Shown here one piece after another: positions 1-64,000 of a stretch of 64,000 nucleotides of DNA. How positions within the stretch are numbered: position 1 is the first letter of the stretch; every line of letters begins with the position of its first letter. Position numbers and translations under genes: made by a program. Source of the stretch: a virus; IMG/VR virus record IMGVR_UViG_3300025012_000042, positions 1 to 64,000 of that record; one strand, 5' to 3'. The notes under the pieces are model-generated. The model ran no database searches. It saw only the letters and a list, made by a program, of their open reading frames with translations, and had not been told where the DNA came from.

Positions 1-382
1 TATGTGGTTAGAGTATGGATAGAAGATAATCAAGTTAAATGTGCTTCTGAAGTTTGTACAGAAGATTCTTGCCCAAGATACAATGATTGTGAAAATGGTT
101 TATTAAGCGTTCATAAAGATTAATAAAACCAATAACCAAACTTATAGGATAAAGAGAGGAAAAATGAAATGGATTATTTTACTCAAGAAGACCATGATTG
201 GTTTCAAAGAGTTAAAGAACAACCAAGTGAATATCAAATAATAATTGATAACGATAGTATTTGGATAGAAACTGATGATGAAAATTTAGAAACAATATGT
301 GTTTATACCTTTAGTTCATATGGTTATGAATTTATTCATGCTTTATTAAAAGATATGGGTGTTAACGCCGATTTTTGCTAAT

Positions 383-408
383 ACATTGAAAGGATTAATT
401 TAATTGAG
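383..408. repeat. 10-6-10 palindromic junction site
   Basis: ACATTGAAAG-GATTAA-TTTAATTGAG between stop codon and RBS. Confidence 0.45.
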
Positions 409-1450
409 AGGAGGTTAAAATTAGTTGAATGAAGAACTTCTAGCAATTATTTTTTCAACGTGGGCTTTTATATCTTTCTTTTGCTATCTTTTTAATCTTA
501 AATGGATATTCGAACCAAGACATTATACAGTTGGTCATATATTTTTTGGTATTGTAACATTTCCTTTTACATTAATAGCAATCTTTATATACATTTTGAC
601 AAAACTTTTTCAATTATTTTGTTATGTATGTAAAATAAAAGGAGTTGAGAAAATAATGAAAATTAGAATTATCAAAGATAAGTCAGCAGAAAATAATAGT
701 ACAGTAAAAATAACTAAATTTATTGGTAAAGTATTTGATGCAAAACTATATGATTCAGGAACAGCGACAATAGATTTCGGTGAGGACTTAGGCGAGTTGC
801 ATGTTTATGATGGAGAATATGAAGTTGTAGAGGAGAATGAATAATGAGTAACAACAAAAAAGAAATATCAATTGACCGTGTAACAAATTGCCCAAGAAGA
901 AATTGCAAAAATACATATAAGTTAGATGCTTGGCACATGGTAAAAGATAATGCTCAAAAATTGTTTAAGAAATATTTATATGAACCAGAGCAACAGGAGG
1001 TAAAAAATGGATTGTGCAAAATGTGAAATAACTGATTTATGTAGGTTACGTCCTTATGCTATTGATGTCGAGCGCAAGATTAAGGATATAAATATGCTTG
1101 GTTTGCCATTTATTATTACAACTAAGTGTGAGTATTATAGAGATATGGTGTCAAAAGCTGAATTACAAAAACAATTAACTGAATTACAAAAAAGATTAGA
1201 AGTATAAATAATAAATAAATTTGTGTACTAATTAAAAAATGTTAGTTTAGAATTATGGTCTAGAAGGAAAGGTGATTTAATGACAGTAAATGATTTGCAT
1301 GAAGAACTTGGCAAACTAATGAAAAACAATCCTAGTACAATTAATGATGAAATTTATTACTTTAGTTACGATTGGAAGGTTGATGCTATTAATAGTTTAA
1401 GTATTGAATGGGATTTAGATGGGGAAGGCAGATACATAATATTAAAATAA

Positions 1451-1476
1451 TGTTTCAAAGTTAACATTTCAATTCA
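1451..1476. repeat. 10-6-10 palindromic junction site
   Basis: TGTTTCAAAG-TTAACA-TTTCAATTCA directly after a stop codon. Confidence 0.35.
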
Positions 1477-2050
1477 ATAAATAAAGGAGGATAAATTATG
1501 ACAATTTGTAGAGAATGTGAATTTTATTCAGAAGATGATTTAACAGGGTTATCTCCACAGGAAAAATTAGATCATGTTAGTGGTCATTGTATGGATTCTA
1601 ATAATCCAGATTTCAATGAATGGGCAAGAACATTTGGTAGAGGAATTACTAGAGAAGATTCATTCACAAGTCCTAAATGGTGTTCAAAAAGAGAAAATCC
1701 TGAGAGGACAGAGGAATATTATAGCGAAGATGAGATTAGGGAGTTTGTTGAGGAAGCAAAAAGATATCAGAGATTAACTGAATGTATAAGACATGCCAGA
1801 TTAAACAATATGCTTTGGTATTAATAGAAAGGATAAATAATTAATGATAATTGAATATTCATGGTCAGAAAGTGACCTTCTACATAAAAAGTGTTATAAA
1901 TGTGTTTGGTTGAAAATGAAAGATGATTGGTATGGAGTATGTGAATGCCAACAGAATAAAATTAGGTTTAGAAATAGACAAATTACTGATAAAAAGTGTA
2001 AATGTAAGTCTTATGATTAATGATAAAATAAAGAAAGAAGGAAAACAATA

Positions 2051-2341
2051 ATGAGAAAGATTTTATTAATTGGAGTATTAGGACTATGTACATTAGGATT
2101 GACAGGCTGCAATTTTACAGCAAAACATTTCGGAGGAACAATTAATATTGAACTGCCTAAAAACCAAAAATTAGTTGAAGCAACTTGGAAAGATGATTCT
2201 TTATGGTATTTGACAAAACCAATGAGAGTAGGGGATGTGGTCGAGACATATACTTTCCAAGAAGATAGTAATTTTGGTGCATTAGAAGGCAAGGTAATAT
2301 TTAAAGAGAGTGTGCAAGAAGGGGAATTAAAGGGTAAATAA
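2051..2341 (+). CDS. Putative lipoprotein
   Basis: N-terminus is MRK plus a hydrophobic stretch ending in lipobox LTGC. Confidence 0.7.
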   Translation: MRKILLIGVLGLCTLGLTGCNFTAKHFGGTINIELPKNQKLVEATWKDDSLWYLTKPMRVGDVVETYTFQEDSNFGALEGKVIFKESVQEGELKGK

Positions 2342-2344
2342 AAA

Positions 2345-2370
2345 CCAAATCAAAAGAACAACTTATCGGA
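2345..2370. repeat. 10-6-10 palindromic junction site
   Basis: CCAAATCAAA-AGAACA-ACTTATCGGA. Confidence 0.5.
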
Positions 2371-2591
2371 AAAAAAGAAAGGATGATTAAAATAAATAAA
2401 GATAATTTTTTGATTATTGGTGCATTATCAATGTTAATTAAAGAAGCAGGATTAGAAGAAAAAACAAACTTATTGATATCAGACGAAAAAGCTAATAAAT
2501 ATCTTGAATTACTTGATGAATATGGTAAAAATACAACTGTGGAAGAAAGGGAATCTCATTTAATAGATGTATTTTTAAGTATTTTTTCAAA

Positions 2592-2617
2592 GCTTTAAAA
2601 TTGCATATTTAATTGGT
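2592..2617. repeat. 10-6-10 palindromic junction site
   Basis: GCTTTAAAAT-TGCATA-TTTAATTGGT, with the stop codon in the left arm. Confidence 0.5.
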
Positions 2618-2807
2618 AGGGAGGTGAATTATATAATGAATGATAAAATATTGGTTGAATTAACCAAAGAAGAAATGAACATTGTCAAGAATGGAATGTT
2701 GCTAATTTTATCCCTTTCAAAAAGAAAACAAATTGATTTAAGAAATAATGCTAAAGATTTATATGAAGGTGTTTATAATAAATTTGATTTGTTGTACGAA
2801 AATAAAT

Positions 2808-2833
2808 GGCGTTAAGTCAAATATTCTAGAGTA
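2808..2833. repeat. 10-6-10 palindromic junction site
   Basis: GGCGTTAAGT-CAAATA-TTCTAGAGTA; left arm is 9/10 identical to the site at 6829. Confidence 0.45.
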
Positions 2834-2856
2834 AAAATAAAGGAGGATAAATAAAA

Positions 2857-3918
2857 TTGAACAATACAATATTTTTACCCAAAACAATTAAAGTAGGCTA
2901 TCAAACACGCAATGATACATATACAGGACAATTGGCATATGTTATATATTTTGATCAAAAAGGAGTTTTAAGAAAGGAGAAATCTTGGGAGAGTTGGCGT
3001 GATAAGAAAATTGAACCACAAGAATTTTCTAATGAACCAACTTCTGGATTTGTACTTAATAAGAAAGTAGGTGATTATTCAAGTGGTTGGGATCATCGAA
3101 AATCATATTGTAGAGTTTACGATGAACGAAACTTCGAATTTGAGATTACAATAGAAAATTTACTCTATATTCTTGAAAATGCTAATTCTATCAAAGGTAA
3201 GGGATTAGAAGGGTTATTTGTCTATGGTTGGTCAGGATCAGATTTACTATTGATTCCAGTAGATTCACCAGACTACATTGAATTAGCAAAATTGAATGAC
3301 TTAAGACATGAGAAGAAGAAATTCGATGGCAAGACTCTAATCTTAGGTGGGACATATAAATCTAATTCTAATAAAGAATTAATTTATTTGGGTAGATTTT
3401 ATGAAAATAATGATGACAGCAAAGAAACTAAAACATATTTCTTCTATGATAGAAAGTCAAGTTATAGGAAAATCAATTCTATAAAATCTTTATCAGGAAG
3501 TATAATTGATATAGTTGATGAAAATTGTGTTGAAGATTACTCTAATTTGATGGATGAATTATTAAAAGATAGTAGTTATTCTGCCAGAGAACCTAAAAAT
3601 GATGTATATTTAGATTATACTTTAGAAGAATTTAAGAAATTGCTAGAAAAGAATTCATATTGGCATAATAAGTGTTATGTAAAAATTGATAAAAAATATG
3701 TAAGATATTACATCGAAAGACAAAGAAATTATTATCATTATTCCTATTCTAATTATGACAAAAGAAATGAAACTTATAATGTTTATACTACTACCAAGGG
3801 GAGAAAAGATGAAATATTTATGAGAGAAGCATCTCCCGAAAATGTTTTCAATACAATTAAACCAAAATACTTAGTAACTTATAATGTTAATAAAGAATTA
3901 ATTAAGGAGTGGAAATAA
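2857..3918 (+). CDS. Phage-type hypothetical protein (353 aa)
   Basis: Long ORF with a strong RBS (AGGAGG) and TTG start; no catalytic motif recognised. Confidence 0.7.
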   Translation: MNNTIFLPKTIKVGYQTRNDTYTGQLAYVIYFDQKGVLRKEKSWESWRDKKIEPQEFSNEPTSGFVLNKKVGDYSSGWDHRKSYCRVYDERNFEFEITIENLLYILENANSIKGKGLEGLFVYGWSGSDLLLIPVDSPDYIELAKLNDLRHEKKKFDGKTLILGGTYKSNSNKELIYLGRFYENNDDSKETKTYFFYDRKSSYRKINSIKSLSGSIIDIVDENCVEDYSNLMDELLKDSSYSAREPKNDVYLDYTLEEFKKLLEKNSYWHNKCYVKIDKKYVRYYIERQRNYYHYSYSNYDKRNETYNVYTTTKGRKDEIFMREASPENVFNTIKPKYLVTYNVNKELIKEWK

Positions 3919-3920
3919 AA

Positions 3921-4325
3921 ATGGCAAATGAAACAAACGATTCTAAAATTATGGTATTAAAGAAACAAATTGAGGAAAAGAAAATTAAATTAGGTAAATC
4001 TCAAAAGTTTACACCAATCACTAATTGTTCAATCGAGTTAGATGGTGTAAGAACTAATATCCAAGTTCTCAATAAGGAGCAATTAACTTATCTATTAGTT
4101 AAACTTAACTCATATGCACTTTCTGCTAAAAGTTTAGAAATTGATTTTGTTATTTCTGGATATCATGTTGCAGATTGGATTACAGATATTAAATCTAAAC
4201 TTGATTTTATGAGTCGTAAAGAAGAAGAAAATAAACTTAAAATGATGGAGTCTAAGTTACATCAATTACTTTCTAATGAGAAGAAAGTAGAGCTTGAAAT
4301 TGATGAGATTATGAAGAATTTGTAA
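3921..4325 (+). CDS. Coiled-coil hypothetical protein, coupled to the upstream gene
   Basis: RBS AAGGAG precedes the ATG at 3921; sequence is helical and K/E-rich. Confidence 0.65.
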   Translation: MANETNDSKIMVLKKQIEEKKIKLGKSQKFTPITNCSIELDGVRTNIQVLNKEQLTYLLVKLNSYALSAKSLEIDFVISGYHVADWITDIKSKLDFMSRKEEENKLKMMESKLHQLLSNEKKVELEIDEIMKNL

Positions 4326-4356
4326 TAATTAATTGAAGGAGGGTGTTAAATAACTC

Positions 4357-4382
4357 TCCTTCGAAAGATACATTTGATGCCG
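4357..4382. repeat. 10-6-10 palindromic junction site
   Basis: TCCTTCGAAA-GATACA-TTTGATGCCG. Confidence 0.55.
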
Positions 4383-4964
4383 ACAAGAGGAGGTAGTAAA
4401 ATAGTGAAAATAAGAAAACCATCTCTAAAAGAAATATTAATTCTAATGATAGTTTATAACGGATGTAATGGCATAATTGGAGTAGTACAGGATAATTGTT
4501 TTTATGCAGGATGCAGTATTGGATTGGGATTAATATTGATTTATTTAAGGGGAAAGTTTTGTTAGAAAGGAGAAACAAAATGAGCGATCCAAATGATTTT
4601 CAATGTGATATTTGTGATAATACCTTAACTTCAGAATCTTGTTTTTGTGAAAATTGTAAAACGTGGTTATGTAATGGTTGTGCATTTGAAGATATCTTCA
4701 TGGAAATCTTTGAAGGTGCTGAAAAATTTTGTCAATATGTTGGTTATGATGATGAAGAATAATATGAATTGGTGTAAAAGAGATAAACGTGAATGCATAG
4801 GAGATATTTGCAGTATGCGTCCACAACCAAAAGAATTAGAAACTTATGAAGATTGCCCAGAATTTGCAATTAGAGGACAGAGGAGTAAATTGAATCTTTA
4901 TTATGATGATTTTGGATATGATTATGAAAAACTTGCTAAAGATTTAGAAATACTTATAAATAAA

Positions 4965-4990
4965 CCTAACAAATGAATATTCTAATTGGA
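4965..4990. repeat. 10-6-10 palindromic junction site
   Basis: CCTAACAAAT-GAATAT-TCTAATTGGA. Confidence 0.5.
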
Positions 4991-5154
4991 ATAGAAAGGA
5001 GTTTTAGTTGTGACCAGAGGGCAAGGCATAAGAAAGGCAATAATACTTATAAATAAATTAAAAGGTGTTGAAGGGATGTCAAAAGGTACAATATTAGAAC
5101 TTGATGAAATTATTGAGCATCTTGAATTTGTATCTCAATTCTATCTCTAATTAA

Positions 5155-5180
5155 CCCTCGAAATCTGACTATTAATAGGA
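5155..5180. repeat. 10-6-10 palindromic junction site
   Basis: CCCTCGAAAT-CTGACT-ATTAATAGGA. Confidence 0.55.
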
Positions 5181-5364
5181 TAATAAAAGGAGTGAAATTG
5201 AGATGGATTACACAATTATATCAATTAATAAATTATGTTTGAGTTTTAAAGACAATTGGAAAATTCAATATAAACTTCCAACTGTGGATATTTGGCTTGA
5301 TTATGATATATATGAAAGCACTTTGGTAAGTTTTCTAGCCCTTTGTGGACTTAATGCAGAATGG

Positions 5365-5390
5365 AGATATAAATACTAGATTTCATGCTA
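5365..5390. repeat. 10-6-10 palindromic junction site
   Basis: AGATATAAAT-ACTAGA-TTTCATGCTA. Confidence 0.4.
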
Positions 5391-6828
5391 TCGAAAGGAG
5401 TGATAATAATTAATATTAATTCTGAATGGTTTAAAACATATAGAATTTGGGCAACAAATAAAATAACAAAACAAAGACAAAAATTAACTATATATTGGAT
5501 TACGGATTGGGATGAGGTATTAGAAGTTTTACAGAGAAGAAATATTAATAATGATACATATGATATAAAAATTAAAAAGACATATGGAATAGGGAATGGT
5601 TGTAAAGGTAGACTTACACAAGTAGATAAAATTAAAAAAGAAATGATGGAAAGGATAGGTAAATAAATGGAAAAATACTTTATTGTAACCAAGCAATCAA
5701 AATTATATGAGGAATATTTTACTTATAAAACAAACGACGAAAAAATCAGAAAGATTTCTAAAGACTTTATGGATAAAAATGAAATAGAAGCAACTAAATA
5801 TTATTGTACAAATTCTGCATTTTACATAATCCCAACAGAAAAAGACTTAGAAAAATTCAGCAAACTGTTATGTAAACCTGTAGATAATAATCTTATGGCG
5901 TTTAAGAAAACATCTAAAATTAATAAGGCATGGATTACTTTATTAGATGAGCAAAATATTATTATTGGACATAAACCATTTATTCAATTTTACTTTGATA
6001 GAGGTTATGGTAAAACTAGAAATAGATTATTTAATATTGATGATGCAGTATATTGTTCATTTGAAGGAGAATTTGAAGTCAATACCCCAGAGGGGTTTAT
6101 TGAAATCAAAGCAAGTGAATTTTGGAAAATTGTTGAGGATTATGAAGGAGGAGACAATAATGAAAATAACTAAATACAATGGTAAAGGTGCTGTATGGTA
6201 CAAACACAAAGAATTAGATAAAGAAGGAAAAATGATTTCATTATCTAATACAGGTAGAGTCGAACCTGATTATTTTAAAATAATTAGAAGGGAATTTAGT
6301 GACATAGATCCATATAGAAGTGAGCCAGAAGAAGTTGAAGATTTCATTTATTATCTCAATAAAGAAGTAGATTTAGGGGAAAATGCTTATGATTTTGATA
6401 TGCCTTTACCTGATAGTTCAAAGGAATATTTCTTAATATTCAATGATAAAATTTGGCTTTACATAATTATATCAGACGAATATATGGGTAGTGGTGATTC
6501 AGAAACGTATGCTCATATTAATAGTATTTTAATTCCAGAAGGCACAGATATTGAAGAAGTTAGAGAAGTTAAGACATGGTTAATTAATGGTGGATTTAAG
6601 ATGTTGAGATAGGGTGTGATGAAATGGCAAGAGTATTAAACGTTCATAAAAGATATGAAATAATTTATTCTCAATGCGAAAAACAACCTTTACTTAATCA
6701 AGAAGTGGTTATTGAAGAATGGGATGAAACTGGCACAACTATTATTCATAATATCAAAATTATTGAAATTGTAAATATATTGCCATACAAAATAGGTGAT
6801 GAATGGATGTTTAAATATACTATCATAG

Positions 6829-6854
6829 GGCGTTAAATCTAATCATTTAAAGGA
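6829..6854. repeat. 10-6-10 palindromic junction site
   Basis: GGCGTTAAAT-CTAATC-ATTTAAAGGA. Confidence 0.55.
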
Positions 6855-7110
6855 TAAAAAGGAGGAGAAGTTAATGAAGAGTCATGATTTAAGAACTGGA
6901 TATAAATTACCAAATAACTATGAGATTAGATTAGGCGATAGACTTGTTTCTAAAGCATACAGACCAGTAATTGTAAAATACTATAGGGAATTGCAAAGAT
7001 ATTTTGTTGAAACTGATGACGATTCTAAATTTCAATTTTCGTTGCAACAATATTTAGAGACATTTGGGAATACATCCGAATGGAGAGGAAGTATTATAAC
7101 TGAGTAATAT

Positions 7111-7136
7111 CCCAGCAATTTAACCATTTATTTGGT
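7111..7136. repeat. 10-6-10 palindromic junction site
   Basis: CCCAGCAATT-TAACCA-TTTATTTGGT; right arm is identical to the site at 27261. Confidence 0.55.
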
Positions 7137-7350
7137 TAGAGAAAGGAGTTGAGAAAATGATTTGTAAATCATGCAGAGGCAAATCTATAGCAAGAGGTAT
7201 AAAATTAATCAACTGTTTTAGATGTGGGAAAAAGACAACAGTTAATTATCTTTATCAAAATTATTGTGAAGACTGTTCAAACGCATTACAAAAATGTCAA
7301 CGTTGCGGTGAGAAGACCGCCACAGAAATATCAGGAGAGGAAGTAAAAGA

Positions 7351-7887
7351 TTGTTAGACATAGCTAATAAATACGAAGAAAAATTACAATTACTATTTGC
7401 CAATATTGCATTTGATGATAAATACAAATTTCTATCTGGTTCATCTTATAGAGATAAGTACAAAACTAGTGATAGTACGTGGGCAAAACATGAATTTGTA
7501 AGTATACATAATAAAGAGATTATTGGATATTTAAGCTATTCCATTGATAGAGATTCTAATGCTGCATGGGGAATGCAAATAGTAAACTTTGAACAACCAA
7601 ATATAATATTTGCTAAAGACCTAAAGAAATTCTTAACAGATATTTTTGAAAAATTTAAGTTCAGAAAATTAAAGTTTGCCGTTTATGTTGGCAATCCAAT
7701 TGAGAAATCATATGACAAAATGTGTACAAAATATGGAGGTAGGATAGTAGGGATATATAAAGAAAATGATAAGTTAATTGATGGTAATTATTATGACTGC
7801 AAGATGTATGAAATTATGAGAGTAGACTATTTGGATAGAAAAAATAATAAATATGTTGATGAGGATTCTTGGGATAATATCTTCTAA
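7351..7887 (+). CDS. GNAT family N-acetyltransferase (RimJ/RimL-like)
   Basis: C-terminal pattern FRKLKFAVYVGN...YGGRIVG...DGNYYDCKMYEI is typical of RimJ/RimL GNATs. Confidence 0.7.
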   Translation: MLDIANKYEEKLQLLFANIAFDDKYKFLSGSSYRDKYKTSDSTWAKHEFVSIHNKEIIGYLSYSIDRDSNAAWGMQIVNFEQPNIIFAKDLKKFLTDIFEKFKFRKLKFAVYVGNPIEKSYDKMCTKYGGRIVGIYKENDKLIDGNYYDCKMYEIMRVDYLDRKNNKYVDEDSWDNIF

Positions 7888-7894
7888 AAACGAA

Positions 7895-7920
7895 CCAAAT
7901 AAAAAACTGATTTTAATCTA
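7895..7920. repeat. 10-6-10 palindromic junction site
   Basis: CCAAATAAAA-AACTGA-TTTTAATCTA; left arm is identical to the site at 18260. Confidence 0.5.
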
Positions 7921-7946
7921 TAATTTAAAGAAAGAAGGTAATCAAA

Positions 7947-8243
7947 TTGAAGAAAATGTTTATCAATTTATCATTAGGATTGGTTATTTTATCAGGAATC
8001 CTAACTGGTTGCAGTTCATCAGAATCAAAAGCTACTATGACTCCATCTGTGCCACAATTCTCTTTTCCTGCTGAAAGCGTTTATGGGACTGTTGTTGATG
8101 TTGACTACGAAAAATCTGCTTTGGATTTTGTGGTAGTAAAATATAAAAAGGAAGATATCTTAAATTTAGTTACATATAAATTAGACCCAATTCGTGGTTA
8201 CACCAATTTAGAGTCGGTCATTACGATTAAAATTGGGAAATAG
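7947..8243 (+). CDS. Putative lipoprotein
   Basis: Signal peptide with lipobox LTGC followed by an S-rich linker. Confidence 0.7.
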   Translation: MKKMFINLSLGLVILSGILTGCSSSESKATMTPSVPQFSFPAESVYGTVVDVDYEKSALDFVVVKYKKEDILNLVTYKLDPIRGYTNLESVITIKIGK

Positions 8244-8246
8244 CAT

Positions 8247-8272
8247 TCATATGAAAAAAGAAATTCGAAGGA
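8247..8272. repeat. 10-6-10 palindromic junction site
   Basis: TCATATGAAA-AAAGAA-ATTCGAAGGA. Confidence 0.55.
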
Positions 8273-8513
8273 GAAAAAGCATGATACTAAAATCATTTGA
8301 AGAAATGTGTGATGATGAAACAATTTATGATTATTGTCATCAAACAGATTATGGAGAACATAAGTCTTGTGTTACACCTTCTGGATATTCCTCTTGTGAG
8401 GGAATGTGGTGTGAAGAGTCTTATGAGGCATATTTAGATGATAATAACGCATCTATAAAACTAGTAAAATATCAAAATAATGTAAAATTATTAAATAAGG
8501 AGGAGTTAATAAA

Positions 8514-9122
8514 ATGAGCGCAGCACTTAAATTTGAATTTGATTTTGAAGAAGTTTTTGAGGGAATTAAGTTAGGGGTAATTAAAGAAATGTCAGAAGCA
8601 ACTTTTGATGATATTACCTCTAGTGCAATTAATCAGGTTAAAACAGAAATGAAAAATAAGATATCTCTTACATATAAAGATGAATACGAAATCAGAGATG
8701 AAATTAAAACAGAAATTAAGGAAAAGGTATATCAGAAGTTAATTTCAGAAATTAAAGATGAATATAAAAAGAAATATGAAGATACATTTAGTAAGGATAT
8801 GACAAATGCATTTAATCTTGCAGAGGAAAATATTATTGATGAAATTAAATCTGAAACGATTGATAAATTATACAATGTTTTATATTCAAATATTCAAAAC
8901 CAAGTAAAATCTAAGATCAATAGTTCTGTATCTGAATTAATTAATGCAATTACAGGAAATAATATTAAAGTCAAAAATACTAAAAATACCATTTCTAAAG
9001 AAGAATATGATGAACTTATACATAGAGATGAAATATTAACTGCATTAGAAAATGGTGGAGTGGATAATTGGGAATGGTATGGTGAATCTTTAAATAATTA
9101 TTTTGAAGGTAAAAATAAATAA
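8514..9122 (+). CDS. Hypothetical helical protein with C-terminal GVDNWEWY motif
   Basis: ORF with RBS; the ALEnGGVDNWEWY motif recurs in phage hypothetical proteins. Confidence 0.6.
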   Translation: MSAALKFEFDFEEVFEGIKLGVIKEMSEATFDDITSSAINQVKTEMKNKISLTYKDEYEIRDEIKTEIKEKVYQKLISEIKDEYKKKYEDTFSKDMTNAFNLAEENIIDEIKSETIDKLYNVLYSNIQNQVKSKINSSVSELINAITGNNIKVKNTKNTISKEEYDELIHRDEILTALENGGVDNWEWYGESLNNYFEGKNK

Positions 9123-10049
9123 TCCAAGGAAAGAGGAGATTGAGGAGTGTATTAATAATGATCAGAAAAACTTCATATTTATGTGAAATGTGTAGGAAGT
9201 ATTTTGATGAACCAAACATTGTTAAAGAAAATCATTGTGAATATAATGTATGTCCTTACTGCATTAGCAATCTAAAAGGAATCAAACCAAACAAAACATA
9301 TGGTGGTATTTATTATGCAGATGGTATTTATAATTTTACTGTCTGTGAGCATAGGGATGGATCTGGTAAGAAAGCTGATTTAAGTAGATATTATGGAAAT
9401 GAAAATTTGCTAAAAGTTATTATTGAGGAATTAGAGGTTCAATTATTTACATATGAATTATGGTATGGTGTTTTATAGAAAGGAGTTAAAATATGAGTTA
9501 TGAATGGGTACATAAAATACTTAAAGATATTGACGATATAGACTTTAAAAATTGCAAAAAGGATTGTTACGGAACAAATTGTAAATATATCGAAGAGTGT
9601 AGTTGGTATCATTATAAACATAGAGAAGAATTTGCATTTAATGGTTTAATGGAAGAGTTAAAGAAATCAAAATGCTATTTCGAAGGAGGAATAAAATGAA
9701 ACACAACGACAAATCATATAACTATGCCAGAGAAGAAATGTTAGAAAATGGTTTTGTTTTACTAAATGACGATGGCGAATATCTTATTGGATATAAAGCA
9801 CATTTAAATAGTAGACAAGTAGAATTAACAAAATTAGATTCTTCTGTAGATGAAAAATTAGTCCGAATTACTTTAACAGAAGAAGAATTGAAAGAATTAG
9901 CCAACTCATTAAAACAGCTTAAATCACAAACTTTAATCTAACAAATCGATAAATAAATACTTAACTTAATATCATAATTAATTATATAATCATATTAAGT
10001 CAAGTAACAAAACACACAAATAAAAATAAAAAGGAGATGTTATAAAAAC

Positions 10050-10362
10050 ATGAAAAAGTTAATTTCCATATTATTCTTATCTACTCTTGTATTATCTGGT
10101 TGCGGATCAAAATCTAATCAAATTCAACAACCTCAACAACAAGTTCAAGACGATGATGAAGAAATGAGTTGGTTTGAGGATGAAGTTTTGGATATGGATG
10201 ACTGGGGAGAAACAAAGCATAAAAAGAAAGTTGTACCTAAAAGTGGTGTTACTGCCCCTAGTACAACAAAACCATCAACAAGTGTTTAAACCATCAGTGA
10301 ATCCTAAATCTAGTTCCACTTCAAGTTCAAATACTAAATCTAGTACAACCAAAAAGAAATGA
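10050..10362 (+). pseudogene. Lipoprotein with S/T/K-rich tail, apparently split by a 1-bp insertion near 10285
   Basis: Lipobox LSGC. The low-complexity tail TTKPSTSV stops at GTT-TAA but continues as KPSVNPKSSSTSSS in the shifted frame if one T is removed. Confidence 0.55.
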
Positions 10363-10371
10363 GTTGATTAA

Positions 10372-11694
10372 ATGGGAAATAGTTTGGCAGCAGAAGGAAA
10401 GCTCATGTACTACCCTACGGATTTACAAGAAGCGCATAGGTTACTTGGATTGCTCGGTAGGGTAGATATTGACTGGTTAAAGAAAAATTATCTTAAAGAA
10501 TACTATACAAAAGAAGGAATATATCAAGAATTAGCAATGAAAGCACTTGATTTTCAAATTCCTATAGATTATGTTTATTATGATTATTGGTTGAATACAA
10601 AACAATACGACATGATTAAAAGTAATTGTGAATACGGGTTAGGAAGTCACAATAATCATGAAATTGTAGTGGCAGACTTATTTGCTGGTGAAGGATTATT
10701 TTTAGATACATTTGCCTCATTTATTCCTAGAAAAGATTCAAGTAATAGTTACATTCTTGTTTCCAATGAATTAGAGGAAAACCGCTATAAAGAAATTGAG
10801 AAAAATTCTAATATTTATGATTCATACAATAAATCCTTTGAAGAATTAAGGATGCCTAAAAACAGCATATCCTTGATGCTTTATAACCCTCCATATTCGT
10901 CTTCTAATGGTCAGAGGAATTGTAAAAGATATCTCCAAATGATACTAGATAGACAAATCCTCTACAACCCCTCAACATCAAAAGATTATAAAACAGGTTA
11001 CATAGCATTCGTTATCAGAAAAGATGATTTTCTTGATTCTTTAGACATCTTATCTAAAAACTTTGACATCCTTAAAAACTCAATCTATAAAACAAATAAA
11101 GATGAATATGCTAAATTCAAGCAATATATTTTTATCGCTCACCTAAAACGCCACCCTTACGACTTAAATAATACTATGCAAGCAATGGATTTCCAGAAGC
11201 AATATAATGAAATAAAAGAAATAATCCTGTCAGAACCAGAATTTAAACTATCACAATATAATACTTATCAATCCATGAATTACCCATACATCGACTATGA
11301 CACAGCAAAAGAAAATAATAAATATACCGAATCACCAGAAACTCACATCAGCAAAAATGATTCAATATGGAAATGGGTTAAAGGAATCACAGAATTAAAA
11401 GATTTAGGTGAAGAGAAATTAGTTGTTCCTAAACCACTTAAATTAGGTGAAATTAGTAATTTACTTGCATCAGGAATGATTAATGGTGAGATTTCATTAG
11501 AAGATGGTACTGGTAGGCATGTTGCTATTGGAGGGACTAAGAGCATTGAAAAGAAAGAAATAAGTAAATATAAGGATGATAGTGGAGATAGTTTTACCGA
11601 AACAAAGATAATTAAGATGAGTTTACCCTATCTTAATGTTTTATGTTCAGATAATGGGAAATTGGTAATTAAAGAACTTGGAGGAAATGAATGA
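10372..11694 (+). CDS. Putative N6-adenine DNA methyltransferase (DUF6094-like)
   Basis: Motif I DLFAGEG, motif IV NPPY and N-terminal YYPT. Confidence 0.8.
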   Translation: MGNSLAAEGKLMYYPTDLQEAHRLLGLLGRVDIDWLKKNYLKEYYTKEGIYQELAMKALDFQIPIDYVYYDYWLNTKQYDMIKSNCEYGLGSHNNHEIVVADLFAGEGLFLDTFASFIPRKDSSNSYILVSNELEENRYKEIEKNSNIYDSYNKSFEELRMPKNSISLMLYNPPYSSSNGQRNCKRYLQMILDRQILYNPSTSKDYKTGYIAFVIRKDDFLDSLDILSKNFDILKNSIYKTNKDEYAKFKQYIFIAHLKRHPYDLNNTMQAMDFQKQYNEIKEIILSEPEFKLSQYNTYQSMNYPYIDYDTAKENNKYTESPETHISKNDSIWKWVKGITELKDLGEEKLVVPKPLKLGEISNLLASGMINGEISLEDGTGRHVAIGGTKSIEKKEISKYKDDSGDSFTETKIIKMSLPYLNVLCSDNGKLVIKELGGNE

Positions 11695-14264
11695 TACCAT
11701 ATTTAAGAACAACAGATAAAAATACTATAAATTGCAATGCTGATTTAGTAATTTTAGATTCAAGCAATCCAATATTAATATCTCTATGTGATTTACATAT
11801 CAAGAACAGAAAAATATGCTCAGATTTAATCTCTCATTCTTATTCAATTACTTTAAGAGACAGAGAAGATATATTCTTTGAGCAAACATTATACGGTAGA
11901 GAAAATCATTATAGATATAAATCTGACAGAATGGCTGATGATTTAACTCATACAATAATATATAATACTAAAATAAATGATTATTGTATCAATTGGAATA
12001 ATGAAGATAAGAATGAGATTATCACAAAGTATTTAAGGAATATTCATTATTTACCTGTGACTGCTGAAATTGTAAAAATGATTTTAGACAAAGAAGATAT
12101 TGAAAATGCTAAACATAAATATAGTAGTAATTATGGATGTGTTAGTGAGTGTACAGTTTATACAAATAATCCTATGTATCTAGATTTAAAGGTTTATAAA
12201 ATAAATATTACTTGGTTTAAACAAAATTTAAATGCTTTGACTTTGGTTGGATATAAGGAAGATTTTGATTGGAGTAAAATTGAGGATGTTCAGGATTATA
12301 TATTTGCTTTTTTGAATCCAATTAAAGAAAGATTGAAGAAAAATGTTAGAGTTTTGTTTGATCCTAAGAGAGTGAATCAGAAAATGTTTGAAGGTAAAAT
12401 GAAACCATTCGATGGTCAGGTGCCAATTATTCAATCTGCATTAGAGGTTTTGAAGAGAAGTAGGTTCGTTTATTTGGCAGCCGAAATGGGGGTTGGGAAG
12501 TCAACATGTGCAACTAAAGCAAATCATTGTCATTTGTATCCTAACAAACAAAACTACGTCACATTAATTGTTGCTCCTGCAATTACATTAACTCAATGGA
12601 AAGATGAAATTAAGAATAGCATAGGAGATAAAGTAAATATTCATATTATCAAAAAGACATCTGAATTTATCAATATTTACAATAAGAATCAATTGCATTT
12701 CAATAAACCAACATATTTTCTAGTAGGTAAAGAAACGTTCAAACTTGATGCAAAAAGAATATCTGGTGTAAATATTAAGACTATGGAAATAAAGCACAAA
12801 AAAGAAGTACAAAGTGGTGGTTATTATAGTTATTCAACAATTAAAGAAGTTAAAGAAAAAATAACTATAGCATGTTGCCCTGACTGTGGAAGACCTTTAC
12901 AAAATGAGTTAAGGAAAAAAGAAGATGTTTTCTTTACTGAAAAGGATTTTCAAGGAAATCCTAAGAAAAGTAATTATAAATGTTCAAATTGTAATACCGT
13001 ATTGTGGCAAAGTACATATGATAAAACAAAGAAAAGTAGTTTAATAAGATTTATTAAAACCAAGAATATTCATTTTGATAGTGTAATCGTGGATGAAGTG
13101 CATGAGAGCAATACAGTTGGGACAATAATTTCTAGTGCAACTAGGACATTATTTAATTATGCTAAAAAGATAATTTTACTTAGCGGAACCAATAATTCAG
13201 GATATTCTTCGAGTTTATTTAACCTATTCCTTGGATTATTACCCAATAAACTTAAAGAAAATGATGTTATGGAAATAGAGAAATTTATTAAAGCTTACGG
13301 AACATTAATGGCGGTAAACAAAAAGAAAGATGGTGAATACTATCGTTCAGGCCGAAGCGAGATTAAGGATAGCGATTTCAAAGAAATTGAGGGAATACAT
13401 AGCCTAGTATATACTAAATATTTAGTAGAGAACTATATCTTTGCCACATTAGACGATCTAGGAAAGGATTTGCCGGACTTAAACGAGTATTACATACCAA
13501 TACATCAAACTCAAGAAATGGAACGCTTAGAGAGCAATCTGTGGCATGAAATTAAGTCTGCAAATGCCTTCAATGCTAAAATGTATGAAGATTCAATTGT
13601 AAAACATTATATTAATAATCCATTTAAATGGGATTCAATTCCTATTAATAGAGGAGAAGAAAGTTATAAAGAAGTTCAGCCGAAATGTATTAATGATTGT
13701 ATTTTACCAAAGGAACAAGTATTGTTAGATATTGTTAAGCAAGAGTTATCTGAAAATAGAAAAGTTTGTATTTATGTGGATTTTAATAATGGTGGCGAAT
13801 ATATGAAAGGAATTACTATCGCAAAGAGAATTGAAAATTTACTTTCTAAAAATAATATTAAAACATTCACATTAAAATCAACTGTGCCGAATTATGAAAG
13901 AAAAGAATTGTTAGAGAAAAAGAAAGATAGTTTTCAAGTATTAATAACCAATTGTAAATTGATGCAAGTTGGCATTTCCCTTGTGTTTCTTCCAACCTAT
14001 ATAAACTACATGCCTAGTTATCAAGTTAATATTGTTAGTCAGTCAAATAGAAGGGGTTATAGAGTTATTAGTGTATTAGAAAATAGAATTTATCACTTGT
14101 ATTATGAAAATTCATGCGAGAATGGGATTATTAAAAGATTCCAACGTAAGATGGCTGAGAGTAAGGCCATTGTTGGTCAATTTGATGTTTGTTTGGAAGA
14201 TGATGATTCGATTAGAACTGCCAGTAAGTTAAGTAAAAAAATTAATGATAGTGCTACTAAATGA
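11691..14264 (+). CDS. SF2 (SNF2-like) helicase with zinc-ribbon insertion
   Basis: Walker A AAEMGVGKS, Walker B DEVH, motif III LSGT, motif VI-like QSNRRGYR and a CPDC...CSNC insertion. Overlaps the MTase stop (ATGA). Confidence 0.85.
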   Translation: MIPYLRTTDKNTINCNADLVILDSSNPILISLCDLHIKNRKICSDLISHSYSITLRDREDIFFEQTLYGRENHYRYKSDRMADDLTHTIIYNTKINDYCINWNNEDKNEIITKYLRNIHYLPVTAEIVKMILDKEDIENAKHKYSSNYGCVSECTVYTNNPMYLDLKVYKINITWFKQNLNALTLVGYKEDFDWSKIEDVQDYIFAFLNPIKERLKKNVRVLFDPKRVNQKMFEGKMKPFDGQVPIIQSALEVLKRSRFVYLAAEMGVGKSTCATKANHCHLYPNKQNYVTLIVAPAITLTQWKDEIKNSIGDKVNIHIIKKTSEFINIYNKNQLHFNKPTYFLVGKETFKLDAKRISGVNIKTMEIKHKKEVQSGGYYSYSTIKEVKEKITIACCPDCGRPLQNELRKKEDVFFTEKDFQGNPKKSNYKCSNCNTVLWQSTYDKTKKSSLIRFIKTKNIHFDSVIVDEVHESNTVGTIISSATRTLFNYAKKIILLSGTNNSGYSSSLFNLFLGLLPNKLKENDVMEIEKFIKAYGTLMAVNKKKDGEYYRSGRSEIKDSDFKEIEGIHSLVYTKYLVENYIFATLDDLGKDLPDLNEYYIPIHQTQEMERLESNLWHEIKSANAFNAKMYEDSIVKHYINNPFKWDSIPINRGEESYKEVQPKCINDCILPKEQVLLDIVKQELSENRKVCIYVDFNNGGEYMKGITIAKRIENLLSKNNIKTFTLKSTVPNYERKELLEKKKDSFQVLITNCKLMQVGISLVFLPTYINYMPSYQVNIVSQSNRRGYRVISVLENRIYHLYYENSCENGIIKRFQRKMAESKAIVGQFDVCLEDDDSIRTASKLSKKINDSATK
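14163..14249 (+). repeat. Copy 1 of a duplicated 29-codon helicase C-terminal segment
   Basis: Encodes KAIVGQFDVCLEDDDSIRTASKLSKKIND and matches 15574-15660. Confidence 0.9.
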
Positions 14265-14316
14265 CTATTTAGTAGAGATAAAATAATATATAAAAATTAC
14301 ACAAAGGAGAAATTCA

Positions 14317-15672
14317 ATGTTATTAACCAAAAATGTATTAATGAAATGGAGTTATTCAAATAAAAAACGGTATGAAAGTAATGGTTATATATTTACTAAA
14401 TGGAAAGATGAATTTAATGTTAAAGTAGAAGATTTACCAGATGGATCAAATGCGTTAGTTGAAGTAAAATGTGATGGTTGTGGGGAAATACTAACTAATT
14501 TTAGATGGGTAGATTATAAAAAACAAATTAAAGAAGATGGTAAATATTATTGTCATAAATGTGTTATGAAATTATATGGAGGAGAAAATGCCAGATTAGC
14601 AAGATTAAAAAATAGTATATCCTTTAAACAATGGTGTATAGATAATAATAGACAAGATATTCTTGACAGATGGGATTATGAATTAAATCAATTAACTCCA
14701 GATGAAATTAATTATTCCACAAACAAAAAATATTATTTTAAATGTCCTAGAGGAATGCACAAAAGTGAATTAAAAAGTATAGTTAATTTTACAATTAATG
14801 GGCAAGAGGGTTCAATAAAATGTAATCAATGTAATTCATTTGCCCAATGGGGCATAGATAAACATGGTGAAGACTTTTTAGAAAAATATTGGGATTATAA
14901 ATTAAATATATTAAATCCTTGGAATATTGATCATGGAAGTAATAAAAAAGTATGGATTAAATGCCAAGTAAAAGATTATCATGAAAGTTATAAAGTTTCA
15001 GCATACGATTTTTACATTAATAAAAGATGTTCATTTTGTAATACCAACAGTGGCAAAATACATAAATTAGATAGTGTTGGATTTGTACATCCTGAAACGT
15101 TAAGTGTATGGAGCAATAAAAATAATAAATCGCCATATGAATATGCTCCTCATAGCGATAAAGAAGTTTATTGGAAATGTGAACATGGTATACATAGTGA
15201 TTACAAAAGAAATATTGACTGTTCATTAAGATATAATTTTCATTGCCCAGAATGTCGATATTCTAAAGGTGAAAAAATAATAAGTGAATATCTTATGAGA
15301 AGCAATATTTTCTATATTCCACAAAAAACATTTGAAGGACTTGTAGGGTTAGGTGGTGGATTGTTGTCTTATGACCATTATTTACCTAAATATAATTTAT
15401 TAATTGAGTTCCAAGGTAATTATCATGATGGAACAGTCAGCAATCAAACAGAAGAAGAGTTTGAGTATCAAATAGAGCACGATAGGCGTAAAAAGGAATA
15501 TGCAGAATTAAATGGATATAATTTCTTAGAAATATGGTATTGTGATATTAATAATATTGAAGAAATATTAAATAAAGCAATCGAGGGTAAATTTAATGTG
15601 TGTTTAGAGAATGACGATTCAATTAGAATTGCTAGTAAATTAGGGAAAAAGATTAGTGAAGGAGTTATATAA
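14317..15672 (+). CDS. Zinc-ribbon-repeat endonuclease, putative free-standing homing endonuclease
   Basis: Repeated W-x-C...H...C-x2-C zinc-ribbon units and a C-terminal Vsr/PD-(D/E)XK-like motif YDHYLPKYNLLIEFQGNYH...HDRRKKEYA. Confidence 0.75.
   Translation: MLLTKNVLMKWSYSNKKRYESNGYIFTKWKDEFNVKVEDLPDGSNALVEVKCDGCGEILTNFRWVDYKKQIKEDGKYYCHKCVMKLYGGENARLARLKNSISFKQWCIDNNRQDILDRWDYELNQLTPDEINYSTNKKYYFKCPRGMHKSELKSIVNFTINGQEGSIKCNQCNSFAQWGIDKHGEDFLEKYWDYKLNILNPWNIDHGSNKKVWIKCQVKDYHESYKVSAYDFYINKRCSFCNTNSGKIHKLDSVGFVHPETLSVWSNKNNKSPYEYAPHSDKEVYWKCEHGIHSDYKRNIDCSLRYNFHCPECRYSKGEKIISEYLMRSNIFYIPQKTFEGLVGLGGGLLSYDHYLPKYNLLIEFQGNYHDGTVSNQTEEEFEYQIEHDRRKKEYAELNGYNFLEIWYCDINNIEEILNKAIEGKFNVCLENDDSIRIASKLGKKISEGVI
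15574..15660 (+). repeat. Copy 2 of the helicase C-terminal segment, fused in frame to the endonuclease
   Basis: Encodes KAIEGKFNVCLENDDSIRIASKLGKKISE; 21 of 29 residues are identical to copy 1. Confidence 0.9.
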
Positions 15673-15687
15673 TTGTAAAATAAATAT

Positions 15688-15717
15688 TTGACATTGGTAT
15701 TGTGTGCATGTTATAAT
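15688..15717 (+). promoter_or_regulatory. SigA-type promoter
   Basis: TTGACA-N18-TATAAT with extended TG. Confidence 0.75.
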
Positions 15718-15739
15718 ATTAACAAGATATTAAATAAAT

Positions 15740-15765
15740 TCCGTCGAAATATTTCTTTCGAAGGT
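15740..15765. repeat. 10-6-10 palindromic junction site
   Basis: TCCGTCGAAA-TATTTC-TTTCGAAGGT; 8/10 arm symmetry; first site after the promoter at 15688. Confidence 0.65.
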
Positions 15766-17020
15766 TTTGAGGAAGGTGGTGATAAATTATTAAACTATAT
15801 ACACAAGAAGTATCGTCTTGCCTAAATTGTCCAAATGTTTCTGCCAACCATAATGCTAAAGGTAAAGGTGGTAAACAATTTAGTGAGTATAGATGTAGAA
15901 TTGTTTTATCAAGAAACCATAATTATAAACTCATACATAATGAAATAGATAGATATTATTTCCCAGATTGGTGTCCACTATTAGATATTGACAAAGAAGC
16001 ATATTGCAATTGTGATACTCGTATGGAAGATAATTAAACTAAGAAAGGAGAAATAAATGCAACAAAAAGTTAAAGCAAAAATTAAAGGTATATTTTGGGG
16101 AACTGCTACAGTAATTTTAGACCATGATGGAACAATTATTGAAGTAGAAGAAGTGGAAGACCTTGATGATTTCGATGATTGTGAAGTTAGAGAAATTATT
16201 TATAAGATTGGAGGATAAATACATATGAAATACAGAGAAGGAGACAAAGTTGAAATAATTGATCAATCTTCTGAGTTTTACAAAAAGAAAGGTTATGTAA
16301 TGACAACAAAAATAAATGATAAAATATTGGTTGCTTTTCCACCTGCTAAATCAACTGGAAATGGTTTTGAACTAGAACAAATAAAACTTATAAAAAGTTC
16401 TATTAAAGGAAAAGAAGTTGAACCTTGTGGATGTTGTTTGTCAAGTACGGGTTATATATCTGCTAATGTATTGCTTGAAGAATGCCCAATAAAGAGAAAA
16501 TTAGGACAGCATGAAGATTCTATTGATATGAATTTTAAAGAGAAAGTTATGGTATGTACTTGTATAAATTCTAATTACTCTTGGGGTGTACCAACTTGTG
16601 AAAATTATAAAGGACTTAGGGAAGTAACTCGTGGTGGAAGAAAAGTATGGAGAGTCTTCTGCGATGCTGTAGAGGTTTAATAAAGAAAGGAATTGATACA
16701 TAATGGATAACGAATTGTTTAAAGAATTAGAAGAAGCATCAAAACCATTGCAGGATTTCTTAATGAAACATTTTGATCCAATGACTAAAATAGAGGTAGA
16801 GATTGGTCATATTAATGTGTTGAACGGAATAATGGGAATGCCTACTAAAATTGATGATTCTATAAAACAAATTGATAGATATGAAAGTGATATAGAAAAT
16901 TGTGAAAATTGTAAGCATAATGGTAAGTCTGAAACGTGTTATCCTCGTTGGTATGAAATGAATAGGGTAGAAATTAATAAAGATTATGGCAATGGTTTAA
17001 TCAATTGTTGGGAATAACAA

Positions 17021-17046
17021 TCCTAAGAAAAGTCGATTTCCAAGGA
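17021..17046. repeat. 10-6-10 palindromic junction site
   Basis: TCCTAAGAAA-AGTCGA-TTTCCAAGGA; 8/10 arm symmetry. Confidence 0.65.
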
Positions 17047-17074
17047 AATAAAAATAAAAAAGGAGAATGAATAA

Positions 17075-17836
17075 ATGGATTATGATGAAGAACAATATTA
17101 TGAGCCAAATGCATATGAAGAAATAGTAATGGAATATCAACAAAAAATGAAGGAAGTTCTACTAGGCACTATCAAGGTAGAGATAGAAAATATTAAAGAT
17201 GAGAATGCAAGGTTAAAAGAAGAAAACAAAAAGTTAAAAGACGCAAAATATCAAGTAGACAATAAAGAAAGAAACTTAAAATATAAAGAAGACAATCTTA
17301 AAAGAGAAGTGGAAAAAGAATTTTACGCAAGTAATATAGGTGATACTTTAAAAGATTACATAGAAAAGGCAGAGGTTTGGTTTGCTGATAATCAGGGGTT
17401 TCGTCAAGACAAGTGCTCTTTATGCAATGATAAACGTAAACTAGTTGCTAATTTTCCAAATGGGAAAACAACAGAAACAAATTGTGATTGTAGTAATTTG
17501 GTGCATAGATTTGTTCCAGAAACCTCAGAGTTGTCTTTAATTAAATTTAATAAAAAAGATAGTCGGTATCAGTCAGATAGAAGTTTTTATATATCAAAAA
17601 GCTATACCCCATCAAAAGAATCTCGTTATAGAGATGAATATAGTTATAATGAATTTAGGCTTTGTCAGATAGTAGATGAATTTAATGATGATATTAAGGA
17701 ATTACATGAAACTAAAGAGTATGATGTGAAAATTGGATTTAAAACTAAAGAAGAATGCCAAAAATATTGCAATTGGTTAAATAGGGATAAGACAGAAAAA
17801 GTTGAAGATATTGAAGACGAGGAAGATGAAGACTAA
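17075..17836 (+). CDS. Hypothetical protein with coiled coil and CxxC...CxC
   Basis: ORF with RBS AAGGAG; contains CSLC...CDC. Confidence 0.6.
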   Translation: MDYDEEQYYEPNAYEEIVMEYQQKMKEVLLGTIKVEIENIKDENARLKEENKKLKDAKYQVDNKERNLKYKEDNLKREVEKEFYASNIGDTLKDYIEKAEVWFADNQGFRQDKCSLCNDKRKLVANFPNGKTTETNCDCSNLVHRFVPETSELSLIKFNKKDSRYQSDRSFYISKSYTPSKESRYRDEYSYNEFRLCQIVDEFNDDIKELHETKEYDVKIGFKTKEECQKYCNWLNRDKTEKVEDIEDEEDED

Positions 17837-17862
17837 GCATATGAAAAATTAGTTTCGATGTA
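17837..17862. repeat. 10-6-10 palindromic junction site
   Basis: GCATATGAAA-AATTAG-TTTCGATGTA directly after a stop codon. Confidence 0.55.
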
Positions 17863-18259
17863 TTTAGAACTAAAATAATTTATGAAGGCAGGAATTATAA
17901 TGGAAGAACAACAAATTAATATTAACAAACATATGTATTTCAGCGTTGAATATGGACGATTTTATTTAACATCAGAGGCATCTGAAATTATCTATAGACA
18001 AAAAGAATTAATTTGCAGTTATAGTGGAGCTAATGAATGGATTCATCATTTTACATGTGAAATGCTTGATTTTTGTTCAGGGGCTAGTATTTACAATTAC
18101 GCACTAGGGACTATTAGGCACGAAGAAGAAATGGCAAAAGTATTCAATTCTAATAAAGAAGGTTTGGTTAATTTCATTAATAAAACAACTCAGGAACCTT
18201 GGGGTAAAAAGATGTATGAAATGATCGAGATGATTATTGATGGGGCAGTAGCCAATTAA

Positions 18260-18285
18260 CCAAATAAAAATTCCATTTCGTAGTA
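18260..18285. repeat. 10-6-10 palindromic junction site
   Basis: CCAAATAAAA-ATTCCA-TTTCGTAGTA directly after a stop codon. Confidence 0.55.
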
Positions 18286-20034
18286 TAAATAAAAATTTGA
18301 AAGAGGTAATAATTAATGAAAAGTATTTTTAAAGGAAAACACATCAAAAAGATTTATGAGTTTGAATCATATTTATACAAAGATGCTAAAATTCCTTATG
18401 TTGTTTTAACTAAAGTAGTAGAAAACTATGAAACAATTTTAGAAACAGAGTTAGACACACCTCCTCTTGATAGTGGAGATCAATTCTACTTAACAAAAGA
18501 AGATAAAATTATAAGAGTGGAAAGTACACTACGAGGTACTGACAATGTTATGGTTTATCTTACTGATGAAGTTTTAAGCGAAAAGGAAGAATTAGTAGAA
18601 TCACTAAAAGTAGCAATTGCAAAAAGAGAAGAGTATTTAATCAAAAAAGAGCAGAGTGATAAAGAATATACAAAACGACAAGAAGCAAGAGATTATAAAG
18701 AAAAGTATAATGACTCATTCTTTGTTAAAAGATGGTTTATGACTAAACCAGAATAGACTATAAAGAATTATAAGAAAGGAGAATAATATGGAAATACTAA
18801 ATCTACACGATCATGTATATGACACTTACACATCCAAAGTAAAAGGCAATAAATTACTCACATATGAAATGGTTCAGAAGAAATTAACTCGTAATTATCA
18901 CTTATCAAAGAAAGTAAAACTTGGTTCACAAGAATTATGTTTATACGGGTGCTTGACATTTCTAGTTAGCGAAAATTGTGTCTTATGGATAAAGAATTAC
19001 ATAGGCACAGATACATCTTGGTTTCAGAAAGACATGAGGAAATACAACAAACTTAATGAACAATTGGGAATTGATAATAATGCTAAAGAATTAAAGTTTG
19101 ACTAAAACTTAAAAATAATATATAATGAAAGTGAGGATATAAACAATTGGAAAATATGAATAAAATCATGATGCTTAAAGCAAATAGTCCTGCAATACAT
19201 ATGACAGGTGATATTAGTAGAAAATGTGATGATAAAATTAGGATTCATTCTGAGGATGAAAATCATTACATAGGAAGTTTTGAAGAAGGTTATGGATTCA
19301 TTAATGTAAAATTTAACAAAGCAGATTGCAGATTATTAACACAAACAGAGCGTGAAAAGCTTAATGGTAATTGGTATACAATCAATGGCAATCCTTTATA
19401 TAGGATTTATGTAGATGAAGAAGGGAATGTTGTCAATGGCAAAGTTTTAACTGTAAAGGGGGTAATTAGAAAAGTCATTGATAATTTAGGAAAATATAAA
19501 CACAGTGATTTTGTTAATTTAAAGGTTGAGTTTGGAGAAGATGTCTTAATAGGCAGAAGTATTGTAATGTTGACAGGTGAAGGTGCTATTACTACATCAA
19601 GAGTGACAAATGTTGATATTGTAGGTAGTCAACATATAATTAATACTGGAAATAGTGTTTATTATATTGAGGTAACTAATGGCTGAAAAGATTATAGCAT
19701 ATCTTAAACAAGAAGCTGATAAGGAAGTTGTTAAAAGGAATAAAGAGATTAATTCTTATTTTAGAAAATGTTATTATAAGCACAATCTTAGACGTAGGTA
19801 ATACATATTGGTTAGGTTAGCTGAAATTTGTTTAAGAAAGGAGAAATAAGTATGTATAATAATATTCTAGCATGGACATCTTTAGTGAGTGGTTTTTATT
19901 TAATAATGATTGCTTTTATGATGATCACAAAAAATTTTAGGTCAGCATTTTTCTTTAAGTTTATTCCATTGTGTCTAGGACTTAGTTGTATGGGTGTTGC
20001 ATTAAAATTATTTGACATTATTACACTTAAATAA

Positions 20035-20060
20035 TACAAACAAATGACTCTTTCATTTGA
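20035..20060. repeat. 10-6-10 palindromic junction site
   Basis: TACAAACAAA-TGACTC-TTTCATTTGA directly after a stop codon. Confidence 0.45.
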
Positions 20061-20081
20061 TAAATAGAAAGGAATATTTAA

Positions 20082-20537
20082 ATGAGAATAGAAACTAAAT
20101 ATAATTATAGAGATATTGTATATCCAATTAGCACAAGATTTGAAACACTTAAAGTATCTACAAACTGTCCTGCTTGCAAAGATAAAGGTAAAGTTGAACT
20201 CAATGGCAATGAATATACTTGCCCAAAATGTAGAGGTTATACATATCATGAAGTAGAAGGTGATATAGAATATTATGTTACATTTAGTCAAGGTAAAATT
20301 GGAAAAATAGATATTAATCTCTATGATCCGAAATATGAAGGAAAATATGGGAACATATCTGAGATTAGATATATGTTAGACTCGACTGGTATAGGTAGTG
20401 GCACAGTTTGGGAAGAAGATAATCTATTTAAATCTAGAGATGAAGCACAAATAGAATGTGATAGAAGAAATGTTGCATTAAAGATTGAGAGATTGGATAA
20501 AAAAATTCAATTACAGAAAATTAAAATTTTAAGGTAA
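20082..20537 (+). CDS. Hypothetical protein with DnaJ-like CxxCxGxG zinc finger
   Basis: Contains CPACKDKG...CPKCRG. Confidence 0.6.
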   Translation: MRIETKYNYRDIVYPISTRFETLKVSTNCPACKDKGKVELNGNEYTCPKCRGYTYHEVEGDIEYYVTFSQGKIGKIDINLYDPKYEGKYGNISEIRYMLDSTGIGSGTVWEEDNLFKSRDEAQIECDRRNVALKIERLDKKIQLQKIKILR

Positions 20538-21074
20538 ATAAGAAAGGAAGTATAAATATGAAAAAATTAGAATTTGGTTATAAGTGTAAAGATATTGTTA
20601 CAGGGTTTGAAGGGATTTTAAAAAGCAGAGGTGTATTTATTACGGGATGTGACAGAGTTGAATTGGTCAATGCCAGTGAAGAAAAATGGTTTGATATTCC
20701 AACGCTTAAAATCATTGATGATGGAGTCTATCACGATTTACAAGAATCAGGATGTAATAATTATGATGATATTAATGAATCATTATATGATTTCGGCATA
20801 CTAGCAAAAGATAAAATTACTGAATATGAAGGAAAAATAATTGCAAAATCAATTAGTATTACTGGAGATATCTCATATGGATTATCGCCAAAATTTGCAA
20901 AGGAAAATAGCAATAATGATGGGACTTGGTTTGATGAAGGTAGGCTTGAGATTGTAAGCGATAAAAAAGATGAGATTAAAGTAAATGAGAAAAGAACTGG
21001 TGGAGCAGTACCAAGTTTGAAGTGTAGGTAATTTTATTTCATAAGTTAATAATTTAGAAAGAAGGAATTATATA

Positions 21075-22067
21075 ATGAGTCATTTTACTGTAGCCGTTTT
21101 TACCAATGGGAATAAAACTGTTGATGAATTATTAGCACCTTATCAAGAAAACAATATGGATGATTGCCCTAAAGAGTATTTAGAATTTAATGATGAAACC
21201 GAAGAATACTTGGAACAATATGAAAATGATGGAACAGATATGGTTAAAAATCTTGATGGTGAATTAGTATATAAGTGGGATGTTCCAGAAGATTTGAGAA
21301 AAGATATGGTATTCGTAAAACATAAAGAAAAATATAATACATTTGACGAATTCATGAGGGAATATGCTGATTATGAGAAAGATGAAAAGACGGATAAATA
21401 TGGTTATTGGGAAAATCCTAATGCTAAATGGGATTGGTATCAAGAAGGTGGAAGATGGTCAGGACAGTTAAAATTGAAACCCATATTACGTCTAACAAGT
21501 AATGATGCATTTAATACACTCGGATTTAATCAAAATGAATTTTTAAATTTTGTTAATTGGTATAAAACAGATAAAGATAAATTTAATTCAATTATTGAAA
21601 AATACAAAGGATTAAAACAGAAAATAACTAGTGAAGTGGAAATATACATAGAAATGATGAATAGTGAAATAAAACATGTAAATTCTGCAAAGATTAAAGA
21701 TGTTGATTTCTCTCTAGATATTAAAGAATATAATAAAGCAATTAGATTTTGGGAATTAATTGTAGACGGATGTGAACCTAAAAATAAAGAAGAGGAAGAT
21801 ATAATTGGGTGGAGTTTTTATAAACCTGAATACTACAGCAAAAGATATAAAAACAAAGAGCAGTATGCAAAATTAACTGCTGAATTTGGTACATACGCTG
21901 TAATTACTCCTGATGGTAAATGGCATTCAAAAGGTGATATGGGTTGGTTTGGTTGTAGTTCTGAATCTGATGAAGAAGCTAATAGTTGGAGCGTAGGTTT
22001 TAAGGAAAAGTTTATTGATAATGCTGATCCAGAATGGACTTTAACTGTCGTAGATTGTCATATTTAA
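21075..22067 (+). CDS. Conserved phage-type hypothetical protein (NPNAKWDWY...GGRW)
   Basis: MSHFTVAV start and VVDCHI end with the internal NPNAKWDWY motif. Confidence 0.65.
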   Translation: MSHFTVAVFTNGNKTVDELLAPYQENNMDDCPKEYLEFNDETEEYLEQYENDGTDMVKNLDGELVYKWDVPEDLRKDMVFVKHKEKYNTFDEFMREYADYEKDEKTDKYGYWENPNAKWDWYQEGGRWSGQLKLKPILRLTSNDAFNTLGFNQNEFLNFVNWYKTDKDKFNSIIEKYKGLKQKITSEVEIYIEMMNSEIKHVNSAKIKDVDFSLDIKEYNKAIRFWELIVDGCEPKNKEEEDIIGWSFYKPEYYSKRYKNKEQYAKLTAEFGTYAVITPDGKWHSKGDMGWFGCSSESDEEANSWSVGFKEKFIDNADPEWTLTVVDCHI

Positions 22068-23319
22068 AAATTAAAAGATAATTATTAATTTTGATTTGGA
22101 AAGGAGGAAATAATTATATTTGAAATTGGCGATTACATAAATGATAGAATGGAAGAATTAAGTAAAGGTCAAGAATGCTCACCAGTTGGAGATTATATAG
22201 AAACTATTGCAACGGAAGTAAGAGATAAATTTGATGTTCAATGTAGTACATGTCATTGTGGTGGTTTTGATAGTCCAGGTTATGAAATTACATGCTATGC
22301 CATGGCATGGATTAATAAAAATGGAGAACTAGAAATGCTAGATTTTCAAGAAGAATCTTATTAATTCAATTGTAGTGTTTAACGGTATTAAGAAAGGAAG
22401 ATTATATTAATGACAAGTCAAGAACAAAAAACCATAGATAAATTATATCAATTAATGTCTGATATTCAAAAAGAGAATAATGAGTTTAGAAAACAAGTAA
22501 ATGATCTTACAACTAAAATTAATACAAAAGTAGAAACTAAACATCTTCCTATTACTTTAGAACAAGACATCTTATCAGTAGCACAACAATCAATTCAAAA
22601 AGCAATTCAAGAATCTATGACTAAATATGATAGTCCTTTAATTAAACTTGTTTCTTCAGTAATTAATGAGCATTCAACAGAGTTAAGACAAATTATTTCA
22701 GATAGTTTTAATGAAGTAATCAAGAAAGAAGACTTCAAACAATCAATTATTGCAGGTTTTTCACATAAAGTTGCTAGGAGTATTATCAGTAATAATGATG
22801 GATTATTTGATAAAGTGAGCAATGAATTAAAACAAGATGCTGTATTTAAATCTAAAATGGCATTAGCTGTAGCAAATGTTGTAAATGAGTGTTTAGAAGG
22901 AAGGAGTAAAATAAATTGAGTTCATTCAGAAAAGAATTTAATACATATACTTTGCAAGAATTAAAAGATAATGAATCTGGTTTTACTCTTAAAGAATCAT
23001 TTGTCCATGAAGATGAAGTTAAAAGTATACTTGATTCAATAGAAAATGGCGTAAATATTATCAAAGAAGGATTGGAGAGTATTAAAGGATTAAGCGAAAT
23101 TGATGACATTTATACTATAGTAAAAGTGTTATCTGATAAATTATATTAATTTTGATTGAGGGAGGATTATTATGAATACCAACAAACTAATCGTTAAACT
23201 TTTAATCCATTGTCTTAGATTATTGATGGACATTAAAAGCGAACAAACTGGCTCTAATTATTCTTTTGAAAAAGAAAGTGAAGCAATTAGAGAAGCTAGA
23301 AAATATATAGGTGATTGAA

Positions 23320-23345
23320 TCCAATGAAAATAATATTATTGAGTC
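23320..23345. repeat. 10-6-10 palindromic junction site
   Basis: TCCAATGAAA-ATAATA-TTATTGAGTC. Confidence 0.4.
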
Positions 23346-24210
23346 ATTTGAAAGGTGGTGATAAAATGAAAGACGAAGTTATTCAAGCACTAGCATTCTT
23401 AAAGTCATGTGTTTTGTGCGGTGAAAAACTAAGTGAATCTGAAGAGCAAGAAATTAATGAATTAATTATTAGATATAAAAATACATAAACAATAATTATT
23501 TAGATTGATATTGTTAAAATACAAATTAAAGGGAGAGATTGATATGTTTAAGAAAAAGCAATTAACACCTTCTATGATGATTCAAAAGGCAATAGTGGTT
23601 GTAGAAAATGCAGTATCTATGTTTAACCTTGCGGTTATGGAAATTGATAAGGCAAATGAAATATTGAAAGAATCTAAAGATCAGAGTCAAGTTAAAATTG
23701 ATTCATTGGAACAAGAATTGTTAAATACAAAACAAATAAAAGAAGATGCGGAATTAAAAATTAATGCACATTTAGAATTAAGAGAAAAACTAAGTCAATT
23801 TACTCAATAAGTTAATCTTTAGTGATTGTGGAATAATCAAATATTAAATTAAATCAAAAATAAATTTGAAATAAGAAAGAGGTAATAAATAATGTTTAAT
23901 AAATTAATAGAAATGGTCATGTCAAATCCTAAATTAGCAAAACCAATGGTGAGTGAATTGGTGGATACATATAAGCCACTATTGTATGGAGTTGCTGAAG
24001 AGTTATTTAACATCTATAAAGATTATGCTAATAATACTGAATATTTTAACACTAATGCAACTGCTAGAAAGAATCAATATGATGCTTATATTAATATTGG
24101 TTTTAGTGCAGAGCAATCTATGAATTTATTGTTGAATGATGCAAAGAAATTAGAAGATAGATTGAATAAATTATCTTCTGGAGCAAAATCAAAGAAATAA
24201 TTTGAGATAT

Positions 24211-24228
24211 GGGGAGTTAATTCTCCCC
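24211..24228 (+). terminator. Stem-loop, possible terminator
   Basis: GGGGAG-TTAATT-CTCCCC. Confidence 0.5.
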
Positions 24229-25858
24229 TTGTAAATAAAAAGGAGGGTGTTAAAAATAGATATAAATAAAACCATAGAAAAACTTGAAGAATATAAGGCA
24301 TATAAACATAACATAGACCCATTTAATATTGAAATGAACAGATCGATGAGCGATGTATATCCTTATGAAAAATTATATAGTATTTTTAAACTTGGTCAGG
24401 CTCATATGTTATCAACATTCAAAAATCACATATATCAATATATTTGCAACGATGACAAAGATTATATTGATGCTATTGTTAAACAATCAAAAGAAGATAT
24501 AGAAATGAAAGGTTTCTTAGATATCTTGATTAAGAAAGAAGGATTATAATAATGGATATAAATTTATTTTCATTAATTGTAAAAAAGTTAGGTGATTCAG
24601 ATTTAGATGATTTTTCATACACAAAAGACGGTAAAATTTATGGGTTTAAAGAGGTTGGTGATGATAGTTGGGATGATCAAGGAAAATATCAGTATAAATA
24701 TGAAGAAGGTCAGTTAATGGAAATGGATGAAAAATATGTAGAAGTTCAATTATTTCCGTTCGGAGTAACACGTTCCGTGTCAAGAAGTGGTTCATATTTT
24801 TCAGATTACTATTATGATAAAGACGAATACGAAATGTTTGAAATTACATCAATTGAGATTCCAGAGGTCATTATCCCTGCTCATATGGAAGATAAATGGA
24901 ATAAGTTGAAAATTGATTTAAATAACATTGTTGACCAAGAGGAGGAAAATAAAAAGAGAATTGAAGCTGAAAGAGTAAAATTAGAAGAAGATGCTAAAGC
25001 AGAAAAGGATAGGTTGACTAAACTTTATCCTATGAATAATAATGATATAATTAAATTAGTAAATAAGAGTTTAAAAAAGAAAGGGTTAGAAAAATTTACG
25101 TTACAAGATATGCGAAAAGAGTATTTTGATATTGTAGTAAAAAAGAAACTTGAAAGTCAGGAATGGATTGATTATCATAGGAGTTTGCAAGAATCACAAA
25201 AGGAGGATAATTAATAAATGAAAGAATCAATAACCCTAGACAGTGGAAAATATGAAGTTGTTTTAGATCAATCTGATGGTAAATTTAATTTCCATGCTTT
25301 GAGATATGGAGAAGAGTGGAGGGACTTAACAGGAGATAATTTAGTTCTTGCTATGTTTAATAAAATTCAGGATTTAGAAGATAAATTGTTAGTTTATGAA
25401 GTTAAATAGATTAAGAAAGGAATAAAATTAAATGAATTTAGGCAAAGAAGAGTTGGTTAACGCATTAAGGAAAGATGGTTTAAATATAGGGAAATTAGCT
25501 AATGATGGTGACGGTGATGCTCAAGAGATTATGAAATGTTATAAAATGTGGCACGATTGCCCTGGAGATAATATGTCTTTTATATTATGCGAAAAAGCTT
25601 ATCAAAAATGGAAGAGTAAAATCTAATAAATTTTAAAGAAAGGTGAGAATAAATATGGACTTAAAGAAAGCTCAAGCGACAAAAGGTGGAGTCATACATA
25701 TCGCATATCTAAAATCTAATATGAGTTTATGTTTACAATATGTTGGTGAAGATGTTCAAAATATTCAAGATAGGAATATTACTTGTAAAAGATGTTTAAA
25801 AGCATATGCTAAAATTGAAGGGAATGAAGAGATTTTATAAATATAAAAATAAAGTTGC

Positions 25859-25887
25859 TTGACATACGATTAGTAAAATGTTATACT
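25859..25887 (+). promoter_or_regulatory. SigA-type promoter
   Basis: TTGACA-N17-TATACT with extended TG. Confidence 0.75.
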
Positions 25888-27111
25888 TATTAAGTAGAGA
25901 AATACATATTACATAGAAACGAGGTGAAAGAAATGAAAATCAAAATACTTAACAATGATTTTATTGAAGATATCCCTGTAGGAGCATTAGTTGAAGCAAA
26001 GTATTTTAAAGATATATCATCAGAAGAAAAGGTAAAATGGGCAAATGTTTTAACTAGTGAAGAAGAGTCTCAAACATTATGGGATGATCTTGATGTATTT
26101 GTGCAAAATAGCAAGGGTGAGTGGTTATGGATGTATGAGGACGATATTGAGATTGTGGAAGAATAGATTAGAAAGATGGTGAAAATTTGAATAAAGATAA
26201 TAATTGGTAAATAAATTAAGGAGGTGATAATCATAAGAAAAGTAAGATTCCTTAAAGATTTTAATTACTTCAAGAAAGATACTTATAGAGTTATTATGGA
26301 AGAAACTGCATTGCATTATCGTATTCAAGTTAATTTAGATAGTGATGAGTTGTATTGGTTGCATAAGGAAGATTGTGGAGATTTGTTTATTGTGGTTGAG
26401 AGGAGTTAAGAAATTGAAAAGAGAAGATATTACGATTGGATTAAGGGTAATTCCTCATTCAAAAAGTTATTGTGGTAATTTAGATGGCAGTGTCGATTGG
26501 AAGTGTGCACAGAGTAAAAACCAACCATATTTATTCGTATCAGAGATTTGTTCTCATTATATTGTTTTAGAATCCACAGAAAGATCAAATAAGGGTGATT
26601 TTTTCTTACCAGAAGATTTTGAACCATACATAGAAGACAATAAAAAGAATGAAGAAATTAACAATGAAAGTAGGGATATTAAAATGAAAAAATCAGATTT
26701 AAATAGTTCTATGCTATTCAAAATGCGTGATGGAGATTTATGTGCTTTATTGGATGATGTAGATAATGGAAAAATGTTTTGCAATAAAGAAGATATTCAA
26801 TTAGGGTATAGTTCTTATTGCGTATCAATAAATGATTATGATGAGGAATTGTCTAGCGAAGGAGACGATTATGACATTGTAGCAATTAAGCAACTAGATA
26901 GTTGTGTGAGAGTTGTATGTGATGTTTTAGATGAGAATGAACTTGAAGAATGGGATTGGGTTGAGGAAGTTGAGAAAGAAGTAGAAGAACAAAAAATCGA
27001 AAATGTTGCCCAAAATATTACAATTAATATTACCATTGATTCAAAAATGGATATTAATGAGTTAATGAGAGAATTGTCTTCAAAAATGAAGAATATAGGC
27101 AATTATTAGAT

Positions 27112-27137
27112 CCTCAAGAAATTTTCATTTTATAGGA
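27112..27137. repeat. 10-6-10 palindromic junction site
   Basis: CCTCAAGAAA-TTTTCA-TTTTATAGGA. Confidence 0.6.
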
Positions 27138-27238
27138 TTATGCTTAAAATGACCATAAACTCAAATTTTCAATAAAATCACTAAAATAGCCCTGTAACCG
27201 TTGCTACATAAGGGTTTGTGGTCATTAAATAGGCATAA
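27138..27238 (+). ncRNA. Candidate structured non-coding element between two palindromic junction sites
   Basis: TTATGCTT..AATGACCATAAAC pairs with GTTTGTGGTCATT..AGGCATAA; the mismatches are G-U compatible on the + strand; no ORF. Confidence 0.45.
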
Positions 27239-27260
27239 ATAATTATGTTATATATGGCAT

Positions 27261-27286
27261 CCGATAGAAGTGGAATTTTATTTGGT
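27261..27286. repeat. 10-6-10 palindromic junction site
   Basis: CCGATAGAAG-TGGAAT-TTTATTTGGT. Confidence 0.55.
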
Positions 27287-27318
27287 TTGGTTTTGTTAGA
27301 AGTAAGAAATAAAATTTG

Positions 27319-27347
27319 TTGACATGATTTTAGTTGTATGGTATAAT
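27319..27347 (+). promoter_or_regulatory. SigA-type promoter of the replication operon
   Basis: TTGACA-N17-TATAAT with extended TG. Confidence 0.85.
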
Positions 27348-27522
27348 GAGTAAGTGGGTTGAAATAAATAATATTTTAGAGAAAGGATTGATTGGTTGAA
27401 GAATAAGGGTAAATGCAGAAGACCAATAAAATTTAATAAAAGTCCACCTTCTTTCAATATATTTTAATAGATCATGTGCATTAAATAATAAAATAAAATT
27501 ATTGAAAGAAGGAATACATATA

Positions 27523-28632
27523 ATGGCATTTTATAATAAATTCATATTCATTGGTAATATTGGTATAGCAAAAGATAAGGAAAAATTTTATAATTCATTT
27601 CTAAATGATAAAGGAACATGGAGATCATCTAAAATAAACTTTATGATCAAAGAATCTGATCATAATGCAGTATTTGTAGAATTATTTGGTGGATATATGG
27701 CAGACGGTAAAGGAAAAGTATTCTCAAAGGACTTGGAAAATAATAATATTGAAATCCCTTGGGCAGATCGTAATAATCCAGAAACTTTAAAAATGGTAGC
27801 AGATATGAAAAAGTTTAAAGTAAATTTTGGAGAACAAAAAGAATTTATTACAGAGTTTGACATGATTGAATGTTTAAAAGACGAACTCCCTAAGATTACA
27901 AGTCCAGTTGTGGTTACAGGACAAATCAAGCATAAAGAATATAAAGGTAAATATACTGATGTATTTATTATTAAAACCATAAGATTAGCTAAAGAGGATG
28001 AAAAAAATAAACTTTCAGCCAATATAGAGATTTATTATTCTAAAGATTCTTTGGACACTGATGATTTTAAGGAAGAGAAAATTATTAAACTTGCAGGATT
28101 TGTTCCTCAATATATAGATAAAGAGATTGGTATAAAATATATGCCACATCCATTTATATTGAGTGCTAAAAAGCTAGATTTCACAAATGAAAAGCATGTA
28201 GAAAAATTTGAATTCTTAAAGAAATATCTTACAGTAAAAACTAAAACTTATGTTCATATTCCTTGGCAAATGACAGTCTTTAGAGGTGCTGATGAAGTTG
28301 AATGGAATGAATCAATGCTAACTAAAGCACAAAAAGAACAAGTTGCTTTTGGACTTTCTGAAGTAGATGATTTTAAACCTAAATCTAATATGCTTGGTGG
28401 CAACATATATGAATATCGTTTAACTAAACCGTTATTAGTAGGAGATTTTTCCGAAGGGGTTGTGGATTCTGAAATTAAAATTGAAGAATTCGAAAATACT
28501 AATGTGTTTGTTCCTGTAGAAAAAACTGAAAAATTTAAAGAACCTAAAGAAAATAAAAGTGAACAAACTGTTGAATCCGAATCAAAAACTGATGAAGTAA
28601 TTAGTAAAGATGATGAAGACTTATTTTCTTAA
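27523..28632 (+). CDS. Putative single-stranded DNA-binding protein (SPbeta-like phage type)
   Basis: First gene of the replisome operon, with an acidic tail ending DDEDLFS; RBS precedes the ATG at 27523. Confidence 0.55.
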   Translation: MAFYNKFIFIGNIGIAKDKEKFYNSFLNDKGTWRSSKINFMIKESDHNAVFVELFGGYMADGKGKVFSKDLENNNIEIPWADRNNPETLKMVADMKKFKVNFGEQKEFITEFDMIECLKDELPKITSPVVVTGQIKHKEYKGKYTDVFIIKTIRLAKEDEKNKLSANIEIYYSKDSLDTDDFKEEKIIKLAGFVPQYIDKEIGIKYMPHPFILSAKKLDFTNEKHVEKFEFLKKYLTVKTKTYVHIPWQMTVFRGADEVEWNESMLTKAQKEQVAFGLSEVDDFKPKSNMLGGNIYEYRLTKPLLVGDFSEGVVDSEIKIEEFENTNVFVPVEKTEKFKEPKENKSEQTVESESKTDEVISKDDEDLFS

Positions 28633-28710
28633 TATACTCATATAGGGGAGGTTTATTCCTTCCCTTCAATTAAAAAATAATAAAATTAAAATTAATGGAG
28701 GAATTTAATA

Positions 28711-29811
28711 ATGGCATTTAAGAAAAATACGGTTAAGGTTGATCTCGCTTCATATCCACCATATATCATTATGGGACAAAGAAAAATAGGAAAAACATCT
28801 TTGTTCTATAAATTACTATTAACTCACTATAAAACATTCGATGCAGGACTTTTAATCTCTTTTGGGGATGAAGAAGGATATCATAGTTTAGATGGATTAC
28901 AATATGAGCGTGTAGTTGAATGGGATGCTGATACAGATGAAGAAACTAATCTCCGTGGATTTATTCAAGTGGTCGATGATTTAGTTGAAAATAGAAAAGA
29001 ATATGGAATCAAAGCTATTTGTTTAGATACTCTGGATGAGATGATTACTATTGGAACCACAGAGATGCTAAAACAACATAAACGTGAAAAGGGAACTGTA
29101 TGCAAATCACTTAATGATGCGTTTGGTGGTTTTCAAAAAGGAAGAGATAGACTTTTAGAATCTGTAAATCTTCAAATCACTCGTCTAAGAAATGCTGGAT
29201 ATGCTGTATTTATTCTTTGCCATACAAAATTAAAAAATGTAAAAGATGTAATGACCGGAGAAGATTATGAACAATTAACAAATAATCTACGTGCTGATTT
29301 CTTTGGAAGTGTTGCAGATAAAGCTCAAATGATAGTAAATATTACAATGGAACGTGAAATTGTAGAGGGGAAACAAGTTGGCGAAAAGAGAATGATGTAT
29401 TTCAGAAATACTTCTATTGTTGATGCAGGTGGAAGATTTGTAGGACTACCTGAGAAACTTGAATTATCTGCTGAAAATTTCATGTTGGCATTTGAAACAG
29501 GTGTTAAAAATTCAATGATTAACCCTGTATCTGATAAAGATATTGAAGATCAAAAAAAGGAAGAAGTTAAAGAAATTGACTCCGCTGCTGAAATTGCATG
29601 GAAAAAAGAACATAAGTTAATTCAAGAAGAAATGAGTAAAGGTGATAATTTAGAATTTGTAACTACAATTCAATTAAAATATCCTAAAGCAACTGAGGAT
29701 ATTAAAGAAATTGTAAAAGGTATTATGTCTGAATACAAAATTGAAAACTTTAAGTCTCCAGAAGAACTTTCAACTGAAGGATTAAAGAAAATAGTAGCAA
29801 CTTTAGGATAA
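28711..29811 (+). CDS. AAA_24 / Sak4-like ATPase
   Basis: Walker A GQRKIGKT, Walker B ICLDTLD, GGFQKG and ILCH motifs. Confidence 0.75.
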   Translation: MAFKKNTVKVDLASYPPYIIMGQRKIGKTSLFYKLLLTHYKTFDAGLLISFGDEEGYHSLDGLQYERVVEWDADTDEETNLRGFIQVVDDLVENRKEYGIKAICLDTLDEMITIGTTEMLKQHKREKGTVCKSLNDAFGGFQKGRDRLLESVNLQITRLRNAGYAVFILCHTKLKNVKDVMTGEDYEQLTNNLRADFFGSVADKAQMIVNITMEREIVEGKQVGEKRMMYFRNTSIVDAGGRFVGLPEKLELSAENFMLAFETGVKNSMINPVSDKDIEDQKKEEVKEIDSAAEIAWKKEHKLIQEEMSKGDNLEFVTTIQLKYPKATEDIKEIVKGIMSEYKIENFKSPEELSTEGLKKIVATLG

Positions 29812-29819
29812 TTAATAAG

Positions 29820-29843
29820 GGGATAGGTGAAATATCCTATCCC
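29820..29843 (+). terminator. Stem-loop
   Basis: GGGATAGG-N8-CCTATCCC. Confidence 0.5.
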
Positions 29844-29870
29844 TAATTAATCTTTAAGGAATTGATGTAT

Positions 29871-30362
29871 ATGGCAAGGAAATGTATATGTTCAGCAACT
29901 AAAGAGATTGGAACAACTGATATATTTTATTGTGTTAATGATAAGCGTAAAAATAAATATTATAAATCAGAGAAAATATTTAATGAATATATGAAAGATC
30001 AGGAATATAAACAAAAAACTATTGAGTATTTTCTATCGTTATTGGACTATAAATATTCAAACTATCTCAAAAAGAGATTAGGAGAATTGAATGAACACTT
30101 TACATATGAAATAATATATCTTGCATTTATAAAACAAACAGACAAAATTAAATATGTATTAAATGATAAACTGAGATATTCTACCGAACAGCAAAAAATA
30201 AGCTACATTATCAAAATAATTGAAAGTATTATAAACGATATAAAACCATTTAAGCAAGAAGAATATAGCGTAGAAATAGATATAGACGAATTAAATAATA
30301 TTAAGAATAAATTAATTAAACGTATTAATATTATTCAATACTTAGACAAGGAGGATTTATGA
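29871..30362 (+). CDS. Hypothetical replisome protein, possibly a helicase loader
   Basis: Overlaps the DnaB start; position matches SPbeta-like replication modules. Confidence 0.45.
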   Translation: MARKCICSATKEIGTTDIFYCVNDKRKNKYYKSEKIFNEYMKDQEYKQKTIEYFLSLLDYKYSNYLKKRLGELNEHFTYEIIYLAFIKQTDKIKYVLNDKLRYSTEQQKISYIIKIIESIINDIKPFKQEEYSVEIDIDELNNIKNKLIKRINIIQYLDKEDL

Positions 30363-31822
30363 AATTAGAAGAATATCCAGAATCAATTACTAAAAATAGA
30401 CAAATGATTGAAGCGTCATTTATTTTTTCTCTATATAAAAATCCTTCCTTATATGAAGATTATCATAAGAATTTAAAAATAGATTTAGAAGATAGTGATA
30501 TAAGGACAGACGATGGTATTTTTTATTATAGTTTAGGATTACAGATGTATAAATTAGGATATCAAACTTTTGATAGTTTAAGTGCTTATGCTTTTTTAGA
30601 AAGTAATCAAGTGTTAAAAGATGGATTTGAGTCAAGAGGTGGTTATAAATCCGTTGAAGAAATGAAAAGTTTAATTAATTTAGAAAACCTTGATAAATAT
30701 TATGATGAATTAGTAAAATATAATATGTTGCTAAGATTATATGACAAAGGATTTAATGTTGAAAACAATATCGATAAGTTTACAAAAATGAGTAGTGATG
30801 AAGTGTATGCTTTTTATGACTATCAATTGAACAATATTGCCTTAAATAAATCAGTGCAAGCCAATATCGCAGACTTAAACGATAATTATGATGAATGGAT
30901 TGATAAATGGGATCAAGGAAATTCAATGGGATATAAAATGGGATTCCCTCTTATTAATTATCATATGGCAGGGGTACATAAAGGAAACTTAATTCTTCAT
31001 GTTGGCGGCATCGGTCAAGGGAAAAGCACATCAGCAATTTTATTTTATGTTCTTCCAACTATTGAGTCGGGAGAAAGTATTGTAATTATTGGAAATGAAC
31101 AAGATGAAGATGCATGGAGGCAAATGATTTTATCTTCTGTCTTATTTAATAAAATTCATTATAGAAAAATGAATAGACAGAAATTTATGTTTGGAGGGTT
31201 TAGTGATGAAGATAAGGAAGGGTTGCAAAAAGCAACAGAATGGTTAAAGAAATCTAAAGGAAAAATATATTTTGCTCACTTACAAGATTATAATATTAAT
31301 ACAGTAAAGAAAATTATTAAGAAGTATAGTAAACGTGGTGTAGGAGTCTATCTATTTGATACTATGAAACCAGAGGATGATTCTTCAGATAAAGCATGGG
31401 CACAGTTCAGTGAGGTGGCTAAAGAATTATTTTTGATAGCCCACAAGGAAGATATCGCCCTTATTGCAACTGCACAATTATCAGGAGAATCTAATAAACG
31501 TAAATATTTAGATTTATCTTGTATTGGAAAATCAAAAGCAATTGCTGAGACAGCAGGTCAAGTATTAATGTTTAGACCAGTAAGAAACGAAGAAAAAGAA
31601 AAGATGAAGGGATATTCATATAAAAAAAATAACGAGGGTAAATATACCAATATAAAAACAGTAATTGATTTATCTCTAGATAAAGATTATATTATCGTTT
31701 TCGTTTCTAAGAATAGATATGGGAAGGCAAATATATGTATACTTTATGAGAGAAATATGGACTTCAATTCGATAATTGAGTTGGGGTATGTAGACGTAGA
31801 ATTTGATGGTTGGGGAAGGTAG
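30359..31822 (+). CDS. dnaB: DnaB-like replicative helicase
   Basis: Walker A GGIGQGKS, FDTMK, TAQL and KNRYG motifs. Confidence 0.85.
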   Translation: MKLEEYPESITKNRQMIEASFIFSLYKNPSLYEDYHKNLKIDLEDSDIRTDDGIFYYSLGLQMYKLGYQTFDSLSAYAFLESNQVLKDGFESRGGYKSVEEMKSLINLENLDKYYDELVKYNMLLRLYDKGFNVENNIDKFTKMSSDEVYAFYDYQLNNIALNKSVQANIADLNDNYDEWIDKWDQGNSMGYKMGFPLINYHMAGVHKGNLILHVGGIGQGKSTSAILFYVLPTIESGESIVIIGNEQDEDAWRQMILSSVLFNKIHYRKMNRQKFMFGGFSDEDKEGLQKATEWLKKSKGKIYFAHLQDYNINTVKKIIKKYSKRGVGVYLFDTMKPEDDSSDKAWAQFSEVAKELFLIAHKEDIALIATAQLSGESNKRKYLDLSCIGKSKAIAETAGQVLMFRPVRNEEKEKMKGYSYKKNNEGKYTNIKTVIDLSLDKDYIIVFVSKNRYGKANICILYERNMDFNSIIELGYVDVEFDGWGR

Positions 31823-31831
31823 TAATGATGT

Positions 31832-32845
31832 ATGGATTTAATCTCAACAAAAGAATTCTTGAAGGATGATGCAGGAAAAATAATTGAACTACTTAACGAG
31901 GTTGGATTTTGCCATATAAAACATAATCATAAACAAAAGGAGATACGATGTGCAGAACACGAATATGGAAATCCCACAGCAATTAAAATTAATACAGAAA
32001 CTCTAGGGTGTATAAATTATAAAAGTAGTAAAAACGGAGATATAATTTCACTTATTCAAGAATTTAAGAAAGTCAGTTACAGATCAGCGTTGGAATATAT
32101 AATTGATTATTTTAATCTTGATTTAATACCACATAAAAAAATACAATTACCATTTGGAGGATTTTATAAAAAAATAATTCCTCCAACGTCTTTGGATCAA
32201 ATAGAGTTAAAAACTTATCCAGAAAGTATTTTAGATGAATATTGTAATAATCCTAATATTAGATTTTTTAATGATAGGATTGACTTAGATATTCAAAAAC
32301 AATTCAATATTGGATATGATATATCATCTTTGAGAATCACTATTCCTTGGAGAAGTGCAGAAGGAAAACTGATAGGAATTATTGGTAGATTAAATGAAGA
32401 TGTAATAAATGAAGATAGCCCTAAATATTTAGCACTTTTGCCATTCATAAAATCATATAGTTTATATGGATTCAGTGAAAATTATCAGAATTTAGTAGGC
32501 CAAACAGTATGGATTTGTGAAGCAGAAAAAAGCGTAATGATTGCTAAAGGTATGAATTTAAATAATGTAATATCTGTAGGCAGTCATAGTATTTCAGCAA
32601 TTCAAGTGCAATTAATTAAATCGCTTATGCCTAAAAAAATAATAGTTTCTTTTGATGAAGGAATTGAAAAAGAAAAATTAATTATTGAATGTAGTAAATT
32701 TAAAAATAGTTTCCTGAAGTATAATATAGGATATTTTAATTCATCTTGTTTACCTAAATATTCAAAGATGTCCTTGTTTGACTTAGATGATAATAAAAAA
32801 ATAATGCAATTAGCAAAGGAGAATATAATTTGGCTAGAGAATTAG
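31832..32845 (+). CDS. DNA primase (zinc-binding domain plus TOPRIM)
   Basis: N-terminal CAEH...C and GDIISL; RITIPWR, IIGR, ICEAEKS and FDEG motifs. Confidence 0.8.
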   Translation: MDLISTKEFLKDDAGKIIELLNEVGFCHIKHNHKQKEIRCAEHEYGNPTAIKINTETLGCINYKSSKNGDIISLIQEFKKVSYRSALEYIIDYFNLDLIPHKKIQLPFGGFYKKIIPPTSLDQIELKTYPESILDEYCNNPNIRFFNDRIDLDIQKQFNIGYDISSLRITIPWRSAEGKLIGIIGRLNEDVINEDSPKYLALLPFIKSYSLYGFSENYQNLVGQTVWICEAEKSVMIAKGMNLNNVISVGSHSISAIQVQLIKSLMPKKIIVSFDEGIEKEKLIIECSKFKNSFLKYNIGYFNSSCLPKYSKMSLFDLDDNKKIMQLAKENIIWLEN

Positions 32846-33936
32846 AACCAATAGTAAAAAAACTAATAGAAGATGGTAATATCGTTTATAGTTTTAGTAA
32901 ATTAGGATCATTCAATCAATGTGAATATGGTTATTATAATACATATATACTTAAAAATAGAGGCATTGATAATATTTATAGTGTTTGCGGAAGTAATATT
33001 CATAATGATTTAGAGCAAATATATAATGGCAAAGAAGTAGATTTGACTAAATCATTAAATAATACACTTTCAGAATTAGATATGCTAGGAGTTAATTTTG
33101 CAAATGATAAAATTAGAAATTCTTGGGTAGCTGATATGGAACATTTTTGCACTAATTTTAGATCACAAGAGGGGTCATATATTACAGAGGAAGGATTTAT
33201 ATTTGAGATTATGCCTAGAGTTTATATTCAAGGATATATTGATATGGTAGAAAAACATGATGAAAATAATATCTCAATTATTGATTTTAAAACAAGTAGT
33301 AAATTTGATAAAAAGAAACTAATTGGAGCAGGTAGACAATTAGTATTATATGGAATAGCAAAGCAAGATAAATATACAATAAATAAAATTGCGTGGTATA
33401 TGCTAAAATATCTTTATGTTTGTTCTAAATTGAAAAATGGAAACATCAATAGAAAAATGTGCAATAGGGGAAAATGGGTTAAGGAAATAGGGACGGATAA
33501 GAATATTAAAGATAAAAAAACTAATACATATAAACTTACTAAAAGTGCTTTAAAGAGAGAATTGGAAGTTTTAGGATGTAAAGATTTTGAGATTGAGATA
33601 TTTATTACTGAAGCAATAAATAATAATAATTTATATAATATGCCAAAAGAGATTCAGGATAAATATTGGCTAGAGGATTGTATTCTTGAATATGAGTTTA
33701 GCGAAGAAACAAAAGATGAGTTTATGGAGTTTGTAAAGTCTACACATGAGAAAATTATTGCTAAAGATGCGGATAATGAAAATGAATGGAAACCTTTAGA
33801 TATTGAGAATGATAATTTTTTCTGTAGTAATTTATGTTCTCATCGAACAAATTGTAAGTATTTATTAGATTTTTATGAGAGATTAAAATTGGGTGTGACA
33901 AAAAAAGATAGCGAATGGGATGAATTATTTGGATAA
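32830..33936 (+). CDS. PD-(D/E)XK nuclease (AddB/Cas4-like, probable Fe-S staple)
   Basis: YSFSKL..FNQC, GYID...IIDFKTS, QLVLY and C-terminal FCSNLCSHRTNC. Confidence 0.8.
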   Translation: MARELEPIVKKLIEDGNIVYSFSKLGSFNQCEYGYYNTYILKNRGIDNIYSVCGSNIHNDLEQIYNGKEVDLTKSLNNTLSELDMLGVNFANDKIRNSWVADMEHFCTNFRSQEGSYITEEGFIFEIMPRVYIQGYIDMVEKHDENNISIIDFKTSSKFDKKKLIGAGRQLVLYGIAKQDKYTINKIAWYMLKYLYVCSKLKNGNINRKMCNRGKWVKEIGTDKNIKDKKTNTYKLTKSALKRELEVLGCKDFEIEIFITEAINNNNLYNMPKEIQDKYWLEDCILEYEFSEETKDEFMEFVKSTHEKIIAKDADNENEWKPLDIENDNFFCSNLCSHRTNCKYLLDFYERLKLGVTKKDSEWDELFG

Positions 33937-33951
33937 GAAGGAGGATAAACA

Positions 33952-34920
33952 ATGAATTGTAGTGTTTGTAATATAGATGAAAAAGACGCTCCAAAATTCT
34001 ATTATAATAGTATATATGGAAATAATTTGTGTAATAAACATTATCTACAATTAAGAAGACACGGTAAAATAACAGATAATACACCAAATACAAAATTAGA
34101 TATATGTGAGGTTTGTGGACATAAAGAAGGATTAAAAAGATGTGGATTAGATGGAGATTTTAAAGGAAAAACATTATGTGGGAAACATTATTCTCAGGTA
34201 TTTGAAAAAGGTATAATATTTGATGCATTACCAACTCATAAAAATATGTTACGAGTATGTGATGTTTGCGGAAAGTTCGAAGGAGAAATAATTTATTGCA
34301 CAAAAACTAATCAGATGCTTTGTAGGAAGCATTATGACCATGTATTTAATTATGGCAAAGTATTAGAGAGAACCATATACGATAAAAATAATTATGTAAT
34401 AAAAGAAGATAATTACGGAAAGTTTGCAGAGATTATATTAAGAGATCAAAAACACGAAGAGATAGCAAGAACTGTAATTGATTATGATTATTTAGAAAAA
34501 GTATTAACAAGAGTATGGGGATATGCTCCCAGTTGGGGATATGTAACCAGTGGTAAAAAAGAGAATTTTGTAATGCTTCAGAATTTCATTATGGATCAAA
34601 AAGGGTTAATTGATCATATTGATAGAAATCCTTTAAACAATAGGGAATATAATTTAATTCCATCAAATAAATCTTTAAATTCATTAAATTGTGGACTTAG
34701 ATCCAATAATAAAAGTGGAGTAACTGGAGTTTCTTTTGATAAAACTCAAGAATTATGGAGGTCGTATATAAATTGGGAAGGAAAAAGATTGGAACTTGGG
34801 TATAAAAATGAAATTGAAGATGCAATTAAACTAAGACTATCAAAAGAAAATGAATTACTAGGCGTATTATCTCCTCAGAAACATTTATTTGAAGAGTATG
34901 GGATTGAGGTGAGGGTTTAA
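33952..34920 (+). CDS. HNH-AP2 endonuclease with three N-terminal zinc-finger repeats, putative homing endonuclease
   Basis: Three CxxC...LCxKHY repeats, HNH motif DHIDRNPLNNREYNL, and AP2-like NNKSGVTGVSFDK..W.SYI. Confidence 0.8.
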   Translation: MNCSVCNIDEKDAPKFYYNSIYGNNLCNKHYLQLRRHGKITDNTPNTKLDICEVCGHKEGLKRCGLDGDFKGKTLCGKHYSQVFEKGIIFDALPTHKNMLRVCDVCGKFEGEIIYCTKTNQMLCRKHYDHVFNYGKVLERTIYDKNNYVIKEDNYGKFAEIILRDQKHEEIARTVIDYDYLEKVLTRVWGYAPSWGYVTSGKKENFVMLQNFIMDQKGLIDHIDRNPLNNREYNLIPSNKSLNSLNCGLRSNNKSGVTGVSFDKTQELWRSYINWEGKRLELGYKNEIEDAIKLRLSKENELLGVLSPQKHLFEEYGIEVRV

Positions 34921-37900
34921 TGATATTATTTCAAAACTTCCACCGCCACAGCTCAGACTCGAACATTTTCACAGCCGATAGTGCAATGGTTGTAGAAGAT
35001 TATGCTAAACGAGCAACTGAACTAGGGCATACTATCCTATCTTCATGCGAACATGGATTTCAAGGCAGATACTATGAAGTTTATGAAATGGCAAAAAAAT
35101 ATAATCTTAAATTCATCTTTGGCACAGAAGCATATTGGGTTAAAGATAGATTTGAAAAAGATAGAACTAATGGACATATTTGTATTTTTGCTAAATCAGA
35201 AATCGGCAGAAAGACTATTAATCGTATTCTCTCAGAAGCAAATATTGATGGATATTACTATAAGCCTAGAGTAGATATTGAATTATTATTATCTCTTCCT
35301 CCATCTGAAGTATTTATAAGCACAGCCTGCATCGCCTTTTGGAAATACGATGATATAGAGGATATTATATGGAAATTACATAATCATTTTGGGGATAATT
35401 TTTTCCTTGAGGTACAATATCATCATACAGACATTCAACGTGAAATCAACAAAAGAATACTTGGTTTAGGTTTAAATATCATTATGGGATGTGATTCTCA
35501 CTACATATATCCAGAACAAGCACAAGGTAGAGATGATGTTTTAGAAGCTAGAGGAATAAGATATGAGGGAGAGGAAGGGTGGTTTTTGGACTACCCTGAT
35601 GGTGATACCGCATATCAAAGATTTGCAGATCAAGGAGTATTAAACCATGAACAAATAATGGAAGCAATCGATAATACCAATATTTTTCTTGAATTTGATA
35701 ATATAGAATTTGATAAAAATATTAAACTTCCATCACTTTATCCTGATTTATCTTTAGAAGAAAAAAATAAAATATATACGTCATTATTGACTGAGAAATG
35801 GAAAGAATTCAGTAAAGATATTGATCCAAGCAAACATGAACTATATCTTCAAGAAATTCAGAAAGAAGTTAATATTGTTAGAAATACTGGCATGGTAGAC
35901 TATTTCTTAATGGATTATGAAATTGTTAAACAAGCAATTGCAGATGGAGGTATTATTACAAATAGTGGCCGTGGATCTGGAGTATCCTTCATTACTAATA
36001 CATTATTAGGATTTAGTAAAGTAGATAGAATATCATCGCCTGTAAAACTATACCCTGAAAGATTTATGAGTGAAACAAGAATACTACAGACTAAAAGTTT
36101 ACCTGACTTGGATTTAAATTGTGGTACTCCTGAAATATTTGTTCGAGCACAAGATAAAATTCTTGGAGAAGGCCATGCTTATCCTATGATTGCTTATGGA
36201 AAATTTAAGATTAAATCTGCATTTAAACTATACGCAAAATCACAGAGTATGCCATTTGATGTCGCAAATGAAATCACTAATCAAATTGAAAAATATGAGA
36301 GAGATTTAAAATATGCTGATGAAGATGATAAAGATTTAATTAATGTTTATGATTATGTAGAAGAAAAACACCATGAAATTCTCAAAGGATCAGAGAAATA
36401 CATGGGAATTATTGCTTCTAAATCTGCTCACCCTTGTGGATATCTCTTATATCAGGGAAATATCAAAGAAGATATAGGATTAATCAAATGCAAAAGTGAA
36501 TCAACAAAAAAAGAAGTAGTTACAACTGTAATTGATGGTGCTATTGCTGAAAAATATAAATTCTTGAAGAATGACTTGCTGAAAGTTGATGTTGTTTTAT
36601 TAATTGATAAGGTTTATAAAAGAATTGGAATTAAACCACATACTGTTAATGAATTATTATCTATTATCAAAACAGATAGTAAAACATGGGATATTTATGC
36701 TAAAGGATTAACTATCGGAGTTAATCAAGTAGAAAAGGCATCTACTACACAAAAAGCTATGAGATATAAACCTAGCAATATTTCAGAATTAACTGCTTTT
36801 ATTGCTGCGATAAGACCAGGTTTTAAATCAATGTATCATATTTTTGAATCAAGAAAACATTTTAATTATAATACTCCAAGTTTTGATAAGTTAATTCAAA
36901 CTGAAGAAATGCCATTCTCTTTTGTTTTATATCAAGAAATGACTATGGCTGCATTACAATACGCAGGATTCCCAATGGATGAGAGTTATGGGATATTAAA
37001 AGCTATCAGCAAGAAAAAAGCTGATGTAATTATTCCTCTGAAGGAAAGGTTTATAAATGGATTTAATTTGAATTTAATATTAGAAGAAGGAATTACAGAA
37101 GAGTCAGCATTAGAAAAAAGTGAAAACATCTGGACTATTATTGCCAATTCCGTTCAGTACAGTTTCAATGCATCACATGCTTTAAGTTATTCAATTGACT
37201 CAGCATATTGTGCATATTTAAAAGCTCACTACCCATATGAATTTTATGAAGTTATGTTACAATCTTATTCAGATAAAGGCAATAAAGATAAAGTTGCATT
37301 ATTCAAAAAAGAAATGATAGAGGGGTTTGGCATTTCAGAGGGAGAATATAAATTTGGATTAGACAATACTAGATTCCTAGCTGATAAAGAGAATAAAACT
37401 ATTTATCCAGAAATGCTATCAATTAAATTCTTGAATAAAGAAATGGCTCATACTTTATTAAAATTATCAAAGAAGAAATATGATAGTTTTTATGAATTAT
37501 TACGAAATATCAAAGGAACAAAAGTTAATTCAAGACAACTAGATATTTTAATAAAATTAGATTATTTCAGAGATTTTGCAAATATTAAAAAAATACAAAT
37601 CTTTAATGGATATTATGATTTACTTGGTGATTCTAAGCAAATATCAAAAGAAAAAGCAATTCTATCTGAATTGCCAATGGAATTAATTGAAAAATATTCA
37701 AGAGCAACAGATAAAACTTATGTTGAATTAGATGTGGATAATATTTTATTAGGATTATGGGATAGAATACCTAATGAACCATTGAATATCAGAGATCAAA
37801 TACAAAATGAAATTGAATTATTAGGTTATGCTAAATCAATAAATCCAAACATCTCCCCTAACTATGGCATCATAATTGATATCAACACTAAATACTCCCC

Positions 37901-38132
37901 AATCCCTACTATATATCGTATCAATGATGGAAGTATTGAAACCATTAAGACTGATACAAGAAAATATAAAGCAAATCCATTTCAGCAATTTGATATGATT
38001 AAGACAATCACTAAAGAACCTAGAAACAAAAAGAAGTATATGGGTAAGAATGATAAAGGTAAGGGAATATATGAAACACTAGAAGAAAAAGAAGATATAT
38101 TAACCCAGTGGACGATAGTGACATTTGATTAA
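34920..38132 (+). CDS. dnaE: DNA polymerase III alpha subunit
   Basis: PHP domain (HRH, EHG, DSHY), GRGSG, PDLDL, HPCG, KNDLL and YSFNASHA motifs; no intein seen. Confidence 0.95.
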   Translation: MILFQNFHRHSSDSNIFTADSAMVVEDYAKRATELGHTILSSCEHGFQGRYYEVYEMAKKYNLKFIFGTEAYWVKDRFEKDRTNGHICIFAKSEIGRKTINRILSEANIDGYYYKPRVDIELLLSLPPSEVFISTACIAFWKYDDIEDIIWKLHNHFGDNFFLEVQYHHTDIQREINKRILGLGLNIIMGCDSHYIYPEQAQGRDDVLEARGIRYEGEEGWFLDYPDGDTAYQRFADQGVLNHEQIMEAIDNTNIFLEFDNIEFDKNIKLPSLYPDLSLEEKNKIYTSLLTEKWKEFSKDIDPSKHELYLQEIQKEVNIVRNTGMVDYFLMDYEIVKQAIADGGIITNSGRGSGVSFITNTLLGFSKVDRISSPVKLYPERFMSETRILQTKSLPDLDLNCGTPEIFVRAQDKILGEGHAYPMIAYGKFKIKSAFKLYAKSQSMPFDVANEITNQIEKYERDLKYADEDDKDLINVYDYVEEKHHEILKGSEKYMGIIASKSAHPCGYLLYQGNIKEDIGLIKCKSESTKKEVVTTVIDGAIAEKYKFLKNDLLKVDVVLLIDKVYKRIGIKPHTVNELLSIIKTDSKTWDIYAKGLTIGVNQVEKASTTQKAMRYKPSNISELTAFIAAIRPGFKSMYHIFESRKHFNYNTPSFDKLIQTEEMPFSFVLYQEMTMAALQYAGFPMDESYGILKAISKKKADVIIPLKERFINGFNLNLILEEGITEESALEKSENIWTIIANSVQYSFNASHALSYSIDSAYCAYLKAHYPYEFYEVMLQSYSDKGNKDKVALFKKEMIEGFGISEGEYKFGLDNTRFLADKENKTIYPEMLSIKFLNKEMAHTLLKLSKKKYDSFYELLRNIKGTKVNSRQLDILIKLDYFRDFANIKKIQIFNGYYDLLGDSKQISKEKAILSELPMELIEKYSRATDKTYVELDVDNILLGLWDRIPNEPLNIRDQIQNEIELLGYAKSINPNISPNYGIIIDINTKYSPIPTIYRINDGSIETIKTDTRKYKANPFQQFDMIKTITKEPRNKKKYMGKNDKGKGIYETLEEKEDILTQWTIVTFD

Positions 38133-38153
38133 TTAACTAATAAATAAAATTTC

Positions 38154-38182
38154 TTGACATCTAATTCCCATTATGGTATTAT
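38154..38182 (+). promoter_or_regulatory. SigA-type promoter
   Basis: TTGACA-N17-TATTAT with extended TG. Confidence 0.7.
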
Positions 38183-39585
38183 TAATACATAGAGAGGAGG
38201 AAATCTCATGGAAGAACAATATAGCGAAGTTAAAGAAATTAATGATATATGGCTAGAATTAACCAAGTTTTGTGAAAACATGAATTGTCATGATGGTACG
38301 GTTGATGCTAATGATTTGCTTGATAATGCTGAATACGTTAAAAATTTATTAGAAAAATTCTTGGAGTATAATAAATAATTTTTCTTGTATATCAAATTAA
38401 GGAGGTGAAAATAAAAATGAATCCCACAAAAATCATCAATCGCATCGACGGTCAATGGACTACATGCTCTTCTCAAGAATACAATTCCCAAGACAAAGCA
38501 AACTTCATGTTCAGCAAAAACAATGACACAACTATCACTACTTATTATAAGAAAATCGGTTAGTACCTATATTCTATTATTCTATAATCTTGACATAATT
38601 AACTTACATAAAGCATAAAATAAATATTAGCAAGGATTTGATCGCTCAGATTATATTATTTACCAATCAAATTCTTGCTAAATCAAAAGAGGTGATACAT
38701 ATTAAAATTTTACATGGTAGAGATGGCGATTGGATTCAGTGTACTTCTGAAGAGTACAATAATAACTATACAGACAAAGTTAATTATGCATTTATTGTGG
38801 ATCAAGACACTAATAAAGGGCATTATTACAAAAAGGTAACAATCGAAGTATTTGATAAAGAATCAAAGATTAAAAACGAAAGGATGGAAGATTGAGTTTT
38901 GGCTAATATATCAATGTGTCAATTTATTGATTGTGAAAAATCTTCTAGTTGTTTGAGAATATTAGCACCACCTGATGCAGAGCAAGTTTACATGAAATTC
39001 AAGAATATTTGTGGTGAATTTAACCAATGGAATTGGTACTGGCAAGCACCAGATCATTTTATAGTTAAGAAAGAAGGTGATACATAATTTATATAAATAA
39101 TATTTCTTTACATGGTATTGACTTTCACAAATATGTAGTCATAAAACAAGATGACTTATATAAACATGCATTAGAACAAGATTCTATTGATTTAGCTAGA
39201 ATTATTAAAAATATTAGAATCAGTAGAGTTAAGTTTAATAAGAAGCCTAGTAATCAGTATTTAGTGATTAATATTGATGAACCATATGCAGGTGAGGTTA
39301 TTGAGATTTTGAAGAAGAATAGGCATTGGGATTTGTAGGAAGGGAGGTGAGAGCAAATGGATTATATAAATCAAATAATTTTAGAAATAAAAAATGCAAA
39401 AACAGATAATGAAATTAGGAATATTCTATGCGATATTTATGTTTCTACTCAAATGGATTCAAATATTAGAGAAGAATTTGATAATCTATGTTTAGCATTT
39501 TTATCTTAAATTTGTTAGGATAAAATAGAATAATCTGTTTAAGTGATAAATTAGTTATAAAATAAATATATTGGAGGATACATAA

Positions 39586-41898
39586 TTGACTAAAATTAAT
39601 GATAACGCATTAAAACTACTTAAGGAAAAACAATACTTTAAAGATAATGAAAATACTTGGGACGATTTATCTAAAAGAGTCTCAATTGCTATAGCTGAAG
39701 CAGAAACAAATGAAGAAATTAAGAAAGAAGTTCAGAAAGATATTTATGATGCTATGACTAATTTAGATTTTGTTTTTAGCACTCCTTGCTTATTGAATGC
39801 AGATAAGAATAATCCTGGTCAACTAAGTAGTTGTTTTATTGCTGATACAAAAGATAGTATAGAAGAAATATGTAGAACTGATGCTGAGTTTTCAGTTATA
39901 TTCCAACGCAATGGTGGAGTTGGTACAGATTTAAGTGTAATACGTCCTGCTAAAGATATTGTAGAGACATCAAAAGGTTATGCTGGTGGAGTTATCACAT
40001 TTATGGAAAAATATGATTTTACAGCAGATAGAATGACGAGATTTAATCCGTCTAGAAAAGGTGCAATAAAAATAAATCTTAAAACCTTTCACCCTCAAAT
40101 TTTTGACTTTTTACATTGCAAAGATAATAAAGATATTTTAAATAGAATGAACATTAGTATATCATTCACTGATGAATTTATGGAAGCAGTAGTAAGTGAT
40201 TTAGATTGGAATTTAGAATTTCCAGATTATTCTTTCAGCAAAGAAATATATAATCAAGAGTGGGATGGGAATATTGAAAAATGGAAATCAAAAGGTTATC
40301 CAGTTAAAATTTATAAAGTAGTAAAAGCAAGGGATTTATTTAGAGAGTTTTCTGAGTCATCTTGGAAAACAGGTGAGCCAGGCGCGAATTATCAGTCTCG
40401 CATGTCGCTTGATAATATGAATCCTCACTTATCAAGTGAAATATATACTAACCCTTGTTCTGAGTTTTCAAATATTCCATATTCATCTTGCAATCTTGGA
40501 AGTATTAATCTTTTAAATTGTGTGAAAAATAACAAATTCGACTTTAACAAACTTAAATCTTTAACTTCTAAGGCAATTAGATGGTTAGATAATATGATAA
40601 GTGTTAATGTTCTACCACTTAAAAAGATTGATGAAGTTACAAAATTAATAAGGCCAATCGGTCTAGGAATTATGGGATTAGCAGATGCATTTTACATATT
40701 GGGAATTAAATATAATTCATTAGAAGGGTACGAATTGGCAGAACTTATAATTAAAACAATGAAGGAAATTGCCGTAACTACATCTATGGAATTAGTAAAA
40801 GAAAGAGGAGAATATCCTGCATGGGAAGGAAGCAAATGGGAAGAAATTGGAATTAAAATTCATAATAGTTCTTTGTTGTCTATAGCTCCAACAGGATCTA
40901 TTTCTTTTATTGCAGGAGTAAGTGGAGGTTGCGAACCAAACTTTGCTTTAACATTTTCAAGACGTACATATGATGGGAATATTTATTATGTAACTAATCC
41001 AATATTTGAAAATAAATTAAAAGAACTTGGTATTTATTCTATTGAACTTATGGAGAAAATTGAAAAGAATCATGGAAGTTGCCAAGGAATTTTAGAAATT
41101 CCAAAAGATATTCAGGAGATATTCGTTACAGCACATGACCTAACTCCAGAAGAGCATGTAGATATGGTAGAAGTTTTGCAAAAACACGTTGATTTAAGCT
41201 TATCAAAAACAGTTAACTTTTCAAGCAACGCTACAGTTGAAGATATTTACAATATATACATATATGCGTGGAGAAAAGGATTAAAGGGACTAAGTGTCTA
41301 CCGTGATGGTTCAAGAGATAATCAAACATTATCAAGTGGCAATACATTATCAGATGAAATTGCTGAAATAATTGATCGAGGGTATGTTATCAAAGCTCCA
41401 TCAGTGGCAGATAGTAGAACTTATAAATTTGTTAGTGGATGTGGGAATGCGTATGTTACTGTAACTTGGGATGAAAAAGGCAACATTAATCAAACATTTA
41501 CTAATAAAGGAAGTAGTGGTACATGTAAAAGCAATCAAGAAGCAGTATCGAGATTGATTTCACTTTCATTACGTGGTGGTATTCCTATTGATAATATTAT
41601 TGATCAACTAGAAAGTGTGGATATTTGTTCTTCATACACAAATGCTAGAGTTAAAGGAAAACCAGTTAGCAAAGGTGCTAGTTGTCCTCACGCTATTGCT
41701 AATATTCTCAAACAAGCAATAAAGGACGTAGATAATAAGTTTGATAATATAGAATTTAAATTAGAAAATAAGATTGGAAAAGAATTAGTAGAAGTAACTG
41801 TAATTAATAATTCAAGACTATGCCCCGAATGTAAAGAACCATTAATTAGTGACGGTTCATGTATATGCTGTAAGGCTTGTGGATATAGCAAGTGCTAA
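39586..41898 (+). CDS. nrdJ: Class II (B12-dependent) ribonucleotide reductase with C-terminal TSCPD-like domain
   Basis: LSSCF, GGVG, TNPCSE, CNLGSIN, IAPTGSIS and YRDGSR motifs; C-terminal SCPHA and CPEC...CKAC; no nrdB nearby. Confidence 0.9.
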   Translation: MTKINDNALKLLKEKQYFKDNENTWDDLSKRVSIAIAEAETNEEIKKEVQKDIYDAMTNLDFVFSTPCLLNADKNNPGQLSSCFIADTKDSIEEICRTDAEFSVIFQRNGGVGTDLSVIRPAKDIVETSKGYAGGVITFMEKYDFTADRMTRFNPSRKGAIKINLKTFHPQIFDFLHCKDNKDILNRMNISISFTDEFMEAVVSDLDWNLEFPDYSFSKEIYNQEWDGNIEKWKSKGYPVKIYKVVKARDLFREFSESSWKTGEPGANYQSRMSLDNMNPHLSSEIYTNPCSEFSNIPYSSCNLGSINLLNCVKNNKFDFNKLKSLTSKAIRWLDNMISVNVLPLKKIDEVTKLIRPIGLGIMGLADAFYILGIKYNSLEGYELAELIIKTMKEIAVTTSMELVKERGEYPAWEGSKWEEIGIKIHNSSLLSIAPTGSISFIAGVSGGCEPNFALTFSRRTYDGNIYYVTNPIFENKLKELGIYSIELMEKIEKNHGSCQGILEIPKDIQEIFVTAHDLTPEEHVDMVEVLQKHVDLSLSKTVNFSSNATVEDIYNIYIYAWRKGLKGLSVYRDGSRDNQTLSSGNTLSDEIAEIIDRGYVIKAPSVADSRTYKFVSGCGNAYVTVTWDEKGNINQTFTNKGSSGTCKSNQEAVSRLISLSLRGGIPIDNIIDQLESVDICSSYTNARVKGKPVSKGASCPHAIANILKQAIKDVDNKFDNIEFKLENKIGKELVEVTVINNSRLCPECKEPLISDGSCICCKACGYSKC

Positions 41899-41930
41899 TA
41901 AAAAAATTAAATGAAAAGAGGCAAATTAAT

Positions 41931-42317
41931 ATGATGAAGCAACAAGAACAAGTAAAAGAATTTCAGATGGCATTTAATCACCCAATCGCAAATACACCTA
42001 CATTTATGGATAAAAAGAGAGCAGAAGCAAGAATGAGTTGGGTAATAGAAGAGGTAAATGAATTTTTAGAATCAGATAATGTAATTGATCAAGCAGACGC
42101 TTTATGTGACATGCTTTATTTTATTTTAGGAACATCCGTGGAATGCGGTGTGGATTTAGAACCTGTATTTGATATTGTACAAAAAGCAAATATGGCAAAA
42201 CTTTGGCCTGATGGAAAACCTCATTATAGGGAATTAGATGGCAAAGTTGCAAAACCAGATGGATGGCAAGCACCTGAGCCTCAAATTGAAGCAGAAATTA
42301 AAAGACAAATGAAGTGA
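41931..42317 (+). CDS. MazG-like / PRA-PH NTP pyrophosphohydrolase
   Basis: EEVNEF...DALCDMLYF...VQKANMAK...GKVAKP pattern. Confidence 0.75.
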   Translation: MMKQQEQVKEFQMAFNHPIANTPTFMDKKRAEARMSWVIEEVNEFLESDNVIDQADALCDMLYFILGTSVECGVDLEPVFDIVQKANMAKLWPDGKPHYRELDGKVAKPDGWQAPEPQIEAEIKRQMK

Positions 42318-42332
42318 TTATTAAATAAATAT

Positions 42333-42356
42333 GGAGAGATTGAAATACATCTCTCC
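42333..42356 (+). terminator. Stem-loop
   Basis: GGAGAGAT-N8-ATCTCTCC. Confidence 0.45.
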
Positions 42357-42386
42357 TACCTTCGCAGAAAGGAGTAACAAAACAAA

Positions 42387-42861
42387 ATGCAAATAATAAA
42401 CTGGGATGACTACTTCATGTCAGTAGCATACATATCATCATTACGTAGTAAAGATCCAAATACTCAAGTTGGTGCTTGCATAGTGGACACTAACCATCGA
42501 ATCATATCAACTGGTTATAATGGTATGGTGAATGGATGCAATGATATCGATATGCCTTGGAGAAGATCAAAGGGATTAGATGGAAAATATCTATATGTAG
42601 TACATAGTGGAACTCAATGCCATATTACATGCTAGAATAAATTTAGAAGGGTGTAAAATATATGTAACTTTATTTCCATGTAACGAATGTGTTAAAGCTA
42701 TTATTCAATCTGGAATCAAAGAAATAATATATTTAAATGATAAATATAAAGAAGATGACCAGATAATTTCAGCTAAATTTATGCTTGATATGGTAAATAT
42801 CAATTATAGACAATTAATATCTGATGTAAATATTAAGATAAATTTTAAAAAAGAAGAGTAG
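42387..42861 (+). pseudogene. dCMP deaminase (ComEB-like) with a +1 frameshift at the HxE motif
   Basis: WDDYFM..RSKDPNTQVGACIV..GYNG in the first frame; ELNAI..TLFPCNECVKAIIQSGI in the second. An extra G in CAT AGT G GAA (about 42609) breaks HSE. Confidence 0.85.
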
Positions 42862-42875
42862 AGGATTAATATATC

Positions 42876-44309
42876 ATGTCATTTTATATTTTAACATTGT
42901 CTTTAAAGACTGAAAAATTTCAAGAACATATTTTAAATAAGCATTATGAAAAATATAGAAAGATTTATAATGCTTGTATTGAAGAATTATATAAACGATA
43001 TAATCATATGCGAGAATCAAAAGAATATCAAAGGAATTGCAAATCAGATAGGATAGATAGAAATAAAGTATTTTATGAATTAGATAAAAGGTTTGGATTA
43101 ACAGAATATTCTTTACATTATTTTACAAAACCAATGGCGAAATATTTTAATGTTAATGCCATGATAACCCAAGTAATTCATAAAAGAGCTTTTAAATCTT
43201 TTCGTTTACTAATGCTACACAAAGCAAAAAAGATTAAATATAAATCTTATGGTGAATTAAATTCTATAGAAGGAAAAACGAGTAAAAAGAGTATAATATT
43301 TAGAGATGATAATATATTATTCGCAGGACTTAAAATTCCAGTAATTATTAAAAAAATTGATTATTATAGTCGTATATCATTAAATGATAAAATTAAGTAT
43401 TGCAGAATTAAGCGTGAAGTAATCAAAGGAAAATATCATTATTATGCTCAGTTTATTATTGAAGGTGTTCCTCCTATAAGAATTGATAAAACTACTGGTG
43501 AAATAAAAAATTATGTTAATGACGGGGTTGTAGGTTTAGATATTGGCACTCAAAGTTTAGGTATATGTTCCAAAACAGAAGTTAAATTGCTTGAACTATG
43601 TCCTGAAGTACAGGATATTGAGAAACAGAAGAGAATACTACAAAGAAAAATGGATAGATCAAGGCGTTCAACCAATCCTGATAAATACAATGATAACGGA
43701 ACATATAAAAATAAAAACAATATTAAATGGATTAAATCTAAACACTATATTAAAACCCAAAATGAATTAAAAGAACTATACCGAAAACAAAGAGAAATAA
43801 GAAAACATTCTCATAACAAATTGGCAAATTATATTTTATCATTAGGCAATGATATTAAGGTAGAAACTATGGATTTTGTAGAATTACAAGTTAGAAATTC
43901 TACTATAAGCAAAAATACTGGAAAAATTATTAAAAATAAAAAGTTTGGAAAATCTTTGGAGAATAAAGCACCAGCTATGCTTTTAACAATTTTGGATACT
44001 AAATTAAAATGGTCAAATACACAATTAAATAAAGTAAATACATATAAGGTTAAAGCTAGTCAATATAATCATATAAAGAATACTTATATTAAAAAGAATT
44101 TAAATGAGAGGTGGAACAATTTTGGAGAGTTTAAAATTCAAAGAGACTTATACTCGGAATTTTTAATTATGAATGTAAATGATGATTTAGAAACTATTAA
44201 TAGAGACTTGTGTTTTGAGAAGTTTCAGGAATTTAAAATATTGCACGATATTGAAATTGATAGATTAAGAGGTTTAAAGGAAAATAAAATAATCAAAATT
44301 TTAATTTAA
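42876..44309 (+). CDS. tnpB: TnpB-family RNA-guided endonuclease, orphan (no TnpA)
   Basis: RuvC-I VGLDIG, RuvC-II IKVE and RuvC-III QRDLYS with acidic residues intact; LQRKMDRSRR bridge region; no CxxC zinc finger. Confidence 0.85.
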   Translation: MSFYILTLSLKTEKFQEHILNKHYEKYRKIYNACIEELYKRYNHMRESKEYQRNCKSDRIDRNKVFYELDKRFGLTEYSLHYFTKPMAKYFNVNAMITQVIHKRAFKSFRLLMLHKAKKIKYKSYGELNSIEGKTSKKSIIFRDDNILFAGLKIPVIIKKIDYYSRISLNDKIKYCRIKREVIKGKYHYYAQFIIEGVPPIRIDKTTGEIKNYVNDGVVGLDIGTQSLGICSKTEVKLLELCPEVQDIEKQKRILQRKMDRSRRSTNPDKYNDNGTYKNKNNIKWIKSKHYIKTQNELKELYRKQREIRKHSHNKLANYILSLGNDIKVETMDFVELQVRNSTISKNTGKIIKNKKFGKSLENKAPAMLLTILDTKLKWSNTQLNKVNTYKVKASQYNHIKNTYIKKNLNERWNNFGEFKIQRDLYSEFLIMNVNDDLETINRDLCFEKFQEFKILHDIEIDRLRGLKENKIIKILI

Positions 44310-44516
44310 AATGAACCAAGTCTAGAATCGGACTTGATGCTATCGTTAATTATTTCATTAGAGATATTGATAGTGAAAGTCTTATGGAAAATGATTAGTG
44401 TTTATATGTGTAATTTATAGATGAGTATAATGCCTATAAATGAGAGTATAAAAGAAATTCATGAGTACATAAGAACCTGCATTCGTGTAGAGGTTCGTAA
44501 CGGGATGCCTAATGAA
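44310..44516 (+). ncRNA. Putative omegaRNA scaffold plus guide for TnpB
   Basis: About 190 nt of non-coding sequence after tnpB, ending in the hairpin GAACCT..AGGTTC (44473-44496) and followed by GTAACGGGATGCCTAATG. Confidence 0.6.
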
Positions 44517-44587
44517 ATAGATAAAATATTAGGCAATTTTAATACTAAAATTGCAATAAAATTAAATATTGAGGAGTGATATAATAA

Positions 44588-45490
44588 TTGAATTTACTAG
44601 AAAAAATCCATTCCAAAACAGACAACACAATTAAATATATATTCATGACACAAGACAATCTAATCATTGAACTATCTTACATAAATAAAAATGATGGTAA
44701 AGATATTATCTGTGTTCCTTCACAAACTTCTTGTAAAATGAAGTGTAAATTCTGCCATATTACTGATGCTACAGATAAATTAATCAATCGAAATCTAACA
44801 TCACAAGAAATTAAAGATAGCATAGATAATGTTTATAACGACCTAAATTTATCACTCAATCCCAAACCATTACTAATATCTTATATGGGATGTGGTGAAC
44901 CACTATTAAACTATAAACAAGTAAAAGATAGCATGTTATTACTTAGAAATGAATATCAAACCACAAAAGTTCCATTAATTAGATTTGCAATAGCAACATC
45001 ATTACCTGATTTTGCATGGATAAACTTCTTTAATTTAACTAATGAAATACATAAAGAAAAACTACCCGTAAAAATTCATTTGTCTCTACATTATACTATG
45101 GATTCTTTACGAAAAGATTGGATGCCTAATTCCTTATCAATTTTACCATCATTGATTGCATTAGAATATTACAAGAAAATTACTAAAAATTCTGTAGAAA
45201 TTCACTATACTTTGATTAACGGAGTTAATGATACTGAACGAGATGCAATTAGATTGAGTGAGTTTTTAAAATATCGAGATATTCCAGTTAAATTCTTATT
45301 CTACAATGAAAAACCAAGTATTGAATTTCATGCGAGTTCAAAAGAAAAATTGAATATATTTAAGAGATATTTTGATAAGTATAATATTGAATATGAGTAT
45401 TATATCCCTCCAGGTCTTGATGTAGGAGCTAGTTGTGGTCAGTTTTTAATGGATTATTATTTGAAATATAATCTGGTTAAGAGTAATTAA
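44588..45490 (+). CDS. RlmN/Cfr-like radical SAM methyltransferase lacking the N-terminal domain
   Basis: CVPSQTSCKMKCKFC (CxxxCxxC plus upstream Cys), MGCGEP, SLH, GVND and C-terminal ASCGQ. Confidence 0.8.
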   Translation: MNLLEKIHSKTDNTIKYIFMTQDNLIIELSYINKNDGKDIICVPSQTSCKMKCKFCHITDATDKLINRNLTSQEIKDSIDNVYNDLNLSLNPKPLLISYMGCGEPLLNYKQVKDSMLLLRNEYQTTKVPLIRFAIATSLPDFAWINFFNLTNEIHKEKLPVKIHLSLHYTMDSLRKDWMPNSLSILPSLIALEYYKKITKNSVEIHYTLINGVNDTERDAIRLSEFLKYRDIPVKFLFYNEKPSIEFHASSKEKLNIFKRYFDKYNIEYEYYIPPGLDVGASCGQFLMDYYLKYNLVKSN

Positions 45491-46197
45491 ATAAACATTT
45501 TAAACTATTATAAAAGAAATAAAGGAGAATGAAATTAATGAAAACATTAAATCCACAAAAATCAGAAGAATTATGGAATGAAATTAAAAACATTGAATAT
45601 CTTGTTTCAAAATTAGGTGGTTGTGTACAAAATCCAGACTTTGTAAATGAAGAAATTGCACAAGAAAATTATGAGATGTTTTACAATGACTATCGAAAAG
45701 TAACTAGTAAATTAGTAAAGCTAAGAGAAGATATATTCTTATTACATGATGAAATCATTGGTGATTAAAAGGGATGCTATACAAAATTAGAAAGAAGGAA
45801 TACAATAATGTTAAAAAATAAATACTCTCTCGATAATATTTCCATTGAACCAAACTATACTGACAAATGGACTCACGATGCTCCTAAAGATATTGATTTT
45901 ATTATGCTAAATGAAGTAGAAGGAGATAATTGTCTTAGTTTTGATTTACAACAAGCAAAATTTATTAGAGATTCATTAAATGAAATAATTACATATTATG
46001 AAAACATTCCATCTGTAAACCAATTTGTAGAAGTAACCACTGGTATCTTTAAAGGGTATTTCGGTACAATATTTGACATTGATTCTTGTGATTCTAAAAG
46101 ACCATTAGCAATAAGATTAGATGATAATCCTAATTTTAATGATTGTACTTGTTTTGTGGGTTTTGATGATATTAAGAAATTAAGTAAATAGAAAGGA

Positions 46198-46542
46198 GTG
46201 ACCACTATCCAAACATCATACTACGCAAAATATAAAGGAGAAAATGCTGTATCAATTGCATTAAGCAAGCCACAATGGTACAAAAATTGTAGAGAATACA
46301 AAAAACTTGCTCCAAGTTGGGAATTACTAAACAAATACAAAAAAGATAAAGATGTGATATATTACATAGAACATTATTATAAAGATGTTTTAGACAAACT
46401 TGATCCACAACAAGTATATAAAGAATTAGGTGAAAATGCAGTATTGCTTTGTTGGGAGAAAAGTTCTGACTTCTGCCACAGACATATCGTTGCCAAGTGG
46501 TTAGAAGAGAAATTAGGAATTGAAATGGAGGAAATAAAATGA
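46198..46542 (+). CDS. DUF488-family protein
   Basis: TSYY, LAPSWELL and LLCWEK..FCHRHIVA motifs. Confidence 0.7.
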   Translation: MTTIQTSYYAKYKGENAVSIALSKPQWYKNCREYKKLAPSWELLNKYKKDKDVIYYIEHYYKDVLDKLDPQQVYKELGENAVLLCWEKSSDFCHRHIVAKWLEEKLGIEMEEIK

Positions 46543-46826
46543 GCCAAAATGATTGGGAAGTTTATGCACCATTACTTAAAAAATTAGAACAATCTCCAAA
46601 AGTAGAAAGAATGCAAACTCAACCAGTAGAAATTCCGATTAAAGTAAAATATAAAAACTATCAAGGAATAACATCAATCAGAAATATTATTCCTCAACAA
46701 GTGCATTACGGCAGTACAGATTATCACAAAGAAAATCAATGGTTAATGGATGTATTTGATGTGGATAAAGATGCTCCAAGAACATATGCAATGATGGATA
46801 TTATTGAATTTATTAAGGAGGATTAA
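46539..46826 (+). CDS. Stand-alone WYL-like domain protein
   Basis: YKNYQG..SIRNIIP...QWLMDVFDVDKDAPRTY pattern. Confidence 0.55.
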   Translation: MSQNDWEVYAPLLKKLEQSPKVERMQTQPVEIPIKVKYKNYQGITSIRNIIPQQVHYGSTDYHKENQWLMDVFDVDKDAPRTYAMMDIIEFIKED

Positions 46827-47810
46827 ATTAATGACAGGCAAAGATAAGTTAATCGACTATATACAATTAGAACCTAATTCTCAATTATATAAATTAATTG
46901 GAGTATGCCCAAGTCATATAAATTTAAATGAAAATAAGCACAATAAATGTGGCGAAGGAGAAGACAAATGTTCTGAATGTTGGAAATTAGCACTGGATGA
47001 GGAATTTTAAATGGAAGATAAATTATTATCTCTGAAAAAACAATTTTGTAATTATTATTGTCCTAATAAATCAACAGGAATTAAAGATTATGATGAAGAG
47101 ATTTTAGATAAGCAATTTGTTTGTAAAATTTGTCAGATTTCAGATTACATAACCTTTATCAGAGATGAACTATAACTAAATAAACATAAAATAAAATATC
47201 AGAAGGGATATGAAATTATGGCAAAAAATATAATAGTTTATGGTTCAACAGTAGAAAAATCATTTAATAAACTTCAAGAATTGCTAGACAATATGAATCC
47301 AAATGATATTAAGAAAGTTACAAAAACATCTCCTAATGTTGGTATATTTATTATTGAACTAAATAATGGAGATTATTATAAAGCAATAAGCGCAAGTAAT
47401 AGTGCTAGAGGGTATAAATGGCAATACGCCTATATAGACAGAGATATAAATCAAGAATCACTTGATCATTCTGTATTTTATAATTTCATACCTGAGTATG
47501 GTACTGAGGACTATTGGAATTATGATAGAAATTTTAAAGATTATTATGAGTGGTATTAAATAATAAATAAGATAAAATAAATGACAATGTAAGGAGTGAT
47601 ATAATATGGAATCTTGGAAACATTGTGCTAAAACTTGGTATTCTATTGATATTTCATTACCAATGAAAAATATTAAATCTGTTTCTATTGTAAAATGTAA
47701 AATAAATGATGAAGGTTATTTGTTTAATATTCCTGATAAAGTAAATCCAAATATAACTCCAGAAATGATTAAGAATGGAAAATGGTATGTTTATATTTGG
47801 TCTGATTAAA

Positions 47811-47836
47811 TTACATAAGTTAATGATTTTATGCTA
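47811..47836. repeat. 10-6-10 palindromic junction site
   Basis: TTACATAAGT-TAATGA-TTTTATGCTA. Confidence 0.45.
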
Positions 47837-48440
47837 ATTAAGAAAGGAAGATAAAAAATGTTTAATGGAACTATAGAAATGAACAATGATTATCATGCTA
47901 TGAGATCAATTGACTCTATTTTTACTATAATGGAAAACTTTAGAAAGAAGTTTGGTCTAGAAATTCTAGATATTAAAAGAGAAACTGAGGCAAAGTTAGA
48001 CAAATTTATATTCGAATTATCACAAACAACAGTTACTTTTTCTTTTGCTTCATTTAATCGAAAGTGTGAAATTATTACATATGATGAATTAGATAAATTT
48101 TGTGAAAGATATAATTATCTAAATTACTATTTAACTGATTTTGATTTTAAAGTTGATGATGAAATTTATTACAATCATAAGATGGGAATTGTTACAGAAA
48201 TTATAGATGATAATTATATTAGTGTAATATTAAATGGAAATGAATCATCTAAAAAAGAATATAAGTGTTGGGGAATGAGATTAAATTAAGGAGTTGATTA
48301 AGTGAAACTCAGAGATTTAATTATTGAATTAGAAAAACTAGACCTTCAGGGCAAAGGAGATTATGAAGTTAAGGTTGTGTTTTGGAGTAATGAAGCAATT
48401 GTAGAAGATGTTTTATATAGTGATGCTTCTAAAGAAATAA

Positions 48441-48466
48441 TACTTTAAAGAACCTATTTGAAAGGA
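48441..48466. repeat. 10-6-10 palindromic junction site
   Basis: TACTTTAAAG-AACCTA-TTTGAAAGGA. Confidence 0.45.
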
Positions 48467-48654
48467 GTTATATATATGAAATCAGATATATTTAAAATCA
48501 AGGAAGAAAATCAAAAGTTAAAAGAAAAAATTAGAATGTTAGAATCAGAGTTAAATATGTATAGAAAAACATTTGAAAACATCAAAAATATATTTAACAA
48601 ATCAGACAAAAATGAATTAAAAACTAGTTTGAAAGTTATCAAATAAATCTATAC

Positions 48655-48680
48655 TCCCTGAAAAGATAAATTTTAATGGA
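48655..48680. repeat. 10-6-10 palindromic junction site
   Basis: TCCCTGAAAA-GATAAA-TTTTAATGGA. Confidence 0.6.
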
Positions 48681-50088
48681 AAGGAATAAAAACACATGAT
48701 CATAAATCAAGAACAATGGATTCTACAAGCAATGGATAAATTCAACTTCAAATTAGTAGAAGAATTCATGAATGAATACAAACTATCTGAACTTGATGCC
48801 AGAAGGGGTTTAGCAGAAATATATTATAAAAATGAATTTGAAGTTGTTTAATCTTTAATTATTATCAATAAAGGAGGAAATACTCATAGATATTCTACTC
48901 TACAACTCCAAAGACGAAATAGTGACCGCATACACCTCTAACAATCCTAATTACCAAAACAATGATCAAATCACTATCAAAGGAAGCAATAAAAACTACA
49001 AAGTAGTTGATATCAATAAGTATCATGTTATGGGAAGAGAACAGCATGTAGCATTGGAATTAAAAGTTATTAAATAAATCATAAGTAATAAATCATAAAA
49101 TAATATAGAAGAAAGGGTGTGAATATTATGGATAAAGACGAACGTGTTACCTGTACAGATTGTGTTAATTGGGATAAATTAAAAAAGAGGTTAGAAAACT
49201 ACTTTAGTTGTAATACTGCACTATGTTTTCGATGTCCTTGTAATAATTGTAGTTGCTATGATCCCACCAGTACCAGAAGATTTGAACATAGGCCAATGTT
49301 TGTAAGAAAAGATTGATGTTGTTACATAAACATAAATTTTCAAAACGAAGTGAAATAAGCAATAGAAAAATACAGTTATTATTTCATTTTGTTAATATTT
49401 ATGAAATAAATAAATAAAAGGAGTGTAATTAATATGAGAAATCATGTAAATATATTAAATAAAGAAATTTTAACAAATGAGGAATTATCTCAAAAACATT
49501 ATGAAAGAATGATGGAATTCTTGATTGCAGATTTTGAAGGTAAAGATTTTAACGAATGCGATGTAATTCTTAGACAGATTATTAAGGTTGCTTATGATCT
49601 ATTAAATGAACCTGATGTTATGAAGTAGAAATGATTTGTGAGCGACAGAATGGCATGTAGGTTGATTTAGAAATTTGTTATGGTGGAATTGTTTATGCAT
49701 GTTTATGAAGGCTGAGACAAGGCAAATTAGAGGAGGAATATATTATGAAAGAATTTGATTTAGAATGGTTTAATTCAAAAACATTGAATAAACAAATATC
49801 TATTGAATCAGTACATACGGAAGATGGTCTACTTGGAATAAAACTTTTTGATCTAATTGTAAATGATTGTGCATTAGAATCAGCAAAATATTGGAATGGT
49901 TATTTACTTAAAATTAATGATGGAAGTATAAATATTTATTTTAGTGAATGTGAGCAAAGTAAGGCTGAAGAATGTAGCCATGTATTACAAATGTTTAGAG
50001 AAGGAGAATTGGTGGCAGATATTTTATTACCAGATGGAGATTGTTGGGATGATAGGGAAGTAGGGTTTGTTCAGTATTGATTATTAAA

Positions 50089-50117
50089 TTGACTTTGTGT
50101 ATAAAGTAATATATAAT
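50089..50117 (+). promoter_or_regulatory. SigA-type promoter
   Basis: TTGACT-N17-TATAAT. Confidence 0.75.
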
Positions 50118-50678
50118 ATTATTAGTTGGAATACATATAAAATAAATTGTAGAGGAGGTGAAAATTATAGCAAAGGGAAAATCATTGTTATCACAAACAT
50201 CAAGTAAACCTAAGAAAGAAAATAAATATGGCGAAGTATCATCTATAGTAAAAGAATATGAATTTAATGTAGATGATAGAGTTGTATTTTTAGGATTGGT
50301 TAGTGACTATAGATGTTTAGAATGTACTGTTGTGAAAAGAACTATGAAAAAGAAGACAACAGATTATTATGTTGTAAAATTCGATGACGGAAAGATTATT
50401 GAATCTGTTGTTTATGGGTTTTTAAGAACTCCTGAACAATATGAATTGGAGTTAGAAGAGCAAAAAAATAAAAAAGAGGATGGTCATAGTGATTTACCTG
50501 AAATTGAGTTAGAAATGATTAAACAAGGGATAGAGAGTCATAAGAACTATCACTCTTGTCTATCGCCATTAAATTTCCACCATATGGATTGTGATTCCTG
50601 TACTTATAAGTCAAAATGTGTATATGAGAATAAATTTGACTATAAAAAAGCAAAGTATAATTAAGAGAGGAAGATTAT

Positions 50679-51422
50679 ATGCAAGTAACATTATTAAATC
50701 CAGATCAAATTAAAAACATCTTTAAATCATGGGGAGAATTCGCAGCTACTTGCTACGACACACCACAAGAATTTGCTGAAAAAGTAGGGAATTCATGCTA
50801 TCAAGATGAACATTATAGTGGCAGTAGAACTGAATATATTAAGTTCAAAATTGAAGGTGTAGATAGAGGTGTGAGCGAGCAAGTTATGCGTCATGAAATT
50901 GGTGTCAGATATAATTTTATTGACGATAATACATATGATGAAAATCCAATGAATATTGTAAAGAATCTTAAATCTTTTAGATATGTTGATATGGAGAATT
51001 TTGATTATACAATTCCTAAAACAATTGAAAGTATTCCTGAAGCATTAAATAAATATAATAAATTAATGGAGTATATAAATACAGAAAGAATTCAAATTAA
51101 AGATATTCTAGTAAAAAATAATATCAATGAAAAACAAGCAATAGAAGATGCAAATTATTCTCTACCAAGAGCTACAAATACTTCACTTGTTATTGCTTTT
51201 ACATTGGAAGCATTTATTCATTATCTACATAAAAGATTATGTACAAGAACACAATATTTTCATAGACAAATTGCAAAATTAATGAGAAATTCTGTATTAG
51301 AAATATTGCCTCAAGTAAAAGATAGATTAGTGGCACAATGTGAATACTTATTATGGTGTCCAGAGGGTAATAGGTGTTGTGGTAAATATCCTACTAAGGA
51401 AATGTTATTGAAAGGAGAATAA
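50679..51422 (+). CDS. thyX: FAD-dependent thymidylate synthase
   Basis: AATCY, GVDRGVSEQVMRH...SFRYV, EDANYSLP and KRLC motifs. Confidence 0.8.
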   Translation: MQVTLLNPDQIKNIFKSWGEFAATCYDTPQEFAEKVGNSCYQDEHYSGSRTEYIKFKIEGVDRGVSEQVMRHEIGVRYNFIDDNTYDENPMNIVKNLKSFRYVDMENFDYTIPKTIESIPEALNKYNKLMEYINTERIQIKDILVKNNINEKQAIEDANYSLPRATNTSLVIAFTLEAFIHYLHKRLCTRTQYFHRQIAKLMRNSVLEILPQVKDRLVAQCEYLLWCPEGNRCCGKYPTKEMLLKGE

Positions 51423-51426
51423 ATAA

Positions 51427-51948
51427 GTGGATATAATAATTTTTGGTCAAATGGGTGCAGGTAAAAGCACTGTAGCAAATTACTTAAGAGATAAATATGG
51501 TTACTCTAAATTCTCTCTTGGTGCAAAAATTCACTCTGAATGTGAACTATATAATAAACACGATAGGCAACATATGCAAAAATATGGACAAATGATGCGA
51601 GAAATATTTGGAATTAATATTTGGTGTGATTATGTTAAAAATCAAAGCACCAATACAGATAAAGTAGTTATTGATGACGCTAGACAACTTAATGAATATG
51701 ATTATTTTGAAGGTTTTGGGTATCTAACAGTAGCAGTTATAGCAGACGACAACAAAAGAATAGAAAGACTTAATAAAAGAGTTAATTATGTAATTGATCC
51801 TAATACTTTTAATCACGAAACAGAAGTTCAGGCTAGAGCATGTATTAATAAGTGCAAAATAACTATATATAATAATTCGGATGATTTAAAAGAATTAATA
51901 GAAGCAATTGAATTCAAATTAGGTGAATATTTAGGAGGTAAAATTTAA
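51427..51948 (+). CDS. Deoxynucleotide monophosphate kinase-like P-loop protein
   Basis: GQMGAGKST, R..MQ.YG, IDDAR..NE and HETE motifs. Confidence 0.75.
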   Translation: MDIIIFGQMGAGKSTVANYLRDKYGYSKFSLGAKIHSECELYNKHDRQHMQKYGQMMREIFGINIWCDYVKNQSTNTDKVVIDDARQLNEYDYFEGFGYLTVAVIADDNKRIERLNKRVNYVIDPNTFNHETEVQARACINKCKITIYNNSDDLKELIEAIEFKLGEYLGGKI

Positions 51949-52371
51949 ATGTATACATATCTTGCTGGAGCATTAACCGTACATCATAGAAACAATGAAT
52001 TCTATAAGGCTACAGATTGGAGGGATAAATTAGGTGCTTGGGCCTATGAAAATTCAGTAAAAGTATTTAATCCTTGTATTAATTTTCTAAGAGAAATTAA
52101 TCATACATACGATCCTAAAATTGTGGTTGACCAAAACAATTACTATATTAATAAATGTGACATCTGTATTGTGTGTCTAGATGCTATAGATTATAGCCCT
52201 GGTACTATCTTTGAACTAACTAGATTTAGAGAACTAGGAAAGCCTGTCATTGCCTTTGGAGTTAAACATTGGAGCCCTCATATCAATAGTTGTATTTCAA
52301 ATCAATGTGAGACACTTGATGACGCTATTGAACTAATTGAAAATATGTTTGATCAGGGTAGTTGGGATTAA
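51949..52371 (+). CDS. Nucleoside 2-deoxyribosyltransferase-like protein
   Basis: YLAG, WR, FNP, CDI and SPGTIFE motifs. Confidence 0.7.
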   Translation: MYTYLAGALTVHHRNNEFYKATDWRDKLGAWAYENSVKVFNPCINFLREINHTYDPKIVVDQNNYYINKCDICIVCLDAIDYSPGTIFELTRFRELGKPVIAFGVKHWSPHINSCISNQCETLDDAIELIENMFDQGSWD

Positions 52372-53284
52372 TACAATACAATAATAAATAAAATACAAAC
52401 ACAAAGGAGATAAGATAAACTATGACATATTACTCAGATATAATTTGTAACCTGTGTCCAAGAATTGAGTCATGTGAATTTCCATGTAATAAATATACTG
52501 ATTATATGCACAACCAATCATTAAAAAATAATAATATTAGCGAGAGATATGAAGATATACATAGTGAATCAATTACAAAAATTTCATATGAATGTGATGA
52601 CATTGAAAATTTTATGGAATTTAGCGTTGGAGATCCAGAATATTTACAAATTTGCAATGGTTTAATTTCTCCAATTCAAGCAATAGATTTTAGTAAATTG
52701 CGTCAATATATGATTGAAAAGAATGAAGAATATTCTAAAGATTATGGGTTGTGTGAAACTTGTCATAGTGAATTACAAGAAATTAAGGAGTCAAGAGGGG
52801 AACACTTTGGTAGAGAAAGTTTTGAAAGAATAATGATTTGTACTCGTTGTGGAGAATAATATATAAATTTTAAATTAAGAAAGAAGGAATTAACAATGGC
52901 AAAGATTAAACAATTCTGTAATAAAAACAAAAACAATAAGAATATTAAATATCAAGTGAGATTTGGAGTTAATCTATTTGAAGAAGGCAAATCGGGAGTA
53001 TTTGGAAAACCTACATTTCTTAAAACAATTGAGGAAGCAAAGAAAGAAGTATTTGAGACATATAATACTGCAATTAAAGATATGTTTCCTGATGCAGAAT
53101 GTGGTGAATTAATTATGGTTAGTGATTTAAAATGCGATTGTGGATGTAATTATGAATCTGCTAAGTATGAGGATGGGACTGAGTTGATTGGTAGGATGGA
53201 GATAGAATTTGAGGGAGGAGAAGGGTATGTTGAGATTGTGAAGGGATGATTAACAAATATAATAATATAATGTTTTAATAAGTT

Positions 53285-53310
53285 AAGGATGCTGAATGGC
53301 ATCCTTCTTT
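53285..53310 (+). terminator. Rho-independent terminator
   Basis: AAGGATGC-TGAATG-GCATCCTT followed by CTTT. Confidence 0.65.
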
Positions 53311-53340
53311 AAAATTTCTAAATTAATAAATAATATTTGT

Positions 53341-53369
53341 TTGACATATAATATAATTTATGATATAAT
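53341..53369 (+). promoter_or_regulatory. SigA-type promoter of the second zinc-ribbon endonuclease
   Basis: TTGACA-N17-TATAAT with extended TG. Confidence 0.8.
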
Positions 53370-53410
53370 ATTAGTGGGTAGGTTTAATATTTATAGAAGG
53401 AGGGTTAGAT

Positions 53411-54946
53411 ATGTTAATTAGTAAAACAGTAATAATTAAATGGCATAATAAGACTAAAAAATGGTATGAGAATAAAGGTTACATATATACTCACAATGGT
53501 GACGAATTTGAAGTTAAAGTGGAAGATTTACAAGATGGATCTCACGCATTGGTAGATGTGCAATGTGACGAATGTGGAGAAATATTAAAGGGAAAGAAAT
53601 GGCAAAGTTACAAAAGACACGTGAAAGAAGATGGTAAATATTATTGTAGTCCATGTGCATCACGATTATATGGGGGAGAAATAACCAGGAAAATAAAACT
53701 GTCAAAAAGTAAATCATTTAAACAATGGTGCTACTTGAATCTTTCAAAAGAATTAGCAATATGGACGTTATCTAGATGGGATTATGAATTAAATATCGAT
53801 AAAGATGGTAACGTAATATTGCCTGATGATGTAAGTTACGGTTCTGACAAAGGGTATTGGTTTAAATGTCTTGATCGTCCTGAACATGGATCAGAATTAA
53901 AGAGCATTCATAGTTTTACAAATGGTCGAGAAAAAAGTATTAATTGCATTAAATGCAATTCAATTTCAATTACACATCCATTGGCTGTTAAATATTTGGC
54001 GAATCCAGAAGACGCATTAAAATATTCTCATAGTTCAATGGTTGAAGTTATTACAAAATGCCCAGAATGTGGTCATGAAAAATCAATGGATATTAACCGT
54101 TTAATAAATAAGGGGTTTAGTTGTTCTGTTTGCTCATCTGGGTATTACCCAGAAAAATTTGTATTTAACATGTTAAAACAATTAAATACAAATTTTCAAA
54201 CACAATTATCTAAAAAAACATTTAAATGGTGCGATAAATATAAATATGACAACTACATAAATAAAATAAATTGTATTATAGAAACTCACGGGATTCAACA
54301 CTATGAAGATTCTACTGGTAATTGGATGAAATTGTGTGAAGTCCAAAAAAATGACAGGAATAAAGAGGAATTGGCTAAAAACAACGATATTGAAAATTAC
54401 ATTGTAATTGATTGTCGTAAGTCAGATATGGAATGGATTAAAAAAAGTATTATGAATTCTGAATTACCCAAGTTGTTAGATTTTAAAGATGATGATGTAA
54501 ATTGGCTAGAATGTCATGAGTATGGTTGTAAAAGCTCTGTAAAATTAGTTTGTATTGAGTGGCATGGCGAAGTTAATAATATTTTAAATATAGAAAATAA
54601 ATTAAAAATAAGTAGAAGTGCGGTAATAAATTACTTGAAACAAGGAACTAAACTAGGATGGTGTATACCTCCCTACAATCCCAAGCAAGAACAAGAAAAA
54701 AGAATTGAATTAATGAAAAAGAAAATTAGTAAAAAGGTAATATGCTTAACTACAAAGGAGATATTTAATAGTATATCGGAAGCGACAATAAAAAATAATT
54801 TACGCAATAGTAGTGGTATATCTCAATGCTGTTTAAACAAAAGGAAATCATCTGGAAAACATTTAGAAACAAATGAACCGTTAAGATGGATGTATCATGA
54901 TGAGTATTTAGAAACACAAAATCAAGAACTTCTCCCATTACAATAA
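53411..54946 (+). CDS. Zinc-ribbon endonuclease paralog with C-terminal NUMOD1-like domain
   Basis: N-terminus is clearly similar to 14317..15672; nuclease motif YDNYI..CIIETHGIQHY; tail KKVICLTTKEIFNSISEA...ISQCC. Confidence 0.75.
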   Translation: MLISKTVIIKWHNKTKKWYENKGYIYTHNGDEFEVKVEDLQDGSHALVDVQCDECGEILKGKKWQSYKRHVKEDGKYYCSPCASRLYGGEITRKIKLSKSKSFKQWCYLNLSKELAIWTLSRWDYELNIDKDGNVILPDDVSYGSDKGYWFKCLDRPEHGSELKSIHSFTNGREKSINCIKCNSISITHPLAVKYLANPEDALKYSHSSMVEVITKCPECGHEKSMDINRLINKGFSCSVCSSGYYPEKFVFNMLKQLNTNFQTQLSKKTFKWCDKYKYDNYINKINCIIETHGIQHYEDSTGNWMKLCEVQKNDRNKEELAKNNDIENYIVIDCRKSDMEWIKKSIMNSELPKLLDFKDDDVNWLECHEYGCKSSVKLVCIEWHGEVNNILNIENKLKISRSAVINYLKQGTKLGWCIPPYNPKQEQEKRIELMKKKISKKVICLTTKEIFNSISEATIKNNLRNSSGISQCCLNKRKSSGKHLETNEPLRWMYHDEYLETQNQELLPLQ

Positions 54947-55659
54947 TGATAATTAAAGTAAGCACTTTCTCCGGAAACAAAATCTCTAAGTATTTTCTTT
55001 ACAAAACCAAAAGGATTCTTAATATGGAATTTTGCATTGAATAATGTATCTAAAGCACTTTTTAATTGATCTGCATTAGCATTGACCTCTCTTAATATTT
55101 TAGTTACAGTAATTGCAAAATCTGAATCTGGGTCTATCCGAGAATCTCCAAGAGTTTTTATGATAGACCAATCATTTTCTTGATTCCAAAATTCTTCTTT
55201 TACAGGTTCATTTTCTGATTTAACCATACATACATCTTTAAATATTGTTGTATTAGGTGTAATGATAGGGACATCTAGGGAAACTTCTTGGACATCTTGT
55301 CTTTTTTTATCCACAGGTTTAGAGGGGATAGGAACACCTAATAATTTATACAAAACATCTAAATCAATTCTATAGGATTTTCCATGATACCAATCTTTAG
55401 ATTCAAATTGTTTAGATATTAAAACTTTCTTATTCTCTAAATCTTTAATTGCTCTTTGAATTGTCTTAGTAGATTTGTTAAGTTCTAAGGCCCACTGATC
55501 TACTGTCTTATAAACCCATAAGAAACCATCTCTATACTTGGTTGCTCTATTCATCCAATACTTCAAACGCGACAATAATTCTGCTTGGGTCTGCCCAAAA
55601 ACATTAACAACAGTAGGTTGAACAACAATTGGTAATTCATTTTCTAAAATAAGATCCAT
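54922..55659 (-). CDS. Putative replication initiator (winged-helix)
   Basis: WVYKTVDQWALELNKSTKTIQRAIKDLE resembles Rep/replisome-organiser HTH. RBS AAGAAGG precedes the ATG at 55659. DnaA boxes and partition genes are nearby. Confidence 0.7.
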   Translation of the reverse strand: MDLILENELPIVVQPTVVNVFGQTQAELLSRLKYWMNRATKYRDGFLWVYKTVDQWALELNKSTKTIQRAIKDLENKKVLISKQFESKDWYHGKSYRIDLDVLYKLLGVPIPSKPVDKKRQDVQEVSLDVPIITPNTTIFKDVCMVKSENEPVKEEFWNQENDWSIIKTLGDSRIDPDSDFAITVTKILREVNANADQLKSALDTLFNAKFHIKNPFGFVKKILRDFVSGESAYFNYHYCNGRSS

Positions 55660-55709
55660 CTGATTAAAACCTTCTTTCAGCATTTTTCGAATAGCAATGC
55701 TGAAGACTG

Positions 55710-55821
55710 TTTACAAATTTTTAAAATCATGCTAAAATGACTTAAAGAATTTAATACGAGTCTTCGTGGTCTCCTACTAGATGTTGTGTCGGCAAAACTT
55801 AGCATCTAATAGGAGATTTTT
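55710..55821 (+). ncRNA. Candidate antisense RNA 1 of the rep leader (promoter to terminator)
   Basis: TTTACA-N17-TAAAAT (55710-55738) followed by hairpin TCTCCTA..TAGGAGA and a T tract (55770-55821). Confidence 0.55.
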
Positions 55822-55859
55822 CATTACCTATTCAATTTGATTAATATTAACTCAATAAA

Positions 55860-55901
55860 AAAGTTAGTAGCACGTACATCTCTGCACCAACTACTAACTT
55901 T
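55860..55901 (-). terminator. Candidate attenuator terminator in the rep leader
   Basis: AAAGTTAGTAG..CTACTAACTTT inverted repeat, followed by a T run on the minus strand. Confidence 0.5.
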
Positions 55902-55933
55902 GAAATCCTTAATCTAATTTATTATCCAAAGAC

Positions 55934-56045
55934 TTGATTTTCTCACAGTCTTTGTTTATAATAATCTCAAGAACTTAAAGCTTAATGTTGGTTCAGAACA
56001 TTTTGCTAGAAAACACTTGATCTTTGCAAGAGGTCAGGTGTTTTT
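55934..56045 (+). ncRNA. Candidate antisense RNA 2 of the rep leader (promoter to terminator)
   Basis: TTGATT-N17-TATAAT (55934-55962) followed by hairpin AAACACTTGATC..GGTCAGGTGTTT and a T tract. Confidence 0.6.
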
Positions 56046-56090
56046 GAATTTATTGAGTTAATTTGATTTTTGATTTGTTAGAGTTATATA

Positions 56091-56209
56091 TTCGACAGGT
56101 TGATACAATTCTCCTTCTAAGAAGAAAAATTATCCACAGGTAATAGTATATATCATAATTTCCTTTGTGGATAGATAGTCTTCGACAAAATTTATCCACA
56201 TGTTGATAA
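56091..56209. promoter_or_regulatory. DnaA-box and Spo0A-box cluster, candidate origin or rep control region
   Basis: TTATCCACA at 56130 and 56192; one-mismatch boxes TGTGGATAG at 56166 and TGTTGATAA at 56201; TTCGACA (0A box, reverse) at 56091 and 56181. Confidence 0.7.
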
Positions 56210-56238
56210 GTGTTCAGGTCGGACAATAAAACAAAAAA

Positions 56239-56280
56239 TAAGCCACACTCAGATACAATTAAGTATTCTGGTGTGGCTTA
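56239..56280 (-). terminator. Rho-independent terminator
   Basis: TAAGCCACAC..GTGTGGCTTA stem with a T run on the minus strand, just after the 56284 stop. Confidence 0.75.
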
Positions 56281-56283
56281 TAA

Positions 56284-56583
56284 CTATTTCCTATTAGATT
56301 CAATCATATCTGCTAAAAGTTGCACTCTTTTACTTGCTTCTTTCTTTCCTATACTCTGTTCCCATTCATCATAGGTAGTATTATCTAAATCTAATCCCAT
56401 TATTTTTCTAAACATTTCATGGAGACATTCTGTTAATAAACCACTAACATCTCGATCTGTTTTTTCGGCTACTTCAAACAATACCTTCATTTCTAAACTA
56501 TCAGCAGATAACATAAATTCAGGAAAATCATTGTTTTCGCAATGTACAGGTATGAATTTATACGGTCTACTTTTTAAATCCAC
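56284..56583 (-). CDS. Hypothetical protein, possibly ribbon-helix-helix-like
   Basis: RBS AAGGAG with GTG start; helical core AEKTDRDVSGLLTECL. Confidence 0.5.
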   Translation of the reverse strand: MDLKSRPYKFIPVHCENNDFPEFMLSADSLEMKVLFEVAEKTDRDVSGLLTECLHEMFRKIMGLDLDNTTYDEWEQSIGKKEASKRVQLLADMIESNRK

Positions 56584-56644
56584 TTACTTCAACTCCTTTA
56601 TATAAAATATATTAGCATTGAATATCCTTAAAGTCCACATGCTT

Positions 56645-57466
56645 TCACCTAACATTCACTGGCAACCATATTTTCTCCTTAACCTCTATTCTTTCAATTT
56701 CTCTTTTCATCTCATTAATCCTATTATCGCATTCATCTTTCATTTCTTGTCTCATTACCCTTAATTCCAATACATGACTTTCTCTCAATTCACTAATTTC
56801 CTTAATTCTATCTTGTTTTAACTCAACTAATTGTCCTTCTAAAAACACCGATCTATTCTCTGATTCTTTTAATTGAAGTTGCAAATATTTATTAGAGTCT
56901 TCCATCTCGCCGATAGAAAGTTCCAATTCATCTACCGACCCAATTCTTTTCTTCATCTCATCATTTTCTAATCTTAATGTTTCTATTAAATAATTTGAGT
57001 TATTATGTCCGGCCTCTAATTCAATATTCCTTTTGGATAAAGTCTCCGACTTATCTTCTGCTTCTTTTTTAGCTTTATCAGAATCTTTTTTGCTATTTTC
57101 AGCAATATCAATTCTTTCTCTTAGAGAATCTAAAGTGGTTTTAAAATCATTTGTTAATGTTTGAACTGTCTCCATATGGAATCTTTTCTGATCAGCTTCA
57201 CTCCTGGTAATCTCAGTAAACATTTGAACTATGCGTTCTACATGCTCTTTCATTTTCAACATGTTTGGAGTTATAAGTTCGGATATTCCACCCGATTCTG
57301 ATTCTAATTGATCTTTCTTTAATCTGATTACATCAAGCAATAAGTCTTTTGATGTTAAACCTGTGCGGGTTTGAAGTGAGGCCCATTCATTTTTACCATC
57401 TTCGTTGTCTAATCTGATTGAAAGGGAGGATGGAGATGGTTTTCTAGTATCTTCTGATTCATTCAT
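56645..57466 (-). CDS. Long coiled-coil protein with N-terminal putative DNA-binding domain (KfrA-like architecture)
   Basis: N-terminal SLSIRLD.. followed by about 200 aa of heptad-rich sequence; divergent from parM. Confidence 0.55.
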   Translation of the reverse strand: MNESEDTRKPSPSSLSIRLDNEDGKNEWASLQTRTGLTSKDLLLDVIRLKKDQLESESGGISELITPNMLKMKEHVERIVQMFTEITRSEADQKRFHMETVQTLTNDFKTTLDSLRERIDIAENSKKDSDKAKKEAEDKSETLSKRNIELEAGHNNSNYLIETLRLENDEMKKRIGSVDELELSIGEMEDSNKYLQLQLKESENRSVFLEGQLVELKQDRIKEISELRESHVLELRVMRQEMKDECDNRINEMKREIERIEVKEKIWLPVNVR

Positions 57467-57496
57467 GATTTGGTGCCTCCTTTGAGATTATGATAA

Positions 57497-57561
57497 TGTA
57501 TACATTTTAGGTAGTTATAATGGTACGTATACACATGTATACACGTAAACTTTTGTATACA
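57497..57561. repeat. Four (T/C)GTATACA palindromic boxes, candidate operator
   Basis: Copies at 57497, 57526, 57536 and 57554, upstream of the coiled-coil gene. Confidence 0.6.
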
Positions 57562-57609
57562 TTGATTATAGCATAAAATGGTAAGGTGAGCAAGATGTAT
57601 AAAAATGTG

Positions 57610-57678
57610 TTGCAAAGTATGGGGTATGACTATATAATATCCATAAAGGTAAATACCCCATACTTTATAGTGGGGTAT
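57610..57678 (+). promoter_or_regulatory. parMR promoter overlapped by GTATGGGGTAT repeats (parC-like)
   Basis: TTGCAA-N17-TATAAT; repeats at 57617 (+), 57653 (inverted) and 57668 (variant). Confidence 0.65.
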
Positions 57679-57698
57679 AATATGAAGGAGGAATATTT

Positions 57699-58550
57699 AT
57701 GGCAATTCAGATCATTCCAATCGACTGTGGACGCAACACTGTAAAGTTATTAAACAATCAATCATTTAGATCTGTGGTTGGAGATTGGCATCATAGGGAA
57801 ATATCTGATAATGAAGAATATGAAGTAATTATCAACGACAAAGAAAAACATTTTGTAGGACAATTGGCACTCGATGAGTCGTTTGCCCCAATCGAGATGA
57901 GTACAACATCAAAGATTCATGAACAGACAAGAGTGCTTTTTTTAACTGGGGTCGGCCTATCCTTAGAGGAAGATGACAGTGATTTATATATTTGCACAGG
58001 TGTACCAGTTGATCAGTTCAATGCCACAACAAAATCTGCATTGGAAAATTTATTATTTGGCAAATACGATATTCAAATTAATGGGGAACATAAAAAATTC
58101 TGTATAAACAATCTAAATATTATACCTGAATCTGTTGCCAGCTTTCAATATGCATTATCGAAAGATGAAAATTTATCAATTGGTAAGAAAAGAATAATTG
58201 ACTTAGGAAGTTTAACCGTGAATTATAGTTCTATGAACGGTAGTAAGTTTGTCACAAGAGATTCTGGAACACTGGCTTTCGGTTCCATTAAACTAAAAGG
58301 GAATCAAATTGATAATTCTCAATATGTTGGAAAGATTGTAGCTGAACTTAGTCAGAGATTCACAGACTACGAAATCTCTGATCGAGTTTTATTAACTGGT
58401 GGAGGAGCATTGCAATTTGGTGATTTATTTAAGAAATATTATCCTAATTGCTCAGTTTTAGATAATTGTGTCTATGCTAATGTAGAAGGTTATCACAGGA
58501 TGGGCGTGAAAAAATGGGCAAAAGCACAGGCGAACTCACAGGTCGAGTAA
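57699..58550 (+). CDS. parM: ParM/StbA actin-like partition ATPase
   Basis: IDCGRNTVK, TGVP, PES, IIDLGSLTVN and LTGGGA actin-fold motifs. Confidence 0.85.
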   Translation: MAIQIIPIDCGRNTVKLLNNQSFRSVVGDWHHREISDNEEYEVIINDKEKHFVGQLALDESFAPIEMSTTSKIHEQTRVLFLTGVGLSLEEDDSDLYICTGVPVDQFNATTKSALENLLFGKYDIQINGEHKKFCINNLNIIPESVASFQYALSKDENLSIGKKRIIDLGSLTVNYSSMNGSKFVTRDSGTLAFGSIKLKGNQIDNSQYVGKIVAELSQRFTDYEISDRVLLTGGGALQFGDLFKKYYPNCSVLDNCVYANVEGYHRMGVKKWAKAQANSQVE

Positions 58551-58765
58551 AAAGAAAAGGTGTTTATTTTAATTTAGACGATGAAGATGAATTATTACTT
58601 TATGAAAAGGCAAACGAGATTAGAAATTTTAGTAAATGGGTTAAGAAGCAATTAGTTAATGATGGGGTCGTAGTTAAAGAGGGAATAAAAGAGACTGTAG
58701 TAGAGCATATTAAGGTTGAAAGAAGGAGAGTAGAAAAGGATGAACTTGACGATATGATGATTTAA
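58514..58765 (+). CDS. ParR-like adaptor
   Basis: Small ORF overlapping the parM end; RHH-like GVYFN...NFSKWVKKQL and an acidic tail. Confidence 0.65.
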   Translation: MGKSTGELTGRVKRKGVYFNLDDEDELLLYEKANEIRNFSKWVKKQLVNDGVVVKEGIKETVVEHIKVERRRVEKDELDDMMI

Positions 58766-58797
58766 AGACATAACTGTAATAGTTGTGTCTTCTTTTT
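58765..58797 (+). terminator. Rho-independent terminator
   Basis: AAGACATAACT-GTAAT-AGTTGTGTCTT followed by CTTTTT. Confidence 0.7.
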
Positions 58798-58802
58798 GTT
58801 TA

Positions 58803-58883
58803 GATAGTATGTAGGAATATAAGGGGTAATGTTTGTGGTAATGGGATAGTATGTAGGAAAATTTATAGGAGAGTATGGGGTAT
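58803..58883 (+). repeat. Direct repeats downstream of parR, candidate second parC
   Basis: GATAGTATGTAGGAA at 58803 and 58845; GTATGGGGTAT at 58873. Confidence 0.55.
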
Positions 58884-59021
58884 GAAATTAGTCCTGAGAA
58901 ATCAGGGCTTATTCTTTTCCCATTTATTACATTTACTAAAAGTGTAATATTGTACAATCCCTACTCAATAAAGATTAAACATATCATCATTAATCACAAT
59001 CTATCAAAGGAGGATGCAACA

Positions 59022-59282
59022 TTGATTACCGATAAACTCAATAAATCAGAGATTAAAGTTCTTCAAGTTCTTCAAGAATCAAATATCACTAATGATATGA
59101 ATGCTATGAAAATATCAACATTGTCAGAGAAAACTGGATTAAGTTATTTCATTGTAAGAAATATTATCAAGAGTTTTTATATTGCTGGTATCTGTACAAA
59201 AGGACGGAAAGAGGGGAATGGAGAGACATTTTATTTAAGTGAATTATATCAAGAAATTAAGGGAGGAATTATTAATGAGTAA
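59022..59282 (+). CDS. Winged-helix DNA-binding protein
   Basis: RBS AAGGAGG with TTG at 59022; LNKSEIKVLQ..ISTLSEKTGLSYFIVRNII. Confidence 0.6.
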   Translation: MITDKLNKSEIKVLQVLQESNITNDMNAMKISTLSEKTGLSYFIVRNIIKSFYIAGICTKGRKEGNGETFYLSELYQEIKGGIINE

Positions 59283-59602
59283 ATTATACACAATCCTAAA
59301 ACCAAGTAATTCTATCTATAAGAAAACACAAAAGCGACTTCAAACTGTAACTTTTAATTGTGAAATATGTGCAATTAAATATCCTACGTTTACCGAAAAA
59401 TCTATTATCACAAAAGATATTGATTCTGAACTTATTCATGTTTTAAATTATTGTCCTAAATGTTTACAGAGATTCCCCATTCAATTTAATTTAAATGATA
59501 ATAGTGTTTCTATAGCATGGCCTAGTTGGGATGGTAAGGATGAAGATGGAATTTATCCGAGGAGAATGGAGGGTTAGAGGTTAGATTAAGGGAGGAATCA
59601 TA

Positions 59603-59890
59603 ATGCAAGCATATTTTACTAAATTTGATAATGATTCTAATTGGGTTAAGGGTGAAGTCGGTAGATTTAGATTTGATGCTAAACTATACAACACTCCATC
59701 TAGATTAGGTATTGATGGTGGAAGGGTTAGTGCGTTAGCAATATTTGAAGGAGAACAGTTTAATCATAATAATTGCGAAGTTCATTATAATCGTGGATGG
59801 GACATTGAACCAAATGAGGATATGATGGATTATTTTGATGCTGTAATGGATTTATTGGAGAATAGTGAGGAAAGGGATTTGGATGAGTAA
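59603..59890 (+). CDS. Conserved plasmid/ICE-type hypothetical protein
   Basis: RBS; motif F.AKLY..PS..GIDGGRVS.L...YNRGWD. Confidence 0.55.
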   Translation: MQAYFTKFDNDSNWVKGEVGRFRFDAKLYNTPSRLGIDGGRVSALAIFEGEQFNHNNCEVHYNRGWDIEPNEDMMDYFDAVMDLLENSEERDLDE

Positions 59891-60139
59891 TGATATTTAC
59901 CTTAAAGTATTGGACTTAGCAGGTTACGAATTAGAATATGGTATTTCATTAGAGACTCAAGTTAGGAATTTGTTTATTGATATGGTAGATGGTGGAATGT
60001 ATTCAGATGTAAGGAATAAAGAGGAAGTAGATGATTTTATTGAGGAAATTGGAATTGATGGAGTGGTTAAGATGTTGGTTAGAAGTATGGAGGGTTATAG
60101 GGAGTTTAAGGTTAAGTATGGTTAAGGAGTTAAATTAGT

Positions 60140-60730
60140 ATGAAAAAAACAAAAGGAAAACTAATTCCCAAACTAAGCAAAAAACTATTATTTTCGCTTT
60201 TATTATTAACTTTATTGTCAATACCTCATCCTGCCTCAGCTAAAGGAGAATTGACCACAGAAGAAGCAAAAAGCATTTTAAACATTATTATTAATAAAAC
60301 TTATATATTGCTTACTTCTTCCTCTAATTATATCTATCCAGTAGATGGAATAATCTCAAGTCCTTATGGCACAAGAGAGTCTTCATTAGATGGATTTCAT
60401 TATGGAATTGATATTGCGGTAGTAGAAAATACCCCTGTTCATGCTTCAAATTTTGGCATAGTAATTAAAGCAGAATTTAATGAAATGATTGGAAATGTTG
60501 TGTATATCAATCATTCTGATGGAAAACAGACTGTGTACGCTCACAACAATAAATTATTAGTCAATGTTGGAGATAAAGTAAATCAAAATGATGTAATTGC
60601 TTTTTCTGGAAATACAGGATTACTGTCCAGAGGACCACATGTACATTTTGAAATTCGTACTAATAATGGAACTAATTCATTAAATCCAATGAATTATTTA
60701 CCTGCAAAACAAAATAAACCCCTCAAATGA
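60140..60730 (+). CDS. Secreted M23 family peptidase
   Basis: Signal peptide; HYGIDIA, YAHN and GPHVHFE motifs. Confidence 0.9.
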   Translation: MKKTKGKLIPKLSKKLLFSLLLLTLLSIPHPASAKGELTTEEAKSILNIIINKTYILLTSSSNYIYPVDGIISSPYGTRESSLDGFHYGIDIAVVENTPVHASNFGIVIKAEFNEMIGNVVYINHSDGKQTVYAHNNKLLVNVGDKVNQNDVIAFSGNTGLLSRGPHVHFEIRTNNGTNSLNPMNYLPAKQNKPLK

Positions 60731-60756
60731 GGGGATGAAATGGAGCATATGATTAA

Positions 60757-60858
60757 TTATTGAACTAATTTTCCTAATTGCTGTACTATATCAACTAATT
60801 CGTATGCTCCATATCCCATTAATCCTACTCCAATTACTGTTCCAAATATTAAAAACAT
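60757..60858 (-). CDS. 33-aa hydrophobic peptide MFLIFGTVIGVGLMGYGAYELVDIVQQLGKLVQ
   Basis: Strong RBS AAAGGAGTG and one predicted TM helix; below the ORF-track cutoff. Confidence 0.6.
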   Translation of the reverse strand: MFLIFGTVIGVGLMGYGAYELVDIVQQLGKLVQ

Positions 60859-60894
60859 AAATTTTCACTCCTTTAAATCATATTTTAATGACTA

Positions 60895-60924
60895 TATTGT
60901 TACCAAACTATATGTCGAATATAC
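60895..60924 (-). promoter_or_regulatory. SigF-like promoter with a Spo0A box in the spacer
   Basis: Minus strand GTATA-N15-GGTAACAATA; TGTCGAA at 60913-60919. Confidence 0.5.
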
Positions 60925-61094
60925 ATGAATTAATGTAAATTTTAAGACAAGAACCCTATATTAACCCCCTATGTTAAGTATAGTACACTCTAAATCCTAC
61001 AGCCCTTTAATACCAATGGTCTTAGAATTGAAAATGTGGGGTCTTCTTATATAAGGAGGCAAGATTTGCCGACTGTTTTAAATTTCAAAGGAGG

Positions 61095-61355
61095 TTGTTT
61101 ACATTGAATGAATTTTTAAGTTGGTCAACAAAGATTTGTTTGGCTATGACTGCTCTTGGTGGAGGATTGGCTATGCTCATGATAGTATGGTCTGGGATTA
61201 TGGATATAATTGGAAATGGGCAATGGAAGGCACAAGCCAAGGAATTAAAGGAATCGGTAATTAGAGGATGTATTACTATAATCGTTGGGCCTTGGGTTAT
61301 AAAAATTCTTTGGACTATACTCAAAGGAATTTTTCCAACACTTCCTACATTTTAA
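61095..61355 (+). CDS. VirB2/TrbC-like pilin
   Basis: Two hydrophobic helices separated by a KAQAKE loop; first gene of the T4SS-like operon. Confidence 0.6.
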   Translation: MFTLNEFLSWSTKICLAMTALGGGLAMLMIVWSGIMDIIGNGQWKAQAKELKESVIRGCITIIVGPWVIKILWTILKGIFPTLPTF

Positions 61356-61384
61356 TTATTGCAATTCTAAAGGGGATGATCATA

Positions 61385-62419
61385 ATGCTTACAGTTGGAG
61401 AAGTTGGAGACGCAATTATTGATTTATTTATTAAACCACCATCTCCTGAAACTGTTGATAAAGTAAATGGGGCATTATTTGATGTCCCTACTCCAGAAAC
61501 GATAGAGAGTGTCAATAATGTTTTATTTAATGCGCCTACACCACATGATATTTCTACGGTTAATGGGAGATTAGAACATTTTATTACTGATTCATTAGTA
61601 CAAAACTTTGCACAATTATTTCTTCATACACCTAATGTACTATTAGAAAATCCAACAATATTAGTTTTACACTCATTCTTTTTAAAAATAATTATTGCTT
61701 TTTCATTCGCAGGAATAGTATATTTTGGAATTATGCAAGTCATGAACAAAAGTAGTAAATATCAGACAAATGAATATATTGTAAAAATAGCTCAATCGAT
61801 GGTAATTATAAATATAGTAATTATAGCACTACCAACACTAATAGAAACAACAAACAAATTAACTATAGCAATTCTTTCAATAGGTGGAACAGAAGCAGAG
61901 ATGATAAAGGCTCTAACTCCTCAGTACGGTTTAGGCTTAATCATATTCACACTAATATTTGCTTTAATACTAATCAATCTAATATGGTATTACTTTATGA
62001 GAATGATTTCTATTATGTTTTTAGTTGCTACAGCACCCATATTCTTTTTTCTATGGTTATTTCCTAAACATCAAAATATGAGACAAATATGGATTGATGA
62101 GCTATTGGATAACTTACAAGCACCTATTATTCATGCGATTATTATGGTCATTTGGTTAGGTTTTGAGTCATCTATTTCAAAATCAAATCACGGAGGACTT
62201 TATCACATTATGCTTTGTATAGCAGCAGGTTCATTTATGATTCAAGCACCTAGTTATGTGCAACAATGGATTAGTTATGGACACCAAGCACCTACTCCTA
62301 TTCAAATGTTCAAAGAAATTAAGTATGGATTAAGTCCTAGAAAACTTATCGGTTATGGAGGATTTGGAAGAATGGGAGGAAACATGTTTAGAGGAAGAGG
62401 AACTACAAGAAGGAGGTAA
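61385..62419 (+). CDS. VirB6/TrbL-like polytopic membrane protein
   Basis: Multiple TM segments and the R..I.FL...API...LW..P pattern; T4SS context. Confidence 0.65.
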   Translation: MLTVGEVGDAIIDLFIKPPSPETVDKVNGALFDVPTPETIESVNNVLFNAPTPHDISTVNGRLEHFITDSLVQNFAQLFLHTPNVLLENPTILVLHSFFLKIIIAFSFAGIVYFGIMQVMNKSSKYQTNEYIVKIAQSMVIINIVIIALPTLIETTNKLTIAILSIGGTEAEMIKALTPQYGLGLIIFTLIFALILINLIWYYFMRMISIMFLVATAPIFFFLWLFPKHQNMRQIWIDELLDNLQAPIIHAIIMVIWLGFESSISKSNHGGLYHIMLCIAAGSFMIQAPSYVQQWISYGHQAPTPIQMFKEIKYGLSPRKLIGYGGFGRMGGNMFRGRGTTRRR

Positions 62420-62423
62420 TTTA

Positions 62424-62771
62424 ATGTTTAATAATGAGATGTTTGAAACTAATCAAATCATTGAAATGAAGGATGAAATATTCTATGGACTTACAGGCAA
62501 ACAAACAATTTATTTAATATCTGGGATAGTTTTAAGTTTATCTATATTTAATACTGCATTACCTATTATTGCAAAACTATTCATTCTACCAAATATCGGT
62601 ATTCCTACTGCAATTCTAGTTAAAACTGATATTGATCAAGGAATAGTTTCTTTCTTCAAATTTAAGTGGAGAGGGGTGACAAAACAAAATGTTACAATAC
62701 AATCTTTACCCAAAAGCAAATTATCTTTTAGCAACAAAAGAAGAACAAACACTACTCCGATCCAAGTTTAA
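62424..62771 (+). CDS. PrgI/VirB3-like membrane protein
   Basis: IFYGLTGKQ followed by two TM helices, directly before VirB4. Confidence 0.65.
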   Translation: MFNNEMFETNQIIEMKDEIFYGLTGKQTIYLISGIVLSLSIFNTALPIIAKLFILPNIGIPTAILVKTDIDQGIVSFFKFKWRGVTKQNVTIQSLPKSKLSFSNKRRTNTTPIQV

Positions 62772-64000
62772 ATATCTATTAAATTCTCTAAATGAACCGT
62801 CTAGAATCATTTGTAGAACTGACTCAAATAAATTGAATAAAGACACACAAATCAATGAATCAATTTATCATTTAATAACTAATGCTGATATTTATGAGAA
62901 TTTAAGTAATTCTGGAATAGATTATACTCAAAATAAATGTCCTACATCAAATATTCAAGTAAAAGAACATCGAAAATATATTGCTATTACTGAAAACAAT
63001 GAAAAATATTTTGCTAAATCAATCAAGGTTATCCAATTTCCACAAATGCTTTCTACTGGATTCATAAACAACTTAATGATTTCTGACACTGAAATTGCCC
63101 TTACAATCTTTCCATTGCCACAAGAAGAGGCTGTGAAGACAGTAAAAAAGAGAATTGATACTAATGAAGCAAATGTAAATTGGAAGGTCGTAAAGAACCC
63201 TAATCAAGAGTTTTATGTAGAAGATGAAATTGTACTAAAACTTCAAAAGACTATGGTTGATCTTATGGGTAATGAAGAAAAACTTTGTATGGTTGGATTA
63301 TATATCTTAATTAAAGGACAAACACTTGAACAATTGGAAACAAAAGCAAAACAAATATCAATGCTTTTGGATGGAATGCAAATTAGGTTTAAATTCGCTA
63401 ATTATGAACATTTTAATTGTTTTAAGAATTTTAGAGCATATAAAGAAATTGATTATGTAAATGAGTTAAAAGTATTTTTGACAAGTGTAATTAGTAATTT
63501 TTATCCATTTGTTAGATATGTATCAGGGGATGGAGTTATTATCGGATATGATTATCAAAATTATCAATTGATTAAAATTAATTTTTCAGAACTCTTCAAT
63601 CTGTCATGGTTTATTTTCGGAATTTCAGGAAGTGGAAAGTCATTTGCTGTAAAGAGCATTGTAAAGAAAATATCTAGTCATAAGAAGATTTATATTCTTG
63701 ATATTACTGGTGAATATGCCAAACTAAAATCAAAGAATATTATCATAATATCTAAAGATTTTGAGAAATTTCTATTATACACTGATTTTAAAGATTGCAT
63801 GATTATAATTGATGAAGCATGGGATATTTTAAAAACTGATAAAGTTATTAAAAGAGTAGTAGCAATAGCGAAAGGATATAGAAAGAGGGGAGTAGGTGTT
63901 TTAGTCTGCACTCAAAACATTGCTGATACAAGTAAAGAGGATATTGAATTAATTATTAAAAACTGTGCTAATACTTTAATTCTTCATTTGACTTCACTAG
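62689..64000 (+). CDS. virB4: VirB4-like conjugation ATPase, runs off the window end
   Basis: Frame is open from the ATG at 62689; GISGSGKS, ILDITGEY, IIIDEAW and YRKRG..TQN motifs. Confidence 0.75.
   Translation, partial: MLQYNLYPKANYLLATKEEQTLLRSKFKYLLNSLNEPSRIICRTDSNKLNKDTQINESIYHLITNADIYENLSNSGIDYTQNKCPTSNIQVKEHRKYIAITENNEKYFAKSIKVIQFPQMLSTGFINNLMISDTEIALTIFPLPQEEAVKTVKKRIDTNEANVNWKVVKNPNQEFYVEDEIVLKLQKTMVDLMGNEEKLCMVGLYILIKGQTLEQLETKAKQISMLLDGMQIRFKFANYEHFNCFKNFRAYKEIDYVNELKVFLTSVISNFYPFVRYVSGDGVIIGYDYQNYQLIKINFSELFNLSWFIFGISGSGKSFAVKSIVKKISSHKKIYILDITGEYAKLKSKNIIIISKDFEKFLLYTDFKDCMIIIDEAWDILKTDKVIKRVVAIAKGYRKRGVGVLVCTQNIADTSKEDIELIIKNCANTLILHLTSL

Follow-up and report, generated by a model that had tools for sequence, protein, structure and literature searches.

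Cre and Flp act on lox and FRT sites, in which inverted arms bind the protein; in the heterospecific variants used for cassette exchange, recombination requires that the spacers of the two sites be identical, so that differing spacers permit slot-by-slot exchange without deletion or reordering. Xer dif and pdif sites are laid out as arm, 6 bp and arm. The attC sites of integrons (57–141 bp) recombine as folded single strands via IntI at attI, and cassette order changes. Stoperators measure 13 bp and point in the direction of transcription, and we know of no position-specific address for them. In Acinetobacter plasmids, dif modules (XerC/XerD) are small accessory modules flanked by short sites that act as exchange points (PMC5790767, PMC13141974). 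The PeSLs (promoter-early stem-loops) of T4-type phages, composed of a terminator stem-loop and an early promoter, are conserved small motifs that serve as places of exchange for unrelated genes (PMC2839356, PMC4122927). Stoperators are asymmetric sites, spread genome-wide, at which a phage repressor stops elongation (PMC9283540). In phage SPbeta, the repressor MrpR has a recombinase fold without catalytic activity and recognises a repeated element located at ten promoters, the SPBRE promoters at which its ChAP-seq peaks are found (PMC10516654).

The window analysed here, a stretch of 64,000 nt, comes from a large, SPbeta-like phage with a short, two-armed DNA site between many of its small early genes. 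The initial annotation, whose quoted sequences were present at 12 of the 12 coordinates cited, had described this site by a pattern scored here as YC-N4-RAAW-N6-TTT-N4-GGW. In the whole window, 6 exact matches were found against 0.40 expected, and 34 with at most one mismatch against 10.2. When the + strand intergenic segments were considered, each shuffled separately to provide the background, there were 4 exact loci (0.04 expected) and 11 with at most one mismatch (0.63 expected); the enrichment in the intergenic spacers of the window was 12- to 17-fold. Since the pattern had been fitted to the window, a fair test called for unseen DNA. Run on 20 related IMG/VR loci, the pattern matched 42 places in their intergenic segments (3.5 expected), an equal degree of enrichment; the motif is real and does not hinge on the initial fit. 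Refined over the clade, it reads T-M-M-n-W-T-R-AAA-N6-TTT-Y-A-W-n-K-K-A and is present in about one third of gene spacers: at a threshold of ≥10 bits, the refined matrix recognised 34% of 555 unique clade spacers and 0.4% of shuffles. An unbiased dyad screen of the clade recovered the same core motif.

The number of sites in the window is 17–20 (Table 1), fewer than the 25 or so first estimated; site density is ∼60–70 per complete genome. Between 1 and 27.6 kb, a site occurs in 14 of 37 spacers of at least 26 nt, and a second small-gene block (47.8–48.7 kb) contains three. The replisome and RNR blocks have none, in agreement with the confinement to small-gene regions noted originally. The arms that had seemed to be shared between distant sites turned out to be consensus matches, not repeats. 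Most of the genes in the modules lack a promoter of their own, as had been proposed, with just three near-consensus sigma-70 promoters on the + strand between 1 and 28 kb. The possibility that the site is itself a sigma-70 promoter was rejected.

Table 1. Junction sites and sigma-70-type promoters of the window, with the relatives in which the same six-base centre is found
Feature	Position	Strand	Centre	Bits	Centre also in	Remarks
Junction site	124..149	.	AACCAA	11.8		begins at stop codon; ends 19 nt ahead of next start
Junction site	382..407	.	GGATTA	14.3	G001, L010	arms unrelated
Junction site	2345..2370	.	AGAACA	16.2	G001, G002, L008, L009, L010, L018	6 relatives; arms and flanks unrelated
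Junction site	4357..4382	.	GATACA	17.1	G001, L008, L018	directly after G+C-rich hairpin 4333-4360
Junction site, frame of initial pattern	5155..5180	.				1 mismatch to initial pattern; AAA-TCTGAC-T one base out of register; TCTGAC also in L002/G001, L004, L009, L010, between unrelated genes; weaker member, since absent from window matrix hits
Junction site	6829..6854	.	CTAATC	13.3	G003	overlaps stop codon
Junction site	7110..7135	.	TTAACC	17.8	G002, G003, L004, L005	G003 homology starts at site position 11
Junction site	7895..7920	.	AACTGA	17.1	G003, L005, L009, L018	blastn blocks of L020 stop and of L004 start within 6 nt of centre
Junction site	8247..8272	.	AAAGAA	14.3	G001, L004, L008, L018	L018 homology block stops at 8265
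Site overlapping gene 3′ end	9662..9687	.	ATGCTA	12.3	G003, L005, L009	ends 8 nt ahead of next start
Promoter	15688..15717	+				12/12 consensus plus upstream TG; conserved in L001, L007; serves promoterless genes downstream
Junction site	15740..15765	.	TATTTC	17.5	G001, L001, L005, L007, L010	exact initial pattern; downstream of promoter 15688-15717
Junction site	17021..17046	.	AGTCGA	19.0	G003, L001, L007, L010, L018	exact initial pattern
Junction site	17837..17862	.	AATTAG	14.1	L001	
Junction site	18260..18285	.	ATTCCA	18.8	G003, L005, L008, L018	
Junction site	20035..20060	.	TGACTC	17.8	no relative	real 7-bp hairpin; spacer fold z = -2.4
Promoter	25859..25887	+				11/12 consensus with TG
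Junction site	27112..27137	.	TTTTCA	14.9	G001, L005	exact initial pattern
Junction site	27260..27285	.	GTGGAA	12.7	G001, L004, L005	L004 homology begins here; upstream of promoter 27319-27347
Promoter	27319..27347	+				ahead of replication module; 12/12 consensus with TG
Junction site, second small-gene block	47811..47836	.		10.5		
Junction site, second small-gene block	48441..48466	.		16.0		
Junction site, second small-gene block	48655..48680	.		20.7		exact initial pattern; window maximum

The arm–6 bp–arm geometry of tyrosine-recombinase core sites, to which the sites had been likened, was borne out. Between genomes, the six-base centres are either identical or unrelated: there were 171 identical hexamer pairs where 14.5 were expected (ratio 11.8), while centres matching at 5 of 6 bases showed no excess between genomes (197 versus 219 expected). 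The peak of hexamer identity sits at the centre; the ratio in the arms is 1.0–1.7. Identical centres occurred in 143 site pairs without homologous neighbours to the left or right, when ∼13 would be expected by chance (estimated from a match rate of 0.28 per base), and the arms and flanks of these same pairs were near background identity. Centre order was concordant in 381 orderings and discordant in none (48 sequence pairs). No centre was duplicated within genomes G000, G001 or G003, and none in these three was palindromic. The cargo between shared centres varies; the interval from TTATGG to AGAACA, for example, holds three types of cargo in five genomes, with lengths of 292–1033 bp. Left-arm and right-arm identity were unlinked (rho 0.08), and linkage of arms to their own flanks was weak (rho 0.18 and 0.16, from pairs that are not independent). 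The pattern of the centres fits a crossover at the centre that requires identity, like that of heterospecific lox/FRT sites; a very similar pattern would arise if each centre were under purifying selection and the free arm positions drifted neutrally.

The sites had been proposed to delimit gene cassettes that are inserted, excised or shuffled. They do lie at the boundaries of modules exchanged among relatives, but movement within a genome is at odds with the constant order and with the uniqueness of the centres; since each centre is unique in its genome, a recombinase that requires matching centres could not join two sites of one genome. An exchange at matching sites between different genomes fits the data better than integron-like shuffling. 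As for the breakpoints, which were anticipated inside the 6-bp cores, only 7 of the 11 one-sided junctions of recent date have their switch at site positions 6–10 or 20–22, no more than 3 nt from AAA-centre-TTT; the other 4 switch outside the centre region. Synteny was broken at 91% of long spacers containing a site versus 83% of those with no recognised site, and only 26 of 579 blastn alignment ends (≥88% identity) fell inside a recognised site; the sites are therefore not the sole places of exchange.

We tentatively propose, with a probability of roughly 0.45, that the sites are docking sites for a protein dimer at which crossover between identical centres swaps modules slot for slot between phages. 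A dimeric protein would dock on the double-stranded site through the inverted half-sites T-M-M-n-W-T-R-AAA, and the 6-bp centre would act as a position-specific address. With related phages in one cell, a crossover, which we infer to occur at or beside the centre, would involve same-centre sites only, and everything on one side of the site would be exchanged. Since each centre has one copy per genome and the order is fixed, swapping would be slot for slot, with no deletion, inversion or reordering. The protein responsible might be the small Xer-like tyrosine recombinase of G001 and G003 or the MrpR-family protein of G001–G004; it might also be that a bound protein merely stalls replication, the nascent strand then switching template at the 12-nt identity of AAA-centre-TTT. 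The initial annotation had reported no recombinase gene in the window, and indeed neither a tyrosine nor a serine recombinase was found in the contig (63% complete). It had suggested looking for a tyrosine recombinase elsewhere on the replicon, and related, more complete genomes do encode proteins with this fold: a Xer-like tyrosine recombinase of 189–225 aa (the small recombinase, in G001 and G003) and, in all four larger relatives (G001–G004), an MrpR-family protein whose gene adjoins a DndB-like gene. An ortholog of the small recombinase is absent from G002 (92% complete) despite the same site density, and G004 has the MrpR-like protein and no sites.

The palindrome of the initial annotation stood as a consensus only; generic 10-6-10 palindromes are no more frequent than expected (78 versus 78) and the free arm positions show no covariation. 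Spacers folded no better than shuffles (mean z −0.24), pairing of positions 5 and 22 (each A or T) was not above expectation (43 versus 45.3), and arm pairs 1–26 and 4–23 alone reached z values of 2.5–2.8, among related sequences. The RNA hairpin, terminator and integron attC readings were rejected, the site being a DNA sequence motif and not a structure; it resembles a binding site for a protein dimer on double-stranded DNA. It is thus very improbable that the sites act in the mRNA as hairpins that govern its processing, its stability or the translation of the following gene. They do end 15–30 nt ahead of the start codon in 95 of 162 cases, and a few spacers contain real hairpins (7108, 20035, 24201, 29812, 42318), but the best sites fold at just −2.8 to −6.1 kcal/mol, not beyond shuffles, no Rfam match was obtained, and a position after a stop codon and before an RBS is expected of any element in a compact genome.

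A consensus-level dyad with no hairpin signal would also suit an operator bound by the phage's own regulator, most plausibly an MrpR-family repressor. In the manner of cluster A mycobacteriophage stoperators, operators spread through the early operons would shut off transcription when the phage is lysogenic or a plasmid, and any link to gene exchange would be incidental. The sites do lie inside long operons with few promoters, one of them 23 nt downstream of the −10 hexamer of a strong promoter and another ∼35 nt upstream of a promoter; the MrpR-family gene beside a DndB-like gene in all four larger relatives, the SPbeta repressor (PMC10516654) and the stoperators (PMC9283540) also speak for this explanation. 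We nevertheless consider it rather unlikely, as it offers no reason for an exact, genome-unique, order-keeping spacer while the arms drift, and G004 has the gene without the sites. SPbeta, whose replication-module order is that of this phage, contains the strict form TAAAA-N6-TTTTA at gene junctions (15 in 50 kb versus 1.1 expected), a palindrome absent from the description in PMC10516654; MrpR peaks there at SPBRE promoters, with a different 15-bp motif (PMC10516654), and the palindrome annotated upstream of yopM, TTGTAATGCATTACAA, is not TAAAA-N6-TTTTA. More doubtful still is that sites conserved for regulatory reasons are identity patches through which the phage's homologous recombination joins unrelated modules. 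The window does encode a Sak4-like annealing protein (28711-29811) and an exonuclease (32830-33936), mosaicism is pervasive, with breaks mostly in spacers of ≥26 nt, both with and without a recognised site, and PeSLs provide a precedent (PMC2839356, PMC4122927). However, same-centre sites share just the 12 nt of AAA-centre-TTT, with arms at background, which is very short for annealing; copies within one genome share only a degenerate consensus, unlike PeSLs; and the all-or-none behaviour of the centres is left unexplained.

Slot-for-slot exchange at same-centre docking sites would share features with several known systems. As in integrons, promoterless small genes read from a shared promoter would have recombination sites at their junctions, but these sites are of 26 bp and lack a fold signal; their order is fixed, and IntI was not found. 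A resemblance to the stoperators of cluster A mycobacteriophages lies in the dozens of probable protein-binding sites in short intergenic regions of a temperate phage; stoperators, however, have no variable centre (PMC9283540, PMC6550527). SPBRE and MrpR offer a repeated intergenic palindrome in an SPbeta-type phage bound by a tyrosine-recombinase-fold protein, of a family present in the relatives of the window, although SPBRE is another 15-bp element at ten promoters and MrpR a repressor without catalysis. PeSLs are likewise small conserved motifs that bound variable small genes in the early region of large phages and act as exchange points between unrelated sequences; they do so via homologous recombination of similar copies, whereas the sites described here have no promoter or stable stem, are dissimilar within a genome and each have their own centre. 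The modules between dif/pdif sites differ among related replicons, as they do here, but pdif sites have distinct XerC and XerD arms and shuffle modules by means of host Xer enzymes, while those of this phage element have symmetric arms, another consensus and a fixed order. Finally, heterospecific lox/FRT sets are engineered, whereas the present sites are natural, with a 6-bp centre between degenerate arms of 10 bp; here too, the centres are unique in each genome, identical between genomes and fixed in order.

The individual sites quoted in the initial annotation (26-bp elements in which two inverted 10-bp arms surround a 6-bp centre) were all present where it had placed them, although the ∼25 copies it claimed came down to 17–20 in the window. 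The described confinement to small-gene regions also held, with sites in both such regions and none in the replisome or ribonucleotide reductase blocks. The pattern by which they had been recognised, YC-N4-RAAW-N6-TTT-N4-GGW, matched the window exactly 6 times (0.40 expected) and with one mismatch 34 times (10.2 expected); when the + strand intergenic segments were each shuffled separately, 11 loci were recorded against 0.63 expected. Since this pattern had been fitted to the window, it was tested on DNA that had played no part in its definition, namely 20 related IMG/VR loci lying around the helicase, with proteins 72–87% identical. Their intergenic segments contained 42 loci (3.5 expected). 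The enrichment over a shuffled background was thus upheld by both tests, which rule out chance or base composition as its source.

Iterative refinement produced the motif T-M-M-n-W-T-R-AAA-N6-TTT-Y-A-W-n-K-K-A, which at a score of at least 10 bits was present in 34% of the clade's 555 unique spacers and in 0.4% of shuffles. Dyad symmetry holds for each pair of consensus positions (T1/A26, M2-3/K24-25, W5/W22, T6/A21, R7/Y20 and AAA/TTT), and an unbiased 4-mer dyad screen of the clade recovered the inner part of the motif (TAAA-N8-TTTA, 37 against 9.1; AAAA-N6-TTTT, 28 against 10.5; GAAA-N6-TTTC, 7 against 1.1). Its arms are laid out as would be expected of a Xer/Cre/Flp-type core site, in which inverted arms flank a 6–8-bp spacer, here the 6-bp centre. 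Among 162 gene-flanked sites in four genomes, 105 began no more than 10 nt from a stop codon and 95 ended 15–30 nt ahead of the next start; most lay within operons rather than at promoters. In a more distant branch (G004, L012 and L014; 25% G+C) the motif was absent and no other dyad was enriched in the spacers; similar small-gene arrays are still found there.

When the sites were grouped by their centre, the same hexamers were seen to recur in relatives between non-homologous genes. Their order is fixed: TATCGA, GGATTA, TTATGG, AGAACA, GATACA, TCTGAC, CGAATC, TTAACC, AACTGA, AAAGAA, CCACTG, ATGCTA, CACAAT and TCCAAA, then the methyltransferase and helicase genes and, beyond the helicase, TATTTC, AGTCGA, ATTCCA and others as far as TTTTCA and GTGGAA. 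Across 48 sequence pairs, 381 orderings were concordant and none discordant. Fifteen of the window's sites have a centre common to relatives; no centre was repeated within a genome, none was palindromic, and different genomes carried different cargo between the same two centres. As a control, a hexamer window was slid across the whole site and exact identity between genomes was scored. Such identity had a single peak, at the centre, where 171 pairs matched (14.5 expected; ratio 11.8); the ratios for arm hexamers were 1.0–1.7, and five-in-six matches at the centre were not enriched (197 against 219). Pairs without a homologous neighbour included 143 with identical centres, against ∼13 estimated by chance from a per-base match rate of 0.28, and in these 143 the arms and flanks were near background identity; such site pairs are not independent, since a few metagenomes supplied many of the contigs.

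The relatives are highly mosaic. Synteny was broken at 37% of spacers shorter than 10 nt, at 76% of those of 10–25 nt and, among those of at least 26 nt, at 83% where no site was recognised and 91% where one was. Since the break rate rises with spacer length, the modules correspond to runs of tightly coupled genes; the joints are the long spacers, where the presence of a recognised site raises the rate only modestly. The breakpoint tests likewise gave an excess at sites that was modest at most. In a set of 11 recent same-centre junctions, with one side conserved and the other unrelated, seven switched beside the centre (positions 6–10 or 20–22), two at the site's left edge, and two 5–10 nt beyond the site. 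Identity of the left arm was unlinked to that of the right (rho 0.08); between each arm and the flank beside it the link was weak (rho 0.18 and 0.16). The all-or-none identity of the centres, the unlinked arms and the seven junctions give indirect support to exchange within the centre; the other four junctions speak against it, as do the high-identity alignments, only 26 of 579 ends of which lay inside a site.

These results are best fitted, with a probability of roughly 0.45, by a crossover at the centre, or next to it, that would require identical centres and would allow co-infecting relatives to exchange modules slot for slot. The centre would stay unchanged in such a crossover while the sequence on either side was exchanged, which would account for centres that are exact but position-specific. 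A broader proposal, put forward tentatively, is that SPbeta-like phages may possess a natural cassette-exchange system: the 6-bp centres, each distinct, of dozens of protein-bound sites would act as numbered addresses, only matching positions recombining, so that accessory genes could be traded without losing their order. The integron-like shuffling within one genome envisaged in the initial annotation was not supported, given the fixed order (381:0), the unique centres and the lack of an integrase match (PF00589) in the incomplete contig.

Other explanations were weighed. An RNA element is very improbable, since spacers folded no better than shuffles (mean z –0.24), no covariation was seen at free arm positions (positions 5 and 22 were each A or T without pairing) and no Rfam match was obtained; the few spacers with good folds are ordinary G+C-rich hairpins elsewhere. 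Having neither a stable stem nor an Rfam match, the element is not an intrinsic terminator or a structured RNA family. Nor is it generic palindromy (10-6-10 palindromes were at chance level, 78 against 78) or a sigma-70 promoter, the left half resembling TTGAAA but with no -10 element at the right distance after the site. The only k-mer enriched in spacers was the ribosome-binding site, and a search for a 'master' locus holding all centres, as in a guide array, gave no convincing cluster, AT-rich 8-mers being too common to judge. A dyad-symmetric sequence motif, rather than a structure, suggests that a protein dimer binds double-stranded DNA here. Such a protein could be an MrpR-like repressor with the sites as its operator array, a rather unlikely explanation that agrees with the dyad and with sites lying inside operons, yet leaves the centres unexplained; were it true, this would be a large operator array of a recombinase-fold repressor, extending known MrpR-type regulation. 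Homologous recombination by the phage itself, with the sites as passive linkers in the way proposed for PeSLs, would suit the mosaicism, but we consider it improbable, a shared stretch of 12 nt being very short for exchange by annealing.

As to the enzyme that a centre-dependent crossover would need, the initial annotation had noted no recombinase in the window, and neither a tyrosine nor a serine recombinase was found in the whole contig (112,820 bp, 29% G+C, 63% complete; the window is its first 64 kb). Orthologous small tyrosine recombinases, whose closest solved structures are Xer proteins, are encoded by the related phages G001 (225 aa; 100% complete) and G003 (189 aa). The G001 copy has an N-terminal zinc-ribbon of ∼35 aa that is not in the G003 copy, and its gene adjoins that of a GNAT acetyltransferase. 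Co-occurrence of sites with this recombinase fails for G002, which is 92% complete and has sites but no such gene; the absence of a match in eight other related records says little, because these are 22–49% complete. All of G001–G004 encode an MrpR-family protein with matches to both MrpR domains of Pfam (PF22822 and PF22823), its gene directly following a DndB-like gene, as in yopQ-yopR of SPbeta; its best solved match, 9rd5, bears no more specific title than 'Core-binding (CB) domain-containing protein'. No homolog of SPbeta YopP is present in G000–G004, and YopP does not really resemble the small recombinase.

All genes up to 54.9 kb of the window, as called by our own heuristic, lie on the + strand. 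They include those for a methyltransferase, an SNF2 helicase, DnaB, DnaE, ribonucleotide reductase, a Sak4-like annealing protein, a primase, an exonuclease and an HNH endonuclease. The replication module matches the yorG to yorL order of SPbeta, and its DnaE shares 40–46% identity with the DnaE proteins of Geobacillus E3, Lactococcus 949 and Clostridium c-st. At the nucleotide level the window matched no named phage or plasmid, and no tRNA was found in a scan. Accessory genes scattered through 1–27 kb show 75–93% nucleotide identity to relatives, while the replisome genes (27.5–38 kb) have no nucleotide alignment of at least 400 nt to G001–G004; the 'core' genes have thus diverged, or been replaced, to a greater extent than the accessory genes. 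A DUF4379 zinc-finger protein (451 aa) is missing from relatives, and the helicase 3′ end of relatives aligns on both sides of its ORF, which therefore looks like an insertion duplicating ∼85 bp of that end. A 477-aa ORF has a weak OrfB_IS605 (TnpB-like) match under the Pfam cut-off. Some spacers contain an extra element of ∼60 nt between stop codon and site (10 of the 162 sites start 60–69 nt past the stop codon). The element has a conserved loop (CGTTGCTAYnnAAGGGTT) and a stem that varies on both sides (e.g. CCGCAAA/TTCGCGG and CCTGAAA/TTTCAGG); it may be a structured RNA, although it had no match in Rfam.

Positions of features in the window and in related sequences
Feature	Sequence or locus	Position	Remark
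Replication module	window	27523-38132	Sak4-like annealase, small ORF, DnaB, primase, exonuclease, [HNH endonuclease inserted], DnaE
DUF4379 ORF	window	14317-15672	
Helicase 3′ end alignments	window	14164-14248; 15575-15659	
Second DUF4379 protein	window	53411-54946	
477-aa ORF	window	42876-44309	
∼60-nt extra element	window	∼27138-27259	gene-free slot between sites 27112 and 27260
∼60-nt extra element	L004	∼2060-2112	spacer
∼60-nt extra element	L005	∼1047-1106; 17051-17173	spacers
Small recombinase	L021	G001:104562-108047	
DndB-like and MrpR-family loci	L058	G003:70189-74007	
DndB-like and MrpR-family loci	L059, L060, L061		in G001-G004

It is a long-standing question how large phages can exchange small early genes, many of which probably serve host takeover or anti-defence, and still preserve a functional gene order. 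Addressed joints, if true, would provide a defined mechanism and testable sequences for early-gene exchange, and in a cassette-exchange system the 'linker' sequences that models of modular phage evolution have long postulated would take physical form.

Neither the junction palindrome nor its conserved centres were found described in the searchable literature. Integron attC sites are imperfect hairpins of 57–141 nt with conserved R and L boxes; the present sites, at 26 bp and with neither excess folding nor covariation, are not of this type. PeSLs of T4-type phages combine a stem-loop terminator with an early sigma-70 promoter, and their copies are similar, whereas the sites described here have no -10 element after them and no stable stem, and share only a consensus of ∼13 bits. 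The SPbeta repressor MrpR, which has a recombinase fold but is catalytically dead, binds SPBRE at ten promoters, the yopM upstream region being one of its targets (PMC10516654). The sites are not copies of this 15-bp operator: the palindrome annotated upstream of yopM (TTGTAATGCATTACAA) differs from the junction motif, and the sites are mostly in operons, not at promoters. SPbeta does, however, contain 15 copies of TAAAA-N6-TTTTA in a 50-kb stretch (1.1 expected), mostly at gene junctions, and the window's sites, with their inner dyad T-R-AAA-N6-TTT-Y-A enriched at junctions, belong to the same class of SPbeta-like junction palindromes. They are more degenerate than the SPbeta copies and have additional outer TCC/GGA positions; since the strict motif is present in SPbeta of Bacillus subtilis, its role can be tested in a standard laboratory system.

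Follow-up and report, generated by a model that had tools for sequence, protein, structure and literature searches.

The window, the first 64,000 nucleotides of a 112.8-kb viral record, contains a tnpB gene embedded in a gene for dCMP deaminase (dCD). Comparison with a sister phage lacking tnpB (L013) shows that positions 42519-44519 stand in place of native dCD nt 133-410. The empty site is present in L013 and in 16 other relatives, making 17 tnpB-less phages in all. From 5′ to 3′ on the plus strand, the locus consists of the native 5′ part of dCD (nt 1-132, 42387..42518), which ends in the Gly-Tyr codons GGT TAT, a foreign dCD 3′ part (nt 133-475, 42519..42861), a 14-bp spacer with a ribosome-binding site (42862..42875), tnpB (42876..44309, 477 aa), a predicted omegaRNA scaffold with the transposon right end (189 nt, 44310..44498), a 16-nt guide corresponding to native dCD nt 133-148 and reading N-G-M-P-N (44499..44514), five further nucleotides (44515-44519) and the decayed remains of the original dCD 3′ end (native nt ~411-475, 44520..44579, stop codon at 44577-44579). 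The right-hand neighbour is a radical SAM gene (44588..45490, plus strand), whose ribosome-binding site lies in the native dCD remnant; in an empty-site relative this gene starts only 8 bp past the dCD stop.

The two parts of the resident dCD gene have distinct relatives. Only 2 of 141 bases in the native 5′ part are private when compared with 12 tnpB-less relatives, and the closest match is a tnpB-less phage (L042, 91.7%). The foreign 3′ part has 51 private bases out of 334. It is 91-98% identical to three other carriers of the cassette and at most 79% identical to any tnpB-less relative, and in the search for its donor lineage the best relatives are only 70% identical. The jump in the rate of private bases (2/141 to 51/334) falls at the insertion site, with a chi-square maximum at 42528, and the breakpoint interval is dCD nt 129-142 in all four carriers. 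For example, the window and L162 differ at 18 positions up to nt 129, after which they are nearly identical across dCD and the first third of tnpB. Assembly chimeras are an unlikely source of the breakpoints, since an assembler would hardly be misled by so short a stretch of identity at the junction. Beyond the guide, the native remnant is identical to L040 at 54 of 59 positions and to L045 at 58 of 70, with three small indels; the 3′ end of the resident dCD is merely 51-65% identical to the same two phages. An earlier note on this DNA had read the resident allele as the native gene recoded. Judged by these sequence comparisons, it is instead a foreign 3′ part brought along with tnpB.

The dCD gene of the window is split by a +1 frameshift: an extra G, either genuine or introduced in assembly, interrupts the H-(A/S)-E motif at 42609/42610. 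Both halves match PF00383 (dCMP_cyt_deam_1) but in different frames, whereas a dCMP deaminase should have its H-A-E and PCxxC zinc-binding motifs in a single frame. The same gene is intact in L162 (H-S-E) and L163 (H-A-E). Neither this frameshift nor the displaced native remnant figured in the earlier note.

The tnpB product matches PHROG 506 (transposase, 7.6e-52) and scores 21.6 bits against Pfam OrfB_IS605, under the cut-off of 30.5. OrfB_Zn_ribbon gave no Pfam match in TnpB: the Cys zinc ribbon is missing, and KASQYNH is found where the CxxC motifs belong. The protein belongs to a divergent, zinc-ribbon-less TnpB clade with more than 2,600 members. While a sequence search of the PDB matched no TnpB, Foldseek with the AlphaFold model (pLDDT 82) ranked the TnpB structures of ISFba1 (8iaz, 4e-12) and ISDra2 (8h1j, 2e-11) on top, followed by Cas12f and Fanzor2. 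The RuvC residues D222, E330 and D424, already noted as intact, are invariant in a family alignment of 40 sequences. Because this catalytic triad is intact, we rejected the classification as a TldR-like nuclease-dead regulator. A search of viral contigs with the single TnpB protein returned no matches; an alignment-based metagenome scan did. One protein match, P0002, is 86% identical.

The element is IS608-like, of the ISCbt1 family, and is placed exactly 3′ of the dCD Gly-Tyr codons, which form the TTAC target motif of this family. Because it inserted exactly there, the native N-G-M-P-N codons are found directly past the right end, in guide position. In canonical members of the family, tnpB is preceded by a TTGACA/TATAAT promoter and in many cases by a Y1 tnpA; the cassette copies have neither. 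With the dCD stop ending at 42861 and tnpB starting at 42876, the 14-bp spacer is without a left end or tnpA, as the earlier note had pointed out, and also without an internal tnpB promoter. A motif scan of positions 41500-42900 found no left-end hairpin motif upstream of tnpB, and Y1 tnpA (Y1_Tnp) is absent from the whole 112.8-kb record; relatives of the element have both. The left end and tnpA are replaced by the foreign dCD 3′ part, with which the reading frame is complete again. Of the native 3′ part that it displaced, the guide and about 60 nt are left.

Across an alignment of 45 sequences, the 189 nt past the tnpB stop are conserved as a structured RNA; of its 45 predicted pairs, 30 show compensatory changes. 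Rfam returned no match for this region. The terminal hairpin lies at 44473-44496, and the last bases of the scaffold read TTCGT, compared to the family consensus TTCAG. We rejected decay as the meaning of this short hairpin, as several canonical family members share the short form. The tail had been described as about 190 nt of non-coding DNA ending in a hairpin, and both the length and the hairpin are correct, but it also contains a 52-aa open reading frame (44421-44579). This frame is probably not a gene because it is missing from the other three cassette copies. For the same reason it was rejected as an alternative meaning of the guide region, as was the TGCCTAAT/ATTAGGCA hairpin, which is not conserved among the cassettes.

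We placed the right end at 44498 by homology: around 50 family members stop at TTCAG before unrelated flanks, and phage c-st, with three copies identical to one another, also backs the boundary. This puts the first guide base at 44499, directly past the scaffold, in agreement with the first reading of the locus. All four cassette copies have the same guide nt 1-11 (44499-44509), while 38% of the third codon positions in tnpB vary (P ~0.005); these guide bases are conserved above both third codon positions and intergenic DNA. Nt 13-16 drift, as predicted from the published requirement for about 12 TAM-proximal bp, with tolerance at positions 13-16 (PMC10097598). The earlier note had drawn attention to the 12/17 identity between guide and resident gene. 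The alignment is accurate, but this identity alone is at chance level (P ~0.08 when the query is shuffled and 0.35 for random 17-mers drawn from the window). Ten exact matches to the 16-nt guide were found in IMG/VR, none in a dCD gene, and we discarded them as chance matches.

The TAM can be read independently of the guide. The family target motif is TTAC at 11 of 11 unrelated left-end junctions, and in dCD it corresponds to GG[T TAC], the Gly-Tyr codons directly 5′ of the guide match, where a TAM had been suspected. These codons contain TTAC in several relatives and TTAT in the window. The left junction retained by the carriers is TTAT, ATAT or CTAC, not TTAC, in three of the four, so the TAM may be relaxed, or the motif may have mutated later, or the cassette may have been moved by ordinary recombination.

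All 17 tnpB-less relatives have the ordinary N-G-M-P at the site, as anticipated. In the window, the target-like site (42519-42534) reads N-G-M-V-N. Val (GTG) in place of Pro (CCN) is found in four of four cassette carriers and nowhere else, Pro being present in 68 of 77 phage dCDs. The resident site mismatches the guide of the window at positions 3, 6, 10, 11 and 12, that is at 5 of the 12 TAM-proximal positions, the Pro to Val change included. Based on the mismatch rule established for ISDra2, we infer that the carrier's own allele would be protected by these sequence differences. Near-perfect guide matches had been expected in tnpB-less relatives, and this expectation failed: the empty alleles of close relatives match at 11-14 of 16 positions, and none of the 17 has a perfect target (best 14/16 overall, 10-11/12 TAM-proximal). 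Alleles with an exact seed exist elsewhere in nature, among them those of L275 (TTAC and 12/12) and L331 (TTAC and 15/16).

Homologous loci that pair the guide with a divergent neighbour, whose existence would bear out the earlier note, were indeed found: three further copies of the cassette lie in other phage backgrounds, so that the module is present in at least four. At this one site we observe a presence/absence polymorphism (17 empty, 4 carriers). The dCD nt 1-132 of each carrier are closest to a different tnpB-less phage, with up to 97% identity, and dCD nt 133-364 form a carrier-only clade. Even without tnpA, selection on tnpB is purifying among the cassette copies, with dN/dS of 0.11-0.15 at dS values up to 0.61. 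The cassette phages are highly mosaic, with recombination inside tnpB too, and for this reason breakpoints at the edge of the block could also arise without cutting. The cassette copy in L216 is internally deleted.

Taken together, the observations of the earlier note are confirmed and its interpretation is partly supported. The layout appears to be that expected of a natural RNA-guided element which has lost its transposase, carries a cut-resistant patch of the gene and takes its guide from the conserved motif of the gene part it displaced. We consider it somewhat probable that this transposase-less TnpB/omegaRNA element acts, or until recently acted, as an RNA-guided homing cassette against the dCD genes of related phages. 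It probably began when TnpA inserted the element in the ordinary way, after which an intact, resistant dCD allele would have taken over the place of the left end and tnpA. TnpB with its guide would then cut TTAC-flanked dCD alleles with matching N-G-M-P codons in co-infecting phages. The break would be repaired from the carrier genome, using dCD nt 1-132 and mazG as left homology and the native remnant and the radical SAM gene as right homology. In this way tnpB, the omegaRNA and the resistant dCD part would be copied into the recipient, which would retain a working deaminase because the resistant part comes in with tnpB. A broader proposal, for which we would give slightly less than an even chance, is that phages host a natural class of such RNA-guided "home-and-rescue" drives, which have abandoned transposition, sit in conserved genes, carry a cut-resistant patch and spread by cutting the ordinary allele in co-infecting relatives; the strategy would then be a recurrent one, and the dCD cassette one of its active lineages.

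Homing has to be weighed against other accounts. That the bases past the right end merely happen to spell N-G-M-P-N would fit the chance-level identity to the resident gene and the exact guide matches in unrelated IMG/VR genes. Nonetheless, the comparison with empty sites effectively refutes such a coincidence, which we regard as extremely improbable: the flank runs on into a native dCD 3′ remnant that is 92% identical, the match lies at the homologous position beside the family TAM, the recombination breakpoint maps to the guide-match site, and the guide is common to four cassette copies. A less likely account than homing is a fossil insertion followed by gene repair. Here recombination with an intact, divergent allele would have restored dCD and at the same time eliminated tnpA and the left end. 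The block would persist and move by descent and by ordinary homologous recombination in its flanks, the guide would be an old flank, and TnpB would drive nothing now. Several observations that we counted against homing speak for it, namely the lack of a perfect target in the 17 close relatives (at best 14/16, with 1-2 mismatches in the first 12 positions), the left-junction motifs other than TTAC in three of the four carriers, the pervasive mosaicism with breakpoints even inside tnpB, the decayed copy in L216 and the frameshifted dCD of the window. The drifted guide nt 13-16 can be added to these. Against this account speak the purifying selection on tnpB over a dS of about 0.6 without a transposase, the conservation of guide nt 1-11 above third codon positions and intergenic DNA, and a pattern of drift that agrees with the functional 12-bp rule.

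The targets may also lie outside the close relatives. Of the first 120 matches to the 11-nt seed together with the Gly-Tyr codons, at least 47 are cellular dCD/comEB genes, many of them from Clostridia and one matching at 16/16, and the seed is also found in around 18 unrelated phage dCDs. TnpB could accordingly serve as a weapon that cuts dCD/comEB of competing phages, prophages or the host chromosome to the benefit of the phage, with copying of the cassette incidental or absent. We judge this improbable, as insertion into a phage dCD already accounts for the insertion geometry and the carrier-only clade, and no link between the cassette and a host target was found.

TnpB is known to retain its transposon by re-copying it after excision, and also to spread IS605 among plasmid copies. 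In the cassette, a TnpB that has lost everything needed for transposition is still conserved, as is the TAM-proximal part of its guide, and several phage backgrounds have it packaged with a resistant patch of the gene it targets. If cutting is confirmed, this would provide a plausible route for the persistence of TnpB without TnpA, and the compact TnpBs of this zinc-ribbon-less clade would come with a TAM (TTAC), scaffold and guide that can be read from the sequence.

With the TnpB and omegaRNA of IS200/IS605 elements (ISDra2, IS608; PMC8612924; PMC10097598; bioRxiv 10.1101/2023.03.14.532601) the cassette shares the RuvC fold, the right-end scaffold and a guide taken from the right-end flank. 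The target motif that precedes the left end serves as TAM and is TTAC, as in IS608, and relatives have a Y1 tnpA. Unlike these elements, the cassette lacks the Cys zinc ribbon as well as tnpA and the left end, so that excision and transposition by TnpA are impossible; a replacement piece of the interrupted gene occupies the place where the left end and tnpA would be, and TnpB is presumed to target the allele in another genome instead of the excised donor site. TnpA-independent spread, in which TnpB cleaves the vacant orthologous site of another DNA molecule and the element is copied in during repair, has been described as "non-restorative homing" of IS605 in multicopy plasmids (PMC11870625; discussed in PMC13565253), but with intact elements on plasmids and with no gene-rescue segment. 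Homing by TnpB between phage genomes is still theoretical according to a 2026 review (PMC13565253). IStrons, which combine a group I intron with TnpB (PMC10690162), also keep the interrupted gene functional, but by splicing instead of a replacement segment.

Among phage systems, the intronless homing of T4 SegF/SegG and Mob (PMC155333; reviewed in PMC13565253) likewise places a nuclease gene beside a conserved gene. These nucleases cut the cognate gene of nuclease-less relatives, are kept from self-cleavage by sequence differences and co-convert the adjacent segment, as we propose for the cassette. The cassette differs in that it lies inside the gene, with the gene end duplicated, and its specificity would come from a 12-16-nt RNA guide and a TAM. 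Closest to the cassette in the literature are the mobile-ORF (mORF) gene hybrids known from fungal mitochondria (Allomyces macrogynus atp6; Glomus atp6, atp9, cox2 and nad3; PMC3630166), which have the identical layout of gene core, foreign C-terminal part, endonuclease gene and orphaned native C-terminal remnant, and in which, as in the cassette, the inserted part is divergent and the remnant close to relatives. The mORF endonuclease is a LAGLIDADG or GIY-YIG protein reading DNA itself, whereas the cassette has an RNA guide copied from the displaced gene. If it cuts as proposed, the cassette would be the RNA-guided counterpart of both the mORF hybrids and T4 Seg/Mob.

Synthetic cleave-and-rescue and home-and-rescue drives, engineered with Cas9 in insects, target an important gene with their guide and at the same time supply a version of it that resists cutting. 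Like them, the cassette pairs an RNA-guided nuclease element with a way to keep the interrupted gene functional, and if cutting is confirmed it would be a natural precedent for such engineered drives.

The window, which covers the first 64 kb of a 112.8-kb IMG/VR phage record, carries a ribonucleotide reductase gene followed by a MazG-like gene, the dCMP deaminase gene dCD (42387-42861), tnpB (42876-44309, 477-aa product), ~280 bp without a convincing gene and a radical SAM gene (44588-45490). The 300-aa product of the latter has weak matches to PHROG 27142 and Pfam Radical_SAM (30.5 bits). The dCD gene lies in two frames (42387-42635 and 42607-42861), split by a +1 frameshift. Comparison with relatives traces this to one additional G at 42609/42610; it falls within the catalytic H-(A/S)-E motif and may reflect either a pseudogene or an assembly error in the record. 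On re-reading the window, we found the statements of the earlier note on the sequence of 42387-44535 to be correct. Its alignment of 44498-44514 with the resident dCD (12/17 identity) is likewise accurate, but taken alone this match is at chance level (P ~0.08-0.35).

In the sister phage L013, which has no tnpB, mazG is followed by an intact dCD and, 8 bp further on, by the radical SAM gene; the site also lacks tnpB in 16 more relatives (17 in total). Comparison with these empty-site relatives assigns 42387-42518 to native dCD (nt 1-132 of the gene), 42519-42861 to a foreign dCD 3′ part, and the guide position, 44499-44514, to native dCD nt 133-148. tnpB and the omegaRNA scaffold follow the foreign part, up to 44498. 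Further on, native dCD nt ~411-475 persist as a decayed remnant at 44520-44579, 54/59 identical to phage locus L040; the resident dCD 3′ end is just 51-65% identical to the same phages. Private bases in the window dCD (against 12 native-like relatives) number 2/141 before 42528 and 51/334 after it. The chi-square maximum for the breakpoint falls at 42528, with all positions from 42462 to 42528 compatible, and the foreign part has its best relatives, at 70% amino-acid identity, in other phages than the native part. The element therefore occupies exactly the position of a canonical insertion 3′ of TTAC. The place of its left end and tnpA is taken by a segment that makes dCD complete; the dCD stop lies 14 bp from the tnpB start in this cassette. 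Canonical members have a promoter just ahead of tnpB; the cassette has none.

The 189 nt 3′ of the tnpB stop form a conserved structure (45 pairs, 30 of them with compensatory changes, in an alignment of 45 family members), which is the predicted omegaRNA scaffold; no Rfam model matches it. In phage c-st, three identical ISCbt1 copies diverge right after a terminal TCAG, and ~50 family members terminate in TTCAG, beyond which their flanks are unrelated. By homology the right end of the window element, with TTCGT compared to TTCAT in the three closest copies, falls at 44498. The guide thus starts at 44499, which bears out the start proposed in the earlier note.

For IS200/IS605 elements, the TAM is the target motif found 5′ of the left end (PMC8612924). 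TTAC directly precedes the left end at 11/11 distinct left-end junctions: c-st (three), the second element of this genome, Geobacillus virus E3, phiCDIF1296T and five metagenome loci. The TAM had been suggested to lie in the Gly-Tyr codons of dCD, and this motif, derived independently of the gene, is indeed found there: in GGT TAC it spans the last base of the Gly codon and the whole Tyr codon, immediately 5′ of the guide-matching bases. A scaffold resembling the family omegaRNA (78.6% identity over 105 nt) also sits in Clostridioides phage CD1801 (MW512570.1; L004:2501-2605), in an unannotated gap 3′ of the portal gene, without a tnpB in the vicinity; it may be a stand-alone guide RNA or an element remnant.

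The window TnpB scores below the Pfam cut-off for OrfB_IS605 (21.6 versus 30.5 bits) and has no Pfam match for a zinc-ribbon domain. It matches PHROG 506 (7.6e-52) and belongs to a clade of >2,600 proteins. Its AlphaFold model (pLDDT 82) suggests a TnpB-like fold, with TnpB structures 8iaz (4e-12) and 8h1j (2e-11) as best matches in a structure search, followed by Cas12f and Fanzor2. The predicted catalytic residues D222, E330 and D424 are invariant across 40 sequences. Throughout the clade alignment (A7), no Cys zinc ribbon separates the RuvC Glu from the last Asp; KASQYNH and WN..(E)F..QRD motifs, both invariant, occupy its place.

A Y1 tnpA lies directly upstream in related copies from phage c-st (ISCbt1), Geobacillus virus E3 and numerous metagenome contigs; no Y1 transposase was found in the 112.8-kb record. 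Between cassette copies, dN/dS is 0.11-0.15 for tnpB (dS up to 0.61) and 0.16-0.18 for the carried dCD part. The tnpB ratio, together with the missing transposase, indicates that selection has retained the putative nuclease since the cassette arose, without transposition. Another TnpB element of this family is also present in the record (G000:C1:107907-109529 (-), locus L081 7381-9230). It has a 489-aa TnpB (68% DNA identity) but no tnpA; TTAC precedes its left-end hairpin, its right end reads TTCAG, and its removal from TTAC to TTCAG leaves an open frame joined across the site. Junctions across the family favour TTAC over TTCAG as its TAM, although both boundaries preserve the frame. One relative without tnpB at the dCD site nevertheless has a different, apparently frameshifted TnpB homologue (L051:5784-7150, 48-63% identity) ~1.3 kb downstream of dCD.

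Our alignment-based metagenome scan returned 80 family loci, 3 of which (L162, L163 and L216) share the mazG-dCD-tnpB-radical SAM layout. In L162, TnpB is 95% identical to that of the window; dCD is intact and 99% identical over nt 133-475, with H-S-E replacing the usual H-A-E. L163 has a TnpB 86% identical, an intact dCD and an internally deleted radical SAM gene (L163:3200-3860, roughly codons 5-89 missing, CxxxCxxC cluster motif included). In L216, an in-frame deletion joins dCD (~nt 365) to TnpB codon 138 (L216:413-560); both genes are destroyed, and the omegaRNA and guide seed are intact. The guide is thus paired with a divergent neighbour in three more copies, as the earlier note had anticipated. 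The resident site reads N-G-M-V-N in 4/4 carriers, and the tnpB-less relatives hold the expected ordinary allele (N-G-M-P in 17/17); among 77 phage dCDs the residue is Pro in 68 and Val in none.

Over dCD nt 1-132, the carriers have different nearest tnpB-less phages: L042 for the window and L162 (~92%), L043 for L163 (94.7%) and L049 for L216 (97%). Over nt 133-364 they group together, with 91-98% mutual identity and at most 79% to anything else. In each of the four carriers, mismatch density versus the nearest non-carriers jumps at nt 129-142, going from 3-9% to 27-29%. Up to nt 129, 18 differences separate the window from L162; past it the two are near-identical through the remaining dCD and the first third of tnpB. 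The carriers' mazG and radical SAM genes are no more similar to each other than to those of non-carriers, and their upstream reductase genes differ completely. The module therefore resides in several phage genomes of mosaic make-up, and its left border coincides with the TAM/target junction.

Guide nt 1-11 are common to all four carriers, position 12 is T in three and C in one, and positions 13-16 differ. ISDra2 TnpB no longer cuts when two mismatches fall within positions 1-12 and tolerates mismatches at positions 13-16; its cuts lie 15-21 nt away from the TAM (PMC10097598). By analogy, the conservation of the guide fits this mismatch rule. Of the third codon positions in tnpB, only 62% are unchanged in all four copies, which puts eleven invariant sites at P ~0.005; P is ~0.03 against intergenic DNA and ~0.07 against the constrained scaffold itself.

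IMG/VR contains the exact guide 16-mer 10 times, each time in an unrelated gene. In close relatives, 11-14/16 guide positions match, with no more than 10-11 matches in the first 12, and the near-perfect target predicted for tnpB-less relatives was found in none of the 17. The seed with the Gly-Tyr codons is present in ~18 unrelated phage dCDs (one with TTAC and 12/12) and in at least 47 cellular dCD/comEB genes among the first 120 matches listed (one 16/16; one TTAC and 15/16), so the guide corresponds to an allele that exists. None of the sister phages sampled had a susceptible allele, which fits either prior conversion of such alleles or a fossil guide.

Chance resemblance of the guide to dCD is ruled out by the native remnant and the empty-site comparison. 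We lean towards RNA-guided homing of a resistant dCD part between co-infecting phages. TnpB and its guide would cut the ordinary dCD allele of a co-infecting phage, the break would be repaired from the carrier genome, and the resistant dCD part would be co-converted with the cassette. The main alternative, which we regard as rather unlikely, is one old insertion followed by gene repair, the block now moving by ordinary recombination only. It is favoured by the absence of perfect targets among sampled close relatives, the TTAT, ATAT and CTAC kept at the left junction of three carriers, and the pervasive mosaicism. The selection seen for tnpB and for the TAM-proximal part of the guide argues against it. 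That TnpB and its guide are used as a weapon on the dCD genes of hosts or competitors seems to us improbable.

Our literature search found no published description of this cassette type. According to a review (PMC13565253), TnpA-independent, TnpB-dependent spread has been demonstrated on plasmids (PMC11870625), and the phage case is termed theoretical. The cassette has the same parts as an IS608-like TnpB element, except that the left end and tnpA, the transposon-defining features, are absent. It is also similar to phage intronless homing (PMC13565253), with an RNA guide where phage systems use protein recognition. Its layout is the same as that of the mORF gene hybrids of fungal mitochondria, in which a core gene is followed by an inserted foreign C-terminal part, an endonuclease and a native remnant (PMC3630166).
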